A DNA stretch of 64,000 nucleotides from an uncultured Chryseobacterium sp. (GTDB lineage Bacteria; Bacteroidota; Bacteroidia; Flavobacteriales_F; PHOS-HE28), in contig CAYMXP010000005.1 in assembly GCA_964394425.1 (NCBI GenBank), positions 24,034 to 88,033 of the forward strand. Reading direction: 5' to 3'. This document shows, piece by piece, positions 1-64,000 of the stretch (position 1 is the stretch's first letter; the number at the start of each line of letters is the position of its first letter). Below the pieces are notes generated by a model, which saw only the letters and a list, made by a program, of their open reading frames with translations, was not told where the DNA came from and ran no database searches. The position numbers were made by a program, and so were the translations under genes.

Positions 1-182
1 CGGATGGACAGGCCGTAATTCACCGTGAGCGGGAAGTAGGGACGGCCGGCGAGGGTGAAGCCGTCCGGGCCGACCGTCACGAACGCTGACGGACCGGGCC
101 CGTCACACCCCGCGAGCACGGATGCGAGGATCATTGCTCCCAGCCGGCGGATCCCGGCCTGGCGACGGATGGGTACGACCAT
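1..182 (-). CDS. lipoprotein, N-terminal fragment (gene runs off the window start)
   Basis: Reverse-strand translation from the ATG at 182 gives MVVPIRRQAGIRRLGAMILASVLAGCDGPGPSAFVTVGPDGFTLAGRPYFPLTVNYGLSI. It has a basic n-region, a hydrophobic core and an L-A-G-C lipobox. The frame stays open to the window edge, so it is absent from the ORF track. Confidence 0.4.
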   Translation of the reverse strand, partial: MVVPIRRQAGIRRLGAMILASVLAGCDGPGPSAFVTVGPDGFTLAGRPYFPLTVNYGLSI

Positions 183-195
183 GCCACGAACATAG

Positions 196-2085
196 ATGAG
201 GACATCCACCGTCACCGATGCCGGTCCGCTACTTTCGGCGCGAGCCATGACGTCCACCACCTCCTCGTGGCGCGATCGGATCGATCTGATCGCGGTCTGG
301 GTCCTGTTCATCGCCATTCTGGTGAACCGCCTGCTGACCCTCACGGCCAACGAGCTGGGCTGGGATGTGTTCGGCTACTACCTCCCCCTGCCGGCCACCT
401 TCATTCACGGCGATCCGCTGCTCACCGACCCGTCCTGGATCCACGCCATACGCGAGCAGTATCATACCAGCGACACGCTCTATCAGTTGAGCTCCGCGCC
501 CGACGGATCGCCGATGTACTTCTTCCTCCTGGGGATGGCCGTGCTGTACGCGCCGTTCTTTTTCATCGGTCATGGCATCGCATGGTTCTCCGGAGCGCCG
601 ATGGATGGCTTCAGCACGCCTTACCAGGTGACGATCGCCGTGGGCTGCACGCTCTATTCCCTGCTGGGGCTTTTCATTCTGCGGAAGATCCTGCGCCGCT
701 TCTTCAGCATTGGCATCGCGGCCGTGGTCATCCTGGTGATCGGCTTCGGCACCAACTTCTACCATTTCGCCTCGGTGAAGAGCCTTGAGACGGCGAGCTT
801 CCTTTTCTGCGGGATCGCCCTGCTGGTCTGGAACACATTGCGCTGGCACGAGGAGCACCGGCGCCATCATTTGCTCGCCATCGCTGCCTGCGTGGCCATG
901 ATCACGTTGATCAAGCCCAGCGAGATCGTGTGCGGGTCGATCCCGTTGCTATGGGGCGTGAAAGACCGGGCCTCGTTGCGCGAAAAGATCCGGTTGCTGC
1001 GGGCCAGGCTTGCGGACCTGCTGTCTGCCATCGGGTTGGGCTTGCTGATCCTCTCGCCGCAACTGGCCTACTGGATCCTGAAGACCGGCGTGCCGGTGTA
1101 TGACAGTTACAAGAACCCGGGCGTGGGACTGGACTGGTGGTCGCCCCACGTGGGCGACGTGCTGTTCAGCTTCCGCAAGGGCTGGCTGATCTACACGCCG
1201 GTGATGTTCTTCGCGCTGGCGGGCCTCGTCCTGCTTTGGAGGCAACGGCGCGATCTCTTCTGGGCGATCGCCCTCTACGTTCTATCCGCATTCTACATCA
1301 TCGCGAGCTGGACGGAGTGGTGGTATGGCGCCAGCTTCTCGATCCGGCCGATGATCACCACCTATCCGGTGCTCGCCATCGCGCTCGGCTTCGCCCTGGC
1401 GTGGATCGGCGCACGCGCACGCGCCCTTCGAACGATGCTGGCGGCGCTGGTCGTCGTCCTTTCACTGCTCAACCTCTTCCAGACCTGGCAGTTCAACCAT
1501 TGGATCCTGCACGATTACCGCACCACGCGACCGTATTACATGGCCGTGTTCGGCCGCACCAGCGTGCCCTGGCTGGCGGACAGCCTGCTGGCGATCCCGC
1601 GGCGCTTCGATGGCCTGGACACGCTGAAGGACAGCCTGCGCTACACGCGCGTGCCGCTCCTTGCCCGCACGTTCCAGGGCGATACCGCGGCGGCCGTGGG
1701 CATCGTGCCCGATGGATCGGGCGCGCATGGCTATTTCATGGGCGAAGCCAGCGAATACCTGCCCGGGTTCGAAGCGCCGATCGGTTCGCTGACCGACGGC
1801 GATCATCTATGGCTGCGCGCGCGGGCCGAGGTTTTCCTGCCCGACACGCTGGCCGAGCCGCCCTGCCTCGTGGTGAGCATGGAGCGTCGCGAAGGTCCTT
1901 ACGGTTACCGTGCGACGTGCGAGACGAGGAAAGGCCACCGGTCCGGCCAGTTCACCCTCGCGATGGAATACCTGACCCCGTCCTTGCGCTCGCCGCGCGA
2001 CCGGGTGAAGGTTTACCTCTGGCGGCGTGGGATGGGAACGTTCTGGGTCAGATCCATCAAGGTCGAAGGGTTCGTTCAAAAATGA
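196..2085 (+). CDS. polytopic membrane protein, putative GT-C-type glycosyltransferase with C-terminal soluble domain (paralog family i)
   Basis: 629-aa ORF dominated by hydrophobic helices. First-loop motif LGWDVFGYYLPLPATFIHGDP follows TM1. FSFRKGWLIYTPVM is shared with 2159-3439, 9558-11402 and 11414-12739. A ~160-aa soluble C-terminus ends VKVYLWRRGMGTFWVRSIKVEGF. Start is the ATG at 196, with an alternative ATG at 247. The CDS call is firm; the function is inferred. Confidence 0.7.
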   Translation: MRTSTVTDAGPLLSARAMTSTTSSWRDRIDLIAVWVLFIAILVNRLLTLTANELGWDVFGYYLPLPATFIHGDPLLTDPSWIHAIREQYHTSDTLYQLSSAPDGSPMYFFLLGMAVLYAPFFFIGHGIAWFSGAPMDGFSTPYQVTIAVGCTLYSLLGLFILRKILRRFFSIGIAAVVILVIGFGTNFYHFASVKSLETASFLFCGIALLVWNTLRWHEEHRRHHLLAIAACVAMITLIKPSEIVCGSIPLLWGVKDRASLREKIRLLRARLADLLSAIGLGLLILSPQLAYWILKTGVPVYDSYKNPGVGLDWWSPHVGDVLFSFRKGWLIYTPVMFFALAGLVLLWRQRRDLFWAIALYVLSAFYIIASWTEWWYGASFSIRPMITTYPVLAIALGFALAWIGARARALRTMLAALVVVLSLLNLFQTWQFNHWILHDYRTTRPYYMAVFGRTSVPWLADSLLAIPRRFDGLDTLKDSLRYTRVPLLARTFQGDTAAAVGIVPDGSGAHGYFMGEASEYLPGFEAPIGSLTDGDHLWLRARAEVFLPDTLAEPPCLVVSMERREGPYGYRATCETRKGHRSGQFTLAMEYLTPSLRSPRDRVKVYLWRRGMGTFWVRSIKVEGFVQK

Positions 2086-2158
2086 AAGACCCTCAGGTCC
2101 GCGATCACATTTGCTGTTTGAACACGGCGTGTGCTCCCAGCCGGCATCTTCGCGCAGG

Positions 2159-3439
2159 ATGACCGAGAACGCACGCAGGCTGTTGATCGCTCAGGCGATC
2201 TTGTTCGGTTCTGTCTTCATCGTGTCATTCTGGGTCGCGCTGTACATCCAGAGCGAACATCCGGATGGCACACTGCTTTATCGCTCGACCGATAGCTGGG
2301 GCTACTACCAATTCCTCCCCGGGATCATCGGCACGCACGAGCTGGATCACCTGCCCTGGGCGCACGCGATGCCGGATGGTCGCCGGCTCGACCTCTTCAC
2401 CATCGGCGTGGCGATCCTGCAGGCGCCGTTCTTCTTCCTGGGTCATCTGATCGCATGGGCGGGCGGATGGGTGACCAATGGGTATTCAACCCCGTACGTG
2501 ATCTGCAACGTGCTGGCCAATTGCTTCTACGTGGCCCTGGGCTGCGCCCTTGTGTTCCGCACGCTGATCCATTCCTTCTCACGGGTCGCTTCGATCGCCG
2601 CGGCGGTGCTCTGCTACCTCGGGACCAACCTGTACTACTACGCCAGCTTAGAAACGGGCATGTCGCACGGCTATGCCTTCTTCACCTTCGCGCTGCTGCT
2701 CTGGAACACCCGGCTGTGCATCGACCGGCTCAGCGGTCCGCGCATCTTCGGGTTGATCGTCACCTGCGCCCTGGTCGTTCTCGTGCGGCCGTTGAACGGC
2801 ATCGCGCTGTTGATCCCGCTGCTTTGGAAGACAACCGGCATTCGGGAGGTCCTTGTCCGGTTGCGCTGGCCACGCGCGTTCCCCGCATGGGCCATCGCGG
2901 GCGGCCTGGTGGCCGGCGGCCTGCTCTTCCTGCAATCCCTTTACTGGCACCACGTCACCGATCGCTGGCTGGTGTTCACCTACGGGGAGAAGGGTGAAGG
3001 CTTCGAATTCGGCAGGGCCATGCTGGGCGCGGTGCTTTTCAGCCACCAGAACGGCTGGCTGATCTACACGCCCATGATGATCCCCGTGATGGTCGCGTTG
3101 CTGGTGATGGCCTGGCGTCGACTCCCGGGCGCGCGTACGCTGCTGCTGGTCTGGGCGCTGGCCTGGTGGCTGTATGCCAGCTGGTGGTGCTGGTGGCTGG
3201 GCGGCTCTTTCGGTTTCCGGGGCATGGTCGAACACTACGCCTACCTCTCCATCCCCCTGGCCTGGCTGATCGATCGGGCGCGGTCGGTGGAATGGCGCAT
3301 GCGCGCGCTGCGCATCTTCCTGATCCTCGCGGTGTTCTACAACATCCGCATGAGCATGTTCTACCAATGGCCCTGGGAGGGTCCCTCCTGGAGCTGGTCG
3401 ACCCTCGCCCAGACCTGGGGTCGCTTGTTGAGCGAATAG
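2159..3439 (+). CDS. polytopic membrane protein, putative GT-C-type glycosyltransferase (paralog family i, no C-terminal domain)
   Basis: In-frame ATG at 2159 inside track ORF 2027-3439 (MTENARRLLIAQAILFGSVFIV...). The protein is TM-rich, with DSWGYYQFLPG after TM1 and the FSHQNGWLIYTPMM paralog motif. Its stop lies 1 nt from the stop of the convergent gene 3441-5309. Confidence 0.7.
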   Translation: MTENARRLLIAQAILFGSVFIVSFWVALYIQSEHPDGTLLYRSTDSWGYYQFLPGIIGTHELDHLPWAHAMPDGRRLDLFTIGVAILQAPFFFLGHLIAWAGGWVTNGYSTPYVICNVLANCFYVALGCALVFRTLIHSFSRVASIAAAVLCYLGTNLYYYASLETGMSHGYAFFTFALLLWNTRLCIDRLSGPRIFGLIVTCALVVLVRPLNGIALLIPLLWKTTGIREVLVRLRWPRAFPAWAIAGGLVAGGLLFLQSLYWHHVTDRWLVFTYGEKGEGFEFGRAMLGAVLFSHQNGWLIYTPMMIPVMVALLVMAWRRLPGARTLLLVWALAWWLYASWWCWWLGGSFGFRGMVEHYAYLSIPLAWLIDRARSVEWRMRALRIFLILAVFYNIRMSMFYQWPWEGPSWSWSTLAQTWGRLLSE

Positions 3440-3440
3440 T

Positions 3441-5309
3441 TCAGCGCGATCCGATCGACGATCCGGCCCAACGTTTTCGTACCGCGGTGAAGCCATCGAC
3501 CCGGAAGGGCCGCTTGTCCACGTTGTACAGGTAGATCAGCTGCTTCACCTCCGGGTCGAGCGGCACGGCGCGCGCGTGGAACACGAACGTGCCGTTCTTC
3601 AAACGCTTCGCCTCGTAGCGGATATGGGGATCACCCAGCTTCTGCCCGTAGACGATGTTGACCTCCTGGCCTTCCCCGCTCAACTGGATCGAGCCGGTCA
3701 CTTCGAAATCATCGAAGAGCACCTCCGGCCCGGCGGAAGGGATCACGATCTCCAGCGGGAACTCCCCCTCGCCGAAGCACCACTGGCGCGCCATGCCCTG
3801 GCACGCCAGGGTATCGGCCCTTGCCCAGACCTCCGCCGATGGCCCGCGATCCGATAGCAGCGTGTCAACCACCACGGCGATCCTGCTGTCGCGCCGTTCA
3901 AAGAGGAACAGCTCATACCGATGGCCGCCCAGCACCGCATGGCCATCGCGGGGTGCCCAGAAGCCCAGCACGTTGAATTTGGGATCGCCCAGCAGCGCAT
4001 CCAGAGGGATCCCGTTCTCGTTCGGCCCGAACTGCGATTCCCAGAAGATCAGGTCGCCCTCGTTGAACCGGTGGTCGAAGCCATCGGTGCCCCACAGGGT
4101 GATGTAGCGGTCGGGATCGAACGGATCGACCCCGCTTTTCACGCCCATGTAGGGGTGGGTGGAGTGGACCTTGCGGCCCTGGGACGCATACCGATGGACC
4201 ATTTCGCCCGCGGCGTCCAGCACTTCCTGGTCGGCGTTCGGGCGGATGGGAAAAATGCGGTTCAGTTGCAGGTCGGCCCAGGACCAGCAGGCCACGGCGG
4301 CGAAAAGCAGGGCGCCCAGGTCGGCGCGCAGCGTGCGCTCCTTCAACCAGACGGTGGCCGCGCGCGCCAGCGTGAACGCCGTGAAGATCCCCGCCAGCGG
4401 CACCCCGGTGACCACCACGCGCGTGAGCCCTGCGCTGCCTTTGAGGCCCCGCGCCCAGAGGAAGGAATGCAGCCCGAGGATCAGCAGCGCGGATCCCGCG
4501 GCCACGACCAGCAGGAGCAGGTGTACGCGGCGGTGTTCGCGATCGGAGCGCCAGACCAGCGGCCAGAGCAGGAAGGCCGCCGCGAACAGCACCATGAGCG
4601 GCCGGCCGGTGATCGCATGCATGGCGTCCACGAAATGCCACGGATCGCCCGAGCCATACACCGCGCGCATCGGATACGGATCACGGTTCCAATACCAGAG
4701 CGGATCGTCCAGCGCGATCCAGGCGATCAGCGAATAGAGCGCGAGGCCGGTGGCCAGGAAGGGGAGCGCCTTCCACCGTCGCTCAACACAAAGCCACGAC
4801 GCCACGACGGGCACGAAAACGATGAACTCCGGACGCGAAAGCGGCGTGAACGAAGCCACGACCGCCGCGAGCACCCACCGTTCGCGCAGCAACAGCCAGA
4901 GCACCACCACGGTCATCGCGCCGAAGAGGATCTCCGTCATGCCGGCCACCACCTCGTGGCGGTAGAGCGGACCGAGCATCACCAGCAGGGGGAAGGACAA
5001 TTGCGCGTAGCCGCCCGCTCCGCGCAGGGCCAGCACGGCCACCCAGCAGGTGAGCGCGGCCAGCACGGCATTGAACACCGCCATGGCATCCAGGCCGAAC
5101 TGCGCGAAAGGCAGGGCCAGCAGCGTGAAGAGCGGCTTGCCCCAATGATCGAGCAACAGGTGCGGATGGACCTGCGCCCACCGGGCGATCAGGTGGTGCT
5201 GCACGCCATCGCCCATGTCGGCCACGCCGGCGCTGTCGATCGCCACCAGCACGTACCAGACCGCCAGGCCCAGGCCCAGCGCGATCGCGATGCGTTCTCC
5301 GCGGATCAT
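3441..5309 (-). CDS. polytopic membrane protein, putative GT-C-type glycosyltransferase with C-terminal soluble domain (singleton family)
   Basis: 622-aa ORF with an ATG at 5309. The N-terminal ~400 aa are hydrophobic, and the acidic loop motif VADMGDGVQHHLIARW follows TM1. The soluble C-terminal ~200 aa end LIYLYNVDKRPFRVDGFTAV, resembling the C-termini of 196-2085, 7624-9546, 9558-11402 and 13450-15273. Confidence 0.7.
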   Translation of the reverse strand: MIRGERIAIALGLGLAVWYVLVAIDSAGVADMGDGVQHHLIARWAQVHPHLLLDHWGKPLFTLLALPFAQFGLDAMAVFNAVLAALTCWVAVLALRGAGGYAQLSFPLLVMLGPLYRHEVVAGMTEILFGAMTVVVLWLLLRERWVLAAVVASFTPLSRPEFIVFVPVVASWLCVERRWKALPFLATGLALYSLIAWIALDDPLWYWNRDPYPMRAVYGSGDPWHFVDAMHAITGRPLMVLFAAAFLLWPLVWRSDREHRRVHLLLLVVAAGSALLILGLHSFLWARGLKGSAGLTRVVVTGVPLAGIFTAFTLARAATVWLKERTLRADLGALLFAAVACWSWADLQLNRIFPIRPNADQEVLDAAGEMVHRYASQGRKVHSTHPYMGVKSGVDPFDPDRYITLWGTDGFDHRFNEGDLIFWESQFGPNENGIPLDALLGDPKFNVLGFWAPRDGHAVLGGHRYELFLFERRDSRIAVVVDTLLSDRGPSAEVWARADTLACQGMARQWCFGEGEFPLEIVIPSAGPEVLFDDFEVTGSIQLSGEGQEVNIVYGQKLGDPHIRYEAKRLKNGTFVFHARAVPLDPEVKQLIYLYNVDKRPFRVDGFTAVRKRWAGSSIGSR

Positions 5310-5322
5310 CCTCTTCCAAGTT

Positions 5323-5428
5323 CACCACAGAGACACGGAGGCACGGAGAAGAAAATGCATGAATTCAATTGGGTCGACCGGCTTCATCCATGGTCTGCAT
5401 TTCTCTGTGCCTCTGTGTCTCTGTGGTG
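5323..5428. repeat. long imperfect inverted repeat (hairpin) built from tandem octamers, without an ORF in the loop
   Basis: Arm 1 (5323-5359) is CACCACAGAGACACGGAGGCACGGAGAAGAAAATGCA. Arm 2 (5396-5428) is TGCATTTCTCTGTGCCTCTGTGTCTCTGTGGTG, whose reverse complement is CACCACAGAGACACAGAGGCACAGAGAAATGCA. They match over ~31 positions with two G/A differences and one 4-nt bulge. Each arm is 3 tandem 8-mers (CACAGAGA/CACGGAGG/CACGGAGA). The element lies in the 128-nt gap between the GT2 gene and 3441-5309. Confidence 0.8.
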
Positions 5429-5437
5429 GAAAACAGA

Positions 5438-6151
5438 TCACGGGAACAACCCGTAACGCACGATGCACCAGATGGCGCGCAGGCCATCGCGCCAGCCGAT
5501 CTTCTTGCCTTCGGCATAAGTACGGCCATAGTAACTGATGCCCACCTCGTAGATGCGCACCCCCGGCACCCGCGCGAGCTTGGCCGTCACCTCGGGTTCG
5601 AACCCGAAACGCTTCTCGCGCAGGTCGAGGCTTTTGGCGATGTCGGTGCGGATCAGCTTGTAGCAGGTCTCCATGTCCGTCAGGTTCAGGTTGTTGAACG
5701 CGTTGGACAGGCTGGTGAGGAACTTGTTCCCGATGCTGTGCCAGAAGAAGAGGATGCGGTGCGGGTGATGGCCCATGAAGCGCGAGCCGAAGACCACGTC
5801 GGCGAAGCCCTCGCGCACCGGGCGCAACAACAGGTCGTACTCGCGGGGATCGTATTCGAGGTCGGCATCCTGCACGATCAGGTGGTCGCCGGTGGCCTCC
5901 CGGATCCCGCGGTGGATGGCCGCGCCCTTGCCCATGTTGCGCGGTTGTTCGAAAAGCACCACCCCCGCATCGGGATGCTCAGCCATGAAGGCCCTCACCT
6001 TCCCCACCGTGCCGTCGCGCGAGCCGTCGTTCACCACGATGATCTCCTTGCGCATGCCGTGGTCAAGGTCCACCGCACGCACGCGCTCCAGGATGCCCGT
6101 GATGGTGCGCTCCTCGTTATAGGCGGGGATGATGATGGTGAGCTTATCCAT
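5438..6151 (-). CDS. glycosyltransferase family 2, Dpm1/GtrB/ArnC-like polyprenyl-phosphate sugar synthase (short form, no TM tail)
   Basis: 237 aa: [17 protein letters not shown]...[11 protein letters not shown]...GKGAAI...[11 protein letters not shown]. This is the classic GT-A/GT2 signature with a DAD (DXD) motif. The ATG at 6151 overlaps the stop of upstream gene 6144-7541 by 8 nt. Confidence 0.9.
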
Positions 6152-7541
6152 GAGGGCGCATCAGGCGCAGGCTGATCCGTTGTCCGGCCGGCGTGCGCAA
6201 CAGCGCCACGCAGGCGGCCAGCACCACCAGCCACACCACGCGCGATTGGAGCCGGTCGTAGGCGTTGGCCATGCCGGCCGTCACCAGCGCATTGAGAAAG
6301 ACCCAGGCGATCATCGCGCGAAGAAAGCACCGGGCGGGCAACTCATCCGGGCCGCGCGGCCAGGCCAGGAACAGGACCAGCACCGCCAGCAGCAATGCCG
6401 TGAAGTGGATGCGGTTGATCGCGTCGAACCCCCATCCATTGTGCGCCTGCACGGAGGTGATGTACCTGCCCGCCTCCCAGGGGAGGCGTTCCTTGATGTT
6501 GAAGTAGGGCGAACTGTCGAGGTGGAAACTGACGATGCCCGATCCGGTGTTCACCTGGAAGAGCTGGATGGCCGTGCTGATCAGCGCGGACTTCAGATAG
6601 CGGCCCAGGTAGCGGGGCTCGCTCAACAGATCCTTCACCATGGGCGCCAGGGTCGAGTCCGCCTGCTCCATGGAGAGCCCCATGCGGTTCACGATGCTGT
6701 TCGACGGCCAGATCAGATCGCCGGGAAGCAGGGGAAGCTCATCCTTGTATGGGCAGAGCGGATAGTCGCGTTCACCGCAATGCTCCCGCAGAAAGGAGCC
6801 CATGACGTCGTTCTCGCACAGTCGTCCGGCGAAGTAGACATGCGCCGCCGGAGAGAACACCGGCCTCAGTCCGTGGCGGGCATTGTACCACGTGACAAAG
6901 CCGATGCACAGCAGGGTCGTTGCGCAAGCGCCCGCCCATTTCACCCAGAACCCCGGAAGGCACATCCCTCGCGCACCGATCGACCGCGGGATGATCGCGC
7001 ACATCAGCGCCAGCACCGCGATGCCCACATGCGAATAGTGGGACATCAGGAAGAAGAACAGGCAGATCCAAAGGAACCCCTGGCGCACCGGGCCGATCCC
7101 CCTGCCGAAGAGCAGCAGGTACAGGACCATGGCGGTCAGCGGCGTAAGGGCATCGGGCATCAGCTGCGCGGCATACCACGGCATGCTGGTCAGCAGCATC
7201 AGCACCACGACCACGACAAGATGGATCCGCCATATCCCCCTGTCGCCCGGCAGCAGTTGCTTCAATACTTCCAACAACAGCCACCCGGTCATGAAGCCCT
7301 GGAAAAGCACCACCGTCCAGAGGGTGCTCTGCCAGGTGACGGCCCGGATGATGAAGCCATAGCCGATCGGACGGTCGTCCAAGGGCAGCAGGTTGAAGGC
7401 CGAGCGGATGTAAGACCCGGAATCCGAATACACGAAGGGGTACCGATTGATGAAGGCGAGCGCAGCGATCAGGAAGGCCGCCCCCGCGAGATACATCAGC
7501 GTTCTCGCACGTTCGATCCAGAGGTCACGAAGGCCCGTCAT
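6144..7541 (-). CDS. polytopic membrane protein, putative GT-C-type glycosyltransferase (singleton family)
   Basis: 465-aa ORF that is hydrophobic throughout. TM1 ([14 protein letters not shown]) is followed by the acidic loop [16 protein letters not shown]. Its stop overlaps the GT2 start codon region. Confidence 0.65.
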
Positions 7542-7623
7542 CGCAATGGTCGAAGGTCGAACTTCCGCGCGTCATCGTCGTTCATCCCCGGATCCGGCAT
7601 GATGTGGAACGGAGCGGCGCCCG

Positions 7624-9546
7624 CTAGTGAGCGATCCAAAGTTCCATGTCATCCAGGAATATGGCCGGGTGCGATCCCCAAGGCGGCACCATGAACCGGA
7701 CCTCATCTCCCGGAAGCAGGGGCTCGTCCACGCGCATCGTCACGCTCACGGGGTTCCATCCCGCGAAGTCGGCGATCTGCGGCACCGAACCCGCATCGCG
7801 TTGCGCGATGATCACCCCCCCGCGCACCACCTGGAGCACGAACGACACCCAGTTCCGGTCATCGGGTTGATGCACCATGGCCGAGCCGGTGACTACGAGC
7901 GGACCGGAAAGCCCACCCTCGGGAACGATCCAGACCAGCGGATCGATGGCTCGCGTGAGCGTGTCGAAGCGCACGCTGTATCGCCCGCTCACATGGTACG
8001 TCGTGCTGCGGCCCGCCAGGCCGGGCTCTTCCATGTCACGGCCGGCGTGATGGAGCACGCGCGAGCCGAGCCCCACGGAACGGACATCGCGATACAGCGA
8101 TGTACCCGTCGCCGCGGACCGGTAGACCAGGTCCCAATGGACCGTATCCACCTGGCCGTATTCGTTCCATTCCACGATGTAATGGTCCGAAGGCAGGAAC
8201 GGCGCAGGAGGCACGTGCTGCTTCGCATCGATCCAATGGATGCCGCGCGCGTGGAAATAGTAGAACAGCGCCCCCCAGCTCTCGTCCCCCGCGGACAGGG
8301 TCATCACGGGTCGCTGGGGGGTCGGCCGCCCACGGTCCCGTTCCAGGAGATCGAGCATGTGCCGCGCTTCCCCGGATGGCTTCCATTCGATCGAATGCGT
8401 GAGGTTCGCGCTGCGCGCCGTGATCGCCATGAGCAGCACGGCCGGCAACCACGCGGCCGCGACCACGATCCATCGCCTGTTCCGCCAGACCTCCAGCGTG
8501 CCTGCGAAGGCGAAGGCGGCCAGCGGCACCAGAAAGAGCGCGGTGCGCGCGCGCGGCCAGGGGACGTCGAACAGGATGTGCTGCGCTCCGAGCCCGACAA
8601 GCGCCATCGCCAGCACGGCCGCTCCGAAAAAGGCCTCGAAGCCGCTCCCGTTCACACGCAAGGCCCGGAACAGGGAGACCGCGATCCACAGGATCAGCAC
8701 CACGGCGGAGGTGATCATGATCGCCCGCGGATCCCAGGGATACGCCTTGAGATAAAGCACCTTCTCACCCAGCGTGCGCAGCGTGCAGTGCAGGAGGTCG
8801 TCGCAGCCGAAATTCAATGATCCACCGCGATGGAGCCCAAGGGCATTGGGCAGCACGAGCAGCAGCCCGAACAGGGGGATGCCGATCAAGAGGGCGATGG
8901 ATCCGCCGCGCGGAAGGACCGACCGCCGCCGGTACGACCAGGCGAACAGCACCAGCGCGACCGCGATCATGCAGGTGATCATGACCACGTGCGCCATCGC
9001 CGCCAGCGCGGTGAAGGCCAGCGCGCCGATCAATGCGGCACGTCCGCCGCCGCGCGCGAACCGCCATCCCTGCCACAAGCCCATCATCAGGGTGCCGTTC
9101 GCCAGCCCGTACCCGCGCGCCAGGGAGAAGAAGTCCAGCAGGTACGGGTGCGCGTTCAGCAGCACGAAGGCCGGCACCGCGGCGCGGGACGGGAGCGTCA
9201 GCGCCATGCGCGCCGTCGCATACAGGTAGAGCACATGCGCCATCAGGTTCGGCAGTCGCAGGACGAGCTCATCCGCGCCGAACAACCGATGGCAGATCCA
9301 CATCAGCCATACGTTGAGCAGGTGATGGTTGCCGCCCATCTGGTCATGCTCGTCCTGGAAGAACCTGTTCTTGAGCACGTGGTGCATGAACGTGTAGGAT
9401 TCATCCCACGAGAAGGAGACGGTGATCGCGCGCGCGGTCGTCAACGCGAGGAAGCCCGCCGCCAGGGCGATGATCGCGACGTGCGACGGGTCGATGGTCC
9501 GGGTGTTCCTCCGATCGGTATTCGCCGGTCCGTCGCTGGTCTCCAC
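7624..9546 (-). CDS. ArnT/PMT-like (GT39/GT83-type) membrane glycosyltransferase with C-terminal soluble domain (paralog family ii)
   Basis: TM1 (VAIIALAAGFLALTTA) is followed by SWDESYTFMHHV...GGNHHLLNVWLMWICHRLFGADELVLRLPN and FFSLARGYGL, all shared with 13450-15273. The soluble C-terminus ends VRFMVPPWGSHPAIFLDDMELWIAH. The track ORF extends to 9702 but would overlap the upstream gene by 145 nt. I chose the in-frame GTG at 9546 (VETSDG...); this start is uncertain. Confidence 0.65.
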   Translation of the reverse strand: METSDGPANTDRRNTRTIDPSHVAIIALAAGFLALTTARAITVSFSWDESYTFMHHVLKNRFFQDEHDQMGGNHHLLNVWLMWICHRLFGADELVLRLPNLMAHVLYLYATARMALTLPSRAAVPAFVLLNAHPYLLDFFSLARGYGLANGTLMMGLWQGWRFARGGGRAALIGALAFTALAAMAHVVMITCMIAVALVLFAWSYRRRSVLPRGGSIALLIGIPLFGLLLVLPNALGLHRGGSLNFGCDDLLHCTLRTLGEKVLYLKAYPWDPRAIMITSAVVLILWIAVSLFRALRVNGSGFEAFFGAAVLAMALVGLGAQHILFDVPWPRARTALFLVPLAAFAFAGTLEVWRNRRWIVVAAAWLPAVLLMAITARSANLTHSIEWKPSGEARHMLDLLERDRGRPTPQRPVMTLSAGDESWGALFYYFHARGIHWIDAKQHVPPAPFLPSDHYIVEWNEYGQVDTVHWDLVYRSAATGTSLYRDVRSVGLGSRVLHHAGRDMEEPGLAGRSTTYHVSGRYSVRFDTLTRAIDPLVWIVPEGGLSGPLVVTGSAMVHQPDDRNWVSFVLQVVRGGVIIAQRDAGSVPQIADFAGWNPVSVTMRVDEPLLPGDEVRFMVPPWGSHPAIFLDDMELWIAH

Positions 9547-9557
9547 GAAGCAGTGGG

Positions 9558-11402
9558 TCAGGGCAGATCCCTCGCGAAGCTCGTCACCTGGACGCTGTCC
9601 ACCAGCACGCGCGCGCCACCCATGTGCCACGCGTAGATCTTGAAGCGGTCGCTCCTGCTGCGCGGTTCGGGCGTGAGGTAGTCGAAGGTCACCCGCTTCC
9701 ACTGGCCCGCCACCAGATCCTCGTTCTTCAGCTCGAAGGCCTGATAGGCATAGCTGCCTCCATGATCGAAATGGGCCACGAACACCGTGCTCACCTGCGA
9801 TCGATCCTCATCGCAGAACACATCCGCTTCGATCCTCAGCCAGGCGTGGTCATCGGGAACGGCATCGGCGAAGGACGCCTCGATCGCCGGGGTGTAGGGA
9901 TGTTCGCCATCCAGCGGCCAGGCCCTGCGACCATCGGGCGCATCGACCACCGCGTCTCCTTCCTCCAGCACCCATTGTGTGTGGCGGGCATGGCCGGTGA
10001 GGTCCGCATGGACCACCTGGTCCGTCGGCCGCTTGAAGAGCAGGAGCTTTTCTTTCGCCGGGTCGGGGCGCAGGTCGAAGAAGGCCGCCGCGTAGTAGGC
10101 CGGCGTAACGCGCACCGGATCGAAGACCTTGAGGCGGTATTGGATCGACTGGTGCAGGTTCAACACGGTGAACAGGCCGATCAGCGTCACCGCCCATCGC
10201 CGGCGCATGCGCGGCCATGTGGAGATCCATGCGATGAGCGCCGCCAATGCGATGGCCATGACCGGATACGCCTGGACCATGGCGCGTTGCCCGAACCCAC
10301 CGGGGTAGTACCACACGGTCCATGACGATACCACCCATAGATCGACGAGGAAGAACACGAGCAATGCGATCGCGATGCCGCGGGATCTCTTGAGCAAGGG
10401 GACAAAGCCCGCCACTGCGAGCAGCATCATTGGCGTATAGAGGAACCAGCCTTTGCGAAAGCTGAACAGGAAATTCAACGTATGCGGTGCGAGCAGGTCG
10501 AGCCCCTCGGCCGGGTTCTGGTAGCTGTCGTAGATCCACGAGCCGGCATGCACCTTCCAGTACAGCGGCAGTGGGAGGAACACGATCGCCCCCGCCAGCA
10601 TCGCGAGGGCCACCTGGCCCCGGTGCGACTTCCACAGCCGCCGCAGTTTCGCCCCGGACCCGACGGCGCCTTGCAGCGGCCAGAGGATCGGGATCAGCAC
10701 GGCCAGCGCATCGGTCGGGCGCACCAGCGCGATCAAGCCCAGCACCGCGCCCAATGCGATCGATCGGCCGGTGCCCGGCGCATCATGCCAGCGCATGGTG
10801 GTCCGGAGCAGCAGCGCGAAGAGCATGAACGAATAGCCGTGCGTGAGCAGGCAGGAAACCTCGAACTGCACCAGCAGGTTGGTGCCCAGCAGGAGGATCA
10901 CAAGCGTGAAGAATGCCACGCGCGGTCCGAACAATTCCTCCAGCACGCGCAGCAGCACCCACAGCCCGATGGCGAGGTAGAGGAGATAGAGGATGGAGGC
11001 GCCGTACTGGTACGGTCTCGACAGGCCGTCCGCGGGAAAGCCCAACGGTTCCGCCACCAGGTCGGCGATCAGGAAGGCCGGCAGGTCCAGCAGCGCCACC
11101 CCGGGCGCATAGCGGATCACCATGTCGCCCGTGGGCGCCTTGTGGGCCTGGTAGAAGGTGGATGAGGGGTCGTAGGTGGCGAACATCTCCTGCACCACCG
11201 TGGGATCGCGCATGCCCAGGTCGTGGTGGATGATGGCCAGCGGCAGATACAGGTGATATCCGAAGGCGTCCCAGGTGATCGGGTTGTTCCAGGCGCGCAT
11301 GGGCACCCGGGCGGCCATGTGGAGGATGAAGAGCGCGATGACCGCGCGACCGAACCAGGGGAACGGCCGTTTATCACCCCTTGCTATCTGTTCGGCGGGC
11401 AT
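9558..11402 (-). CDS. polytopic membrane protein, putative GT-C-type glycosyltransferase with C-terminal soluble domain (paralog family i)
   Basis: Closest paralog of 196-2085. Shared motifs: WDAFGYHLYLPLAIIHHD, SRPYQ, YDSYQNPAEGLD, FSFRKGWFLYTPMM, DHAWLRIEADVF and YLTPEPRSRSDRFKIYAWHMGGARVLVDSVQVTSF. Start is the ATG at 11402 (MPAEQ...); the track start at 11417 is a TTG. Confidence 0.7.
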   Translation of the reverse strand: MPAEQIARGDKRPFPWFGRAVIALFILHMAARVPMRAWNNPITWDAFGYHLYLPLAIIHHDLGMRDPTVVQEMFATYDPSSTFYQAHKAPTGDMVIRYAPGVALLDLPAFLIADLVAEPLGFPADGLSRPYQYGASILYLLYLAIGLWVLLRVLEELFGPRVAFFTLVILLLGTNLLVQFEVSCLLTHGYSFMLFALLLRTTMRWHDAPGTGRSIALGAVLGLIALVRPTDALAVLIPILWPLQGAVGSGAKLRRLWKSHRGQVALAMLAGAIVFLPLPLYWKVHAGSWIYDSYQNPAEGLDLLAPHTLNFLFSFRKGWFLYTPMMLLAVAGFVPLLKRSRGIAIALLVFFLVDLWVVSSWTVWYYPGGFGQRAMVQAYPVMAIALAALIAWISTWPRMRRRWAVTLIGLFTVLNLHQSIQYRLKVFDPVRVTPAYYAAAFFDLRPDPAKEKLLLFKRPTDQVVHADLTGHARHTQWVLEEGDAVVDAPDGRRAWPLDGEHPYTPAIEASFADAVPDDHAWLRIEADVFCDEDRSQVSTVFVAHFDHGGSYAYQAFELKNEDLVAGQWKRVTFDYLTPEPRSRSDRFKIYAWHMGGARVLVDSVQVTSFARDLP

Positions 11403-11413
11403 TCGTGAAATGA

Positions 11414-12739
11414 TCAACAGCCAACATCACCAAAGAAAGCCCGCAACAGATTGCGACCATACGGGCACCAATCCCACGGATCCTCAGTGAAATAACCGAT
11501 GTCGCTCTGGAGCATCGCTCTGTAATTGATGAAACAAATGATGATCAGCAATGGAACGGCACCATGAAAGAGGCCCGGCGACCGTTCATGCGTGAACGCG
11601 AGCAACGCCCACAAGGACAGGGCAAGGAACGGCACGTACTGTACCATGGGTCGCATTCCGTAGCCCAGTCCGAAATGCCAGGCATGCCATGAAGCACAGG
11701 CATAGAGCGCGAGTAGAATGCAGACAGCGATCAAAATGGCCATCCCGCGATCACGGAGCCACAACACCACGAGCGCGAATGGCAGCAGAGCGAACACCGG
11801 CGCATTGGGCAGGAGCCCGTTCATCGGTGCGGCGATCACTTTGCCCAGATGCGGAGAGGCCCAGTTGGTGAATCCTTCGCCGGTGTACGACCAGACGATC
11901 CAGTGATCATGCACATGATGCCAGTAAAGCAGTTGCGGTATGGCGATAACGATGCACGCGGCGACCTGCTTCGCCATCAGTCCGGCACGCAAGCCATTCC
12001 TCCCGTGGAAAACGCTCACAAGACCATATAGCGTGCAGACCGCCAGCAGGTCAATGGGGCGCATAAGAACGATAAGCGCATTGGAGACCACGAATACCAA
12101 TTGCCAGCGGCGTGTCCAAGTACCGCGCATTATCGCATACAATGACAAGGACACGAGGAAGAAGGAATACACGTGTGAGTAGCCTGGCATCCGAAAGGCG
12201 TAGAAGAACAAATTGGTCCCAAACGATGCACAAGCGAACACCAGCAAGGCCAGCAATGGAGCGGCTGGACGCCAGCGGAAGAAACACAGCATGAGCAACA
12301 CGGATCCCGCCAACCAATAGAAGATCCCAGCGAGGTTGATCGCGTTGTGATGGGTGCGCGTCAGCCCGTTGGTCCGCCCAATTCCCACGATGGTATCTGC
12401 TACGAGATAGAACGGCAGCTGGAGCAACGCCGTGCCGCAGGTGTATTTCGTCACGATGCGGTCGCGGTCGCGATCAAGCCCAAAGCCGAGCCCGGCGATC
12501 CTCAGGTCCGCGCTGTCGATCGTATTTGCCTTGAACCCGTAATGGAACAGACCGGGCAGGTAGATGTAATAGCCGGCCGCGTCTGCCCGAATGTGGCTGT
12601 GGTAGTCGTCCAAGGGCACCTTGTAAGCTCGTTCGATGGCGGACCAGCTGAAGAACGCGAAGAGGGCCATCGCGCTCAGTGCGATCGCGATGGCCCTCCT
12701 GCGTGGGATACAGCGCGCGTATCCTTCCTGAACGGGCAT
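11414..12739 (-). CDS. polytopic membrane protein, putative GT-C-type glycosyltransferase (divergent member of family i, low-GC)
   Basis: 441-aa hydrophobic ORF with an ATG at 12739. ADAAGYYIYLPGLF follows TM1. It has no C-terminal soluble domain. GC content is visibly lower than in the neighbouring genes. Confidence 0.65.
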   Translation of the reverse strand: MPVQEGYARCIPRRRAIAIALSAMALFAFFSWSAIERAYKVPLDDYHSHIRADAAGYYIYLPGLFHYGFKANTIDSADLRIAGLGFGLDRDRDRIVTKYTCGTALLQLPFYLVADTIVGIGRTNGLTRTHHNAINLAGIFYWLAGSVLLMLCFFRWRPAAPLLALLVFACASFGTNLFFYAFRMPGYSHVYSFFLVSLSLYAIMRGTWTRRWQLVFVVSNALIVLMRPIDLLAVCTLYGLVSVFHGRNGLRAGLMAKQVAACIVIAIPQLLYWHHVHDHWIVWSYTGEGFTNWASPHLGKVIAAPMNGLLPNAPVFALLPFALVVLWLRDRGMAILIAVCILLALYACASWHAWHFGLGYGMRPMVQYVPFLALSLWALLAFTHERSPGLFHGAVPLLIIICFINYRAMLQSDIGYFTEDPWDWCPYGRNLLRAFFGDVGC

Positions 12740-12747
12740 TGGGATCC

Positions 12748-13404
12748 TTATAGGCTCATTTCCGGCACCTCCCCCTTCACCACCAGTCTTCCTTCCGTCT
12801 TCGCCTTGATCTCATCGACCGTCACGCCCGGCGCCCGTTCGATCAGTTGAAAACCATCCGGCGTGATGTCGAACACCCCAAGGTCCGTCACCACCTTCTT
12901 CACGCAGCGCACGCCGGTGAGCGGGAGCGTGCATTGCTTCAGGAGCTTGCTTTCGCCCGCCTTGTTGGTGTGCATCATCACCACGATGATGTTCTCGGCG
13001 CTGGCCACCAGGTCCATGGCGCCGCCCATGCCCTTCACCATCCTGCCGGGGATCTTCCAGTTGGCGATGTCGCCGTTGTCGGCCACTTCCATGGCGCCCA
13101 GCACGGTGAGCTGCACCTTCTGGCTGCGGATCATGGCGAAGCTGGTGCTGCTGTCGAAGATGCTGGAACCGGGAAGCAGCGTCACCGTCTGTTTTCCCGC
13201 GTTGATCAGGTCCGCATCCTCTTCACCCTCGTAGGGGAAGGGCCCCATGCCCAGGATCCCGTTCTCGCTCTGCAACGTGACGTTGATGCCTCCGGGGATG
13301 TAATTGGCCACCAGCGTGGGGATGCCGATGCCCAGGTTGACATAGTAGCCGTCCTTGAGCTCGCGCGCGATGCGGCGGGCCATCTGGTCTTTGTTCAGGG
13401 GCAT
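12748..13404 (-). CDS. scoB: 3-oxoacid CoA-transferase subunit B
   Basis: Reads MPLNKDQMARRIARELKDGYYVNLGIGIPTLVANYIP...SENGILGMGP...GAMDLV, typical of the CoA-transferase B subunit. Start is the ATG at 13404, inside track ORF 12748-13449. Confidence 0.9.
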   Translation of the reverse strand: MPLNKDQMARRIARELKDGYYVNLGIGIPTLVANYIPGGINVTLQSENGILGMGPFPYEGEEDADLINAGKQTVTLLPGSSIFDSSTSFAMIRSQKVQLTVLGAMEVADNGDIANWKIPGRMVKGMGGAMDLVASAENIIVVMMHTNKAGESKLLKQCTLPLTGVRCVKKVVTDLGVFDITPDGFQLIERAPGVTVDEIKAKTEGRLVVKGEVPEMSL

Positions 13405-13449
13405 GGTCTGAAGTGTGGTCGGCAAGGTATCGCCATGTGGCGGATCCAC

Positions 13450-15273
13450 TCACCGGCCGGCGGATCGATACAGCGTCACATGCGCCTCATGCACCTCGTA
13501 TTCCTCCTGCCGAACGTTCCATAAGTACACCACGCGACGGTGGGCCCGTGCGTTGGCCGCCGGGATCCGCCGCAGCACGTGCAGCGTATCGCGTTGCCAT
13601 CTGCGTCGCACATCGTCCAGGTCATTGGTCTCGAACTGCAGGTGGTTGTCCAGGCTGTCGCTGGCATCCACCACCAGCACCAGCCGCGACGGATCGCCGG
13701 ACGAGCTGATCACCGCTTCGACCTCGACGAACACGTCGCCCTCATGCGTGGGCGGCTCAAAGCTTTCCCAAAGGGTCATGTACAGACCGGTGGCCGGACC
13801 CCGGGACAGCGTGGTATCGGAGGTGCGTTCCAGTCGGAGCGGTTCGCGACGTTCCAGAAGCAGCAGGCGCCCGTGCGGCGCGGCGTAGAGCGTGCGGAAG
13901 CCTTCCGGCCGGTCGAAGAAAGTCGGGTCGATGAGCATCAGGTCGCCGTTCGGTTGCGGGAAGCCGATGTGGTCCAACCCGTTCAGGTCGCGGCCGCGGA
14001 TGTAGTTGCCGTAACTCCAGGGTCCCGCGTTCTGGTGGTACCCGCCGATCACCAGCGGGCGCGGCGCATGGCGTTGCTTTTCGGCCACGATCCCGAAGAC
14101 CTCATCGGGGATGGATTGCTCCGCCCAATACGTGGTGTGGTCCAGGTTGGCGGTCGCCGCCGTGCGCAACGGGAACCAGAAGAAGAGCAGGCCGACCCAG
14201 CGCAGCGACCTGCGCTGCTCCGCGGCACGGTCGATCCATGCAGCACAGGCGATCAGGAACAGCGGCACCAGATGCATGGCCGTGCGATCGACCGGATACA
14301 GCATGCCGAAGCCCTCCCCCAGCACCAGCCGGCCGCACGCTTCGCCGAGCAGCAGGAGGGAACAGACGGCCAGAAGCGTGTCCGATCCATTGAACCTGCG
14401 TTGGGCGAGCACGTGGAGCGCCGGCCAGAAAAGCGCCACGGCGACGACGCCGATGCCCATCACCAGCCATCGTGACCAGAGGCCGGCCACGTTCCAGAGG
14501 AGCGAGACCGCGGTGCCGTCCACGAGACCCTGCGTACTTCCATAATAGAGCGCCCCGCGTTCGGCCAGCTCCACGCCGCACCAGGCCAGGAACGCCGTTG
14601 GCAGCACGCCCACCAGGATCCACACGATCCAGCTCCGCGCGCCGCGCGCACGCATGGGAATGAACAGCGCCGTGAGGCCCACCATGAGCAGCGACTGCAA
14701 TAGCAGGGTGAGCGACGCGGTGGTGGCGAGCGCGGTGGCGGCGAGCGCCAGGACCATCTGCTTGCGCCCGCCCTCGCGCAGGAAGCGCACCAGGTGATGC
14801 AGCGCCATGACCTGGAAGGCGATCGAGAGCCCGTACCCGCGGAACAACGAGAAGAACTCGATCACGAAAGGCGTGAAGAGCAGCGCCGGCAACAGTCCGC
14901 CGCGCACGAGCCGGTCGGTGATGGCCGAGGCGAGTCGAACAGCATACCACGCGTACAGCGCGAAGGCCAGCACGTTGAAGAGCCGCATGGAGAATTCCCC
15001 GGGGCCGAACAGCGCTTGGCTGATCTGCGCCAGCGCGGTGGCCAGCAGGTGGTTGCCGGCGTCCCAGTGCGCCTGGAAGGGAAGGAACTCCCCCGTGAGC
15101 ACATAGGTCTGGAAGGTGCGGGCTTCATCGTGGATGAAGGGGACGAGCGCCGCTCGAAGAACCACATACACCAGTCCGATCAGGGCGCACGCAGCAATGG
15201 CCCGACGGTCGCCAATGGGGAAATGTGAAAATGTGAAAATGTGCGCGCGTGCCGGGGAGGTCGGCTCCTTCAT
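13450..15273 (-). CDS. ArnT/PMT-like (GT39/GT83-type) membrane glycosyltransferase with C-terminal soluble domain (paralog family ii)
   Basis: Motifs FIHDEARTFQTYV...AGNHLLATALAQISQALFGPGEFSMRLFN and FFSLFRGYGL are shared with 7624-9546. The C-terminus ends VVYLWNVRQEEYEVHEAHVTLY. The ATG at 15273 forms an ATGA overlap with the stop of the four-helix-bundle gene. Codons 10-18 (HIFTFSHFP) are encoded by the left AT-rich repeat. Confidence 0.65.
   Translation of the reverse strand: MKEPTSPARAHIFTFSHFPIGDRRAIAACALIGLVYVVLRAALVPFIHDEARTFQTYVLTGEFLPFQAHWDAGNHLLATALAQISQALFGPGEFSMRLFNVLAFALYAWYAVRLASAITDRLVRGGLLPALLFTPFVIEFFSLFRGYGLSIAFQVMALHHLVRFLREGGRKQMVLALAATALATTASLTLLLQSLLMVGLTALFIPMRARGARSWIVWILVGVLPTAFLAWCGVELAERGALYYGSTQGLVDGTAVSLLWNVAGLWSRWLVMGIGVVAVALFWPALHVLAQRRFNGSDTLLAVCSLLLLGEACGRLVLGEGFGMLYPVDRTAMHLVPLFLIACAAWIDRAAEQRRSLRWVGLLFFWFPLRTAATANLDHTTYWAEQSIPDEVFGIVAEKQRHAPRPLVIGGYHQNAGPWSYGNYIRGRDLNGLDHIGFPQPNGDLMLIDPTFFDRPEGFRTLYAAPHGRLLLLERREPLRLERTSDTTLSRGPATGLYMTLWESFEPPTHEGDVFVEVEAVISSSGDPSRLVLVVDASDSLDNHLQFETNDLDDVRRRWQRDTLHVLRRIPAANARAHRRVVYLWNVRQEEYEVHEAHVTLYRSAGR
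15221..15243. repeat. left arm of the octamer-periodic inverted repeat flanking the four-helix-bundle gene
   Basis: AAATGTGA AAATGTGA AAATGTG: three tandem 8-mers, AT-rich within a ~68% GC context. It is complementary to 15708-15738. Confidence 0.75.
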
Positions 15274-15683
15274 GTGCGGTTCGCGCGAGCGGTTATCAGG
15301 ATCTTGGAGAGGATGTTCCGGATGTCCTGAAGCTCTTCCAACAGGCCTTCCTCGTATGGTAGTTCCTCTGAGTATTTGCACAGCTTCAACCAGTAGTGCG
15401 TTCCACTGGCCTCCTTGGCCCCGATCTTCATCTTGTGGATGAAGTCGTCCCGGCTCTCTGGTTCCTGAGCTTCGTGGATCTGAGCGCCGATCGACGTTCC
15501 GCTCCTGAACAATTGACGTGAAGCATCCCACCATCCGCCATCGCGCAGCTTCTTGCAGAACCCGATGATCCGTAAAGCGAATTCGAAGTTCCGATCAACG
15601 ATCACGTTGCCGGTAACCCGCTCATCTCCGTATGCCGCCCTTCCTTCCTGCATCATCCAAGGCGTGTACTGGTCCATGTTCAT
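15270..15683 (-). CDS. four-helix-bundle protein (23S rRNA intervening-sequence protein / Avd-like family)
   Basis: Reads ...FEFALRIIGFCKKLRDGGWWDASRQLFRSGTSIGAQIHEAQEPESRDDFIHKMKIGAKEASGTHYWLKLC..., the typical pattern of this family. The gene has low GC. I prefer the ATG at 15683 (MNMDQ...); the track start at 15710 is a GTG inside the right repeat. Confidence 0.8.
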   Translation of the reverse strand: MNMDQYTPWMMQEGRAAYGDERVTGNVIVDRNFEFALRIIGFCKKLRDGGWWDASRQLFRSGTSIGAQIHEAQEPESRDDFIHKMKIGAKEASGTHYWLKLCKYSEELPYEEGLLEELQDIRNILSKILITARANRT

Positions 15684-15707
15684 GCGTGGATCAAGTCCGT
15701 TCAGGTC

Positions 15708-15738
15708 CACATTTTCTCATTTCCTCATTTTCACATTC
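15708..15738. repeat. right arm of the octamer-periodic inverted repeat flanking the four-helix-bundle gene
   Basis: CACATTTT CTCATTTC CTCATTTT CACATTC. Its reverse complement, GAATGTGA AAATGAGG AAATGAGA AAATGTG, matches the left arm at both ends with one extra octamer. It overlaps the scoA stop codon (15731-15733). Confidence 0.75.
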
Positions 15739-16429
15739 GTTCCCTTACCGTGCGCTGCTCGATCCGCTTCTCGTAGTTCGCCCCCTGGAAGATCCGATGC
15801 ACGAAGATCCCCGGCGTGTGGATGTGGTCGGGGTCCAGTTCACCGGGCTTCACCAGTTCCTCCACCTCGGCGATCGTGATCTTTCCCGCCATGGCCATCA
15901 TGGGGTTGAAGTTGCGCGCGGTGTGGCGGTAGACCAGGTTGCCCATCGGATCGCCCTTCCAGGCTTTCACGAGGCTGAAGTCGGCGCGGAGCCATTGCTC
16001 CATCACGTAGTGCTTGCCGTGGAACGCGCGCGTCTCCTTCCCCGCGGCGACCTCCGTTCCGTATCCGGCGGGCGTGAAGAAGGCCGGGATGCCCGCCCCG
16101 CCCGCGCGGCAGCGCTCGGCCAGCGTGCCCTGTGGCACCAGGTCCACCTCCAGCTCGCCGCTGAGCAGCTGCCGTTCGAACTCCTCGTTCTCCCCCACGT
16201 AGCTGCTGATCATCTTGCGGATCAGTTTCTTCTGCAGCAGCAGTCCGAGGCCGAAATCGTCCACGCCCGCGTTGTTGCTGATGCAGGTGAGTTCCTTCAC
16301 GCCCTTGCGCACCAGCGCGGCAATGGAATTTTCCGGGATGCCGCAGAGCCCGAAACCGCCGACCATCAATGTCATGCCGTCGCCGATGCCTTCGATCGCC
16401 GCGTCGGCGTTGGGGACCACCTTGTTCAT
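15731..16429 (-). CDS. scoA: 3-oxoacid CoA-transferase subunit A
   Basis: Reads [40 protein letters not shown]...ISNNAG...[30 protein letters not shown], a canonical A subunit. Confidence 0.9.
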
Positions 16430-16484
16430 GGAGCAAATGTGCCGAACGATCGGCTAAGGAGGAACACGAACCTACCTTGGGCCC

Positions 16485-16727
16485 ATGGCCGATGAAAAGC
16501 CCGATGGCCCCGACCTGAAGGATCTGGGCAGGGGCTACGCGAAGTATCTGCGATACAGCGGCCTGGGCATCCAGATCGTCGTTTACGTCGTGGGGGGGAT
16601 CCTGCTCGGTCGATGGTTGGACGGTCTGATCGGCTGGGACTTCCCCGTGCTCACGCTCGTTTTCCTCTTCCTGGGCATGGTCAGCACGTTCTGGGTCCTG
16701 TTCAAGGAGGTGCGCCGGCAGCGATAA
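16485..16727 (+). CDS. AtpZ/AtpI-family small membrane protein
   Basis: 80 aa with two TM helices (GLGIQIVVYVVGGILLGRWLD, VLTLVFLFLGMVSTFWVLF). It lies immediately upstream of atpB, as in other Bacteroidota atp operons. Confidence 0.75.
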   Translation: MADEKPDGPDLKDLGRGYAKYLRYSGLGIQIVVYVVGGILLGRWLDGLIGWDFPVLTLVFLFLGMVSTFWVLFKEVRRQR

Positions 16728-16808
16728 GTACCCATCGCCGCCACGCCCCCGGCCGATCCATGGCGCCGCGCTTCGGGTGCGCCCTATTGTCCTTGATCAG
16801 CCGGTCAT

Positions 16809-18253
<1,445 letters not shown>

Positions 18254-18310
18254 GCGATCGTGCGCGGCCGCGCACGACCGACCAACGACAACCGCCAACC
18301 GACAACCACC

Positions 18311-18811
18311 ATGGAACTCGTCACCCCCGCCATCGGCCTCCTGTTCTGGATGTGCCTGTCCTTCGGCATCGTGGTCTTCCTGCTGAGGAAGTACGCCTGG
18401 AAGCCGATCCTCAACGCCGTGCGGTCGCGCGAAGCCTCGATCAGCGATGCGTTGAACGAAGCGAAGAAGATGCGCGAAGAGATCGCGAAGATGACCGCCG
18501 GCAACGAGGAGCTCATGGCCCAGGCACGCGAAGAGCGCGAGGTGCTGCTGAAGGAGGCGCGCGACATCCGCGACAGGGAGATCGCCGAGGCCAAGGGGCG
18601 GGCCAAGACCGAGGCCGATGCCCTGCTGGCCCGCGCCCGCGAGGATATCCGCAACGAGAAGCTGCGCGCCATCGGCGAGTTGAAGACCGAGGTGGCCGAG
18701 CTGAGCGTGAAGGTGGCCGAGACCATCCTGCGCGACAAGCTCAGCGAGAACGTGGCACAACAGGCCCTGGTGGACAAGGTGATGAAGGACGCCGAACTGC
18801 GCAGGTCATGA
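18311..18811 (+). CDS. atpF: F0F1 ATP synthase subunit b
   Basis: ATG at 18311 (MELVTPAIGLLFWMCLSFGIVVFLLRKYAWKPI). The single N-terminal TM is followed by a long charged helix. Confidence 0.85.
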   Translation: MELVTPAIGLLFWMCLSFGIVVFLLRKYAWKPILNAVRSREASISDALNEAKKMREEIAKMTAGNEELMAQAREEREVLLKEARDIRDREIAEAKGRAKTEADALLARAREDIRNEKLRAIGELKTEVAELSVKVAETILRDKLSENVAQQALVDKVMKDAELRRS

Positions 18812-19368
18812 ACATCGCCCCGGTCGCATACCGCTACGCCCAGAGCCTGTTCCAGCTCGCCGATGAGCAGGGCGCGCTCGAAGGCACGCAGGCGGACATG
18901 CACCTGGTGGAGCGCACCTGCCGGAAGGAACGCGACCTGCGCCTGCTGCTGAAAAGCCCGGTGATCAAGCCCGACAAGAAGAGCCATGTGCTGGAGCAGG
19001 TCTTCGCGGGCCGCATCGGGCAGATCACCGCGCGCTTCATCGCCCTGATGGTCCGCAAAGGCCGCGAGGTCATGCTTCCGCAAGTGGCGGCCGCCTTCGG
19101 CGAACTGTACGACCGCCAGCAGGGCATCATCAAGGGCGAGGTGATCAGCGCGGCTCCCCTTGGGGAGGGCACGCGCGAGCGCATCACGCGCCTGATGGAG
19201 TCGCGCAACCCGGGCAAGACCGTCACCCTGACGGAGAAGATCGATCCGGCCCTGATCGGCGGCGTGGTGGTGCGCGTGGGCGACCTGCAATACGACGGCA
19301 GCGTGGCGCGCCGCCTGCACGACCTGCGGAGGAAATTCCGCGAGAACCCTTACATCCCGAAGTTCTAA
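18808..19368 (+). CDS. atpH: F0F1 ATP synthase subunit delta
   Basis: This is the C-terminal part of track ORF 17857-19368, starting MNIAPVAYRYAQSLFQLADEQG with an ATGA overlap on the atpF stop. It carries the OSCP-like ending IGGVVVRVGDLQYDGSV. Confidence 0.85.
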   Translation: MNIAPVAYRYAQSLFQLADEQGALEGTQADMHLVERTCRKERDLRLLLKSPVIKPDKKSHVLEQVFAGRIGQITARFIALMVRKGREVMLPQVAAAFGELYDRQQGIIKGEVISAAPLGEGTRERITRLMESRNPGKTVTLTEKIDPALIGGVVVRVGDLQYDGSVARRLHDLRRKFRENPYIPKF

Positions 19369-19407
19369 CGCACGAACAACGCCCACGCCGGGCCACGGCG
19401 TTCACGC

Positions 19408-20988
<1,581 letters not shown>

Positions 20989-20991
20989 GGC

Positions 20992-21864
20992 ATGGCCAGC
21001 CTCAAGGAAGTCCGCGTCCGCATCGGCTCGGTGAACAGCACCAAGCAGATCACCGCCGCCATGAAAATGGTGAGCGCCGCGAAGCTGCGACGCGCGCAGG
21101 ACGCGATCATCCGCATGCGGCCCTACGCGCAGAAGCTGCAGGCGGTCCTGGGCAGCGTGAGCGCGTCGCTCGGCGCGGGCGAGGGCGCGTTCAGCAAGCC
21201 GCGCGAAGTGAAGCGCGTGCTGCTGGTGGCCATCGCCAGCAACCGCGGGCTGGCCGGCGCCTTCAACGCGCAGGTGGTGCGCTCGGTGAAGCGGCTGGCC
21301 GGTGAACACGCCGGCGCGGAGGTGAAGGTGCTGGCCATCGGCAAGAAGATGAGCGATGCGTTCAAGCGCACCTCCTGGCATGCTTCGGAACTGCCCGAGA
21401 ACCTGGCCGCGCTCTTCGATGGGCTCAGCTTCGACAAGGTCGCGCCGGTGGCCGCGATGATCATGGAGAAATACGCAGCCGGCGACTACGACAAGGTCGT
21501 GCTGGTCTACAACCGCTTCAAGAACGCCGCCACGCAGATCCTCACCGAGGAGGCCTTCCTGCCGGTGCCCCCTCCCGGGAATGGCACGGCGAAGGCCGCC
21601 GCCGTCGACCACATCATGGAGCCTTCGCGGGAGGTGATCGTGGAACAGATCATTCCCAAGAGCCTCAAGGTCCAGCTGTACAAGGCGCTGCTGGACAGCC
21701 AGGCCGCCGAGCACGGCGCGCGCATGACCGCCATGCACAAGGCCACCGACAATGCCGACGCGCTGCTCAAGGACCTGAAGCTTTCCTACAACAAAGCCAG
21801 GCAGGCGGCGATCACCGGCGAGATCCTGGAGATCGTGGGAGGGGCGGAGGCGCTGAAGGGGTAG
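20992..21864 (+). CDS. atpG: F0F1 ATP synthase subunit gamma
   Basis: Starts MASLKEVRVRIGSVNSTKQITAAMKMVSAAKLRRAQ and ends ...ITGEILEIVGGAEAL, both canonical for gamma. Confidence 0.95.
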   Translation: MASLKEVRVRIGSVNSTKQITAAMKMVSAAKLRRAQDAIIRMRPYAQKLQAVLGSVSASLGAGEGAFSKPREVKRVLLVAIASNRGLAGAFNAQVVRSVKRLAGEHAGAEVKVLAIGKKMSDAFKRTSWHASELPENLAALFDGLSFDKVAPVAAMIMEKYAAGDYDKVVLVYNRFKNAATQILTEEAFLPVPPPGNGTAKAAAVDHIMEPSREVIVEQIIPKSLKVQLYKALLDSQAAEHGARMTAMHKATDNADALLKDLKLSYNKARQAAITGEILEIVGGAEALKG

Positions 21865-21976
21865 GTCCTTTTTCATCCCATCGCTGAACCGGCTTGGGGC
21901 GGGCGGTGCCCGCTACCTTGGCGCGCGCCTTGCGCACGCCTGGTCCGTGCGCCCATGCAACGCCTGGCTGCACACC

Positions 21977-24900
21977 ATGCGGCGCCCGATCCCGCTCATC
22001 CTGGCCTCCGCACTCGCCTGTGCGGGGCTGGCCACCGCGATCCGCGGACCCGACGACGATCGTCTGCTGGAACGGGAGGCCGAACGCATGCAGCAGCGCA
22101 TGAACGAGCGCGTAGCGGCGTTTCGCGCGAATGCGGAGCCGGAGGATCCGGATGTGGCCAGCTGGACCTGGCACCGCGACAGCCTGGTGCAATGGACGGC
22201 GAACTGGCCGGCGAACGAAGACAGCCTGCATGACCGCGGGAAGGCCCATCTGGTCCTGCCCGATGGGATCGTGCTGCATGTGCTGGGCGGGCCGGACCAT
22301 GGAACGCACTGGCTCATCCGCGTCTGGCGCTCCTACCCCTTCAACAATCCCTACCTCCGGTCCTCGTTCGCAGGCTGGCTGAACGCGCCGAAGGGCTTGA
22401 AGGCCGAGACCGGTCCCGGTCTGGGTCCGGTGGTGCGCGATGCCCGGGGAGCGGTGATGTTCCGCCTGGCCTGGCGCGATGGGGAACGCCCGATCACCAC
22501 CCCGGAGATCCTGAGCGCGTTGTTGCTGCTGGCCGCCTTTGTCCTGCTGGTGATCTCCGCCTGGTCCGTCAGCGGCCTCGTCGCGCAGCGCTGGGGAGCC
22601 TGGCCCGCGGTGGTGGCCGGCACGGGGCTGATCATCGCGATCCGCTGGGCCGGTCTGGCCGCTTATCCCATCGCGCCGTTCGACCGCATGCCGCTGTTCG
22701 GGCCCGAGCTGTATGCGGCCGCATCCTGGCAGCCTTCGCTCGGCGATCTGCTGGTGAACGCGTTGCTGTGGCTCGTGATCGCGCGCATCGCGCACCTGCG
22801 TCTGCGCCGATACGAAGTGACGGCCGACCTCGGGGGTGCGGCGATCGCTTTCGCCCTCACCGGCATGGTGCTCGGGTCGGGAGCCTGGGTCACCGAAGCC
22901 TTCGTGGGGCTGGTGCAGGATAGCAGCGTGGACCTTGACCTCTTCGACCTGCAGGACCTGGGCATATACAGCGTGATCGCGCTGGTTTGCGTGGCGTTGC
23001 TCGTCGCGGGCTGGCTGCTGATCGCCGATGCGCTCGTTCGTCCGTTCGCCGGCGTGATCCGATCGTGGCCGGTGGCCATCGCCGTGCTGCTGGCCATCGC
23101 GGCATCCATCGCATTGCATGACCATTGGGGCGTGGTGGACCTGGCGCTGGTGCTCTGGCCGCTGCCGCTGCTGGCCCTGGCGATCGCCAGGCGCGGGAGG
23201 TACGGCCTGTCCCATGCGCTGTTCACCCTTCTCGTGATCGCCCTGCTCGGCGCGCACGTGCTGCTCAAGCACGACCGGCGGCGCGAGCACCGCGACCGGC
23301 TCGCGCTGGCCGAACGCCTGCTCACCGAAAGGGATCCGGTGGTGGAGCTGCTGTTCCGCCAGACGGCCCCGCGCCTGCGCCACGATGCGGCCGTTTACGC
23401 ACTGCTACGCGACACCCTGTGCGACCCCGCGCAGCTCGATGCCCGCATCCGCCAGCCCTACTTCACCGGCTACTGGGAGCGCTACGACGTGCGCCTGCAT
23501 GTGTTCGGCGCCGATGGGTCGCTGCGTTGCGCCACTTCGCCGGACCCGCCGCGTTCGCTTTCCGCCGCGGAAGGGTTCACGCGCACCCTGGCCGTGGCCG
23601 ACATGCCGGAGCTATACATCGATGCCGCGCCGGGCGAGCGCCCGTTCTACCACGCGCGGGTGGCCGTGATGGCCAGCGACACTTCGCCGCCGGCACAGCT
23701 GCTCGTGGAACTGCATCCACGCATCGCACCCGAAGGGCAGGGGTTCCCCGAATTGCTCCTCAACGATCCGGAGGGGATCGGCCGCCGCATGGGCCGCTAT
23801 GCCTTCGCGCGATACGGCGAAGGGCGGTTGATGGAACACCGCGGATTCGCCTTCCCACTGCGCTGGTCCCTGGATCCCGATGAAGACCACGTGGCGGAAA
23901 TGGAACTGGACGGCTGGGACCTGCTGGCCTTCGGCGAACCGTCCGGCTCGCTCGTGGTGCTGGGCACCCCGTCGCTCACCCTGTTGCAGCGCGTCACCAC
24001 CTTCAGCTGGCTCTTCGCCTTTTTCGGACTGGTGCTCGCCGCATTCATCGGGCTGCGCGAAGTGCTGCGCGCGCGCGGGCTGCCGCCCCTGGGCATCGGC
24101 GGAAAGGTGCGCCTCGCTCTGCTGGTGTTCGCCGGGTTGATGCTGGTGTTCTTCGGCCTCGGCTCGCAGCGTTCGCTCGCGCGGTTGTACACCGCGCGCA
24201 ACGACGCCGCGCTGCTGGAGAAAACGCGCTCCATCCTCGTGGAGCTTCGCGGCAAGCTGGAGGGCGTCGAACGGCTGGTGCCGGCACGAGCCGACTACCT
24301 CGCGCACCTGCTCTCGAAATTCAGCAACATCTTCTTCACCGACATCAACGTCTACGGCCCCGACGGGCGGTTGCTGGCCACCTCGCGCCCGCAGGTGTTC
24401 GACGCCGGCCTGCTGGGCCGGCGGATGGATCCGGTCGCTTTCCACCGGCTGGCCGTCGACGGCCGAACGGAGTTCCTGCAGGTGGAAGCGATCGGCGGAG
24501 CGCGCTACCGCTCGGCCTACATGCCCCTGCGCAACAAGCAGGGCGGCCTGCTGGCCTACGTGAACCTGCCTTCCTTCGCCCGCCAGGGCGAACTCGACCA
24601 GGAACGCGGCACGCTGGTCACCGCCATCGTGAACCTCTTCGTGCTGCTGCTGGCGCTCTCGCTGCTGGCCGGCGTGTTCATCAGCAGCTGGACCACGCAA
24701 CCCCTTGAATTGCTCAAGCGCGGCCTCGGCCGCATCGCGCTCACCGGCGCCAACGAGCCGATCGCCTATGCCGGTCGCGATGAGGTGGGGGAACTGGTGC
24801 GGGTGTACAACCGCAAGGTGGAGGAGTTGCGCGAAAGCGCCGAACGCCTCGCGCGCAGCGAGCGGGAGAGCGCCTGGAAGGAAATGGCCCGGCAGGTGGC

Positions 24901-25528
24901 GCACGAGATCAAGAACCCGCTCACGCCGATGAAGCTCAGCATCCAGCACTTCCAGCGCACGTGGACGCCGGAGGGACCCGGGGCCACCGAGAAGCTGCGC
25001 AGCTTCGGTGAAAGCCTCGTGCAGCAGATCGATGCGCTCAGCCGGATCGCGGGGGAGTTCTCCGCCTTCGCCCAGATGCCCGCCGCACAGGAGCGGGTGT
25101 TCGACCTGCGCGAGGTCGCGGAAGCCGGCATCGCGCTGTTCAAAGGGGAGGCGAACGCCGTGGTCGTGCTGGACGCTCCGTCGCCGATGCCGGTGAAGGC
25201 CGACCGCGACCAGTTGCTGCGCGCGCTGAACAACCTGCTGAAGAACGCGGTCCAGTCGATCCCTGAAGGACGTCCGGGAAGGATCGAGGTGGGCATCCGC
25301 CGCGAAGGCGGCATGGTGGTGCTCCACGTGAGCGACAACGGCGAAGGCATCGCACCCGACGCGCGTGAGCGGATCTTCACCCCCAGCTTCACCACCAAGT
25401 CCAGCGGCATGGGCCTGGGCCTTGCCATGGTGAAGCGCATCGTGGAACAGGCATCCGGTCGGGTGTGGTTCGGATCGGAGGTCGGTCGCGGCAGCACCTT
25501 CTTCATCGAACTGCCGCTGCACCCGTAG
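21977..25528 (+). CDS. large multi-TM sensor histidine kinase (NtrY-like C-terminal half), no adjacent response regulator
   Basis: ATG at 21977. The N-terminal ~640 aa have a signal/TM segment, an extracytoplasmic segment and about 8 TM helices. A second extracytoplasmic segment follows (INVYGPDGRLLATSRPQVFDAGL), then TM plus HAMP, the H-box VAHEIKNPLTPM, and the HATPase boxes NLLKNAVQS, DNGEGI and GMGLGLAMV. Confidence 0.85.
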   Translation: MRRPIPLILASALACAGLATAIRGPDDDRLLEREAERMQQRMNERVAAFRANAEPEDPDVASWTWHRDSLVQWTANWPANEDSLHDRGKAHLVLPDGIVLHVLGGPDHGTHWLIRVWRSYPFNNPYLRSSFAGWLNAPKGLKAETGPGLGPVVRDARGAVMFRLAWRDGERPITTPEILSALLLLAAFVLLVISAWSVSGLVAQRWGAWPAVVAGTGLIIAIRWAGLAAYPIAPFDRMPLFGPELYAAASWQPSLGDLLVNALLWLVIARIAHLRLRRYEVTADLGGAAIAFALTGMVLGSGAWVTEAFVGLVQDSSVDLDLFDLQDLGIYSVIALVCVALLVAGWLLIADALVRPFAGVIRSWPVAIAVLLAIAASIALHDHWGVVDLALVLWPLPLLALAIARRGRYGLSHALFTLLVIALLGAHVLLKHDRRREHRDRLALAERLLTERDPVVELLFRQTAPRLRHDAAVYALLRDTLCDPAQLDARIRQPYFTGYWERYDVRLHVFGADGSLRCATSPDPPRSLSAAEGFTRTLAVADMPELYIDAAPGERPFYHARVAVMASDTSPPAQLLVELHPRIAPEGQGFPELLLNDPEGIGRRMGRYAFARYGEGRLMEHRGFAFPLRWSLDPDEDHVAEMELDGWDLLAFGEPSGSLVVLGTPSLTLLQRVTTFSWLFAFFGLVLAAFIGLREVLRARGLPPLGIGGKVRLALLVFAGLMLVFFGLGSQRSLARLYTARNDAALLEKTRSILVELRGKLEGVERLVPARADYLAHLLSKFSNIFFTDINVYGPDGRLLATSRPQVFDAGLLGRRMDPVAFHRLAVDGRTEFLQVEAIGGARYRSAYMPLRNKQGGLLAYVNLPSFARQGELDQERGTLVTAIVNLFVLLLALSLLAGVFISSWTTQPLELLKRGLGRIALTGANEPIAYAGRDEVGELVRVYNRKVEELRESAERLARSERESAWKEMARQVAHEIKNPLTPMKLSIQHFQRTWTPEGPGATEKLRSFGESLVQQIDALSRIAGEFSAFAQMPAAQERVFDLREVAEAGIALFKGEANAVVVLDAPSPMPVKADRDQLLRALNNLLKNAVQSIPEGRPGRIEVGIRREGGMVVLHVSDNGEGIAPDARERIFTPSFTTKSSGMGLGLAMVKRIVEQASGRVWFGSEVGRGSTFFIELPLHP

Positions 25529-25533
25529 CCGGA

Positions 25534-25541
25534 TACCTTTG
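25534..25541 (+). promoter_or_regulatory. Bacteroidota-type -7 promoter box (TACCTTTG)
   Basis: Perfect match to TAnnTTTG, 20 nt upstream of the enoyl-CoA hydratase ATG. Confidence 0.4.
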
Positions 25542-25561
25542 TTCGCGGCCATCGACCCCAC

Positions 25562-26344
25562 ATGCCCCACACCAATCTCTTGATCGAAGACCGCGGCGGC
25601 ATCCGCACGATCACCATCAATCGACCCGACCAGCTCAACGCACTTGACCGTACGACCATCGACGAACTGGACGGCGCGCTGAACGAGGCCGGTGCCGACG
25701 GGAGCGTGCGCGTGCTCATCCTCACCGGCGCCGGGTCGAAGGCCTTCGTGGCGGGGGCCGACATCAAGGAGTTCGCGCATTTCAGCGTGGACGAGGGCAG
25801 GGCGCTCAGCGCCGACGGCCAGCAGCGGCTCTTCGACCACGTGGAACGCATGAACAAACCGGTGATCGCGGCGGTGAACGGCTTCGCGCTGGGCGGAGGG
25901 TTGGAACTGGCCATGAGCTGCCACATCCGCGTGGCGAGCGACAACGCCCGCATGGGTCTGCCGGAAGTCTCGCTCGGAGTGATCCCCGGCTATGGCGGAA
26001 CGCAGCGCCTGCCGCGCCTGGTGGGCAAGGGCAAGGCCATGGAAATGATCTTCACCGCGGGCATGCTCAAGGCCGATGAGGCCCTGCAATGGGGATTGGT
26101 GAACCACGTGGTGCCACAGGACCAGTTGCCCGCGAAATGCAATGAGATCGCCGCGGCCATCATGAAGAACTCCCCCGCCGCCCTGGCCGCCGCCATCCGC
26201 GCGGTGAACGCCGGCCATGAGCACGGCGTGAACGGCATGCAGCGCGAGATCGAAGAGTTCGGCAGGTGCTTCGGCACGGCCGACTTCAAGGAGGGCACCA
26301 GCGCGTTCATGGAGAAGCGCAGGCCGAACTTCACGGGAGCATGA
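25562..26344 (+). CDS. enoyl-CoA hydratase/isomerase (crotonase family)
   Basis: Contains IRTITINRPDQLNAL...LTGAGSKAFVAGADIKE...AAVNGFALGGGLELAMSCHIRVAS, the crotonase fold signature. Confidence 0.9.
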   Translation: MPHTNLLIEDRGGIRTITINRPDQLNALDRTTIDELDGALNEAGADGSVRVLILTGAGSKAFVAGADIKEFAHFSVDEGRALSADGQQRLFDHVERMNKPVIAAVNGFALGGGLELAMSCHIRVASDNARMGLPEVSLGVIPGYGGTQRLPRLVGKGKAMEMIFTAGMLKADEALQWGLVNHVVPQDQLPAKCNEIAAAIMKNSPAALAAAIRAVNAGHEHGVNGMQREIEEFGRCFGTADFKEGTSAFMEKRRPNFTGA

Positions 26345-26452
26345 TCCGGAGAGGAGCGCATCGTGCCGTGTTCGCGCCTTCTTTGTCCCCCCTGCCATGG
26401 GTTCCCGCATTCATCCGCCTGAACCGCGACATCCGCGGATGAGCACATCGCA

Positions 26453-27898
26453 TTGAGCGCCCTCCGCAACCTCGCCGGCCAGACGGCCATCTACGGGCTG
26501 AGCAGCATCGTCGCGCGCTTCCTGAACTTCCTGCTCACCCCGCTGTACACCAGCAGGGGCGTGTTCCCGCCGGAGGAATACGGCGTGATCACCTCGTTCT
26601 ACGCGTGGGCGGCCTTCCTCACCGTGCTGCTCACCTTCGGCATGGAGACCACCTACTTCCGATTCGCCAACCGCAAGGAGGTGGACGCCAGGCGCGCGTA
26701 CGGGACGGCGTTCTTTGCCGTGGCGCTCATCGCCGTGCCCTTCATGCTGGCGGGCCTGCTGCTGAACGGACCCATCGCGGCGGCCATGCGCTACCCGGAG
26801 CACGGCCGGCTGGTGTGGATGCTCGCCCTGGCCCTGGGCCTCGACGCCCTGACGGCCGTGCCCATGGCGCGGCTGAGGCAGGAGGGCAGGGCGTGGCGCT
26901 TCGTGGCGGTGAACATGGTCAACATCGGCGTCACCGTGGCTCTGAGCCTCTGGTTCTTCGCCTACCGCAAGCCGCTGGACCCGGGCATCGGCGTGGGCCA
27001 CGTGTTCCTGATCAACCTCGTCGCCAGCGCGGTGAAGTGCCTGCTGCTGGTGCCGGCGTGGCCGCGCCCCGCACAGTTCGACCGGACGCTGCTCGCACCC
27101 ATGCGCGCCTTCGCCTGGCCGCTGGCCATCGCGGGGCTGGCCGGCATGGTGAACGAGACCGCCGACCGCGCGGTGATGAAGTTCCTGCTTCCGGAGGGCA
27201 TCGCCGACGCGCAGCTCGGCATCTATGGTGCGTGCTACAAGCTGGCGGTGTTGATCACGCTGTTCATCCAGGCCTTCCGCCTGGGTGCCGAGCCTTTCTT
27301 CTTCAGCCATGCGAAGGAGCAGGACAGCAAGGAGACGTTCGCGCGCATCATGAACGTGTTCGTGGCCGTGTGCATGGCCGCGTTCCTCGGCGTGATGCTC
27401 TTCATCGACCTGTTCAAGTGGTTCATCCCCAACCCCGCCTACCACGTGGGGCTGCGCGTGGTGCCGGTCCTGATGCTGGCCAATGTGTTCCTGGGCATCT
27501 ATTACAACCAGAGCGTGTGGTACAAGCTCACCGACCGGACGCGCGCCGGAGGCATCATCGCCCTGATCGGCGCGGCGATCACGCTCGTGCTGCTCTTCGC
27601 CCTGGTCCCGCGCATGGGTTACATGGGCGCGGCCTGGGCCACCTTCGTCTGTTACGCGACCATGGCGGCGATCAGCCATGCGTGGGGGCGCGCGCACTAT
27701 CCCGTACCCTACAACGTCACGCGGGTCATGCTGTACATGGCGGGAGCCGTGCTGTCGTGGTGGATCAGCACGCGGCTGCCGGTGGAGGGCGCCGCGCGTT
27801 ACGCATTGAACGCCGGCCTGTTCGCGCTGTTCGTCGTGGTGGCGTGGAGGGTGGAGGCCGCCGATGTGCGAGCGATCAGGACCCCCGCGCGGGGTTGA
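26453..27898 (+). CDS. MOP-superfamily oligosaccharide/polysaccharide flippase (Wzx-like)
   Basis: 481 aa with about 12-14 TM helices. The N-terminus LAGQTAIYGLSSIVARFLNFLLTPLYT is typical of Bacteroidota flippase-family proteins. The start is a TTG and is uncertain. Confidence 0.75.
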   Translation: MSALRNLAGQTAIYGLSSIVARFLNFLLTPLYTSRGVFPPEEYGVITSFYAWAAFLTVLLTFGMETTYFRFANRKEVDARRAYGTAFFAVALIAVPFMLAGLLLNGPIAAAMRYPEHGRLVWMLALALGLDALTAVPMARLRQEGRAWRFVAVNMVNIGVTVALSLWFFAYRKPLDPGIGVGHVFLINLVASAVKCLLLVPAWPRPAQFDRTLLAPMRAFAWPLAIAGLAGMVNETADRAVMKFLLPEGIADAQLGIYGACYKLAVLITLFIQAFRLGAEPFFFSHAKEQDSKETFARIMNVFVAVCMAAFLGVMLFIDLFKWFIPNPAYHVGLRVVPVLMLANVFLGIYYNQSVWYKLTDRTRAGGIIALIGAAITLVLLFALVPRMGYMGAAWATFVCYATMAAISHAWGRAHYPVPYNVTRVMLYMAGAVLSWWISTRLPVEGAARYALNAGLFALFVVVAWRVEAADVRAIRTPARG

Positions 27899-28504
27899 TC
27901 ACCCCGCCGCGGGGAACAGATAGGTGATGTTCCCCGCGAACAGCTTCATGCTGATGGCCAGCAGGATGATCCCAAAGGCCTTCTTGATCACGATCAATCC
28001 CACGCGGCCCAGCAACCGCTCGATGCGGTTCGTGAGGAAAAGCACCAGCATCACGGGGATCATGTTCAGCAGGATGGCGATGAGGATGTTGATGGCCTCA
28101 TACTCCGCGCGCAGGGAGAGGATCGCCGTGATGGTGCCCGCCCCGGCGATCACCGGAAAAGCGAGCGGCACGATGCTGTACACCTTGGGGTCGTCGCTGG
28201 GCAGGCCCGGCGCGCTCTGGTCCTCGCGAAAGAGGCGGATGCCCAGGATCATCTCCAGCGCGATGAAGAACAGCACCAACGAGCCGGCCACGGCGAAGGA
28301 GCGCACGTCGACCCCCACCACGTTGAGGATCTTCTCCCCTACATACAGGAACACCACCATGATGCCCAGGGACACCAGCGTGGCCCGCAGGGGGTAGATC
28401 TTGCCGGCTTTCTGCCGCACCTGCAGGATCATCGGGATCCCACCGATCACGTCGATCACGGCGAAAAGGATCAACGAAGCCTTGCCGATCTCCTGGAGGT
28501 CCAT
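27899..28504 (-). CDS. MarC-family (UPF0056) membrane protein
   Basis: ATG at 28504 (MDLQEIGKASLILFAVIDVIGGIPMIL...), a six-TM MarC pattern. Its stop directly abuts the flippase stop (TTGATCA). Confidence 0.85.
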   Translation of the reverse strand: MDLQEIGKASLILFAVIDVIGGIPMILQVRQKAGKIYPLRATLVSLGIMVVFLYVGEKILNVVGVDVRSFAVAGSLVLFFIALEMILGIRLFREDQSAPGLPSDDPKVYSIVPLAFPVIAGAGTITAILSLRAEYEAINILIAILLNMIPVMLVLFLTNRIERLLGRVGLIVIKKAFGIILLAISMKLFAGNITYLFPAAG

Positions 28505-28581
28505 GGTGCGAAGGTGGTGGAAGTGCGACGGGTCGGGCACGGGCGGGTGAGGGGGGCCGGGGGAGAGCGCGTTGAGCCCCC

Positions 28582-29199
28582 TCATCCCTTCGCGCTCCCA
28601 CGGTCCACCATCTCCTCGATCACCCGCGGATAATGTTCGTGTTCGAGCGCGTGGATGCGCGCGGCCAGCGTGGCGGGCGTGTCTCCGGCCAGTACCGGAC
28701 ATTTCGCCTGGAAGAGCACACGGCCTTCATCGTACCGTTCGTTCACCAGGTGGATGGTGATCCCGCTTTCCTTTTCCCCCGCCCTCAGGACGGCTTCATG
28801 CACCCGGTCGCCGTACATGCCCTTTCCGCCATGCTTCGGCAGGAGGGCGGGATGGATGTTCACGATGCGGCCGCCCCAGGTCCGGATCATCTCCGATGGG
28901 ACCAGACGCAGGAAGCCGGCCAGCACGACCAGGTCGATCCGCAGCCGCACCAGTTCGCGTTGCACGTCCCCGTTGGCCATTCCCTCCCTGTTGAACAGGT
29001 ACATGGGCACGCCCAGGTCCCAGGCGCGTTGGATGACGCCGGCCCCGGGGTTGTCGCAACCCACCAGCACCACCTCCGCCTTGGGGTGCGACCGGAAGTG
29101 CTCGATCAGCCGCTGGGCATTGGTGCCCGATCCCGAGGCGAGAACGGCGATGCGCGTCACGCCGCGAAGGTGGGAAAGGGCGCGGCTTGTCCCGATCAT
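28582..29199 (-). CDS. purN: phosphoribosylglycinamide formyltransferase
   Basis: This is the C-terminal 205 aa of track ORF 28582-30918, with [19 protein letters not shown]...[11 protein letters not shown]...[19 protein letters not shown]...[16 protein letters not shown]. An alternative GTG start lies at 29160. Confidence 0.85.
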
Positions 29200-29341
29200 G
29201 GCGGGCACCTTCCCCAGGCCGCGGACCGGCGCCTGGCGGGTGGGACGGGCTGGTTCCCAGGGCCGTCGGGCTGGTCCGGCCGGCCTCACGGGGCCGGATC
29301 GGAAAAGTGCTTCCTTTGCAGCCTCACTAAAACGAACGGAC

Positions 29342-29578
29342 ATGTCGGACATCAAATCCAGGGTCATCGCGATCATCGTGGACAAGCTCGGGGTTGACCA
29401 GGGCGAGGTCACGCCGGAAGCGAGCTTCACCAACGACCTTGGCGCTGACAGCCTCGATACTGTCGAACTCATCATGGAGTTCGAGAAGGAATTCAACATC
29501 GCCATCCCTGACGACCAGGCCGAGAAGATCCAGACCGTCGGCCAAGCCATCGAGTACGTCGAAAAGAACGCCAAGTAA
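29342..29578 (+). CDS. acpP: acyl carrier protein
   Basis: 78 aa: [48 protein letters not shown], with the DSLD phosphopantetheine attachment site. Confidence 0.95.
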
Positions 29579-29592
29579 GTCCGGTCCTGCGC

Positions 29593-30843
29593 ATGCAGCT
29601 CAGACGCGTCGTCGTCACTGGTCTGGGCGCGCTCACACCGATCGGCAACACCCTCAAGGAGTATTGGGCGGGCCTGGTGGGCGGCCGCAGCGGCGCCGCG
29701 CCCATCACGCGCTTCGATGCCTCGAAGTTCAAGACGCGCTTCGCCTGCGAGGTGAAGGGCTTCAACGTGGAGAACTTCATCGAGCGCAAGGAGGCGCGCA
29801 AGATGGACCCCTACACGCAGTTCGCCGTGGTGGCCAGCGACGAAGCCATCAAGGATAGCGGGCTGAACATGGAGACGGTCGACAAGGACCGCGTGGGGGT
29901 GATCTGGGGCGGCGGCATCGGCGGCTTGAAGACCTTCCAGGACGAGTGCGTCGGCTTCTCCAAGGGCGACGGCACCCCGCGCTTCAATCCCTTCTTCATC
30001 CCCAAGATGATCGCCGACAGCGCCGCGGGGCTGGTGAGCATGCGGCACGGCCTGCGCGGCCCCAGCTATGTGACGGTGAGCGCCTGCGCCAGCAGCAACA
30101 ACGCCCTGATCGATGCCTTCAATTACGTGCGTCTGGGGACCTGCGACCTGGTGGTGGGCGGCGGCAGCGAAGCGGCCATCTACGAGGCGGGCGTGGGGGG
30201 GTTCAACGCCCTGCATGCCATGAGCACGCGCAACGACGACCCCTCCACCGCATCGCGGCCCTACGACAAGGACCGCGATGGTTTCGTGCTGGGCGAGGGC
30301 GGCGGGGCCATCATCCTGGAGGAACGCGACCGGGCGCTGGCACGCGGCGCACGCATCTACTGCGAACTGATCGGCGGCGGCATGAGCAGCGACGCCTACC
30401 ACATCACCGCACCGCACCCCGACGGCCTGGGCGCGTTCATGTGCATGAAAAACGCGCTGGCCGACGCCGGCATCGAGCCATCGGAGATCGACCACATCAA
30501 CACCCACGGCACCAGCACGCCCATCGGCGATCCGCAGGAGGTGAAGGCCATCCAGCGCCTCTTCGGCGACCACGCCTACGGCATCAACATCACCAGCACC
30601 AAGAGCATGACCGGCCACCTGCTGGGCGCGGCCGGGGCGATCGAGGCCATCGCCTCCATCCTGGCGGTGCATCACGACCTGGTGCCGCCCACCATCAACC
30701 ATTTCACGGACGATCCCGAGATCGACCCCAAGCTGAACTTCACCTTCAACAAGGCGCAGCAGCGGGTGGTGAACACCGCGCTGAGCAACACCTTCGGCTT
30801 CGGCGGTCACAACACCTCGGTGATCTTCCGCAAGCACCGCTGA
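29593..30843 (+). CDS. fabF: beta-ketoacyl-ACP synthase II
   Basis: 416 aa with the active-site context VSACASS plus HGTSTP and GFGGHN. Confidence 0.95.
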   Translation: MQLRRVVVTGLGALTPIGNTLKEYWAGLVGGRSGAAPITRFDASKFKTRFACEVKGFNVENFIERKEARKMDPYTQFAVVASDEAIKDSGLNMETVDKDRVGVIWGGGIGGLKTFQDECVGFSKGDGTPRFNPFFIPKMIADSAAGLVSMRHGLRGPSYVTVSACASSNNALIDAFNYVRLGTCDLVVGGGSEAAIYEAGVGGFNALHAMSTRNDDPSTASRPYDKDRDGFVLGEGGGAIILEERDRALARGARIYCELIGGGMSSDAYHITAPHPDGLGAFMCMKNALADAGIEPSEIDHINTHGTSTPIGDPQEVKAIQRLFGDHAYGINITSTKSMTGHLLGAAGAIEAIASILAVHHDLVPPTINHFTDDPEIDPKLNFTFNKAQQRVVNTALSNTFGFGGHNTSVIFRKHR

Positions 30844-30847
30844 CCGC

Positions 30848-31750
30848 TTGATCCGTTCCCTGTTCCGCCGCGTGGCAGCGGGCCCCGAAGAAAGGCGTAT
30901 CAACGCCTGGTGCCGCAAGACCCTGGGGCTGACCCCCAGCGATCCGGCGCTCTATCGGCAGGCCCTCCGCCACAGCAGCGCCGTGCCCGAAGACCGGCCC
31001 GACCTGCCCAACAACGAGCGGCTCGAATTCCTCGGCGACGCGGTGCTTGATGCGATCATCGGCCAGTTGCTCTTCCGCACCTACGCCGACAAGGGCGAGG
31101 GCTTCCTCACGCGCATGCGCAGCAAGCTGGTGAGCCGCCACCAGCTGAACATCCTGGCCAAGAAGATCGAGATCGAGCGCGTGGTGGAGAGCAACGTGAG
31201 CAAGGGCCACGAGACCAGCGTGCCGGGCAACGCGCTGGAAGCCCTGATCGGCGCCATCTTCCTGGACAAGGGCTTCGAGCGAACACGCAAGCTGGTGCTG
31301 GGTCTGATGGAGAAGCACTTCGACCTGAAAACCATCGAAGCCGAGGATCGCGACGCCAAGAGCCGCCTGCTGGAGTGGGGGCAGAAGAAGCGGAAGAAGG
31401 TGGAATACATCATCCGCGAGGAACACGCGCGCGGCCGGGGGAGGAATTACCTGTGCGAGGTGCGCATCGACGGCCAGGTGCGCGGAAGCGGCCATGGCCA
31501 CAGCAAGAAGCACGCGGAGCAGGAAGCCTCGCAGGCGGCCTTCAACGGCATGCAGCACGAGGGCCGCGCCAAACACGATCGACCCGGTGGCGAACGGCTC
31601 CACCGCGATCACGGCCGCCGCCGCGGACGAGGGCAACACCGCCCCGACCAGGGCCGGCCGCCACGACCGAAGGGCGGCGACGGCGGGTCGCCGATCAAGC
31701 CGGGTCCGGCCGCGGGCGATGGGCCAGCGGACGACCAACGACCCGCATAG
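30848..31750 (+). CDS. rnc: ribonuclease III with a ~65-aa basic/Gly-Pro-rich C-terminal extension
   Basis: Carries the RNase III signature NERLEFLGDAV and a dsRBD (KSRLLEWGQKKRKKVEYII...GHGHSKKHAEQEASQAAF). An RG/P-rich tail follows. The start is a TTG and is uncertain. Confidence 0.8.
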   Translation: MIRSLFRRVAAGPEERRINAWCRKTLGLTPSDPALYRQALRHSSAVPEDRPDLPNNERLEFLGDAVLDAIIGQLLFRTYADKGEGFLTRMRSKLVSRHQLNILAKKIEIERVVESNVSKGHETSVPGNALEALIGAIFLDKGFERTRKLVLGLMEKHFDLKTIEAEDRDAKSRLLEWGQKKRKKVEYIIREEHARGRGRNYLCEVRIDGQVRGSGHGHSKKHAEQEASQAAFNGMQHEGRAKHDRPGGERLHRDHGRRRGRGQHRPDQGRPPRPKGGDGGSPIKPGPAAGDGPADDQRPA

Positions 31751-31784
31751 GGCCCTGCCTACCTTTGATCGCAAGCTCCACCTC

Positions 31785-32198
31785 ATGGCCCGGCACAAGC
31801 TGGACCTCGAACCGCAACTGGAGGTCGTCGTGATCGGCATCAGCAGCCACGTACACGACTACCGCCTGTCCTGGGCGCTGAACCGCAGCCTGGGCGTGGC
31901 GCTCGCGCGCCGGCGCGATGACATCGCGGGCATCGAAGGCAACGGCGATGCGCGTTTCGCCGCCTACGACCACTTGGACGAGGAGAACGACACGCGGCTC
32001 ACGCTGATCTGCAACCGCGGCGAAGGCGGGCGGCTGCTGAAGGACCAGAAACAGGCCGACTTCTTCCTGGTGCTGGACGAAGAAGGCCCGTTGAACCCTG
32101 CCGACGTCCTCGAACGGGTAAGGGCCACGGAGTTCGTGCTGGCGGCCTTCACCCTCGACCTGAAACGCCTGCGCTCCGGCCACGAACTCTTCGTGTGA
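31785..32198 (+). CDS. IPExxxVDY-family small protein (Bacteroidota-specific, function unknown)
   Basis: ATG at 31785: MARHKLDLEPQLEVVVIGISSHVHDYRLSWALNRSLGV... The position between rnc and pyk, and the N-terminal pattern, match my recollection of this family. The C-terminal motif is divergent here (ATEFVLAAF). Confidence 0.6.
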   Translation: MARHKLDLEPQLEVVVIGISSHVHDYRLSWALNRSLGVALARRRDDIAGIEGNGDARFAAYDHLDEENDTRLTLICNRGEGGRLLKDQKQADFFLVLDEEGPLNPADVLERVRATEFVLAAFTLDLKRLRSGHELFV

Positions 32199-32210
32199 GC
32201 CTTGATCGAC

Positions 32211-33632
32211 ATGACCGACCGCAAGACCAAGATCGTCGCCACCATCGGGCCGGCCAGTTCATCCCCGGCGATGCTGCGGCGGCTGGTCGAGAGCGGCGTG
32301 GATGTGTGCCGGCTGAACTTCAGCCACGGCGACCATGACTTCTACGCCGGGGTGATCCGCACCATCCGGTCCATCGACCGCGAACTCGGCCTCCACACGG
32401 CGATCATGGCCGACCTGCAGGGCCCCAAGCTGCGCATCGGCGAGATGGAGAACGGCGCCCTCGAACTGAAGGAGGGCGCCGAACTGGTGATCACCACCGA
32501 TCCGGTGAAGGGCCGGGCCGGCCTGGTGAGCACCACGTACGGGAATTTCCCCCAGGATGTGAAGAAGGGAGAACTCGTGTTGCTGGACGATGGCAAGCTC
32601 CGGCTCGAAGTGGTGAGCACCGACGGCAAGAAGAACGTCACCACCCGTGTGCTCAACGGCGGCCCCCTTTCGGCCAACAAGGGGATCAACCTGCCCAACA
32701 CGCGTGTGTCGCTCCCCTCGATCACCGACAAGGACCGCTCCGACCTGGATTACGCGCTGGAGGTGGACGTGGACTGGGTGGGGCTGAGCTTCGTTCGCTC
32801 CGCGCGCGACATCGTGGACCTCAAGCACATCATCGCCGAGAGCGGCAAGCGCGCGCGCGTCATCGCCAAGATCGAGAAGCCCGAGGCCCTGGCCGACATC
32901 AACGCGATCATCCGCGCCAGCGATGCCCTGATGGTGGCCCGGGGCGACCTGGGGGTCGAGATCCCCATGGAAAAGGTGCCCCTGATCCAGAAGGACCTCA
33001 TTCGCCGCTGCCTGCGGCACCAACGCCCGGTGATCGTGGCCACGCAGATGATGGAGAGCATGATCACCAGCGTGACGCCCACGCGCGCCGAGGTGAACGA
33101 CGTGGCCAACGCCGTGCTGGACCACGCCGACGCGGTGATGCTGAGCGCGGAGACCAGCGTGGGCCGCTACCCCCTGGAGGCGGTGCAGGCCATGAACCGC
33201 ATCCTGGTGGAGATGGAGACCAGCGAGACGCTGTACCACGTGGAGCATCCGGCGCTGCAGCACAACGAGCGCATGGTCACCGACGCCATCTGCCTGGCCA
33301 GCGTGCAGCTGGCCGCGGCCGTGGAGGTGAAGGCCATCGTGACCATGACGCACAGCGGCTACACCGCCTTCAAGATCAGCAGCATGCGCCCCAAGGCCAA
33401 CATCTTCGCCTTCACCAGCAACCCGGCCATCCTCAGCATGCTCAACCTGGTCTGGGGCGTGCGCGCGCACTATTACGACCGGACGGTGAGCACCGACGAC
33501 ACCATCGCCGACATCAAGGACCTGCTGCGCAAGGAACACTACGTGAAGGCCGGCGACCTGGTGGTGAACATCGCCAGCATGCCGATCGCCGAGAAGGGCA
33601 TGAGCAACATGCTGAAGCTGAGCCCGGCGTGA
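32211..33632 (+). CDS. pyk: pyruvate kinase
   Basis: Reads MTDRKTKIVATIGPAS...CRLNFSHG...MVARGDLGVEIP...ATQMMESM, canonical for pyruvate kinase. The track ORF starts at a TTG at 32202. Confidence 0.95.
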   Translation: MTDRKTKIVATIGPASSSPAMLRRLVESGVDVCRLNFSHGDHDFYAGVIRTIRSIDRELGLHTAIMADLQGPKLRIGEMENGALELKEGAELVITTDPVKGRAGLVSTTYGNFPQDVKKGELVLLDDGKLRLEVVSTDGKKNVTTRVLNGGPLSANKGINLPNTRVSLPSITDKDRSDLDYALEVDVDWVGLSFVRSARDIVDLKHIIAESGKRARVIAKIEKPEALADINAIIRASDALMVARGDLGVEIPMEKVPLIQKDLIRRCLRHQRPVIVATQMMESMITSVTPTRAEVNDVANAVLDHADAVMLSAETSVGRYPLEAVQAMNRILVEMETSETLYHVEHPALQHNERMVTDAICLASVQLAAAVEVKAIVTMTHSGYTAFKISSMRPKANIFAFTSNPAILSMLNLVWGVRAHYYDRTVSTDDTIADIKDLLRKEHYVKAGDLVVNIASMPIAEKGMSNMLKLSPA

Positions 33633-33719
33633 AACGCCGGATCCCGGTTGGTGATCTTGTGAACAACGTCCCCGGCCCGCCCCTCGGCCGGTGATCTCCC
33701 CGCTCCACCTTGCGCTCCC

Positions 33720-34478
33720 ATGGACGAAAGGTCCTGGGATGCCGTCGCCAGCCGCTTTGAAGCGGAGATCTTCAACGTCCCGGCCAACGACCGCAAGGGG
33801 CTGATCGCCTCGACGATCGCGCGCCACGCGGATCCCGATGGCACCGCGGCCGACATCGGATGCGGGATCGGACGCACCATCGGCCTGCTCGCGGAACATT
33901 TCGGGCGGGTGGTCGCCAGCGATGTGAGCAGGGAATGCCTGTCGATCGCCGCGCACAGGAACCGTGCGATCGGCAACGCCAGCTACCACCACGTGGACCT
34001 GACCGCGGGGCCGCCGCCGGGCGATGCGGTGCATTTCGCCCTCTGCATCAACACCCTGCTCCTGGCCGATGGCACGAAGCGTGCGCGCATGATCGCCAAT
34101 CTGTGCGCGGGTGTTCGCAAGGGCGGCCATCTGCTGCTGGTGGTGCCCAGCATCGAGAGCGTGCTGCTCACCCATGCACGCCACGCCGAATGGAATAGAC
34201 GCGTGAACGGCCGCGCGGGCACGCCGGGGTCATCCGGGCCGGAGGGTCCCGAACTCTTGCGCGGCGTCGTTCAGATCGATCAAGTGCCTACCAAGCATTA
34301 TCTGAAGGAGGAACTGCACGACCTGCTCGGCAACGAAGGCATGCGGGTGCTGGACGTTCAAAAGATCGAATACCCCTGGAACACGGAGTTCGAGAACGCA
34401 CCGCGCTGGATGCGGGAACCCTTCCCCTGGGATTGGTTCGTGGAAGCCCGCAGATCGGACCAACGTCCCGTCTGTTGA
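33720..34478 (+). CDS. class I SAM-dependent methyltransferase
   Basis: Motif I is ADIGCGIGR, with the downstream acidic residue in VVASDVS and motif LKGGHLLLVVP. Confidence 0.8.
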   Translation: MDERSWDAVASRFEAEIFNVPANDRKGLIASTIARHADPDGTAADIGCGIGRTIGLLAEHFGRVVASDVSRECLSIAAHRNRAIGNASYHHVDLTAGPPPGDAVHFALCINTLLLADGTKRARMIANLCAGVRKGGHLLLVVPSIESVLLTHARHAEWNRRVNGRAGTPGSSGPEGPELLRGVVQIDQVPTKHYLKEELHDLLGNEGMRVLDVQKIEYPWNTEFENAPRWMREPFPWDWFVEARRSDQRPVC

Positions 34479-34579
34479 TCGCCGCATGCCCGAGGGCATG
34501 CCCATCGGTGTTCACCTCGCCTGCGCCCATCCGCCTTGGCCGAGCAAGGTCCGCGTCCATCCGTGGTCCCGCCCGCGCA

Positions 34580-35845
34580 ATGGACCGGCGGAGCGCCTGT
34601 TCTACTTTCGCCACCGTGAATTGCGGATCATGCACCAGCGGCCCGGGCGGCAAACCCCGCGGGTGCCGGAACAACGGCTTTTGCAGCACCAGTGGCTGCA
34701 ACAAGCTCGACGTGTACGACTGGCTCACCGGCGTGCCGTTGCCGGCCGGCCATCACCTGTTCGACGCGGTGGAGGTGCGCTTCAAGAACACGCGCAAGGG
34801 CTTCTACCGCAACGCCAACAACATCCAGCTGCTCCCCGGCGACCTGGTGACGGTGGAAGGCGGCCCCGGCCAGGACGTGGGCATGGTGAGCCTCACCGGC
34901 GAACTGGTGCGCGCACAGATGCACCGCAAAAAGGTCGACGACGACACCTTCGCGCTGCGCAAGGTGCTGCGTACATCCACGCAGGAGGACATCGACCGCT
35001 GGCACGCGTCGCGCACCCTGGAGAAGGATGCCCTGGTGGGCGCCCGCGCGATCGCGCGCGACATGAAGCTGGACATGAAGGTGAGCGACGTGGAATACCA
35101 GGGCGACGGCACGAAGGCCACCTTCTACTACACCAGCGAGGATCGCATCGACTTCCGCGACCTGCTGCGCGTGCTTGGTGAACGCTTCAGGGTGCGGATC
35201 GAGATGAAACAGATCGGCGCGCGGCAGGAATCGGGCCGCATGGGCGGCATCGGCGACTGCGGCCGTGAACTGTGCTGCGCCACCTGGCTCACCGATTTCC
35301 GCAGCGTGACCACCAGCGCCGCGCGCTACCAGCAGCTCGCGCTGAACCCCCAGAAGCTCGCCGGGCAGTGCGGCAAATTGAAGTGCTGCCTGAACTACGA
35401 ACTGGACATGTACCTCGAGGTGGTGAAGAGCTACCCCTCCCAGAACACCAAGCTCAAGACGCGCCAGGGCACGGGCCACCACCAGAAGACCGACATCTTC
35501 CAGGGGCGCATGTGGTACCTCTTCAAGCAGCCCGGCAGCCATCCCGCGCTCGCGGCCTTCCCGCCGGAAAAGGTCCGCGAGATCATCGACCAGAACCGGC
35601 AAGGGGTCGAACCCGATGTGAACCTGCAGATGATCGAAGAGGTGGAGAGCACGCAAAAAGCGAAAACACCGGACTACGAGAACGTGGTCGGGCAGGACGA
35701 ACTCACCCGCTTCGACCAGAAAATGAAGGCCGGCAAAGGGCGCGGGCGCGGAGGCCGCCACCGGCAGCGCGACCGGCAGCGTGGCGGCGGCGGACAACGC
35801 CGCGACCGATCGCGCCCTTCGGGCCACAAGCCCACGGGAAAGTGA
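34580..35845 (+). CDS. PSP1 domain protein (RicT-like) with Cys-rich N-terminus and RG-rich tail
   Basis: The N-terminus VNCGSCTSGPGGKPRGCRNNGFCSTSGCNKLDVYDWL is typical of Bacteroidota PSP1 proteins. The PSP1 core includes VEYQGDGTKATFYYTSEDRIDFRDLLRVL...CGKLKCCLNYE. The ATG at 34580 is chosen; a GTG at VNCGSC is also possible. Confidence 0.85.
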   Translation: MDRRSACSTFATVNCGSCTSGPGGKPRGCRNNGFCSTSGCNKLDVYDWLTGVPLPAGHHLFDAVEVRFKNTRKGFYRNANNIQLLPGDLVTVEGGPGQDVGMVSLTGELVRAQMHRKKVDDDTFALRKVLRTSTQEDIDRWHASRTLEKDALVGARAIARDMKLDMKVSDVEYQGDGTKATFYYTSEDRIDFRDLLRVLGERFRVRIEMKQIGARQESGRMGGIGDCGRELCCATWLTDFRSVTTSAARYQQLALNPQKLAGQCGKLKCCLNYELDMYLEVVKSYPSQNTKLKTRQGTGHHQKTDIFQGRMWYLFKQPGSHPALAAFPPEKVREIIDQNRQGVEPDVNLQMIEEVESTQKAKTPDYENVVGQDELTRFDQKMKAGKGRGRGGRHRQRDRQRGGGGQRRDRSRPSGHKPTGK

Positions 35846-36312
35846 GAACGGTACCTTCTGTCGTGGTGGGCGGCGCCTTGCTCGTTGCCTGTTCCAATGC
35901 GGTGGTGTACCAGGAAGACCGGCCCGTGCCCGATGAAGGCTGGTCGCGTTCCTGGCAGCCTGAGTTCTCCTTCGAGATCGCCGACACCACCGCGCGCCAC
36001 GATGTGTACATCGACCTGCGCCATACCGGCGACTACGCCTTCAGCGATCTGTATCTGTTCGTGACCGTTGGCGGTCCGGGCCTGCCGGTGGTGGTGGATA
36101 CGGTGGAGTGCCGGCTGGCCGATCCCTCCGGCCGCTGGTTCGGCAAGGGGCGGGGCTACATCCGCGGCCTTCGCGTGCTCTACAAAGTGGGCAAACGATT
36201 CCCGCGCGCGGGCCGTTATTCCATCCGGCTGGAGCAGGCCATGCGGGTGGAACCGCTGGAACAGGTGCTCGACGTGGGCATCAGCGTGGAGAAGTCGAAG
36301 GCCGCATCCTGA
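35842..36312 (+). CDS. gldH: gliding motility lipoprotein GldH
   Basis: A GTG start overlaps the PSP1 stop (GTGA). The lipobox is LLVACS. YIDLRHTGDYAFSDLYLFVTV...VDTVECRLADPSGRWFGKG...RYSIRLEQAMR matches the GldH pattern. The PSP1-gldH-PBP1A synteny is typical of Bacteroidota. Confidence 0.75.
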   Translation: MRTVPSVVVGGALLVACSNAVVYQEDRPVPDEGWSRSWQPEFSFEIADTTARHDVYIDLRHTGDYAFSDLYLFVTVGGPGLPVVVDTVECRLADPSGRWFGKGRGYIRGLRVLYKVGKRFPRAGRYSIRLEQAMRVEPLEQVLDVGISVEKSKAAS

Positions 36313-36350
36313 TCCTCCGCCCCACCCGCGGATAATTTCGGCCCGCTCCC

Positions 36351-38786
36351 ATGGCCCGGAAAACGAAGCAGCAACGAAAGAGCAGGACCCGGCTCATGGG
36401 CCTGTGGTGGCTGCTGGTGCTCGGGCCCGTGCTGCTGTTATTCGTCATGCTGCTGGCCGCCACGCGCAGCGACCTGCCCGACATCACGCAACTGGAGAAC
36501 CCCCGCAGCGATCTGGCCACGGCCATCCTCTTCAGCGATGGCAGCCAGATGGGGCAGTACTACCGCGAGAACCGCATCCCGGTGAAGTACGACCGCATCA
36601 GCCCGCACGTGGTACACGCGCTGATCGCGACGGAGGACGAGCGGTTCCGCAGTCACAGCGGCGTGGACCTCAGGGGCACCCTGCGCGCGGCGATCTTCCT
36701 GGGCGAACGTGGCGGCGCCAGCACCATCACCCAGCAGCTGGCCAAGATGCAGTTCCACGAACCGCGCAGGAATTTCTTCGCGCGCACCTGGCAGAAATTC
36801 CAGGAGTGGGTGATCAGCGCCCGGCTCGAGCGGCTCTACACGAAGGAAGAGATCGTCGCGCTCTACCTCAACCGCTTCGACTGGATCAACCAGGCAGTGG
36901 GCATCAACAGCGCCTCGCACGTCTATTTCAACACCTCGCCCGACTCCCTGCGGGTGGAGGAGGCCGCCATGCTGGTGGGGATGTTGAAGAACCCCGCGCT
37001 CTTCAACCCCGTGCGCCGGCCCGACACCACCCTGGTGCGCCGCATGGTGGTGCTCGACCAGATGCGCCGCAACGGCTTCATCGCGGACCAGGAATACGAC
37101 TCGCTGAAGGCGCTTCCCCTGGGGTTGAAGTTCCAGCGGGTGGACCACGCCGAGGGGCCGGCACCCTATTTCCGCGAAGTGCTGCGCGCGCAATTGCAGG
37201 GCCTCTTCAATCGGAAGGATCCCAGGACCGGCGAACTGCTCATCTCCAGGCTGGACGAGAACGGCAGGCGCGTGCCTTACGACCTCTATACCGACGGGCT
37301 GAAGATCTACACCACGCTCGACCCGCGCATGCAGGCCCATGGCGAGTGGGCCGTGCAGGAACACCTGCGCTCCGAATTGCAACCGCTCTTCGACAAGGAG
37401 CTTTTGAAAAAGAAGAACAGGCCCTTCGCATGGAACGTGGGCCAGGACGAGATCGACCAGATCATGCACGCCGCCATGTTGCGCAGCGACCGGTACAAGG
37501 TGCTCTCCGGGCGGCGTTGCGGCAATTGCGAACGGCCGGCGGCGTACATCGAAAAAAAGAACCGCGATGGCAAACCGCACTGGCACTGCCGGCCGGAGAT
37601 CGGCGGGTGCGACGCGTGGTGGCCGGTGACCAGGGAGGCCGACATTCCAAAGGTCTTCGAACGACCGGTCCCCATGCGCGTGTTCACCTGGCACGGCGAG
37701 GTGGACACGGTGTTGAGCCCGATGGATTCCATCCGCTACTACAAGGGCATGCTGCAAAGCGGCCTGCTCACGCTGGATCCGCACACCGGCTTCGTGAAGG
37801 CCTGGGTGGGGGGCATCGACTTCAAGCACTTCCAGTATGACCACGTGGCGCAGGCGCGCCGGCAGGTGGGATCCACCTTCAAGCCCTTCGTGTACGCCAC
37901 CGCCATCCGCGAGGGGCTGGATCCGTGCATGGAACTGCCCAACCAGCGCATCTGCTTCCAGATGCCCGAACCACAGCCCGATTGGTGCCCGGGCAACAGC
38001 GATGAGGTCTACGGGGGCATGGTGACCATGGAATACGCGCTGGCCAACTCCATCAACACCATCACCGCCTGGCTGATGAAGCGATACAGTCCCGAGGCGG
38101 TCACGGTGCTGGCCAAGCACATGGGGGTGAAGAGCGAACTGCTGCCCGTGCCTTCGCTCTGCCTGGGCGTGGCCGACCTGACCCTGGAGGAGATGACCGC
38201 CGCCTTCGCGTCCTTCGCCAACAGCGGCGTGTACATCGAGCCGATCGTGTTCACGCGCATCGAGGACAAGAACGGCAACGCCATCTACGACGTGACCCCG
38301 CGCACCGAGGAGGCGCTGGACGAGCGCACGGCCTACATCATGCTCGACATGCTCAAGCACGTGGTGGATGGCGCCTGGAACCGCGAGAGCGGCAAGGTGG
38401 TGGGCACCGGCATGCGGCTGCGCACCAGCTGGGGCAACCGCGTGAAGTACGCCGCGATCCCCTACCCCACCGCGGGAAAAACGGGCACCACGCAGAACAA
38501 CAGCGACGGATGGTTCATCGGCATCACCCCCGACCTGGTGACCGGCGTATGGACCGGGGCCGAGGACCGCAGCGTGCATTTCGACAACACCTACCTGGGC
38601 CAGGGCGCCAACATGGCCCTGCCGATCTATGGCTATTTCATGAACAAGGTGTACGCCGACACGACCATCGAGATCAGCAGGGGCGACTTTCCACGGCCCG
38701 ATGTGCCGCTCGGCGTCGAGCTCAACTGCCGCACGCGCAAGGACGGGGTGACCTTCGAGGACAAGGACGGGCCGCAGTGGGAGTGA
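36351..38786 (+). CDS. mrcA: penicillin-binding protein 1A (bifunctional transglycosylase/transpeptidase)
   Basis: GT51 motifs are ATEDERFRSHSGVD, GASTITQQLAK and RKFQEW. The transpeptidase motifs are STFKPF, SINT (SxN) and KTGTT. Confidence 0.95.
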   Translation: MARKTKQQRKSRTRLMGLWWLLVLGPVLLLFVMLLAATRSDLPDITQLENPRSDLATAILFSDGSQMGQYYRENRIPVKYDRISPHVVHALIATEDERFRSHSGVDLRGTLRAAIFLGERGGASTITQQLAKMQFHEPRRNFFARTWQKFQEWVISARLERLYTKEEIVALYLNRFDWINQAVGINSASHVYFNTSPDSLRVEEAAMLVGMLKNPALFNPVRRPDTTLVRRMVVLDQMRRNGFIADQEYDSLKALPLGLKFQRVDHAEGPAPYFREVLRAQLQGLFNRKDPRTGELLISRLDENGRRVPYDLYTDGLKIYTTLDPRMQAHGEWAVQEHLRSELQPLFDKELLKKKNRPFAWNVGQDEIDQIMHAAMLRSDRYKVLSGRRCGNCERPAAYIEKKNRDGKPHWHCRPEIGGCDAWWPVTREADIPKVFERPVPMRVFTWHGEVDTVLSPMDSIRYYKGMLQSGLLTLDPHTGFVKAWVGGIDFKHFQYDHVAQARRQVGSTFKPFVYATAIREGLDPCMELPNQRICFQMPEPQPDWCPGNSDEVYGGMVTMEYALANSINTITAWLMKRYSPEAVTVLAKHMGVKSELLPVPSLCLGVADLTLEEMTAAFASFANSGVYIEPIVFTRIEDKNGNAIYDVTPRTEEALDERTAYIMLDMLKHVVDGAWNRESGKVVGTGMRLRTSWGNRVKYAAIPYPTAGKTGTTQNNSDGWFIGITPDLVTGVWTGAEDRSVHFDNTYLGQGANMALPIYGYFMNKVYADTTIEISRGDFPRPDVPLGVELNCRTRKDGVTFEDKDGPQWE

Positions 38787-38795
38787 CCCGTTGGA

Positions 38796-39194
38796 TCAGG
38801 CCGCGCCGCGCTTGAGCAGCATCACCAGGCGCGCCGTGCCGAACGCCAGGAACGCCAGGTAGAGCAGCACGAACGCCGTGATCAACGGCGCCTTCTCCGC
38901 TCCGGAGAACATCGCCAACGCCACCACCACGCCGAGCGACAGCAGGAGCTTGATCACCAGGCCCGCCATGAAACGGCGGATGAAGCGCCGGGCATCGGCC
39001 CCCACCACCTGCTCCTGCCAAAGGTGGATGAGCAGCGAGAGGAGGGTGAAATAGACCAGCACGGCCAGGAAGGGCCAGGTGACCGGCCGCCCGCCGAGGC
39101 GCAAGGAGAAGATGAGCGCCGCCGCGCACAGCGCGCCGAACAGCAGGACCGGAACGACCGCGGAAGTCCGTGGCTGTGGCATGTCCCGTTGCAT
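38796..39194 (-). CDS. small 4-TM membrane protein, function unknown
   Basis: 132 aa with four hydrophobic segments. It is co-directional with, and 9 nt downstream of, the bactofilin gene. I recognise no family. Confidence 0.55.
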   Translation of the reverse strand: MQRDMPQPRTSAVVPVLLFGALCAAALIFSLRLGGRPVTWPFLAVLVYFTLLSLLIHLWQEQVVGADARRFIRRFMAGLVIKLLLSLGVVVALAMFSGAEKAPLITAFVLLYLAFLAFGTARLVMLLKRGAA

Positions 39195-39203
39195 CGGGAC
39201 GGC

Positions 39204-39662
39204 TCAGCGCGCCATGGGCTGGCCTTCCGGGCGCGATGTCGGGGGCGCCTCGGGGCGCAGGCCGGGCGAAGGCATCTCCTTCACCACCCCGCCGCCCATG
39301 CTGCAGTTGCCAGTGAACTGGGCGCCGGGTTCGATCGCCAGCTTCTTGGTGTTGATGTCGCCGTTGAGCCGGGCGGTGGCCTTCAAGCTCAGCAGGTCCT
39401 GGCAGGTGATCTTCCCCTGCACGAGGCCCTCGATGTCGCTGCTCTGGCAGGTGACGTCGCCCTCCACCACCCCGCTGGTGCCCACGATCAGGCGACCGCG
39501 CACATGGATGGTGCCCTTCACCTTCCCATCGATGCGGACGTTGCTGTCGGACTTCACCTCGCCCTCGATGGTGGTGCCCTCCATGATGCTGTTGATCTTG
39601 CCGGCGTTCACCGGTTCGGCGGCCTTGTTCATGGGTTCGCTTTTGGGTTCGTTGCGGAACAT
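39204..39662 (-). CDS. bactofilin (polymer-forming cytoskeletal protein)
   Basis: ATG at 39662. It shows the beta-helical repeat pattern IEGEVKSDSNVRIDGKVKGTIHVRGRLIVGTSGVVEGDVTCQSSDIEGLVQGKI. Confidence 0.85.
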   Translation of the reverse strand: MFRNEPKSEPMNKAAEPVNAGKINSIMEGTTIEGEVKSDSNVRIDGKVKGTIHVRGRLIVGTSGVVEGDVTCQSSDIEGLVQGKITCQDLLSLKATARLNGDINTKKLAIEPGAQFTGNCSMGGGVVKEMPSPGLRPEAPPTSRPEGQPMAR

Positions 39663-39727
39663 CGCGCGTGGAGTTCTTGGGGCCCGGAGGTGGGCTCGTG
39701 CCAAATGTAGCACCGGGCCCGGCCGGG

Positions 39728-42355
39728 TCATTGGGCCTTGAGGTAGTTCTCGGCGAAGAAGGTGGCGTATCCGTCGAGATCCTTGCTCTTGTACAGCTGG
39801 GAGTAGTTGTCCGGGGTGATGGCGAAGGTGGCGTAGCCCTGGTCGTTGATCCCCTGCAGGCGAACGCGGTCGCTGAGGAAGAGGTCGTAATACTCCATCG
39901 CCTTCTGCTTGCTCTCGAACACGCTGAGCAGCACCACCTGGTTGTCGGGGTCGAGGAAGCTGCTGGTCACCTCGATGTCCAGGCTCGGGAAGTTGGCGTG
40001 GCCGAAGGCGATGATCTTGTTCTTCACCTGGGTGATGTCGCCGTCGGCGTTGGGGAAGACCAGGATGAAGTAATGCTGGCCGGCCTCCGCGGAATACCTG
40101 GCCGTGGGCATCGGGACCGGATCGGTCGCCGAGCCGGCTTTCTTGTCCAGCACGGCCAGGATGTCGGCGGCGGCCTTGGCCTCATCCGTGCCGGGGAACT
40201 TGGTCTGCACGTCGGCCAGGGCGTTGCGGAAGGCGCTCTCCTCATGCATGCCGCCGACGGCCATCGCCTTCAGCAGGTGATACTTGGCCAGCAGGTGATT
40301 GCGCGGCTCGCTAGCGATCACCGTGTTGCACTGGGCGATCACCGACAGGTAGTCGCCCTGGCGGAACTGCCGGTAGAGCACGTCGTACTCGGCCGCCTCG
40401 ATGGCTTTGTGGGCCTCGTCGGCCTGCAGGGCGTCCGGGTCGCGCACCAGGCGCGCGAATTCGCTGTCGGGCCAGCGCTCCAGAATGATGTCGGCATAGG
40501 TCTGCGAACCGATGCCGCTGAAGTCGATCCGGTTCTGTGATCGCTCCTTGTCCAGGTAGATGCGGTAGAGCTGGTAGTGGCTCTCGGGGGTGTAGACACA
40601 CTGGTCGAAGCGGCTGTTGAGCATCTCGAAGCTCTCCACGCCGTTGTCCACGTCGCGCAGTTTCTCCTTGTAGATGATGCCCGCGCGATAGAGCGCCCGG
40701 CAGATGCGCTCGTTGGAGGCCATCAGCGCGGCGCTGTCCACGGGGATGTCCTTGAGGTAGTACTGGGGATCCTTCCATTCCGGTTCGCCCTCCTTGCGCT
40801 CCGTTCCTTCCTCGCCTTGCTCGCCGCCGCCCTCCTCGGCCAGATCGCCGGTGGCGGCGCCGCTCTTGTCCTTTCGCCGCCAGTCATCTTCAAGCGTGCG
40901 GCTGCCCCACTTCTTCTTGAACTCGGCCAGGCCCCGGCTCATGGCTGTGGGGTTGTAGAAGTACCAGCTGCCCTTCTCACCCCCTCCGGCTGGCTGTGGG
41001 GGTTTGCCGGGGACCACGACCTGGCGATCCGTCTCACGGGCCTCCTCTTCGCGCTGGCGCCGCGCCTCCTCCTCTTCCTCGCGCTCGCGGATGATGCGGT
41101 TGACGATCCGCGCGCGTTCCTTGTCATCCAGTTCCGCCAGCCCCTGCAGGCTGTCCTCCCGGGCGATGATCTCCAGTTGCTCCACCAGTTCGCCGAGCAC
41201 CTCGGCCCGCGTCTTCACCTCGTCGAAGCGGATGTGCTCGGGATCCATGATGACCTGCGTGCTGTCGTAGTACTGCTGCGCGTTGGGATACCGGCGCGCT
41301 TCGAAGTACACATCGGCCAGCTTCAGGAAGCTCTTGGCCTTCTGCTTCACGTCGGTGGTGCTCACGCGTGCGCTGGTCTTCAGGTGGTCGATGGCCAGGC
41401 TGTCCCTGCCTTCCTTCAGGTCCAGGTCGGCCAGCGCGTAGTGGATCATGTCGAAGTGGTCCACATGCTTGTCGTCCTTGAGCATGCGGTTGAGCTTCTG
41501 GCGCAGCGCCTTGCTGTTGCCCGCGTCGAACGCCAGGGCCTGGAAGATCTGGGCATGGAAGCCCAGTTCGTAGGGCGGGTTCATCCGGGTGACCTTCATG
41601 TACTGGGCCACGGCCTTCTCCTCGTGTCCCTTGGCCTGGTATAGCTGGGCGAGGATGAAGGACCATCGCACCCTGTCCTTCTTCCTTTCCGCCACGTCGA
41701 TGGCGCGCTCCAGGTCGGTGATCGCGTCGTCCACCTTGCCGCGCTTCAGGTCCAGGTCGGCCTGGATGGCGCTGAGCTGGTCGTGCGGGAACCCCTTGGG
41801 CGGCTCCTTCTCATTGCGCACCTCGTCGAGGACCGTCTGGGCGCGCGCATATTGCTCGAGCTGGATCAGCGTGCGCGCGAGCCACAGCTTGCCGGTGAGT
41901 TGCTGGTCGTGGCCCTTGAACTTGCGCCCGATGTAATCGCTGGTCCGCTGCGCATCGAAATAGCTCTGCTTGTAGAACTGGCTCTGGGCGATCACCAGGT
42001 AGGCGTCGTCGATCCAGTTGTTCTTCTCCCTGTCCTTGAATTCCATGGAGTGCCGGTCGATCACGATCGAGCACTTCTCGATGCACTTCTCCAGTTCCGG
42101 GACCGCGGCCTTGGCTTGCTGTTCGGTGCCATAGATGAACAGGGGCAGCACTTCGTCGTAGTTCTCCGGATAGTCGCGTTCGATGCCGGCCACCACCTCC
42201 TTGAGCTTCTCGCGGGCGTTGAACCAGCCGTTGTCGCGCGCGACAAGGCGGTGAAAGGTGCGGTTGAGGAACGCATCCTTCTCGGTGGAGCAGGCCGCGA
42301 ACAGGCCGGCCAGCACCAAGGCGGCCCAGAGGGGTTTGCTCAACGGGTTTCGCAC
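39728..42355 (-). CDS. porW: type IX secretion system lipoprotein PorW/SprE (TPR-rich)
   Basis: 875 aa from a GTG start, with a lipoprotein signal (LVLAGLFAAC). CSTEKDAFLNRTFHRLVARDNGWFNA resembles the SprE N-terminus. It has multiple TPR-like helices and a size typical of SprE/PorW. Confidence 0.7.
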   Translation of the reverse strand: MRNPLSKPLWAALVLAGLFAACSTEKDAFLNRTFHRLVARDNGWFNAREKLKEVVAGIERDYPENYDEVLPLFIYGTEQQAKAAVPELEKCIEKCSIVIDRHSMEFKDREKNNWIDDAYLVIAQSQFYKQSYFDAQRTSDYIGRKFKGHDQQLTGKLWLARTLIQLEQYARAQTVLDEVRNEKEPPKGFPHDQLSAIQADLDLKRGKVDDAITDLERAIDVAERKKDRVRWSFILAQLYQAKGHEEKAVAQYMKVTRMNPPYELGFHAQIFQALAFDAGNSKALRQKLNRMLKDDKHVDHFDMIHYALADLDLKEGRDSLAIDHLKTSARVSTTDVKQKAKSFLKLADVYFEARRYPNAQQYYDSTQVIMDPEHIRFDEVKTRAEVLGELVEQLEIIAREDSLQGLAELDDKERARIVNRIIREREEEEEARRQREEEARETDRQVVVPGKPPQPAGGGEKGSWYFYNPTAMSRGLAEFKKKWGSRTLEDDWRRKDKSGAATGDLAEEGGGEQGEEGTERKEGEPEWKDPQYYLKDIPVDSAALMASNERICRALYRAGIIYKEKLRDVDNGVESFEMLNSRFDQCVYTPESHYQLYRIYLDKERSQNRIDFSGIGSQTYADIILERWPDSEFARLVRDPDALQADEAHKAIEAAEYDVLYRQFRQGDYLSVIAQCNTVIASEPRNHLLAKYHLLKAMAVGGMHEESAFRNALADVQTKFPGTDEAKAAADILAVLDKKAGSATDPVPMPTARYSAEAGQHYFILVFPNADGDITQVKNKIIAFGHANFPSLDIEVTSSFLDPDNQVVLLSVFESKQKAMEYYDLFLSDRVRLQGINDQGYATFAITPDNYSQLYKSKDLDGYATFFAENYLKAQ

Positions 42356-42384
42356 GCGGGAACGAGCGGATAACTGAAGGGAGC

Positions 42385-42392
42385 CAAAGATA
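42385..42392 (-). promoter_or_regulatory. Bacteroidota-type -7 promoter box (TATCTTTG on minus strand)
   Basis: Perfect TAnnTTTG match, 29 nt upstream of the porW start codon. Confidence 0.4.
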
Positions 42393-42447
42393 TTTCACGC
42401 CCCGCGCCCGGCCCGTGGCTTCAGGACCCGGACCCATCTTTGCCCCC

Positions 42448-43356
42448 ATGGACCCCTCCGCTCCACGGCCCGCGGCCGGCAGGCCCGATCGCCCCCGGCG
42501 GCGGCCGGTGCTGGGCCGGCTGAAGAGCAAGTACCGCCTGCTGTTGATCAACGACCGCACGTTCGAGGAGCGGTTCAGCATGCGCCTCTCGCGTATGAAC
42601 ATGATCCTGCTGGGGGCATGCGCCTTCCTGCTGATCGCGGTGCTGGTCAGCGCCCTCATCGTGTTCACCCCGTTGCGCGAGCGGGTGCCGGGCTATGCCG
42701 ACCACGACCTCACGCGTTTCGCCTACCGATCGGCGCGCCTGGCCGATTCGCTGGCGCGCGTGCTGCCGGCGCAGCAGGCCTACGTGGAGAACCTCCGAAT
42801 GGTCCTCAGTGGAAAGGTGCCGGCCGACAGCACCACGGTGTCGCGTCCCATCGCCGATCCGCCTGGCGCAAGAGAACTGGCCCCTTCGCGGCGCGACAGC
42901 CTCATGCGCGAACGCGTGGCCCAGGAGGAGGCCTATGCGCTGAGCACTGAAGGACGGACGGGCATGGCCCGGCGGGAGCTGGCCGGTATGATCTTCTTTC
43001 CCCCCTTGCGGGGGCTGATCACCCAGGCCTTCGATCCGGCCACCGGGCACCTGGGGCTGGATGTGGTGGCCAAGGCCGACGAAGCGGTGAAGGCGGCATT
43101 GGATGGGTCGGTGGTGCTGGCTTCCTGGACCAGCGACGCCGGCAACGTGATCCAGGTGCAGCACGCCAATGACCTCCTGACCGTGTACAAGCACAACTCG
43201 GTGTTGCTGAAGAAGGTGGGCGACCGGGTGAGGGCGGGCGAAGCGATCGCGATCGTGGGCGGCAGCGGCGAATTGAGCGATGGGCCGCACCTGCATTTCG
43301 AACTGTGGCTGGCCGGCGAACCGATCGACCCGGCCGCATACATGGTATTCCAGTGA
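42448..43356 (+). CDS. M23 family metallopeptidase (LytM-like)
   Basis: An N-terminal TM is followed by a C-terminal M23 domain: GLDVVAKADEAVKAALDG..., HANDLLTVYKHNSVLLKKVGDRVRAGEAIAIVG and GPHLHFELW. Confidence 0.85.
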   Translation: MDPSAPRPAAGRPDRPRRRPVLGRLKSKYRLLLINDRTFEERFSMRLSRMNMILLGACAFLLIAVLVSALIVFTPLRERVPGYADHDLTRFAYRSARLADSLARVLPAQQAYVENLRMVLSGKVPADSTTVSRPIADPPGARELAPSRRDSLMRERVAQEEAYALSTEGRTGMARRELAGMIFFPPLRGLITQAFDPATGHLGLDVVAKADEAVKAALDGSVVLASWTSDAGNVIQVQHANDLLTVYKHNSVLLKKVGDRVRAGEAIAIVGGSGELSDGPHLHFELWLAGEPIDPAAYMVFQ

Positions 43357-44846
43357 GCCTCAAGCGCTGGATCACCCCGCCGATCGCGCGCAGCGTGACC
43401 TCCGCGGTGATGCGCCGGGCCATGGACCCCGTGCTCGCGCAGGAACGGGTGCTGCGGGGGCTGTTGCGATCCGGGGGGCGCACCTCCTTCGGCCGGGATC
43501 ATCGGCTGGCGGAGATCCGCTCACATGCCGGGCTGGTTGAGCGCGTGCCCTTGTGCGACTATGAAACGCTGAAGCCTTGCATCGACCGCATCGTGGCCGG
43601 CGATCGCGACGTGCTGTGGCCCGGTCGGCCCATCTACCTGAGCAAGACCAGCGGCACCACCAGCGGCGCCAAGTTCATCCCCATCACGGCCGATAGCCTG
43701 AAGAACCACCTCGGCTCGGCGCGACGGGCGTTGCTGGCGCACGTGGCCCATACCGGCGATGCCTCGTTCGTCGACGGGCGGATGATCTTCCTGCAAGGCA
43801 ACCCGAAGCTCGATCGCACGGGCGTCATCCCCACCGGTCGGCTCAGCGGCATCGTGGCCAACCACGTGCCCCGCTACCTGCTGCGCAACCGCCTGCCCAG
43901 CTTCGCGGTGAACAGCATCGCCGACTGGGAGAAGAAGGTGGATGCGATCGTGGAGGAAACCCTGCACGAGGACATGCGTCTGATCAGCGGCATTCCCGCA
44001 TGGGTGCAGATGTATTTCGAGCGGCTGTTGGCGCGTGGCGGCGCCCGTACGGTGAAGGAACTGTTCCCGAACTTCTCGCTGTTCGTGCATGGCGGGGTGA
44101 ATTACGAGCCATACCGGGCCCGCATGGAGGCGCTGATCGGCGGCCGCGTGCCCAGCGTGGAACTGTTCCCGGCCAGCGAGGGCTTCATCGCCTACCAGGA
44201 CCGCGGTCCGGGCGAGGGCCTGCTTCTGGTCGTGGACAACGGGATCTACTTCGAGTTCATCCCCACCGGGCCGCCGGGTTCCGGTCCGGCAGGCCGTCTA
44301 TCCATCGCCGACGTGGAATTGGGCGTGAACTATGCCCTGGTGCTGCACACCAACGCCGGGTTGTGGGGCTACCAGCTCGGCGACACGGTGAAGTTCGTTT
44401 CGTTGCGCCCGCCGCGCATCGTGGTCACGGGGCGGACCAGGCACTACACCAGCGCCTTTGGCGAACACGTGATCGCCGAGGAGGTCGAAGGCGCGTTGCG
44501 CGATGCGATGGCCGAAGTGCCCTGCACGGTGGTGGAATTCACCATGGCCCCGCAGACCACGCCGCCCGAAGGCCTTCCGCACCACGAATGGTTCATCGAG
44601 TTCGGTACCCCACCGGCCGACCCCTCGCACCTGGCCGCGGCGATCGATGCCGCGCTGCAACGGCGCAATCCCTACTACAAGGACCTGGTGACCGGCGCGG
44701 TGCTGCGCCCGCTGGTGATCCGATCTCTGCCACGCGGAGCGTTCGCCGCATGGATGGGGCGCCGGGGGATGGCCGATGCGCAGAGCAAAGTGCCCAGGCT
44801 GGCCAACGACCGCTCGTACGTGAGCGACCTGGAGCGCCTCGCCTGA
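43353..44846 (+). CDS. GH3 auxin-responsive-promoter family protein (acyl-adenylate-forming enzyme superfamily)
   Basis: Contains LSKTSGTTSGAKFIPIT, FPNFSLFVHGGVNYEPY and YNRYRLGD-like (GYQLGDTVKF). The GTG at 43353 overlaps the M23 stop. Confidence 0.85.
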   Translation: MSLKRWITPPIARSVTSAVMRRAMDPVLAQERVLRGLLRSGGRTSFGRDHRLAEIRSHAGLVERVPLCDYETLKPCIDRIVAGDRDVLWPGRPIYLSKTSGTTSGAKFIPITADSLKNHLGSARRALLAHVAHTGDASFVDGRMIFLQGNPKLDRTGVIPTGRLSGIVANHVPRYLLRNRLPSFAVNSIADWEKKVDAIVEETLHEDMRLISGIPAWVQMYFERLLARGGARTVKELFPNFSLFVHGGVNYEPYRARMEALIGGRVPSVELFPASEGFIAYQDRGPGEGLLLVVDNGIYFEFIPTGPPGSGPAGRLSIADVELGVNYALVLHTNAGLWGYQLGDTVKFVSLRPPRIVVTGRTRHYTSAFGEHVIAEEVEGALRDAMAEVPCTVVEFTMAPQTTPPEGLPHHEWFIEFGTPPADPSHLAAAIDAALQRRNPYYKDLVTGAVLRPLVIRSLPRGAFAAWMGRRGMADAQSKVPRLANDRSYVSDLERLA

Positions 44847-44901
44847 GCCGCGCTCCGAGGCCGGCGCGCTCATGCTTCGGGCCCGGTCGGACCAAAGCGA
44901 C

Positions 44902-44931
44902 GCGAGGGGGAGGCGGCCGCCTCCCCCTCGC
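44902..44931. terminator. perfect 30-nt palindrome between convergent genes (candidate bidirectional terminator hairpin)
   Basis: GCGAGGGGGAGGCGG/CCGCCTCCCCCTCGC gives a 13-bp GC-rich stem with a GGCC loop. It lies in the 105-nt gap between the GH3-family gene and ssb. There is no U-tract. Confidence 0.5.
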
Positions 44932-44951
44932 GATCATCGCCCATGGCCCCT

Positions 44952-45326
44952 TCACGCCATCTCCTCCACGACCGGGGCGCCCGCCTCCTCCTTCCTCCCG
45001 CTCATGAGCTGCAGGTCGCTCAGCACCACTTCGGTGACATACTGCTTCCTGCCTTCCTTGTCGGTGTAGTCCCGATGGACCAGGCGGCCTTCGATGGCCA
45101 CCTTGCTGCCCTTGTGCAGGTGCTGGCCCACCAGATCGGCCTGCCTGCCCCAGGCCACCACGGTGTGCCATTGGGTGTCGTCCTTCCATTCCTCGCCGCT
45201 CTTGTAGCGGTCGGTGGTGGCCACGCGCAGTCGGGCCATCTTGCGGGCGTTGCCCACGTCCTTGATCTCGGGTTCGCCCCCAAGGTGTCCGATCAGCAGC
45301 ACCTTGTTCTTCATCGTCGCGTTCAT
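44952..45326 (-). CDS. ssb: single-stranded DNA-binding protein
   Basis: Reads MKNKVLLIGHLGGEPEIK...ARLRVATTDRYKSGEEWKDDTQWHTVVAWGRQADLV...KGSKVAIEGRLVHRDYTDKEG, an OB-fold SSB. An alternative ATG lies at 45314. Confidence 0.9.
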   Translation of the reverse strand: MNATMKNKVLLIGHLGGEPEIKDVGNARKMARLRVATTDRYKSGEEWKDDTQWHTVVAWGRQADLVGQHLHKGSKVAIEGRLVHRDYTDKEGRKQYVTEVVLSDLQLMSGRKEEAGAPVVEEMA

Positions 45327-45535
45327 GGTCGTTAGTGGTTTGGTGGGGCAAAGGAGGTGGCGCGGAAGAGCGTGATCCGGCCAGTTTCCATTTGCAGGCG
45401 GTCATAACTGTTTGCTGTCGTTTGCGGGCCGGCTCCGCGAGGGGGCGCGACCGGCGGCGCGGTCGGCACCCGCGCGCCCATACCGGTTGGGGGCGCTGGC
45501 TATCTTCGCCACCCATCTGCAAATCCATCGCTTCC

Positions 45536-46378
45536 ATGAGCGACAAGAGCAAGAAAAAGATCCTGGTCCCCACCGATTTCACCAAGGTGGCCGACTGCGC
45601 CATGAACCATGCGATGAAGCTGGCCGAGCGCAGCGGGGCCGAGGTGTACCTGCTGCACGTGGTGCCCAAGCAGGGCGAAGTGGACGAAGCGCGGACCAAG
45701 CTGGACCATGAGATCGCGCGGGCCAAGCAGTGGAGCAACAAGGTGCCGGTGTTCAAGCTGGTGCGGATCGGGAGCATCTTCGAGGACATCGGCGACGCGG
45801 CCTCGGAGATCGACGCCGGGCTGATCATCATGGGCACACATGGCATGCGGGGCATGCAGTTCATCACCGGCAGCCGGGCGCTGCGGGTGATCACCAACAG
45901 CAACGTGCCGTTCGTGGTGGTGCAGGAGCGGAACATCAAGGCCGACGGCTACCGCGACATCGTGGTGCCGCTGGACCTGCACAAGGAGACGCGCCAGAAG
46001 CTGACGGTCGTGGCCGACATGGCCCGGTACTTCGGCAGCAAGGTGCATCTGGTGACCCCGAAGGAGGAGGATGAGTTCCTGCACAAGCAGCTGCTCAACA
46101 ACATCACCTTCGCCAACCAGTACCTGGGCGAACGCCAGGTGGACCACATCGCCACCATCGTGGATAGCGACAGCAGCGGTTTCGTGCAGGCCGTGATCCG
46201 TTACGCCGTGCAGGTGGATGCCGATCTGATCGCGATCATGAACCTGGCGCAAGGCAACATCTTCGGCGTGCTGGGCGTGCCCTACGAACAGGAGGTGATC
46301 GCCAACGAGGCTCAGATCCCGGTGATCTGCATGAACCCGGTGGAGACGGCCACCGGGGGCGGGTGGTCGTTCCAGTAG
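45536..46378 (+). CDS. universal stress protein (tandem USP domains)
   Basis: ATG at 45536. MSDKSKKKILVPTDFTKVADCAMNHAMKLAERSGAEVYLLHVV... is followed by a second USP-like half, IVVPLDLHKETRQKL. Confidence 0.85.
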   Translation: MSDKSKKKILVPTDFTKVADCAMNHAMKLAERSGAEVYLLHVVPKQGEVDEARTKLDHEIARAKQWSNKVPVFKLVRIGSIFEDIGDAASEIDAGLIIMGTHGMRGMQFITGSRALRVITNSNVPFVVVQERNIKADGYRDIVVPLDLHKETRQKLTVVADMARYFGSKVHLVTPKEEDEFLHKQLLNNITFANQYLGERQVDHIATIVDSDSSGFVQAVIRYAVQVDADLIAIMNLAQGNIFGVLGVPYEQEVIANEAQIPVICMNPVETATGGGWSFQ

Positions 46379-46586
46379 GTGTCCACCTCCCCCGGCCTTC
46401 CGGGGTAAGCGGCCCCATCCCCGCCTTTCCTCCATGGGTTCCATTGGGCGGGGTTCCGGTCCGGCCGGGCGATCTCGTTGTCCAACCCCTCCGCGAACCC
46501 GCGCATGAAATGCCTGCGTCCTGCGGGGCGTTGCCTTGTGCTCATCCCGGGCAGGTGTTCGACCGCTCCGATGACCCGGATCCCCA

Positions 46587-48383
46587 TCACGCCCTCATCC
46601 CGATCACCAGGATGTCGTCCACCTGCTCGTGTGCGCCCTTCCAGTTGTTGAGCTCATCGAGCAGCATGCCCTTCTGCCGGTCCATGGGCATGCCGTGGAT
46701 CTTCAGCAGCAGCTCGCGGAAACGGCGATAGAGGAACTTCTTGCCGCGTGGGCCGCCGAACTGGTCGGGGTAGCCGTCGGAAAAAACATAGACCACGTCG
46801 CCCCGGCGCAATTGGATGCGATGCTCCTGGAAGGTGGTGCCGCCCAGCTCGAAGCCGCCCACGCTGATCTTGGTGGGCTCGAACTGGAGCAACTGGCCGT
46901 CGCGGATCAGGTAAAGGGGGCAGTTGGCCCCCGCGTAATCCAGGGTGAGGGTCTCACGGTCCAGGGTGCAGAGGGCCATGTCCATGCCGTCGCGCACCAG
47001 GAACTGGTCGCGGTCCTTGTGCAGTGCTTCGAAGGCGATGCGGTTGAGGTCGCTGAGCACTTCAGCCGGTTTGGTGTGGCCGCGCTCCTTGATGGCCTGG
47101 TTGAGGCCGTTGTGCCCCACGAGGCTCATGAAGGCGCCGGGCACGCCGTGGCCGGTGCAATCCACCGCGGCAAAGACCACCTTCTCCTCCATGCGCTCGA
47201 ACCAGTAGAAATCGCCGGAAACGATGTCCTTGGGGCGGAAAAAGACGAAGCTTTCCGGGAGCAGCTCGCGGATGCGGCGGTCGGGGGGCAGGATGGATTC
47301 CTGCAGGCGCTTGGCGTAGCGGATGCTGTCGGTGACGTTCTTGTACAGCTCCACCACCTTGCGGCTCTGGCGCTCCACCTCCTCCTTCTGGCGCACCACT
47401 TCCTCCGTTCGTTCGGCCACCTTCTGCTCCAGCACGCGCTCGCGTTCGCCCAGTTCGCTGCGCATCTTCAGCAGGGCGTGGCCCAGCACGTCTTCCTCGC
47501 TCAGGGGCTTGTACTCGGTGCCGAAATCGCCGGCGGCCACCGCGTGGCTGAAATCGGTGGTGCGCTTCAGGCCGTCGATCAGGCCCTGCAGCGCCAGGCT
47601 CATCTCGCCGATCTCGTCGTTGCGGGCGTTGAGGCGCGCGCGGGGGAAGACCCCGCGCCCCAGGGAAAGCAGCATGCCGCGCAGGGCCCGCACCGGCCGC
47701 ACGATGCCGCGCACGATGAAGAAGGCCACGACGATGCCCACGACCACCAGGCCCATGCCCAGGTAGAGCACGAAGAACTTCAGGCTGTCGAAGCTGCGCA
47801 GCATGCCGCTGCTGAGCTGGCGGCGCTTGGCTTCCTGCATGGCCAGGAGCACGTCCATGTCCTCCAGCACCTTTTTGGTCCGCTGGTCCAACGGGCCACC
47901 CTCTTCGGCCATGTCCATGCGCTCCATGAACACGGGCGGGTCATAGTAGCTTTCCAGCGAGGGCAGCATCTCCTTGATCTGGGTATGCATCACGAAGAGC
48001 GCGTCCATCTCGCCGAACACACGGTTCATCAGCGCGACCTCCTCGCGGTCCCAATCGGCCGAAAGGGTGTCGAGCTGGTCGAGCAGTTCGGGAAGCTGCC
48101 GGCTGGAGAGTTCGATCAGGGCCGTTTTCTCCGGCGCATCGGGGATGCTTTCCACCAGCGCCCAGTGCTTGATCAGCATGTGCGCGTTCACCAGCAGGTT
48201 CCGCAGGCGCACCAGCGCATCCACCGAGGGGGAATAGACCTGGTTGATCTGGTCGTTGATCGACCGGCTGCGCTCCAGGGTGCTGTTGGTGAGGAAGACC
48301 ACCAGCAGGGCGAAGGTGATGAACAGGCCGAAGCCCATGGCGATCCTGCGGCCGATGGTGAAGCGGAGGCGCATGCGGATCAT
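46587..48383 (-). CDS. membrane sensor with HAMP domain and PP2C/SpoIIE-type serine phosphatase domain
   Basis: ATG at 48383. The order is TM, an extracytoplasmic ~170 aa, TM, HAMP (RPVRALRGMLLSLGRG...EIGEMSLALQGLIDGL), a coiled coil, then SpoIIE (DIVSGDFYWFE...VDCTGHGVPGAFMS...DGMDMALC...FSDGYPDQFGG...DDILVIGMRA). Confidence 0.85.
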   Translation of the reverse strand: MIRMRLRFTIGRRIAMGFGLFITFALLVVFLTNSTLERSRSINDQINQVYSPSVDALVRLRNLLVNAHMLIKHWALVESIPDAPEKTALIELSSRQLPELLDQLDTLSADWDREEVALMNRVFGEMDALFVMHTQIKEMLPSLESYYDPPVFMERMDMAEEGGPLDQRTKKVLEDMDVLLAMQEAKRRQLSSGMLRSFDSLKFFVLYLGMGLVVVGIVVAFFIVRGIVRPVRALRGMLLSLGRGVFPRARLNARNDEIGEMSLALQGLIDGLKRTTDFSHAVAAGDFGTEYKPLSEEDVLGHALLKMRSELGERERVLEQKVAERTEEVVRQKEEVERQSRKVVELYKNVTDSIRYAKRLQESILPPDRRIRELLPESFVFFRPKDIVSGDFYWFERMEEKVVFAAVDCTGHGVPGAFMSLVGHNGLNQAIKERGHTKPAEVLSDLNRIAFEALHKDRDQFLVRDGMDMALCTLDRETLTLDYAGANCPLYLIRDGQLLQFEPTKISVGGFELGGTTFQEHRIQLRRGDVVYVFSDGYPDQFGGPRGKKFLYRRFRELLLKIHGMPMDRQKGMLLDELNNWKGAHEQVDDILVIGMRA

Positions 48384-48565
48384 TTCACCACGGGGGAACG
48401 GGGGGCACGGGGAACCGTCTTGGACCGCGACGACCGTGCCTGCGCGAAGCCGCTTCGGTGAAGGCAAGGCGCAACGAGGCGTCCGGGGCGCGATGCCGGG
48501 GTGGCCCCGGGGCGTGGCGCCGGTGTCGAGGCGTGGCGGCTTGTCGGCTGAGATCCATCCATGGT

Positions 48566-49447
48566 CTATCGATCTTCCTCGGGCTCCAGCGCCTCATAGA
48601 GCGCGCGGTAGTGTTCGCTCTTGTCGATGTCCTGCAGGCTGTAGTAGATGCCCTCCAGGCCAAGGAGGGTTTCCTTGCGCGTGGGGTTCATGTCAAAGGC
48701 CTTGAGCATGTAGGGCAGCGCCTCCATGAAGTAGTAGCGGCTGGCGCGCTGGATGTCCTGCAGGCTGGGGATGTCGTTCTCCGGGGTGATCTTCTGGATG
48801 TTGTAGACGCCGCGGTTGTAGAACAACGTGGCCAGGTTGTAGTTGGCGCCGTAGTTCTCGGGATCCAGGGCGATGACGGCCCCGTAGGTGCGCACGGCCA
48901 GGACGAACCAGGTGGTGTCCTCGCGGTCTTCGCCATAGCGCTTGGTGTACACCGTGCCCAGCGCGTTGTTGAACTCGATGTCGCGCGCGCGGAAGTCGTG
49001 CTCGGGCGAGAGCCGGTGCATGGTCTGCTGGTGGCGTTCGTAATAGCGGATCGCTCCTTCGGCATCCATCGCGTTCAGCGCGCGGGCGGCATCGTTGTAG
49101 AAGGTGCGGGCCAGGTAGTCGTGGGCCTGGGAGCAATCGCGCGCGTAGGTGTCGGTGGTGTCCTTGCCCAGGCACAGGTCCAGGCTGCGAAGGGCCTCTT
49201 CGCGCAGGCTGTCGGCGGCGCCGCCGGGGGCCATGCCCTTGAAAAGGTCCTTGTAAATGAACCCGCGCAACAGCCAGGCGCCCGGGTCCTGGGCGAAGGC
49301 CTCCTCCCGCACCGCCTGGTCGATCAATGCGCGGGCCTCGGCCAGCTGCCCCTGCTCGTACTTCTCATACGCCTCGGCGAAATGGTCCTTCTGCGCCCAG
49401 GCCAGGACCGGGGCGAAGAGCAGGAGGAGGGTGGAACGGCGCAGCAT
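48566..49447 (-). CDS. secreted TPR-like helical-repeat protein, function unknown
   Basis: 293 aa with a signal peptide (MLRRSTLLLLFAPVLAWAQ). Helical repeats show the TPR-like Y/A/L periodicity. It lies 3 nt downstream of the YfiR-like gene on the same strand. Confidence 0.6.
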   Translation of the reverse strand: MLRRSTLLLLFAPVLAWAQKDHFAEAYEKYEQGQLAEARALIDQAVREEAFAQDPGAWLLRGFIYKDLFKGMAPGGAADSLREEALRSLDLCLGKDTTDTYARDCSQAHDYLARTFYNDAARALNAMDAEGAIRYYERHQQTMHRLSPEHDFRARDIEFNNALGTVYTKRYGEDREDTTWFVLAVRTYGAVIALDPENYGANYNLATLFYNRGVYNIQKITPENDIPSLQDIQRASRYYFMEALPYMLKAFDMNPTRKETLLGLEGIYYSLQDIDKSEHYRALYEALEPEEDR

Positions 49448-49450
49448 GAT

Positions 49451-49969
49451 CTATTCCTCCACGCGGAAGGCCAGTTGCTTGAGCGTACCGCCCACTTCGA
49501 GCTTCTGTTTATGTGCGTTCACGACGCTGAGTTCATACTTCAGGGTGTTGTCGGCCTTCACGAAGTTCACCACGCTGCCATCTTCCAACGCATCGGGATA
49601 CTCGGTCACGATCAGCACGGCCTTCCCGCTGAAGCGCTTGTACAGTTCCGGAAGCAGGTTCAGGTCGCTTTGTCCCACGAACAGGATGTGGCAATGCTCC
49701 ACCTCGGCGGTGCGCGGCAGCTTGCGCACTTCAATGGGCTGCAGGCCGATCTTCCGCGTGCTGTACTTCTTGATCAGCTCCTGGTACAGGTTGCCGCCGC
49801 CCAGGATGCCGATGATGAAATTGCCCGCGCGCAGGCTCTCGTCCTTCCATTCCACCAGCTTGGCGATGTTGTACAGGTAGCTGGCCTGCAGGATGGCGGT
49901 GGTGTCCTTCTCCGGTTCGCGCAGCTGCTGGGGCCGCATGGAGAGCAGCAGCAGCGGGGCCAGCAGCAT
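49451..49969 (-). CDS. YfiR-like periplasmic protein (DUF4154)
   Basis: ATG at 49969 (MLLAPLLLLSMRPQQ...). Contains YLYNIAKLVEWKD...FIIGILGGGNLYQEL...CHILFVGQSD...VLIVTEY...GSVVNFVKADNTLKYELSV, the DUF4154 pattern. Confidence 0.7.
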   Translation of the reverse strand: MLLAPLLLLSMRPQQLREPEKDTTAILQASYLYNIAKLVEWKDESLRAGNFIIGILGGGNLYQELIKKYSTRKIGLQPIEVRKLPRTAEVEHCHILFVGQSDLNLLPELYKRFSGKAVLIVTEYPDALEDGSVVNFVKADNTLKYELSVVNAHKQKLEVGGTLKQLAFRVEE

Positions 49970-49992
49970 GACCCACCGCGGTGCCTGACGGC

Positions 49993-50000
49993 TACTTTTG
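49993..50000 (+). promoter_or_regulatory. Bacteroidota-type -7 promoter box (TACTTTTG)
   Basis: Perfect TAnnTTTG match upstream of the M28 peptidase gene. It overlaps the TTG at 49998 used by the ORF track, which argues that the real start is downstream. Confidence 0.35.
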
Positions 50001-50102
50001 GTCGCGGCCCGCCGCACGATGCACCACGACGATGTTGCGAACGGGCGCAGATCCATGAGCCAGGACGATCGGGCGCTCCCCCCTGCCGATGCCGTGCCGA
50101 AC

Positions 50103-51614
50103 ATGGCGTTCACCCGGCAAAGTAGAGGCCGCGCGGAGCGGGCCTTCGCGGCGGCCCTTTTCATCTGTTCACACGCCGGTGTTGACATGCGGGCGCAGGA
50201 TCCCGCGGAGATGACGAGGCCGGCATCGGCGGCATCGATCCACATGCTTCGTGCGATAGACCACGAAGCGCAGCAACATGCCAGGGGCTATGAGTGGTTG
50301 CACTGGAGCATCGAACACATCGGCCACCGGCTCACTGGAAGCCCCAATGGGCGCAAGGCCGAAGCGCTCGCCGACAGCCTGTTCCGCCTGTCCGGCCTTG
50401 ATCTCGTGGAGCGCTTTCCCTTCAGCACCAATGCCTGGTCGCGCGGCACCATCGATCTTGTAGCCGGTGTGCGGGGCGCGATGGAGCACATGGAGGCCGT
50501 GGCGCTTGCGAACACCCCGGAAGCCAGCGATGTGACGTTGCGCCTGGTGGATGCGGGCAACGGCCTGGGCACCGATCTGGATGCGCTGGGCGACCGCCTT
50601 GCCGGACATGCGGCGCTGATGAACCTGGGTCTGGTGGGCGCCGCGCAGGGTGCCGCCAACCTGCACCGCAGCGAGAAAACCGCGCTGGCCATGGCGCGGG
50701 GCGCCGCGGCCGTGGTGTTCGTGAACAACGTGCAGGGCCACGTGCTGCTCACCGGCACCGCGTCGATCGACGGGCGATCGATCGAGGTGCCGGCGGTGTG
50801 CATCGCGGCGGAGGATGGCGCGCGGCTGCGCGATCGCATGCATGCGGGCGAGGCGGTGGAGGTGCGCATCGCCATGACCAACCGGTTCACGAACGTGCAG
50901 GCCCACAACGTGATCGCCGAGATCCGTGGATCAACGTTCCCCGATGAGGTGGTCCTGGTCGGCGGACACCTGGACAGCTGGGACCTGGCCACCGGCGCCA
51001 CGGACAACGGTCTGGGCGCCTTCTCCATCATCGACATGGCGCGCTGCTTCGCGGCACTGGACATCCGCCCGTTGCGCACGATCCGTTTCGCGCTGTTCAT
51101 GGGCGAGGAACAGGGCCTGCTGGGATCGCGCGCGCTGGTGGGGCACTATGTGCGAACGGGCGAGATCGCGAACATCCGCTGCATGATCAACCTGGACATG
51201 AGCGGGCATCCGAAGGGCTTCAACGCGGCCGGACCCGAGGGCTGGCTGCCGGCCATCGAGGAGGTCCACTCGCGGATCGACCAGGTGGACAGCACCTACG
51301 CCGCGCAAAGCGGCGATCGCCTTGGGCTGCACAGCGACCATCAACCCTTCCTGCTGGCCGGCGTGCCGGTGATCTCGCCCATCTGCGACCTGGGCGGCCA
51401 CGTGTATGGATGCTACCACAGCAGCTGCGACGACATCCACCTGGTGGATCCGCAGGCGATGGTGAACAACGTGCGCTTCGTGGGCATGCTGGTGCATGAA
51501 CTGGCCATGGCGCCATCGTTGCCGCCGCGCTTCAGCACCGGTCAATTGCGCGACCGCCTGATCGCCGCCGGTTTGGAAGAGCCCCTGCGGCTGGGTGGCG
51601 ACTGGCCCTGGTGA
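50103..51614 (+). CDS. M28 family peptidase (aminopeptidase-like)
   Basis: Contains NVIAEIRGSTFPDEVVLVGGHLDSWDLATGATDNGLG, FALFMGEEQGLLGS, INLDMSG and HSDHQPF, the M28 metal ligands. The ATG at 50103 gives a signal-like N-terminus; ATGs at 50019 and 50055 are also possible. Confidence 0.8.
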   Translation: MAFTRQSRGRAERAFAAALFICSHAGVDMRAQDPAEMTRPASAASIHMLRAIDHEAQQHARGYEWLHWSIEHIGHRLTGSPNGRKAEALADSLFRLSGLDLVERFPFSTNAWSRGTIDLVAGVRGAMEHMEAVALANTPEASDVTLRLVDAGNGLGTDLDALGDRLAGHAALMNLGLVGAAQGAANLHRSEKTALAMARGAAAVVFVNNVQGHVLLTGTASIDGRSIEVPAVCIAAEDGARLRDRMHAGEAVEVRIAMTNRFTNVQAHNVIAEIRGSTFPDEVVLVGGHLDSWDLATGATDNGLGAFSIIDMARCFAALDIRPLRTIRFALFMGEEQGLLGSRALVGHYVRTGEIANIRCMINLDMSGHPKGFNAAGPEGWLPAIEEVHSRIDQVDSTYAAQSGDRLGLHSDHQPFLLAGVPVISPICDLGGHVYGCYHSSCDDIHLVDPQAMVNNVRFVGMLVHELAMAPSLPPRFSTGQLRDRLIAAGLEEPLRLGGDWPW

Positions 51615-51618
51615 GCCC

Positions 51619-52122
51619 TCAGGCCTTGTCCTGCGTGGGCATGCCCGCCAGGTCGCGGTCGAACAGGTACAGCCCGCCCTTGTCGCTGCCGATCATGTTC
51701 AGCTTGTCGAGCAGGGTGCGCGCGAGGGATTCCTCCTCGATCTGTTCGCTCACATACCACTGCATGAAGTTGTGCGTGGTGTAATCCTTCTCCTTCAGAC
51801 ACAGGTCCACCACCTTGTTGATCTCGGCGGTCACCTTCACCTCGTGGTCGTGCAGGCTTTGGAAAATATCGGTTATGGTGCTGTACTCGCTCTGCGGCCG
51901 CTTGAGCGCGGGGATCACGGCACGGCCGCCGCGGTCGTTCACGAACTTGATCAGCTTGAGCATGTGCATGCGCTCCTCGTCGCTGTGCTGGAAAAGGAAC
52001 GCGGCGGCACCGAGCAGGCCGCTGGTTTCCGCCCAACAGGCCATGGCCAGGTAGCCCTGGCTGCTCATGGCTTCGATCTCGATCTGTCCGTTCAGGGCCG
52101 CTTCGATCTTCTTGCTCAGCAT
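51619..52122 (-). CDS. ftnA: ferritin (non-haem)
   Basis: Reads MLSKKIEAALNGQIEIEAMSSQGYLAMACW...FQHSDEERMHMLKLIKFVNDRGG...EQIEEE, with the ferroxidase-centre residues. Confidence 0.92.
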   Translation of the reverse strand: MLSKKIEAALNGQIEIEAMSSQGYLAMACWAETSGLLGAAAFLFQHSDEERMHMLKLIKFVNDRGGRAVIPALKRPQSEYSTITDIFQSLHDHEVKVTAEINKVVDLCLKEKDYTTHNFMQWYVSEQIEEESLARTLLDKLNMIGSDKGGLYLFDRDLAGMPTQDKA

Positions 52123-52147
52123 GGTCTTGGGTTTTTACATGGGCGAT

Positions 52148-52155
52148 CAAAGGTA
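52148..52155 (-). promoter_or_regulatory. Bacteroidota-type -7 promoter box (TACCTTTG on minus strand)
   Basis: Perfect TAnnTTTG match, 25 nt upstream of the ferritin ATG. Confidence 0.4.
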
Positions 52156-52169
52156 GCCGCGGGCCGCGC

Positions 52170-52727
52170 TCATTTCGTGTTGTAGGTGTTCATGGCGTGG
52201 GCGATGCCGGCCAGCATGAAGTCGCGGACCGCATCGCAGGCCAGGGCGATCCGATCGGGAAGGAGCCTGTTCTCGTCGGAGGTCCAGGTCGAAAGGACGT
52301 GGTCCACCTGCCGGCCACGCGGGAAATCGCCGCCAATGCCGAAGCGCAGGCGGGGAAAGTCCTGGTGCCCCAGCACATCGATGATGTTCGCCAGGCCGTT
52401 GTGCCCTCCGGCGCCTCCCCGGGCCCGCATGCGCAACCGCCCGAAGGGCAGGGCGATGTCGTCGGCGATCACGATCATGCGCTCGGCCGGGACCCCTTCC
52501 TGGTCCATCCAATACCGCACGGCCTTGCCGCTGAGGTTCATGAAGGTCTGTGGCTTCACCAGGACCAGCGCGCGGCCTTTCATGCGTTTGCGCGCCACCT
52601 CGGCATGGCGCTCACTTTCGAAGGTGGCCGATCCGCCGAGCCGATCGGCCACCTGGAAGCCGATGTTGTGCCGGGTGTCGCGGTATTCCGGCCCTGGATT
52701 GCCCAGACCCACCACCAGGAACTTCAT
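52170..52727 (-). CDS. pth: peptidyl-tRNA hydrolase
   Basis: Reads MKFLVVGLGNPGPEYRDTRHNIGF...GGHNGL, canonical for Pth. Confidence 0.95.
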   Translation of the reverse strand: MKFLVVGLGNPGPEYRDTRHNIGFQVADRLGGSATFESERHAEVARKRMKGRALVLVKPQTFMNLSGKAVRYWMDQEGVPAERMIVIADDIALPFGRLRMRARGGAGGHNGLANIIDVLGHQDFPRLRFGIGGDFPRGRQVDHVLSTWTSDENRLLPDRIALACDAVRDFMLAGIAHAMNTYNTK

Positions 52728-52753
52728 CCCACCTCAGATCGGGATGCGGGAGA

Positions 52754-53458
52754 TCACTTCTTGGGCTCGGCCTTCTTGGCGTCGGCCGCCGGGGGAGCGG
52801 CGGCACCAGGGGCCGCCGGGGCGGCACCGGGAGCGGCGGCTCCGGGGGCGGCGGCGCCCGGCACGGCGGCGGCGCCCTCGGTGGTCGCGGCCGCCACCGG
52901 GGCCACTTCCTCCTCCTTGCGCTGGTGGCGGATGGCCACCACCACGTCGGTGGGGCGCTCCATCACGGTGAGCCCTTCGAACTTCAATTCGCTCACGCGG
53001 ATGGTCTGGTTGATGGACAGTTCGGTGATGTCCAGTTCCAGGTGCTCGGGCAGCTGGCCGGGCAGGCCTTTGACGCTCAACTTGCGGAAGTTCTGCACCA
53101 CCCGCCCCCCTTCCTTCACTCCCTTGGCCGATCCGGTGAGCTTCAGCGACAGGGAAACACGGCTTTCCTTGTTCTCGTTCATCTCCACGAAGTCGGCGTG
53201 GATGGGATGATCGGTCACCGGATCGAACTGCGTCTCGTGGAGCAGGGCCATCACCTTGTTGCCCTCGATGTCCAGTTCGATGCGAAAGGCATCCGGGGTG
53301 AAGACCACGCTGCGCAGTTGCTTCTCGTCCATGGTGAAGTGCGTGGGCTTGTCGCCGCCGTAAAGCACGCAGGGGACCTGGCCGGCGGAACGCTGGCGGT
53401 TGGCATGGTGGCTGCCGATGTCGGTGCGCAGGGCGCCGGAGAGGGTCACTTTCTTCAT
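52754..53458 (-). CDS. rplY: 50S ribosomal protein L25/general stress protein Ctc, with Ala/Pro-rich C-terminal tail
   Basis: Reads MKKVTLSGALRTDIGSHHANRQRSAGQVPCVLYGG...DHPIHADFVE. The tail is AAAVPGAAAPGAAAPGAAPAAPGAAAPPAADAKKAEPKK. Confidence 0.92.
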   Translation of the reverse strand: MKKVTLSGALRTDIGSHHANRQRSAGQVPCVLYGGDKPTHFTMDEKQLRSVVFTPDAFRIELDIEGNKVMALLHETQFDPVTDHPIHADFVEMNENKESRVSLSLKLTGSAKGVKEGGRVVQNFRKLSVKGLPGQLPEHLELDITELSINQTIRVSELKFEGLTVMERPTDVVVAIRHQRKEEEVAPVAAATTEGAAAVPGAAAPGAAAPGAAPAAPGAAAPPAADAKKAEPKK

Positions 53459-53495
53459 GGTCGTGCGCCATCGCGGCGCTGGGGTTGTGTTCGGT

Positions 53496-54443
53496 TCAGG
53501 CGATGATGAAGTGGCTGCTGATGCTCTCGTGATCGCGCACGCGCTTGATCACATCGGCGAACAGCCGCGCCACGGAAAGCTGCTTGATCTTGCCGGTGCC
53601 GTTGAGCTTCGCGCGCGACAGCGGAATGGTGTCGGTGACGATGAGCTCGGTGAGGGCCGAGCGCTCGATCCGGTCGATGGCCTCGCCGCTGAGCACCGCG
53701 TGGGTGGCGATGGCCCGGACGCTGCGCGCCCCGAGCTTCTTCATCAGGTCGGCTGCGGTGGTGATCGTGCCGGCGGTATCCACCATGTCGTCCACCAGCA
53801 TCACGTCCTTGCCCTCCACGTCACCGATCACCGTCATGTTGTCGATCTGGTTGGCCACCTTGCGCTGCTTGTAACAGATGGCCATGTCCACGCCCAGGTG
53901 CTTGGCGTAGGCGTTCGCGCGTTTCGTGCCGCCGGTGTCCGGAGCCACCATCATCAGTTCCGGCAGCCCCATGTCCTGGATGTGGGGAATGAAGATGCTC
54001 GACGCGAAAAGATGATCCACCGGCACCTCGAAGAAGCCCTGGATCTGGTCGGCGTGCAGGTCCATGGTCATCACCCGGTCCACGCCGGCGGCGGTGAGCA
54101 TGTTGGCCACCAGCTTGGCGCCGATGCTCACGCGCGGCTTGTCCTTGCGGTCCTGCCGGGCGAAGCCGAAATAGGGCATCACGGCCACGATGCGCTTGGC
54201 GCTGGCGCGCTTGGCGGCGTCCACCAGCATCAACAGCTCCATCAGGTTGTCCGCCGGAGGGAAGGTGCTTTGCACCACGAAGACCAGCTGGCCGCGGACC
54301 GTTTCCTCGAAGCTGGGCTGGAACTCCCCGTCGCTGAAGCGGTTCACGGTGACCTCCCCCAGCCGTTCGCCGCTGTGGGCGGCGATCTTTTCGGCCAGGT
54401 ACCGCGTGGCGGTGCCGCTGAAGATCTTGGCGGGCTCGGTCAT
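53496..54443 (-). CDS. prs: ribose-phosphate pyrophosphokinase
   Basis: ATG at 54443 (MTEPAKIFSGTATRYLAEKIA...). Contains AVMPYFGFARQDRK and DLHADQIQGFF, with the PRPP-binding loop VMLVDDMVDTAGT. Confidence 0.95.
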   Translation of the reverse strand: MTEPAKIFSGTATRYLAEKIAAHSGERLGEVTVNRFSDGEFQPSFEETVRGQLVFVVQSTFPPADNLMELLMLVDAAKRASAKRIVAVMPYFGFARQDRKDKPRVSIGAKLVANMLTAAGVDRVMTMDLHADQIQGFFEVPVDHLFASSIFIPHIQDMGLPELMMVAPDTGGTKRANAYAKHLGVDMAICYKQRKVANQIDNMTVIGDVEGKDVMLVDDMVDTAGTITTAADLMKKLGARSVRAIATHAVLSGEAIDRIERSALTELIVTDTIPLSRAKLNGTGKIKQLSVARLFADVIKRVRDHESISSHFIIA

Positions 54444-54462
54444 GGGGCCGCGAAAGGGGGCG

Positions 54463-54470
54463 CAAATGTA
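54463..54470 (-). promoter_or_regulatory. Bacteroidota-type -7 promoter box (TACATTTG on minus strand)
   Basis: Perfect TAnnTTTG match, 19 nt upstream of the prs ATG. Confidence 0.4.
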
Positions 54471-54547
54471 GAGATCGCCGCGGGTTATGAACACCTGTTG
54501 GAAGGTGCCACCGCCCCCGCTCCGCCTACTTTCGGCCGCCATTCCAG

Positions 54548-56725
54548 ATGGGAAGAAAACAAGAGCGCGACCCCGGACCCGACCGCATCGACGACCGGGT
54601 GCTGGCCGCTGTCCGGCGGGCACGGAACGCGGGCATCACCAGCCAGCAACTGGCCCTTCAGCTTGGGCTCAGGGACAAGGGTGAGCGACCCTTGATCTAC
54701 GACGCCCTGGAGCGGCTCCAGGAGCAGAACAAGGTGCGCAGCGGGAAGAAGGGCAGGTACCTCGCCGTCCAGCAGGAACGCGACCTGGCGGAAGGCACCA
54801 TCGACATCATCGCCAGCGGCGGTGGATATGTACGGCTGGATGAGACGGGGTTGGACGATGTGTTCGTCCATCCGCGCAACGTGGGCACGGCGCTGCATGG
54901 CGACCGGGTGAAGATCCGCATCAGCGGCGGGCGGGGCAGCCGCAGCGAGGGCCGGGTGCGGGAGGTGCTCCAACGACGGCGCAGCACCTTCGTCGGGGTG
55001 ATCCACAAGCAGGCCGGACGCCTGATGCTCGTAGCGGACGACAACAAGGTGCAGCGTCCTTTCCTGATCCCGCCGTCCGACGCGCGCGAGGCCGCCGAAG
55101 GCGACAAGGCGATCATCGAACTGGGCGAATGGCGCGACGCGCGGGACCCGCCGCGCGGCCGGGTGATCCGCGTGCTCGGCCGCGCCGGGGAGCATCACGT
55201 GGAGATGCATGCGATCCTGGCGGAGTTCGGCCTGCCGCTGGAATTCCCGGAAAGCGTGGTGAAGGCAAGCGAGGAGATCCCGAACGGTTGCACGCCCGAG
55301 GAGATCTCCCGCCGACGCGATGTACGCGATATTCCCACCATCACCATCGACCCTGATGATGCGAAGGACCTGGACGATGCGCTCAGCCTCAGAAAACTGG
55401 ACAACGGGAACTGGGAGGTGGGCATCCACATCGCCGACGTGAGCCACTATGTGCGGCCGGGCACCGTGGTGGACATGGAGGCCTCGGCGCGGGCCACCTC
55501 GGTGTACCTGGTGGATCGCGTGGTGCCCATGCTGCCCGAGCGGTTGAGCAACGACCTCTGCTCGCTGCATTCGGGCACCGACAAACTTTCCTTCTCCGCC
55601 ATCTTTGAATTGGACGAGCGCGCGCACGTCAAGGCCGAGTGGTTCGGCCGCACGGTGATGCGCTCCCGGCGGCGTTTCGCATATGCAGAAGCCCAGAAGA
55701 TCATCGATGGGGCCGAGGGCGACTTCAAGGAAGAAGTGCTGCGCCTGCACCAGCTGGCCGGGGCGCTGCGCCGCGACCGACTGAACGCGGGCGCTCTGGA
55801 GATCGTGAACAACGAAGTGAAGTTCCGGCTCGATGCGAAGGGCCGGCCCGTGGAGGTCTACGAGAAGGTGATGGGGCCGGCCAACTGGCTGATCGAGGAG
55901 TTCATGCTGCTGGCCAACAAGCGCGTGGCCGCGTGGGTGGGCCGGCAAAAGAAGGGCGGCGTGCCACCGTTCGTCTACCGCATCCATGACCTGCCCGATC
56001 CGGAGAAGGTGCATCAGCTGGTGGCGCTGGTGAAAAGCTTCGGCCACACCCTGGCCCCGCACAAGGGCGAGGAACTTGCCCATGCGATCAACCGCTTGCT
56101 GCGTTCGATCAAGGGGAGCGAGGAGGAGAACATCATCAAGCAGGTCACCATCCGCACCATGGCCAAGGCCATTTACAGCACCGACAACATCGGGCACTAC
56201 GGCCTGGCCTTCGAGCACTACACGCACTTCACCTCCCCCATCCGCCGCTATCCGGACCTGCTCGTTCACCGTGCCATGGCCCATTACCTCTCCGGCGGCG
56301 GGCACCTGAACAAGAACAAGCTGGAGGAAAGCTGCAAGCACAGCTCCAACATGGAGAAGCGCGCCAGCGATGCCGAGCGCGCCTCGATCCGATACAAACA
56401 GGCGGAGTACCTGCTGTCACGTGTTGGAGAGACCTTCACCGGCACCATCAGCGGCCTCACCAATTGGGGCATCTATGTGGAGCTCGCGGAGAACCATTGC
56501 GAAGGCATGATCACCCTGCGCGACCTGCCGGGCGATCACTTCAAGTTCGATGAGCGCCGCTACAGCGTGGTGGGCCTGCGGACCGGACGGGTGTTCCGGC
56601 TGGGCGATGAGCTGCGGGTGACGATCCGCGCGGTGGATATGGACAGGCGGACGGTGGACCTGGTCCCGGAGGTGAACGCGGGGCCAACGGCCGCGCGCCG
56701 CGACCGGGGCGGGAGAAAAAAATGA
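54548..56725 (+). CDS. rnr: ribonuclease R
   Basis: 725 aa. The RNB domain includes ITIDPDDAKDLDDALS, VYLVDRVVPMLPERLSN and HFTSPIRRYPDLLVHR. A C-terminal S1 domain (GTISGLTNWGIYVEL) and a basic tail follow. Confidence 0.93.
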   Translation: MGRKQERDPGPDRIDDRVLAAVRRARNAGITSQQLALQLGLRDKGERPLIYDALERLQEQNKVRSGKKGRYLAVQQERDLAEGTIDIIASGGGYVRLDETGLDDVFVHPRNVGTALHGDRVKIRISGGRGSRSEGRVREVLQRRRSTFVGVIHKQAGRLMLVADDNKVQRPFLIPPSDAREAAEGDKAIIELGEWRDARDPPRGRVIRVLGRAGEHHVEMHAILAEFGLPLEFPESVVKASEEIPNGCTPEEISRRRDVRDIPTITIDPDDAKDLDDALSLRKLDNGNWEVGIHIADVSHYVRPGTVVDMEASARATSVYLVDRVVPMLPERLSNDLCSLHSGTDKLSFSAIFELDERAHVKAEWFGRTVMRSRRRFAYAEAQKIIDGAEGDFKEEVLRLHQLAGALRRDRLNAGALEIVNNEVKFRLDAKGRPVEVYEKVMGPANWLIEEFMLLANKRVAAWVGRQKKGGVPPFVYRIHDLPDPEKVHQLVALVKSFGHTLAPHKGEELAHAINRLLRSIKGSEEENIIKQVTIRTMAKAIYSTDNIGHYGLAFEHYTHFTSPIRRYPDLLVHRAMAHYLSGGGHLNKNKLEESCKHSSNMEKRASDAERASIRYKQAEYLLSRVGETFTGTISGLTNWGIYVELAENHCEGMITLRDLPGDHFKFDERRYSVVGLRTGRVFRLGDELRVTIRAVDMDRRTVDLVPEVNAGPTAARRDRGGRKK

Positions 56726-56726
56726 C

Positions 56727-57482
56727 CTATACCAGGTTGAGCCGCTTGGTCAGCTCATCCTTGTAGCTGCCACCAATGGGAACGATCTTCTTGTCGTTCT
56801 CCAGGATCAGGTTGGGCTGCTCGATGGCCACGATCTTGTCGATGCGCACGATGAAGGAGCGGTGTACGCGCAGGAACTCGCTCTCGGGCAGCTTGGCCTC
56901 GATGTCCTTCATGGTGCTATGGATCGTGTAGCGCGTGCTCAGCGTGTTGATGACCACGTAATCCTTCAGCGCCTCGATGTAGTAGATGTCGCTCATGCGC
57001 AGCTTCACCAGGCGCTGGTTGCTCTTCACGAACAGCAGGTCCTTGCTTCCACCCTGGCCTTCCACGAGCTGGTACAGCAGGTCGCGCTCCTTGAGCACCT
57101 CCGCCTCCTTCTTGTGCTTGTACAGGGCCATTTCGATCGACGTGTGGATGTCGATCTCCTTGAACGGCTTGATGATGTAGCCGTACGGCTGCGTCACCTT
57201 CGCCTTGTTCAGCGTGCTCTCATCGGCATAGGCGGTGAGGAAGATCACCGGGATGTTGGTCTCCGCGCGGATCTGCCCGGCGGCCTCGATGCCGTTCATC
57301 TCCCCCTTGAGCATGATGTCCATGAGGATGATGTCGGGCTGGGTGTCGATGGCGAGCTTGACGGCCTGCTCGCCACTGGAGGCGGCGCCGGCCACGTGGT
57401 ATCCCAGCTTCTTCAGGCTGTGTTGGATGTCCTTGCTCACGATGCTTTCGTCTTCCACCACCAGTACGCTCGTTTGGGCCAT
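56727..57482 (-). CDS. LytTR-family two-component response regulator
   Basis: ATG at 57482. The receiver domain reads VLVVEDESIV...DIILMDIML...FLTAY. The LytTR domain reads DIYYIEALKDYVVINT...FLRVHRSFIVRIDKI. Its stop lies 1 nt from the rnr stop. Confidence 0.9.
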   Translation of the reverse strand: MAQTSVLVVEDESIVSKDIQHSLKKLGYHVAGAASSGEQAVKLAIDTQPDIILMDIMLKGEMNGIEAAGQIRAETNIPVIFLTAYADESTLNKAKVTQPYGYIIKPFKEIDIHTSIEMALYKHKKEAEVLKERDLLYQLVEGQGGSKDLLFVKSNQRLVKLRMSDIYYIEALKDYVVINTLSTRYTIHSTMKDIEAKLPESEFLRVHRSFIVRIDKIVAIEQPNLILENDKKIVPIGGSYKDELTKRLNLV

Positions 57483-57503
57483 GGGTCCTTGATCGGGTTC
57501 GTT

Positions 57504-57511
57504 CAAAGATA
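57504..57511 (-). promoter_or_regulatory. Bacteroidota-type -7 promoter box (TATCTTTG on minus strand)
   Basis: Perfect TAnnTTTG match, 21 nt upstream of the LytTR regulator ATG. A GAACGAACC sequence follows immediately. Confidence 0.4.
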
Positions 57512-57665
57512 GGTTCGCGGCCGCTTGTACGGGCCCGAGGGGCCATTGTGTTGCATTGCTGCGCATCGCTGTTCCGTGGGGGTCGGCGCAAAATAGCCGG
57601 GGAGGCTCGCGCTCTCCACCCATTTCGACGTAGCCGCGTCCGCCATCGACCGGCCCATTCTCATT

Positions 57666-60600
57666 TCAGGCGGTCGTGGTGGCGCGAGAGAAGGTGATCC
57701 GGAACCGGGATCCCGAAGTACCCATTCGCTCGAAGCGCCCATCGAGCTGGCTGGTGAGCATTTGCACCAGCTGGAGCCCGAGGTTGGCGTGCTTCGCCAC
57801 GTCGAAGCCTGCCGGGGGGCCCACCCCGTTATCGGCAATGGCGATGGTCACCTCCTCTCCGATCAATTCCACGCGGATCTCGATCACGCCCTCCCTCCCG
57901 GAGGGAAACGCGTGCTTGAGCGCGTTGGAAATGAGTTCGTTGAGCATGAGCCCACAGGGGATCGCCTGGTCCAGACCCAGTTCGACCGGCTGCACCTGGG
58001 TGTCCAGGCGCACCTTCCCGCCCAAGCTGTAGCTCATCATGAGATTGCGCGACAGGCTCTCGATGTACACGCCCAGGTCCACCGAGTTGAAGTTCTTGGT
58101 CTGGTAGAGGCTTTCGTGGATGAAGGCCATCGAGCGGATGCGGTCCTGGCTGTCGCGCAGCAGGTCGAGCATGCGCGGGTCGCGGCCCACATAGCCTCCT
58201 TGCAGGTTCAAGATGCTGCTGATCACCTGCAGGTTGTTCTTCACCCGGTGGTGGACCTCCTTGAGGAGCACTTCCTTCTCGTGCAGGCTTTCGATCAATT
58301 TCTTCTGCGCGTCCTTCCGGTCGGTGATCCCATAGGCCAGGCAGCTGATCTCGGTCACCCTTCCATCGACGGTGATCGGGTTGAGGAAATTCTCCACCCA
58401 CAACGGACGGCCGGCATGGTTCCTCAACTCGACCTCGAACTGCTGTGGGAAGCCGTCGAGGGCCTGATGATACTTGGCCACCAGGCGTTCGTATCGACGG
58501 CCGGCCACGTTGGGCATATGCGCCTTCACGAAGTCGTCGCCCGGTTTGAAATCGATGCCGAACGCCCGCAGGGTGGAGATGTGGAAATGCTTGTTGAAGG
58601 AGGTGAGCCGCAACTGGTGGTCCAGCGTCCAGATCATCATGTTGGCGCTGTTCTCGAAGATGGCCTTGAGCCTCGCCTCGTGCTCGCGCACCCGGTCCTC
58701 GGCCTCCTTTTGCTCGGTGATCTCATGGCCCACGCCAAAGACCTCCTTCACGCCGCCGTCGGGATCGAACACCGGGCTCAGGAAGATCTCGTTGCACACG
58801 CGGCGACCCTGTTGATCGCGGAGGTCGGTTTCGAACCGCAGCGGCCGACCATCGAAAGCTTCCATGTACTTGCCCTCCCAGAACGCGTGGTATTCCGCGC
58901 TCGCGAACTTCTTGCGCGCCATTCCCGGGTCGGTGTTCACCTCGGGTCTGGTGCCATAGAGGCGCTCGATCATTTCCGCATAGCCCCGGTTGAAGGAGGT
59001 GAGCGCCACGCGGGGGTCCACCGTCCAGAACATGTGCTCGCTGCTCTCGAACAGCGCGCGCAGCTTGGCGGCGTGCTGCTGCACTTGTTCCTGCGCCTCA
59101 TGCACGCCGGTGATGTCGCGAAAAATGCTCCTGGTGGCCACGGCCCGGCCATCCTTGAAGCGTGCGTTCGAATTGCCCACGACATGCACCTCCCTGCCAT
59201 CCTTCGCTACGAACACCGTCCGGATCGGGCCGGCCGGCTCTCCGTTCATGATCCGCTTGATCGCCTCTTCACAATGTTCCCTTTCGTCGGGATGAACGAT
59301 CTCCCATATCGTCATCCGGGCGATCTCCTCTCCATCATACCCAAGGGCATCGCGCCATGCGGTGTTCACATATTGAAAGCGTCCATCCGCATCCACGCTC
59401 TGGATCAGGTCGGTGGCGTTCTCGAAGAGGTCCCGGTAGCGTTCCTCGCTGGCCACGAGCGCCTCCCGGTCGCGCTTGCTGGTGGTGATGTCGCGGCTCA
59501 CCCCCATGGCCCCCAGGAGCTGTCCCCCTTCGTCGTAAAGCCGTGACGCCGCGAGGAAACTGGTGAACACGGTGCCGTCGCGCGTGATGTTGCGCACCTC
59601 CCCGGCATAGACGCCGTGTTCGTTGAGTTCGCGTTGCACGCGCTCATACTCCGATGCCTCGGCGTAAAGCATGCGGGTGTCGTGCCCGATGGCCTCATCC
59701 GGCTCGTAGCCGAACTTCAGGCTGGCGGCCGGGTTGTACTCGGTGATCCTGCCGGCCGGGTCGGCCGCCATGATCATGTCCAGCGAACTGTCGATGAGCG
59801 ATCGGGCAAATCGGCGGCTCTGACGCAGGGCCTCCTGGGTGCGCCGATGATCCGCGATCTCCTGGCGCAGCACCCTGTTCACCTCCTCGGCCATGGTGGC
59901 GCGGGTGCGCTCCTGGAGCAGGCTCTGTTGAAGGCCGATGTCCTGGATGGTGAGTTGTGTGGCGGGTGATCCCTGGTGGGTGGACGCGTCCGCATACACC
60001 CTCACTCCCTTCGCTTCCCCTTTGGATATCAGTCTGGCATCCGCGCTCGTCGCGGAGCCGGTCCGGTTCGCGACGAGCAGTCCGTTCACCATCGGCCTGT
60101 CGTCCGGGTGGAACAGTTCGACGCATTCCTCGCCGGTGATCTCGCGCCCGCACATGGTTCCCGCCGCGGGATTGGCATAACGGACCCTTCCTTTCTCGAC
60201 GATGAGGATCCCGTCGCGGGCGTGTTCCACCAATTGCCGATAATTATCGATCAGCATGCGTTGCTCCAGTTCCGTCTGGCGCAGGTCCGTGACGTTGATC
60301 AATGTGCCCACCACGGCCGCGGGCCGGCCTTCCTGTTCGGACAGGTACACGTTCTCGAGCACATGGATGGGGCGGCCCGAACGATGGCGCAAGACGACCG
60401 GATGGCTCACGAGCTGCTTTTCCTCCCGCAGCCTCGTCAGAAGGGTTCCGCGCTCGGCGGGATCCACGTACAACTCGATGCAAGGCGTCCGCATCAGCTC
60501 CTCGCGCGACGCATAGCCGAGCATGCGCACCAGCGCCTCGTTACATTCCAGGAAGCGCCCCTGTATGGTGGTGCGGAATATGCCGGCGGGGCTGTGTTTG

Positions 60601-60698
60601 ACAAGGTCATCGTACCGCTCCTGCAGTTGCAGGTAGGCGCGGCCCAATTCCTCCTCCCGGCGCGTCATGTCGATCTCCTCGGACGGCTCCCGGCTCAT
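57666..60698 (-). CDS. cytoplasmic multi-PAS sensor histidine kinase (HisKA_2-type)
   Basis: 1010 aa with no TM segment. It has at least five PAS/PAC-like repeats (e.g. FRTTIQGRFLECNEAL, ILIVEKGRVRYANPAA, DGRFQYVNTAWRDALGY). The H-box is EVHHRVKNNLQVISSILNLQ, and the HATPase boxes are NELISNALKHAF and DNGVG. Confidence 0.85.
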   Translation of the reverse strand: MSREPSEEIDMTRREEELGRAYLQLQERYDDLVKHSPAGIFRTTIQGRFLECNEALVRMLGYASREELMRTPCIELYVDPAERGTLLTRLREEKQLVSHPVVLRHRSGRPIHVLENVYLSEQEGRPAAVVGTLINVTDLRQTELEQRMLIDNYRQLVEHARDGILIVEKGRVRYANPAAGTMCGREITGEECVELFHPDDRPMVNGLLVANRTGSATSADARLISKGEAKGVRVYADASTHQGSPATQLTIQDIGLQQSLLQERTRATMAEEVNRVLRQEIADHRRTQEALRQSRRFARSLIDSSLDMIMAADPAGRITEYNPAASLKFGYEPDEAIGHDTRMLYAEASEYERVQRELNEHGVYAGEVRNITRDGTVFTSFLAASRLYDEGGQLLGAMGVSRDITTSKRDREALVASEERYRDLFENATDLIQSVDADGRFQYVNTAWRDALGYDGEEIARMTIWEIVHPDEREHCEEAIKRIMNGEPAGPIRTVFVAKDGREVHVVGNSNARFKDGRAVATRSIFRDITGVHEAQEQVQQHAAKLRALFESSEHMFWTVDPRVALTSFNRGYAEMIERLYGTRPEVNTDPGMARKKFASAEYHAFWEGKYMEAFDGRPLRFETDLRDQQGRRVCNEIFLSPVFDPDGGVKEVFGVGHEITEQKEAEDRVREHEARLKAIFENSANMMIWTLDHQLRLTSFNKHFHISTLRAFGIDFKPGDDFVKAHMPNVAGRRYERLVAKYHQALDGFPQQFEVELRNHAGRPLWVENFLNPITVDGRVTEISCLAYGITDRKDAQKKLIESLHEKEVLLKEVHHRVKNNLQVISSILNLQGGYVGRDPRMLDLLRDSQDRIRSMAFIHESLYQTKNFNSVDLGVYIESLSRNLMMSYSLGGKVRLDTQVQPVELGLDQAIPCGLMLNELISNALKHAFPSGREGVIEIRVELIGEEVTIAIADNGVGPPAGFDVAKHANLGLQLVQMLTSQLDGRFERMGTSGSRFRITFSRATTTA

Positions 60699-60745
60699 GG
60701 GACGAACTTACTGCCGCCCAACGCTTGTGCTCGGCCATGCCCTTC

Positions 60746-62275
60746 TCACGGCGTGATCCATTCCGGCTCGAAGGGCGGCGGCACTTTTTCGTCGCCGATG
60801 CGCACGCTCGCACCATCCTTGTACTTGATGGTCAGCTCGGGCGCGCCCTGTTCGTTGTACCAGATGAAATCGCCCTGGGCCAGACCACCGGAAAACCGCC
60901 CTTCGAGGCGCATCTGACCGTTCGGCCAATACCATCTGTGCTTTCCCTGCGGTTCCCCCATCACGAATTCACCTCTGAAATGCTTGCGCCCGCTGTCGAA
61001 GGTGTGGACCCATTCTCCATCCTTGAGACCCTCCTTGTAAGCACCCTCCTCCCTGTGGTCGCCAACATGGTACACCCAGTTGCCCTCCTTGCGGCCATCG
61101 ATGTATTCCCCCTGGGTGAGCACGGTCCCATCCTCCGCATACTCCACCGATGCGCCATCTTCCTTCCCGCGTCGGTAATATTCTTCACGGTGGCGCGCCC
61201 CTCCTTCGTAATACCATATCCAGGCCCCCTGGGCAAGTCCATTGAGATAGGTTCCCCGCTGTTCCACTGCGCCGCTGCGGTGGTAAAAGATCCATTCTCC
61301 GTCCTTTCGCCCATCCTTGTATTCGCCCTCGGCGCGCTTTTCACCACTGCTGTAATACTCGACCCAGTGACCCTGGAGCGCACCGACGTTGTTCACCGAT
61401 CCGGTGCTCATCAGCTGGTCGTCCTGGTAGATGGCTGCGCTCAGCACCTCGCCTGTTGGTGAGTATTCCCGGAAGAGGCCCTGCCTGGCCCCTTGTTTTG
61501 TATAGCTGCCGATGCTCGCCACCTGCCCGTTGGCGTGATAGGTATTGCGGATGTTCAGTTGCATGGCCTCCCGGGCATCCGCCTGTTCCTGTCCCAGATC
61601 ATACTTCACCATGTTCTTCAGGCTGCCGTTGGCATCGAATTCCTTGGCGATGCCCTGAAGCTTGTCATCCACATAGGTCCCCTCCCACTTCACCTTCCCG
61701 TTCGCGTGGAATTCCTTCCAGGGTCCCTGTTTCAAACCATCCCCATCGATCCGGTTGATGTTGGTCCGGCTTCGAAGCACGCCTGATCCGTACTGCAGAA
61801 TGCTTGTGATCCGACCATCCGGTGCGTATTCATAGCCCCGTCCTTCTTCCGCCCCATCCTTGAACGGGGTCATTCGCATCACCGTGCCGTCCGGATGATA
61901 GTCGTACTGTTCACCCTGTTTCAGGTCGTCTGCGAAGTGTTCGACCGATAGGAGGGTGCCATCCGAAGCGTAGGACCGCGTCGATCCGTTCTTTCTGCCA
62001 TTCTCATAGGTGATCTCACTCGTCAACGACCCATCGGGAGCATAGAACTTCCACACGCTGTCCAGCTCGAACCGTACACGATTGCCTTCGCTGCGCATGA
62101 CACCATCATCATAATAGGTCTTCCACCACCCCTCCGGCTTGCCATCCACCAGGTAACCTTCACTGCTCACCTGTCCATTGGTGTGATAATACTTCATCGG
62201 ACCATCCTGCCCCTGCACCCTCATCGTGGCACCGAGGAAGATCGACCAACAGAGCATTTGTATTCTATTTTTCAT
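60746..62275 (-). CDS. secreted MORN-repeat (YwqK-like) protein
   Basis: The ATG at 62275 is followed by a signal peptide (MKNRIQMLCWSIFLGATMRVQGQ). About 20 tandem ~23-aa repeats follow, of the type G.W..YY..G....EG.Y..G...G.W. GC is lower than in neighbouring genes. Confidence 0.8.
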   Translation of the reverse strand: MKNRIQMLCWSIFLGATMRVQGQDGPMKYYHTNGQVSSEGYLVDGKPEGWWKTYYDDGVMRSEGNRVRFELDSVWKFYAPDGSLTSEITYENGRKNGSTRSYASDGTLLSVEHFADDLKQGEQYDYHPDGTVMRMTPFKDGAEEGRGYEYAPDGRITSILQYGSGVLRSRTNINRIDGDGLKQGPWKEFHANGKVKWEGTYVDDKLQGIAKEFDANGSLKNMVKYDLGQEQADAREAMQLNIRNTYHANGQVASIGSYTKQGARQGLFREYSPTGEVLSAAIYQDDQLMSTGSVNNVGALQGHWVEYYSSGEKRAEGEYKDGRKDGEWIFYHRSGAVEQRGTYLNGLAQGAWIWYYEGGARHREEYYRRGKEDGASVEYAEDGTVLTQGEYIDGRKEGNWVYHVGDHREEGAYKEGLKDGEWVHTFDSGRKHFRGEFVMGEPQGKHRWYWPNGQMRLEGRFSGGLAQGDFIWYNEQGAPELTIKYKDGASVRIGDEKVPPPFEPEWITP

Positions 62276-62354
62276 CAAGAAAAGATATGGATGCAATAAG
62301 CGCTGTTGGATCGGTGAAAAAACGGGGAATGGAAAGCTTGACATGATCAGTTGT

Positions 62355-62362
62355 CAAAATTA
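62355..62362 (-). promoter_or_regulatory. Bacteroidota-type -7 promoter box (TAATTTTG on minus strand)
   Basis: Perfect TAnnTTTG match, 79 nt upstream of the MORN-repeat gene ATG. Confidence 0.35.
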
Positions 62363-62675
62363 CCTCACAAGCCATGCACATGACAGCAGGTGCCATGATG
62401 GCGTTGAACGTGGTGACCGCCTCGGTTGTGAACGATCGTTAATGATCTTGGCGACGGGATCAGTGAATAGAACGAGGTGCCATTTGAGGGTCGACCGTGT
62501 TGGTTCTTGGTGGACCGTTCAAGGATCCATCAACACGGTCCGGCACCACGGGGCCCGTACCTGGGATATGAACAGGGCTGATCTTGGGTTGTAGGTCGTT
62601 ATGAACGTTCACGGGTCGTCTCGAACAGCGGATCGTTCATATCGTCGGCGCATCATGGAGGCAGGCCATCTCGGG

Positions 62676-62683
62676 TATCTTTG
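62676..62683 (+). promoter_or_regulatory. Bacteroidota-type -7 promoter box (TATCTTTG)
   Basis: Perfect TAnnTTTG match only 5 nt upstream of the rpiB ATG, which implies a leaderless or near-leaderless mRNA. Confidence 0.4.
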
Positions 62684-62688
62684 GGCGC

Positions 62689-63153
62689 ATGGACAAGTTC
62701 ACCGTTGCTATAGGTGGGGATCATGCGGGATTTGCGATGAAGAACAACCTTGCAAAGCACCTAAAGGATGAGGGTCATCGTGTGCTTGACCTGGGTACGG
62801 ATAGTGCCGAGAGCACCGATTACCCGCAATATGCCCATGCCGTTGCCAGGTCGGTGATCAGCGGACAGGCCGCCTTCGGGATCCTCGTTTGTGGCAGCGG
62901 AAATGGCATGAACATCACCGCGAACAAGCATCGTGGTGTGCGCGCAGCACTGGCATGGGATCCGGAGATCGCGACGCTGGCCCGCACCCACAACGACGCG
63001 AACGTGCTTACGCTGCCGGCCCGGTTCATCCCCGAGGAGATGGCGCTCAGGATCGCAGACCGGTTCCTTTCCGCGGACTTCGAAGGAGGGCGGCATGCGC
63101 GCAGGGTGGACCAGATCGAAACCACCGACCACAGGATGCATGATCAGGAATGA
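62689..63153 (+). CDS. rpiB: ribose-5-phosphate isomerase B
   Basis: Reads IAIGGDHAGFAMKN...GILVCGSGNGMNITANKHRGVRAAL...HNDANVLTLPARF, canonical for RpiB/LacAB. Confidence 0.93.
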   Translation: MDKFTVAIGGDHAGFAMKNNLAKHLKDEGHRVLDLGTDSAESTDYPQYAHAVARSVISGQAAFGILVCGSGNGMNITANKHRGVRAALAWDPEIATLARTHNDANVLTLPARFIPEEMALRIADRFLSADFEGGRHARRVDQIETTDHRMHDQE

Positions 63154-64000
63154 CCGATGGATCTGCTTGGGTTTGCTTGTGGCGTTCATGCACGGCATCC
63201 CAGCCGACGCGCAAAGGGACAGCGTGGCCATGCGCTACGCCTCCACCATTACACAGGCGGATCTGCGCGGGCATTTGGAAGTGATCGCTGGCGACGGATT
63301 TGAAGGTCGGGAAACGGGTCGAGCGGGTCAGCGCAAGGCCGCGACCTATCTGCGAGAGCGATTCGCCGAATTCGGCATTGGCCCGGTGCCTGATGCAGCG
63401 TCCAAGGGAATGGCGAATGGCTATGAGCAGTCCTTTGACCTGGAGGTGAACCACCCCGGAGGCCTCGGCCTGGCCATTGATGGTTCTCCCCGGGTATTCC
63501 TGACGGACTATTTCTATTTCAGCGACGAGTTGCGGTCGGATCTTGTTACACAGGAACTGCTGTTCGCCGGGCGAGGCATCACCGATGGAGCACGGGACGA
63601 TTACGCGGGCAACCGAGCTGCCGGTCGTGTGGTGCTGGTGATCGAGGGCGACCAGGGTCGAACCATCGCCAACACGGAAGAATTCTTTGCCGACGCGAGA
63701 GCGAAATCAAAGGCGGCCGAAGCGGCCGGCGTCGGCGTGCTGCTGATCGCAAGCACGAGGATCACCGGGCTGGTGGCCGAATTGGACCACTTCCTGAAGG
63801 GAGGAAGGATGCAGTTGGCGCAAAAGGACAAGACGCCGGCGAACGATGATGGGATGCAGGTCTTGTTCGTGAGCCGGGAGGTCGGTGAAGCCCTGCTTGC
63901 CGGGGCGGGAATGAGCTGGAGGAAGGCGCTGAAGTTCGCGCGCAAACCACCACGCACCGTTGCGGTCGATCTGCGGTTCACCTTTATCGATCGCAGCGAG
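63140..64000 (+). CDS. M28 family peptidase with PA domain, N-terminal part (runs off window end)
   Basis: My own translation from the ATG at 63140, which overlaps the rpiB end by 14 nt, gives MIRNDRWICLGLLVAFMHGIPADAQRDSVAMRYASTITQADLRGHLEVIAGDGFEGRETGRAGQRKAATYLRERFAEFGI... The frame stays open to position 64000. HL..IA.D..EGRETG..GQ..AA.Y is the usual N-terminal block of Bacteroidota M28 peptidases. It is absent from the ORF track because it has no stop in the window. Confidence 0.7.
   Translation, partial: MIRNDRWICLGLLVAFMHGIPADAQRDSVAMRYASTITQADLRGHLEVIAGDGFEGRETGRAGQRKAATYLRERFAEFGIGPVPDAASKGMANGYEQSFDLEVNHPGGLGLAIDGSPRVFLTDYFYFSDELRSDLVTQELLFAGRGITDGARDDYAGNRAAGRVVLVIEGDQGRTIANTEEFFADARAKSKAAEAAGVGVLLIASTRITGLVAELDHFLKGGRMQLAQKDKTPANDDGMQVLFVSREVGEALLAGAGMSWRKALKFARKPPRTVAVDLRFTFIDRSE

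Follow-up and report, generated by a model that had tools for sequence, protein, structure and literature searches.

A chromosomal locus of an uncultured member of the Flavobacteriales carries eight fast-evolving genes for membrane sugar transferases around a single, highly conserved gene for a lipid-sugar donor enzyme, and it most likely serves the construction or decoration of an extracytoplasmic envelope glycan. The reading favoured here, with a probability of roughly 0.55, is that of an envelope-glycan locus in which a common donor made by a GT2 enzyme supplies a battery of periplasmic GT-C transferases acting on a glycan target. The present analysis established the gene anatomy and synteny, the homologies, conserved motifs and predicted folds, and an asymmetry of conservation, on which this reading is built.

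Gene organization and conservation of the locus

The window is the whole 64,000-nucleotide stretch of DNA that was analysed. The eight open reading frames for membrane proteins of 426-640 aa were found at the coordinates and on the strands originally predicted, and the JGI and Logan gene calls of the source contig concur, except for alternative starts of o196 (612 aa) and o11414 (418 aa). The features are as follows.

1-248, minus strand: 5' end of a GH5-like (clan GH-A) lipoprotein gene (PF00150), the rest of which lies off the left window edge
196-2085, plus strand: o196, family i, GT-C-like, with C-terminal beta-sandwich (629 aa; 612 aa with the JGI start at 247)
2159-3439, plus strand: o2159, family i, GT-C-like, short form without C-terminal domain (426 aa)
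3441-5309, minus strand: o3441, divergent GT-C-like protein with C-terminal beta-sandwich (622 aa); final gene of the minus-strand run
5438-6151, minus strand: soluble GT2 of the Dpm1/AglJ/ArnC/GtrB type, proposed polyprenyl-phosphate sugar synthase (237 aa; PF00535)
6144-7541, minus strand: o6144, unannotated polytopic family with predicted GT-C-like fold (465 aa, about 10 TM); conserved partner of the GT2
7624-9546, minus strand: o7624, family ii, PMT_2-like GT-C, W-D-E motif, C-terminal beta-sandwich (640 aa)
9558-11402, minus strand: o9558, family i GT-C, about 11 TM, beta-sandwich at residues 476-609 (614 aa)
11414-12739, minus strand: o11414, family i, GT-C-like, short form without C-terminal domain (441 aa)
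12748-13449, minus strand: scoB, 3-oxoacid CoA-transferase subunit B (TIGR02428, PF01144)
13450-15273, minus strand: o13450, family ii, PMT_2-like GT-C, H-D-E motif, C-terminal domain (607 aa); between scoA and scoB
15270-15683, minus strand: small 23S_rRNA_IVP-family gene (137 aa; PF05635); between scoA and o13450
15731-16453, minus strand: scoA, 3-oxoacid CoA-transferase subunit A (PF01144); opens the tightly spaced minus-strand run

Between scoA and o3441, the genes of the minus-strand run are separated by -8 to 128 nt, a spacing which suggests that the minus-strand genes of the array form one transcript. The GT-C gene o13450 separates scoA (PF01144, 2.7e-77) from scoB (TIGR02428, 6e-99, above cut-off; PF01144, 9e-47), which lies inside the array between o11414 and o13450; the span thus contains a soluble enzyme other than the GT2, contrary to what had been stated. 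The scoB gene is probably co-transcribed with the array, and a functional link between the two is not evident. The 23S_rRNA_IVP-family gene (PF05635, 4e-14) is absent from every related locus, being specific to this genome, and probably stands outside the glycosylation system. The locus extends beyond the left window edge, where the GH5 gene continues and one more polytopic protein, the ninth, is encoded. Genes for a flippase, a priming enzyme, a polymer exporter or nucleotide-sugar synthesis do not occur in the locus, and a GtrA-like gene would not fit into it, in line with the original prediction; a Wzx-like gene lies 11 kb off and is not conserved together with the locus. Lipid A or LPS-core genes are likewise lacking near the array.

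Comparison with related genomes, all of them MAGs, revealed the same arrangement beside the GH5 lipoprotein gene in about 20 species-level Flavobacteriales genomes, so the array is conserved among related Bacteroidota and is not a product of chance. Identity across these relatives is about 80% for the GT2, 84-86% for scoA/B and 30-41% for the transferases, whose number and family content also vary. At least four further polytopic families occur in the relatives' loci, two of which exceed the PMT_2 cut-off; the position of o13450 between scoA and scoB is retained in 13 related loci, and two relatives (L016 and L020) carry a second GT2 in the locus.

Family, predicted fold and predicted topology of the membrane proteins

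The two families originally proposed were recovered by pairwise BLASTP, namely family i (o196, o2159, o9558 and o11414; E 2e-18 to 2e-91) and family ii (o7624 and o13450; 5.5e-28). Within family i, o196 matches o9558 at 2e-91, o2159 matches o196 and o9558 at 6e-43 and 5e-38, respectively, and o11414 matches the remaining members at 1.5e-25, 3.5e-20 and 2e-18. Profile alignment with hhalign linked family ii (o7624) to family i (99.2%, E 3e-19), and the o3441 family to both family i (96.5%, E 8e-10, 417 columns) and, over the C-terminal domain, family ii (93%). These profile alignments make o3441 a distant relative of families i and ii within one superfamily, and NCBI gives the name GT87 to one of its homologues. 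The earlier description of o3441 as a singleton does not stand. Between o6144 and the other families hhalign found no profile similarity, nor any sequence-profile link to a GT-C.

Pfam and NCBIfam cut-offs are reached by none of the eight proteins themselves, the matches of o196 to DUF6541 (1.5e-5) and of o7624 and o13450 to PMT_2 (1.4e-4 and 2.5e-3, respectively) lying below them. PMT_2 is matched by homologues of family i (12 of 39) and family ii (31 of 50). UniRef gives the name 'RgtA/B/C/D-like' to a family i homologue, and NCBI gives GT39 to another homologue. Neither o6144 nor any of its 85 homologues has a Pfam or NCBIfam match, and no PDB sequence was matched when the TM domains were searched by profile.

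Structural models placed two of the proteins among GT-C enzymes in Foldseek, with TM-scores of only 0.3-0.45 and large global rmsd. The AF2 model of o9558 (pLDDT 89.8) matches STT3A (4e-5) and ArnT (5f15, 460 columns, rmsd 6.6), as well as Emb, PglB and ALG9/12, these matches having E-values of 4e-5 to 1e-3. For the o6144 model (pLDDT 95.5), GT-C enzymes occupy all of the leading 13 places (E 2e-3 to 2e-2, TM 0.32-0.45), each with a probability of 0.99-1.0, nearly all transporter matches being below 0.2. EmbA/B/C, AftA and AftB are among the matches of the two models. The GT-C-like character originally proposed is thus supported for seven of the eight by PMT_2 profile links, which suggest a place in the PMT_2/ArnT-like branch of the GT-C superfamily (for o9558 the model also agrees), and for o6144 by the predicted fold only.

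All acidic motifs quoted in the original prediction are present, including D-S-W-G-Y-Y of o2159 after TM1 and D-A-A-G-Y-Y of o11414, and in the homologue alignments each family keeps the acidic residue that follows TM1 with few or no exceptions. It corresponds to D45 in family i, D48-E49 in family ii, the invariant D34 in the o3441 family and D40, conserved at 90% or more, in the o6144 family. This position agrees with that of the DxD/DE motif described for the GT-C superfamily (PMC6801728). All eight N-termini carry 2-4 K/R residues before TM1 as compared to 0-2 after it. A loop-by-loop positive-inside analysis assigned D45 and the C-terminal domain of o9558 to the non-cytoplasmic side, and the Cys pair conserved among o6144 and its homologues to their predicted 150-aa periplasmic domain. 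The acidic motif is accordingly predicted to face the periplasm. The best-conserved residues of o6144 (D40, Y44, R57, W122, Q126, D130, H168, R430 and R434) all fall in predicted periplasmic loops, a pattern resembling that published for GT-C enzymes (PMC6801728).

The C-terminal beta-sandwich is common to five transferases (o196, o3441, o7624, o9558 and o13450), its HMM matching o196 at 3e-43 and 7.5e-8 and o13450 at 5e-15. The C-terminal region of o7624 matches CBM22 (4xup) with a profile E of 4e-5, and the predicted fold of the o9558 domain matches CBM4, CBM16 and CBM22 in Foldseek with a TM-score of about 0.5, which suggests a weak resemblance to CBMs. As CBMs on the GT-C enzymes Emb, AftD and GT136 bind the acceptor glycan (PMC11127046), the occurrence of such a domain in five transferases favours a glycan acceptor. 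The neighbouring GH5 gene matches PF00150 above cut-off (E 1.3e-8, 35 bits) and belongs to the cluster in 12 of the related loci; its full form on locus L001 encodes 513 aa, and the orthologues retain the NEP and GET motifs with the catalytic Glu, as well as the lipobox Cys. The target had been left entirely open between protein, lipid A/LPS and surface polymer; the CBM-like domain and the conserved GH5 now tilt this choice towards a glycan.

Putative donor enzyme and relation to known systems

The GT2 (5438-6151) matches PF00535 at 1.9e-30, and its four leading NCBIfam matches (AglJ, PgfS, ArnC and PpgS) are polyprenyl-phosphate glycosyltransferases, its scores being far under every equivalog cut-off. 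Among PDB entries it matches P. furiosus DPMS best (5mlz, 2e-15), along the entire catalytic domain (residues 3-218), with ArnC and GtrB next. These homologies support the earlier assignment to the polyprenyl-phosphate sugar synthase type, the donor presumably being a sugar linked to polyprenyl phosphate. No TM segment is predicted in the GT2, unlike GtrB, ArnC and archaeal DPMS, which have TM helices. Human DPM1 (with DPM2/3) and mycobacterial PpgS (Rv3631) are proteins of about 240-260 aa that have a GT-A domain with a DXD motif, lack TM helices and rely on a membrane partner. The present GT2 is similarly short and without TM segments, and the NCBIfam PpgS model matches its residues 6-193 at 5e-16, far below the equivalog cut-off; its partner, however, would be no small anchor but the polytopic GT-C-like o6144 of 465 aa.

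The proposed route would begin at the cytoplasmic face of the inner membrane, where the GT2 transfers one common sugar from a nucleotide sugar to polyprenyl phosphate. A flippase encoded outside the locus would carry the lipid-linked sugar across the membrane, and membrane transferases of the GT-C fold would take it as their periplasmic donor. The window's eight transferases (the four family i and the two family ii proteins, o3441 and o6144) would each use the conserved Asp, or Asp-Glu, of the first periplasmic loop, and each is probably specific for a linkage or acceptor site of its own. The CBM-like beta-sandwich of five of them would hold the glycan acceptor in the periplasm; because five carry it, the target is most likely a polysaccharide or lipoglycan and not lipid A or protein. 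Trimming or processing of this polymer is probably the task of the conserved GH5 lipoprotein.

One GT2 would thus supply all eight transferases, a fan-out originally taken to exceed the described 1:1 modules. This was overstated, as Rgt, Ppm1, DPA and Dol-P-Man, which serves many ER enzymes, are already one-to-many; the unusual feature here is the physical clustering of the transferases. In mycobacteria, one lipid-linked monosaccharide donor serves many GT-C enzymes, each of which is responsible for a particular linkage in a periplasmic polymer (PMC3485146), Ppm1 supplying PimE, MptA/B/C and Pmt, and DPA supplying EmbA/B/C and AftA-D. Emb and AftD carry CBMs, to which the CBM-like domain here may be likened. 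The present system differs in belonging to a Gram-negative member of the Bacteroidota, in having its genes in one locus instead of scattered, in its much smaller proteins of other sequence families, and in its GH5 lipoprotein gene.

In rhizobia, the single bactoprenyl-phosphate sugar synthase RgtE serves several PMT_2/ArnT-like transferases, the GT-C galacturonosyltransferases RgtA/B/C/D/F (PMC7663294), as proposed here, and the label of the family i homologue points to the same set. The Rgt enzymes decorate lipid A and LPS core and, unlike five proteins here, lack a CBM-like beta-sandwich; their genes do not form one array, and the proteins here have no similarity above Pfam thresholds. A synthase gene of the GT2 type adjoining extracytoplasmic GT-C genes is also found in the three-component systems GtrA/GtrB/GtrC of Shigella and Salmonella phages, ArnC/ArnEF/ArnT, CsbB/GtcA/YfhO and PPPRS/MATE/GT136 (PMC11127046), and the GT136 enzyme has an acceptor-glycan-binding C-terminal CBM (PMC11127046) comparable to the C-terminal domain here. 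Those systems have one GT-C, whereas eight or more from at least three unrelated-looking families accompany the GT2 here; moreover, this locus has no GtrA, SMR or MATE flippase gene, its GT2 lacks TM helices, and it stands outside an O-antigen or phage cluster.

Alternative readings and conserved core

A tentative alternative is that the array constitutes no pathway, and that independent decorating enzymes, clustered only through tandem duplication, each add the same or a different lipid-linked sugar to a different acceptor, such as lipid A/LPS core (as ArnT/Rgt), O-antigen side chains (as GtrC) or secreted proteins (as Pmt). The nearest curated family, PMT_2, does include ArnT, Rgt and Pmt-type enzymes, the 'RgtA/B/C/D-like' and GT39 names of homologues agree, the D-E pair of family ii is typical of protein O-mannosyltransferases, and copy number and families differ among relatives. 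RgtE, a bactoprenyl-phosphate GalA transferase, is also listed beside the separate lipid A GalA transferases RgtD and RgtF (PMC7663294). However, the CBM-like beta-sandwich of five proteins is of a type known from GT-C enzymes that act on polysaccharides, unlike the soluble domains of ArnT/PMT, a GH5 lipoprotein with intact catalytic motifs is conserved in the locus, and lipid A or LPS-core genes do not lie close by.

It is unlikely that only the GT2 and o6144 form a working donor-transferase module, with the seven PMT_2-like proteins using donors made elsewhere and being neighbours by ancestry. The overlap of the GT2 start with the o6144 stop by 8 nt is indeed the tightest link in the array, and o6144 adjoins a GT2 in Flavobacteriales loci and in 5 alphaproteobacterial loci, an adjacency kept also in one Hymenobacter locus and one unclassified Bacteroidota locus; PMT_2-like genes are gained and lost between relatives, and L016 and L020 have their second GT2. 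Nevertheless, the window has one GT2 per eight transferases, gene spacing suggests a single transcript, and the extreme conservation of the GT2 as compared to the fast-evolving transferases fits a shared donor.

That o6144 is not a glycosyltransferase but the membrane partner of the soluble GT2 (an anchor, activator or lipid-linked-sugar flippase, comparable to DPM3, which partners human DPM1, or to the small membrane protein that assists mycobacterial PpgS) would also supply the missing flippase, and it accords with a translationally coupled GT2 devoid of TM segments, with the lack of sequence similarity to any GT-C family and with Foldseek values no better than 2e-3 (TM 0.32-0.45), but it is quite improbable, as all 13 leading structural matches are GT-C enzymes and hardly any transporter scores well, the best-conserved residues lie in predicted periplasmic loops in a GT-C-like pattern (PMC6801728), and an anchor has no need of a 150-aa periplasmic domain with a Cys pair.

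In the favoured envelope-glycan reading, the GT2/o6144 pair would be the conserved core of the system and the PMT_2-like paralogues its fast-diversifying periphery. Such rapid diversification of the periphery suggests variation of the surface glycan.

GT-C character of the polytopic proteins

The eight polytopic ORFs of the array, designated by their start in the window (o196, o2159, o3441, o6144, o7624, o9558, o11414 and o13450), were all located where the original prediction had placed them, together with the motifs that it had quoted. Its paralogue groups were also reproduced by BLASTP, which paired o196, o2159, o9558 and o11414 (family i) at E values of 2e-18 to 2e-91, and o7624 with o13450 (family ii) at an E value of 5.5e-28. 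The expected placement in curated GT-C families was borne out in part, as the Pfam scan of the eight proteins gave sub-threshold matches only, and NCBIfam likewise. None of the eight reaches the Pfam gathering threshold (26.1 bits) of PMT_2 (PF13231; ArnT-, Pmt- and Rgt-like; CAZy GT39/GT83); o7624 (22.5 bits, E 1.4e-4) and o13450 (18.5 bits, E 2.5e-3) score below it, the other six display no PMT_2 match in Pfam, and o196 has a sub-threshold match to DUF6541 (E 1.5e-5). Among the relatives, PMT_2 is matched at E ≤ 0.01 by 12 of 39 in family i (best E 2.5e-8) and by 31 of the 50 sampled from the more than 3,000 representatives of family ii (best E 6e-10). Since the relatives match while the eight proteins stay below the threshold, the latter appear to be divergent relatives of PMT_2 and not members by the curated criterion.

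The hhalign analysis connects family ii to family i with a probability of 99.2% (E 3e-19), and the o3441 family to family i with 96.5% (E 8e-10, 417 columns) and to family ii with 93%, the last across the C-terminal domain. On account of these links, o3441 is not the singleton that it had been taken for. When profile HMMs of all four family alignments were compared with PDB sequences, no match was obtained for the TM domains. The 14 best Foldseek matches of the o9558 AlphaFold model (pLDDT 89.8) are all GT-C; its PDB matches extend from STT3, AglB, ALG12 and ArnT to EmbA/B/C, PglB, ALG9 and AftA (E 4e-5 to 9e-3, the 14 best at 4e-5 to 7e-4), and ArnT aligns over 460 columns with an rmsd of 6.6 Å. 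The TM core of o9558 hence resembles solved GT-C enzymes, in agreement with the original prediction. Structure models cover o9558 and o6144, and the other six proteins are tied to o9558 by BLASTP or hhalign. There is good support for the seven proteins other than o6144 being divergent PMT_2-like GT-C enzymes.

No Pfam domain was detected in o6144 or in 85 homologues, and hhalign of its family against the other three returned probabilities of 3%, 1.5% and 0.3%; a GT-C label for o6144 from sequence is unsupported in view of these negative comparisons. The AlphaFold model of o6144 (pLDDT 95.5, pTM 0.94) has 13 best structural matches that are all GT-C (STT3, ArnT, AglB), at E 2e-3 to 2e-2 and TM 0.32–0.45, weaker than those of o9558; PglB, Emb, Pmt, AftB and ALG9 follow among the lower-ranked matches. 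The modelled structure thereby lends moderate support to a GT-C-like fold for o6144.

In every one of the four families, conservation is highest at an acidic residue after TM1, as evident from the homologue alignments, in which D45 (family i), D48-E49 (family ii) and D34 (o3441 family) are invariant and D40 of the o6144 family is conserved at ≥90%. In all families these loop-1 residues match the motif that defines the GT-C superfamily, a DxD, DD, DE or ExD in the first extracytoplasmic loop, close behind TM1 (PMC6801728). The topology predicted by the positive-inside rule places the acidic motif in the periplasm, as the original prediction would have it, with 2–4 K/R directly before TM1 in 8 of 8 proteins vs 0–2 after it. 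GT-C enzymes are polytopic with 8–13 TM segments and a cytoplasmic N-terminus, and the array proteins share this pattern by prediction; the crude hydropathy scan gave 6–11 TM segments, which is an undercount. From the loop charges on the AF2 helices, o9558 is predicted to have ~11 TM segments with the N-terminus inside and the C-terminus outside, and o6144 ~10 with both termini inside. Two conserved cysteines of the o6144 family are located in a 150-aa predicted periplasmic helical domain. The C-terminal TM cluster also has conserved arginines in loops predicted to be periplasmic (R228-P229 and R373 for family i, R430 and R434 for the o6144 family), and conserved arginine in such loops has been described for GT-C enzymes (PMC6801728).

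A C-terminal domain of ~130 aa is common to five of the proteins (o196, o9558, o7624, o13450 and o3441). It accounts for the sole PDB match from the four family profiles, that to the CBM22 of the Xyn10C xylanase (4xup), with E values of 4.3e-5 for family ii and 8e-3 for family i. In the o9558 model, the domain resembles CBM4, CBM16 and CBM22 with a TM of ~0.5 on the CBM side (Foldseek). Profiles and model together point to a CBM4/16/22 beta-sandwich likeness, with carbohydrate binding as a putative function. Emb, AftD and GT136 enzymes bind their acceptor polysaccharide through such CBM-type modules (PMC11127046).

Organisation and conservation of the locus

The locus runs on past the left window edge, and its features are as follows.

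Features of the locus and median identity to the window proteins across 19 loci
15731–16453, minus strand: scoA, just upstream of the array; 84%
12748–13449, minus strand: scoB, inside the array (TIGR02428, 6e-99); 86%
5438–6151, minus strand: GT2, soluble Dpm1/AglJ/ArnC-like protein of 237 aa; 80%
The o-numbered ORFs: GT-C-like proteins; 30–41%
1–248, minus strand (15904–17445 of L001, the locus on the source contig): GH5-like lipoprotein gene crossing the left window edge; 47%
17590–19599 of L001, minus strand: p669, a ninth polytopic protein (669 aa), ~1.4–3.4 kb left of window position 1; 45%

The presence of scoB inside the array contradicts the claim that GT2 is its lone soluble enzyme. 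The window lies on a metagenome contig of 239 kb from JGI (sample 3300009873). It has a G+C content of ~64%, and its nearest relatives are uncultured Flavobacteriales MAGs. Comparison across related Bacteroidota, by which conservation of the array was to be judged, revealed that the organisation is kept in ~20 species-level Flavobacteriales genomes, in the order scoA – GT-C(ii) ×1–2 – scoB – [GT-C(i)] – o6144-type – GT2 – [o3441-type] – GT-C(i) ×1–3 – GH5 – p669 – … – exonuclease gene. From scoA through o3441, neighbouring minus-strand genes are -8 to 128 nt apart. A sigma-70 promoter and terminator scan of 1–17000 gave counts like those of shuffles, sigma-70 being the wrong promoter model for Bacteroidota, so that an operon is proposed from the gene spacing. 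No tRNA or Rfam feature was detected in the window.

One or two GT-C genes come between scoA and scoB (12748–16453, minus strand); 13 related species retain this split (L007, L008, L012, L015–L017, L020, L021, L023, L026, L027, L031 and L062), and the two genes are adjacent in two relatives (L024, L044). Nothing evident links ketone-body CoA transfer functionally to glycosylation. A 23S_rRNA_IVP-family gene (137 aa; 15270–15683, minus strand) overlaps the start of o13450 by 4 nt, and its presence near the array is confined to this genome (0 of 80 related loci).

The loci of relatives (L004, 4811–7153, minus strand; also L016, L017, L019, L023 and others) hold at least four further polytopic families that the window does not have, one of them DUF6311, two above the PMT_2 cut-off and one weakly GT87, which suggests that the locus is a hotspot of GT-C-like gene turnover. 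The DUF6311 type measures 770–855 aa, another extra type of 530–770 aa lies above the PMT_2 cut-off, and others are without a Pfam match.

The GH5-like gene is kept in the cluster among relatives and scores 35.1 bits against PF00150 (cut-off 23.5); the catalytic motifs, N221-E222-P223 with the acid/base and G309-E310-T311 with the nucleophile Glu, do not vary among 12 orthologues, and the lipobox Cys is likewise kept. Its C-terminal region is weakly CarboxypepD_reg-like. The single GH5 sequence gave no match in the PDB, and its profile gave weak matches to mannanases and endoglucanases. The conserved p669 adjoins GH5 in the relatives; it showed no match to the GT-C HMMs and no PDB relative. 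An acidic stretch, G-D-L-G-D, follows its TM1, and its C-terminal region is Fascin/FRG1-like (beta-trefoil).

The remaining window is occupied by housekeeping genes (ATP synthase, kinases, pyruvate kinase, PBP1, RNases). Unrelated to the array, a bacterial protein encoded at 43173–44846 (plus strand) matches PF03321, PF23571 and PF23572, the full set of three domains of the GH3 family, known as plant acyl-acid amido synthetases. The G+C content falls from ~65% to 58–60% at the right window end (60000–64000), and a 532-aa MORN-repeat protein (60746–62344, minus strand) lies within this low-G+C end.

The GT2 and the lipid-linked donor

The assignment of GT2 to the polyprenyl-phosphate-sugar synthase type was upheld, as its closest relatives across the catalytic domain are DPMS, ArnC and GtrB. 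The protein matches PF00535 with an E value of 1.9e-30; its closest solved relative is the dolichyl-phosphate mannose synthase of P. furiosus (5mlz; 2e-15, residues 3–218), followed by ArnC and GtrB, and residues 95–97 (DAD) align with the DAD of DPMS. The top four NCBIfam matches (AglJ, PgfS, ArnC and PpgS) are all polyprenyl-phosphate glycosyltransferases, and no NCBIfam equivalog cut-off is reached (AglJ 95.9 bits vs 325, PpgS 58.8 vs 370). C-terminal TM helices are present in GtrB, ArnC and archaeal DPMS, and not in human DPM1 and PpgS. The 237-aa GT2 has no such helices (maximum 19-residue hydropathy 0.66); it is thus akin to the soluble DPM1/PpgS subtype, the only one with which it is compatible. 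It is the adjacent Dpm1-like GT2 that suggests a putative polyprenyl-phosphate- or polyprenyl-diphosphate-linked sugar donor for the GT-C proteins.

The Pfam scan of the window genes, with a few small ORFs outside it, yielded no GtrA, SMR or MATE flippase family, which for GtrA agrees with the original prediction, and the gaps of ≤128 nt between the array genes leave no room for a small flippase gene (GtrA, SMR, MATE). The small flippase gene that accompanies GT2 and GT-C genes in Gtr-type systems is likewise absent at the array. The only MOP-type gene found in the window is a Wzx-like Polysacc_synt_3 gene (26423–27898, plus strand), 11 kb from the array; it was rejected as a conserved flippase partner because no related locus has it in its flanks.

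Proposed mechanism and its alternatives

The best-supported reading of the locus is that of a conserved core, made up of GT2 and o6144, with the PMT_2-like genes as a fast-evolving periphery. The ATG of GT2 overlaps the stop codon of o6144 by 8 nt (ATGGATAA). In Alphaproteobacteria, o6144 homologues stand as tandem pairs or triplets, with a GT2 directly upstream in five loci, and distant homologues are solitary in Fluviicola and Salibacteraceae. Such duplicates or triplicates are found in L080 (Acetobacteraceae MAG, 7129–13308), and also in L065, L074, L075, L082 and L086. In L080 a GT2 gene is followed by two o6144-like genes, then by a DedA/VTT-domain gene and a gene for an NAD-dependent epimerase. 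DedA proteins recycle polyprenyl phosphate, which fits a lipid-linked sugar cycle.

In the best-supported model, the near-invariant cytoplasmic GT2 would make a single polyprenyl-phosphate sugar, which, once flipped, would be transferred to a glycan by the periplasm-facing GT-C set, every enzyme with its own specificity. The CBM-like domains would hold the acceptor glycan, and the GH5 lipoprotein would process the same polymer. A rival explanation regards the proteins as independent decorating enzymes, a toolbox acting on LPS or proteins; the turnover of the polytopic genes speaks for it, and the retention of GH5 beside them against it. Another holds that GT2 serves o6144 alone; the overlap of the two genes speaks for it. 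Lastly, o6144 might anchor the soluble GT2, or serve as the flippase, instead of being a transferase, but transporter matches to its model are nearly all of <0.2 probability.

Extended to its full form, the core-and-periphery reading describes a self-contained periplasmic assembly line that would convert one polyprenyl-phosphate monosaccharide into an undescribed envelope polysaccharide or lipoglycan of Gram-negative Bacteroidota, with no Leloir (nucleotide-sugar) transferases for chain building, as a functional analogue of mycobacterial mannan/arabinan synthesis. The o6144-type GT-C, a family not recognised before, would then act as the core enzyme, CBM-bearing paralogues would set the linkages, GH5 would control the length, and paralogue turnover would generate surface-glycan diversity; the chance that this full scheme is correct is put at roughly one in four.

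The array follows the same logic as the Gtr/Arn three-component systems, and shares the one-donor-many-transferases aspect with mycobacterial Ppm1/DPA lipoglycan synthesis and rhizobial Rgt. As to the claimed fan-out beyond 1:1, many GT-C genes per GT2 are indeed present, but the arrangement is not unprecedented, since the Ppm1/DPA and Rgt systems share its logic. Unlike these systems, the array packs at least eight GT-C genes of several families around one TM-less GT2, lacks a flippase gene at the locus, includes CBM-like fusions as well as a conserved GH5, and is found in Bacteroidota. Periplasmic glycosylation from polyprenyl-phosphate sugars is represented mainly by single add-on modules (Gtr, Arn) or by scattered, actinobacteria-specific lipoglycan machinery. 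The literature searches turned up no description of arrays of this kind in Flavobacteriales, nor any paper about the related DUF families.

The array is a good glycobiology lead and no conceptual surprise. Several uncharacterised GT-C families, one of them without a Pfam/NCBIfam match in any member found, could be new CAZy candidates, and the names of several Flavobacteriales carrier MAGs suggest wastewater-treatment samples. How the donor is flipped without a dedicated flippase gene is a further question that the array poses. If the proposed scheme is true, the array would offer a tractable model of how new specificities arise in GT-C enzymes, and would point to an envelope polymer not yet described in Flavobacteriales.
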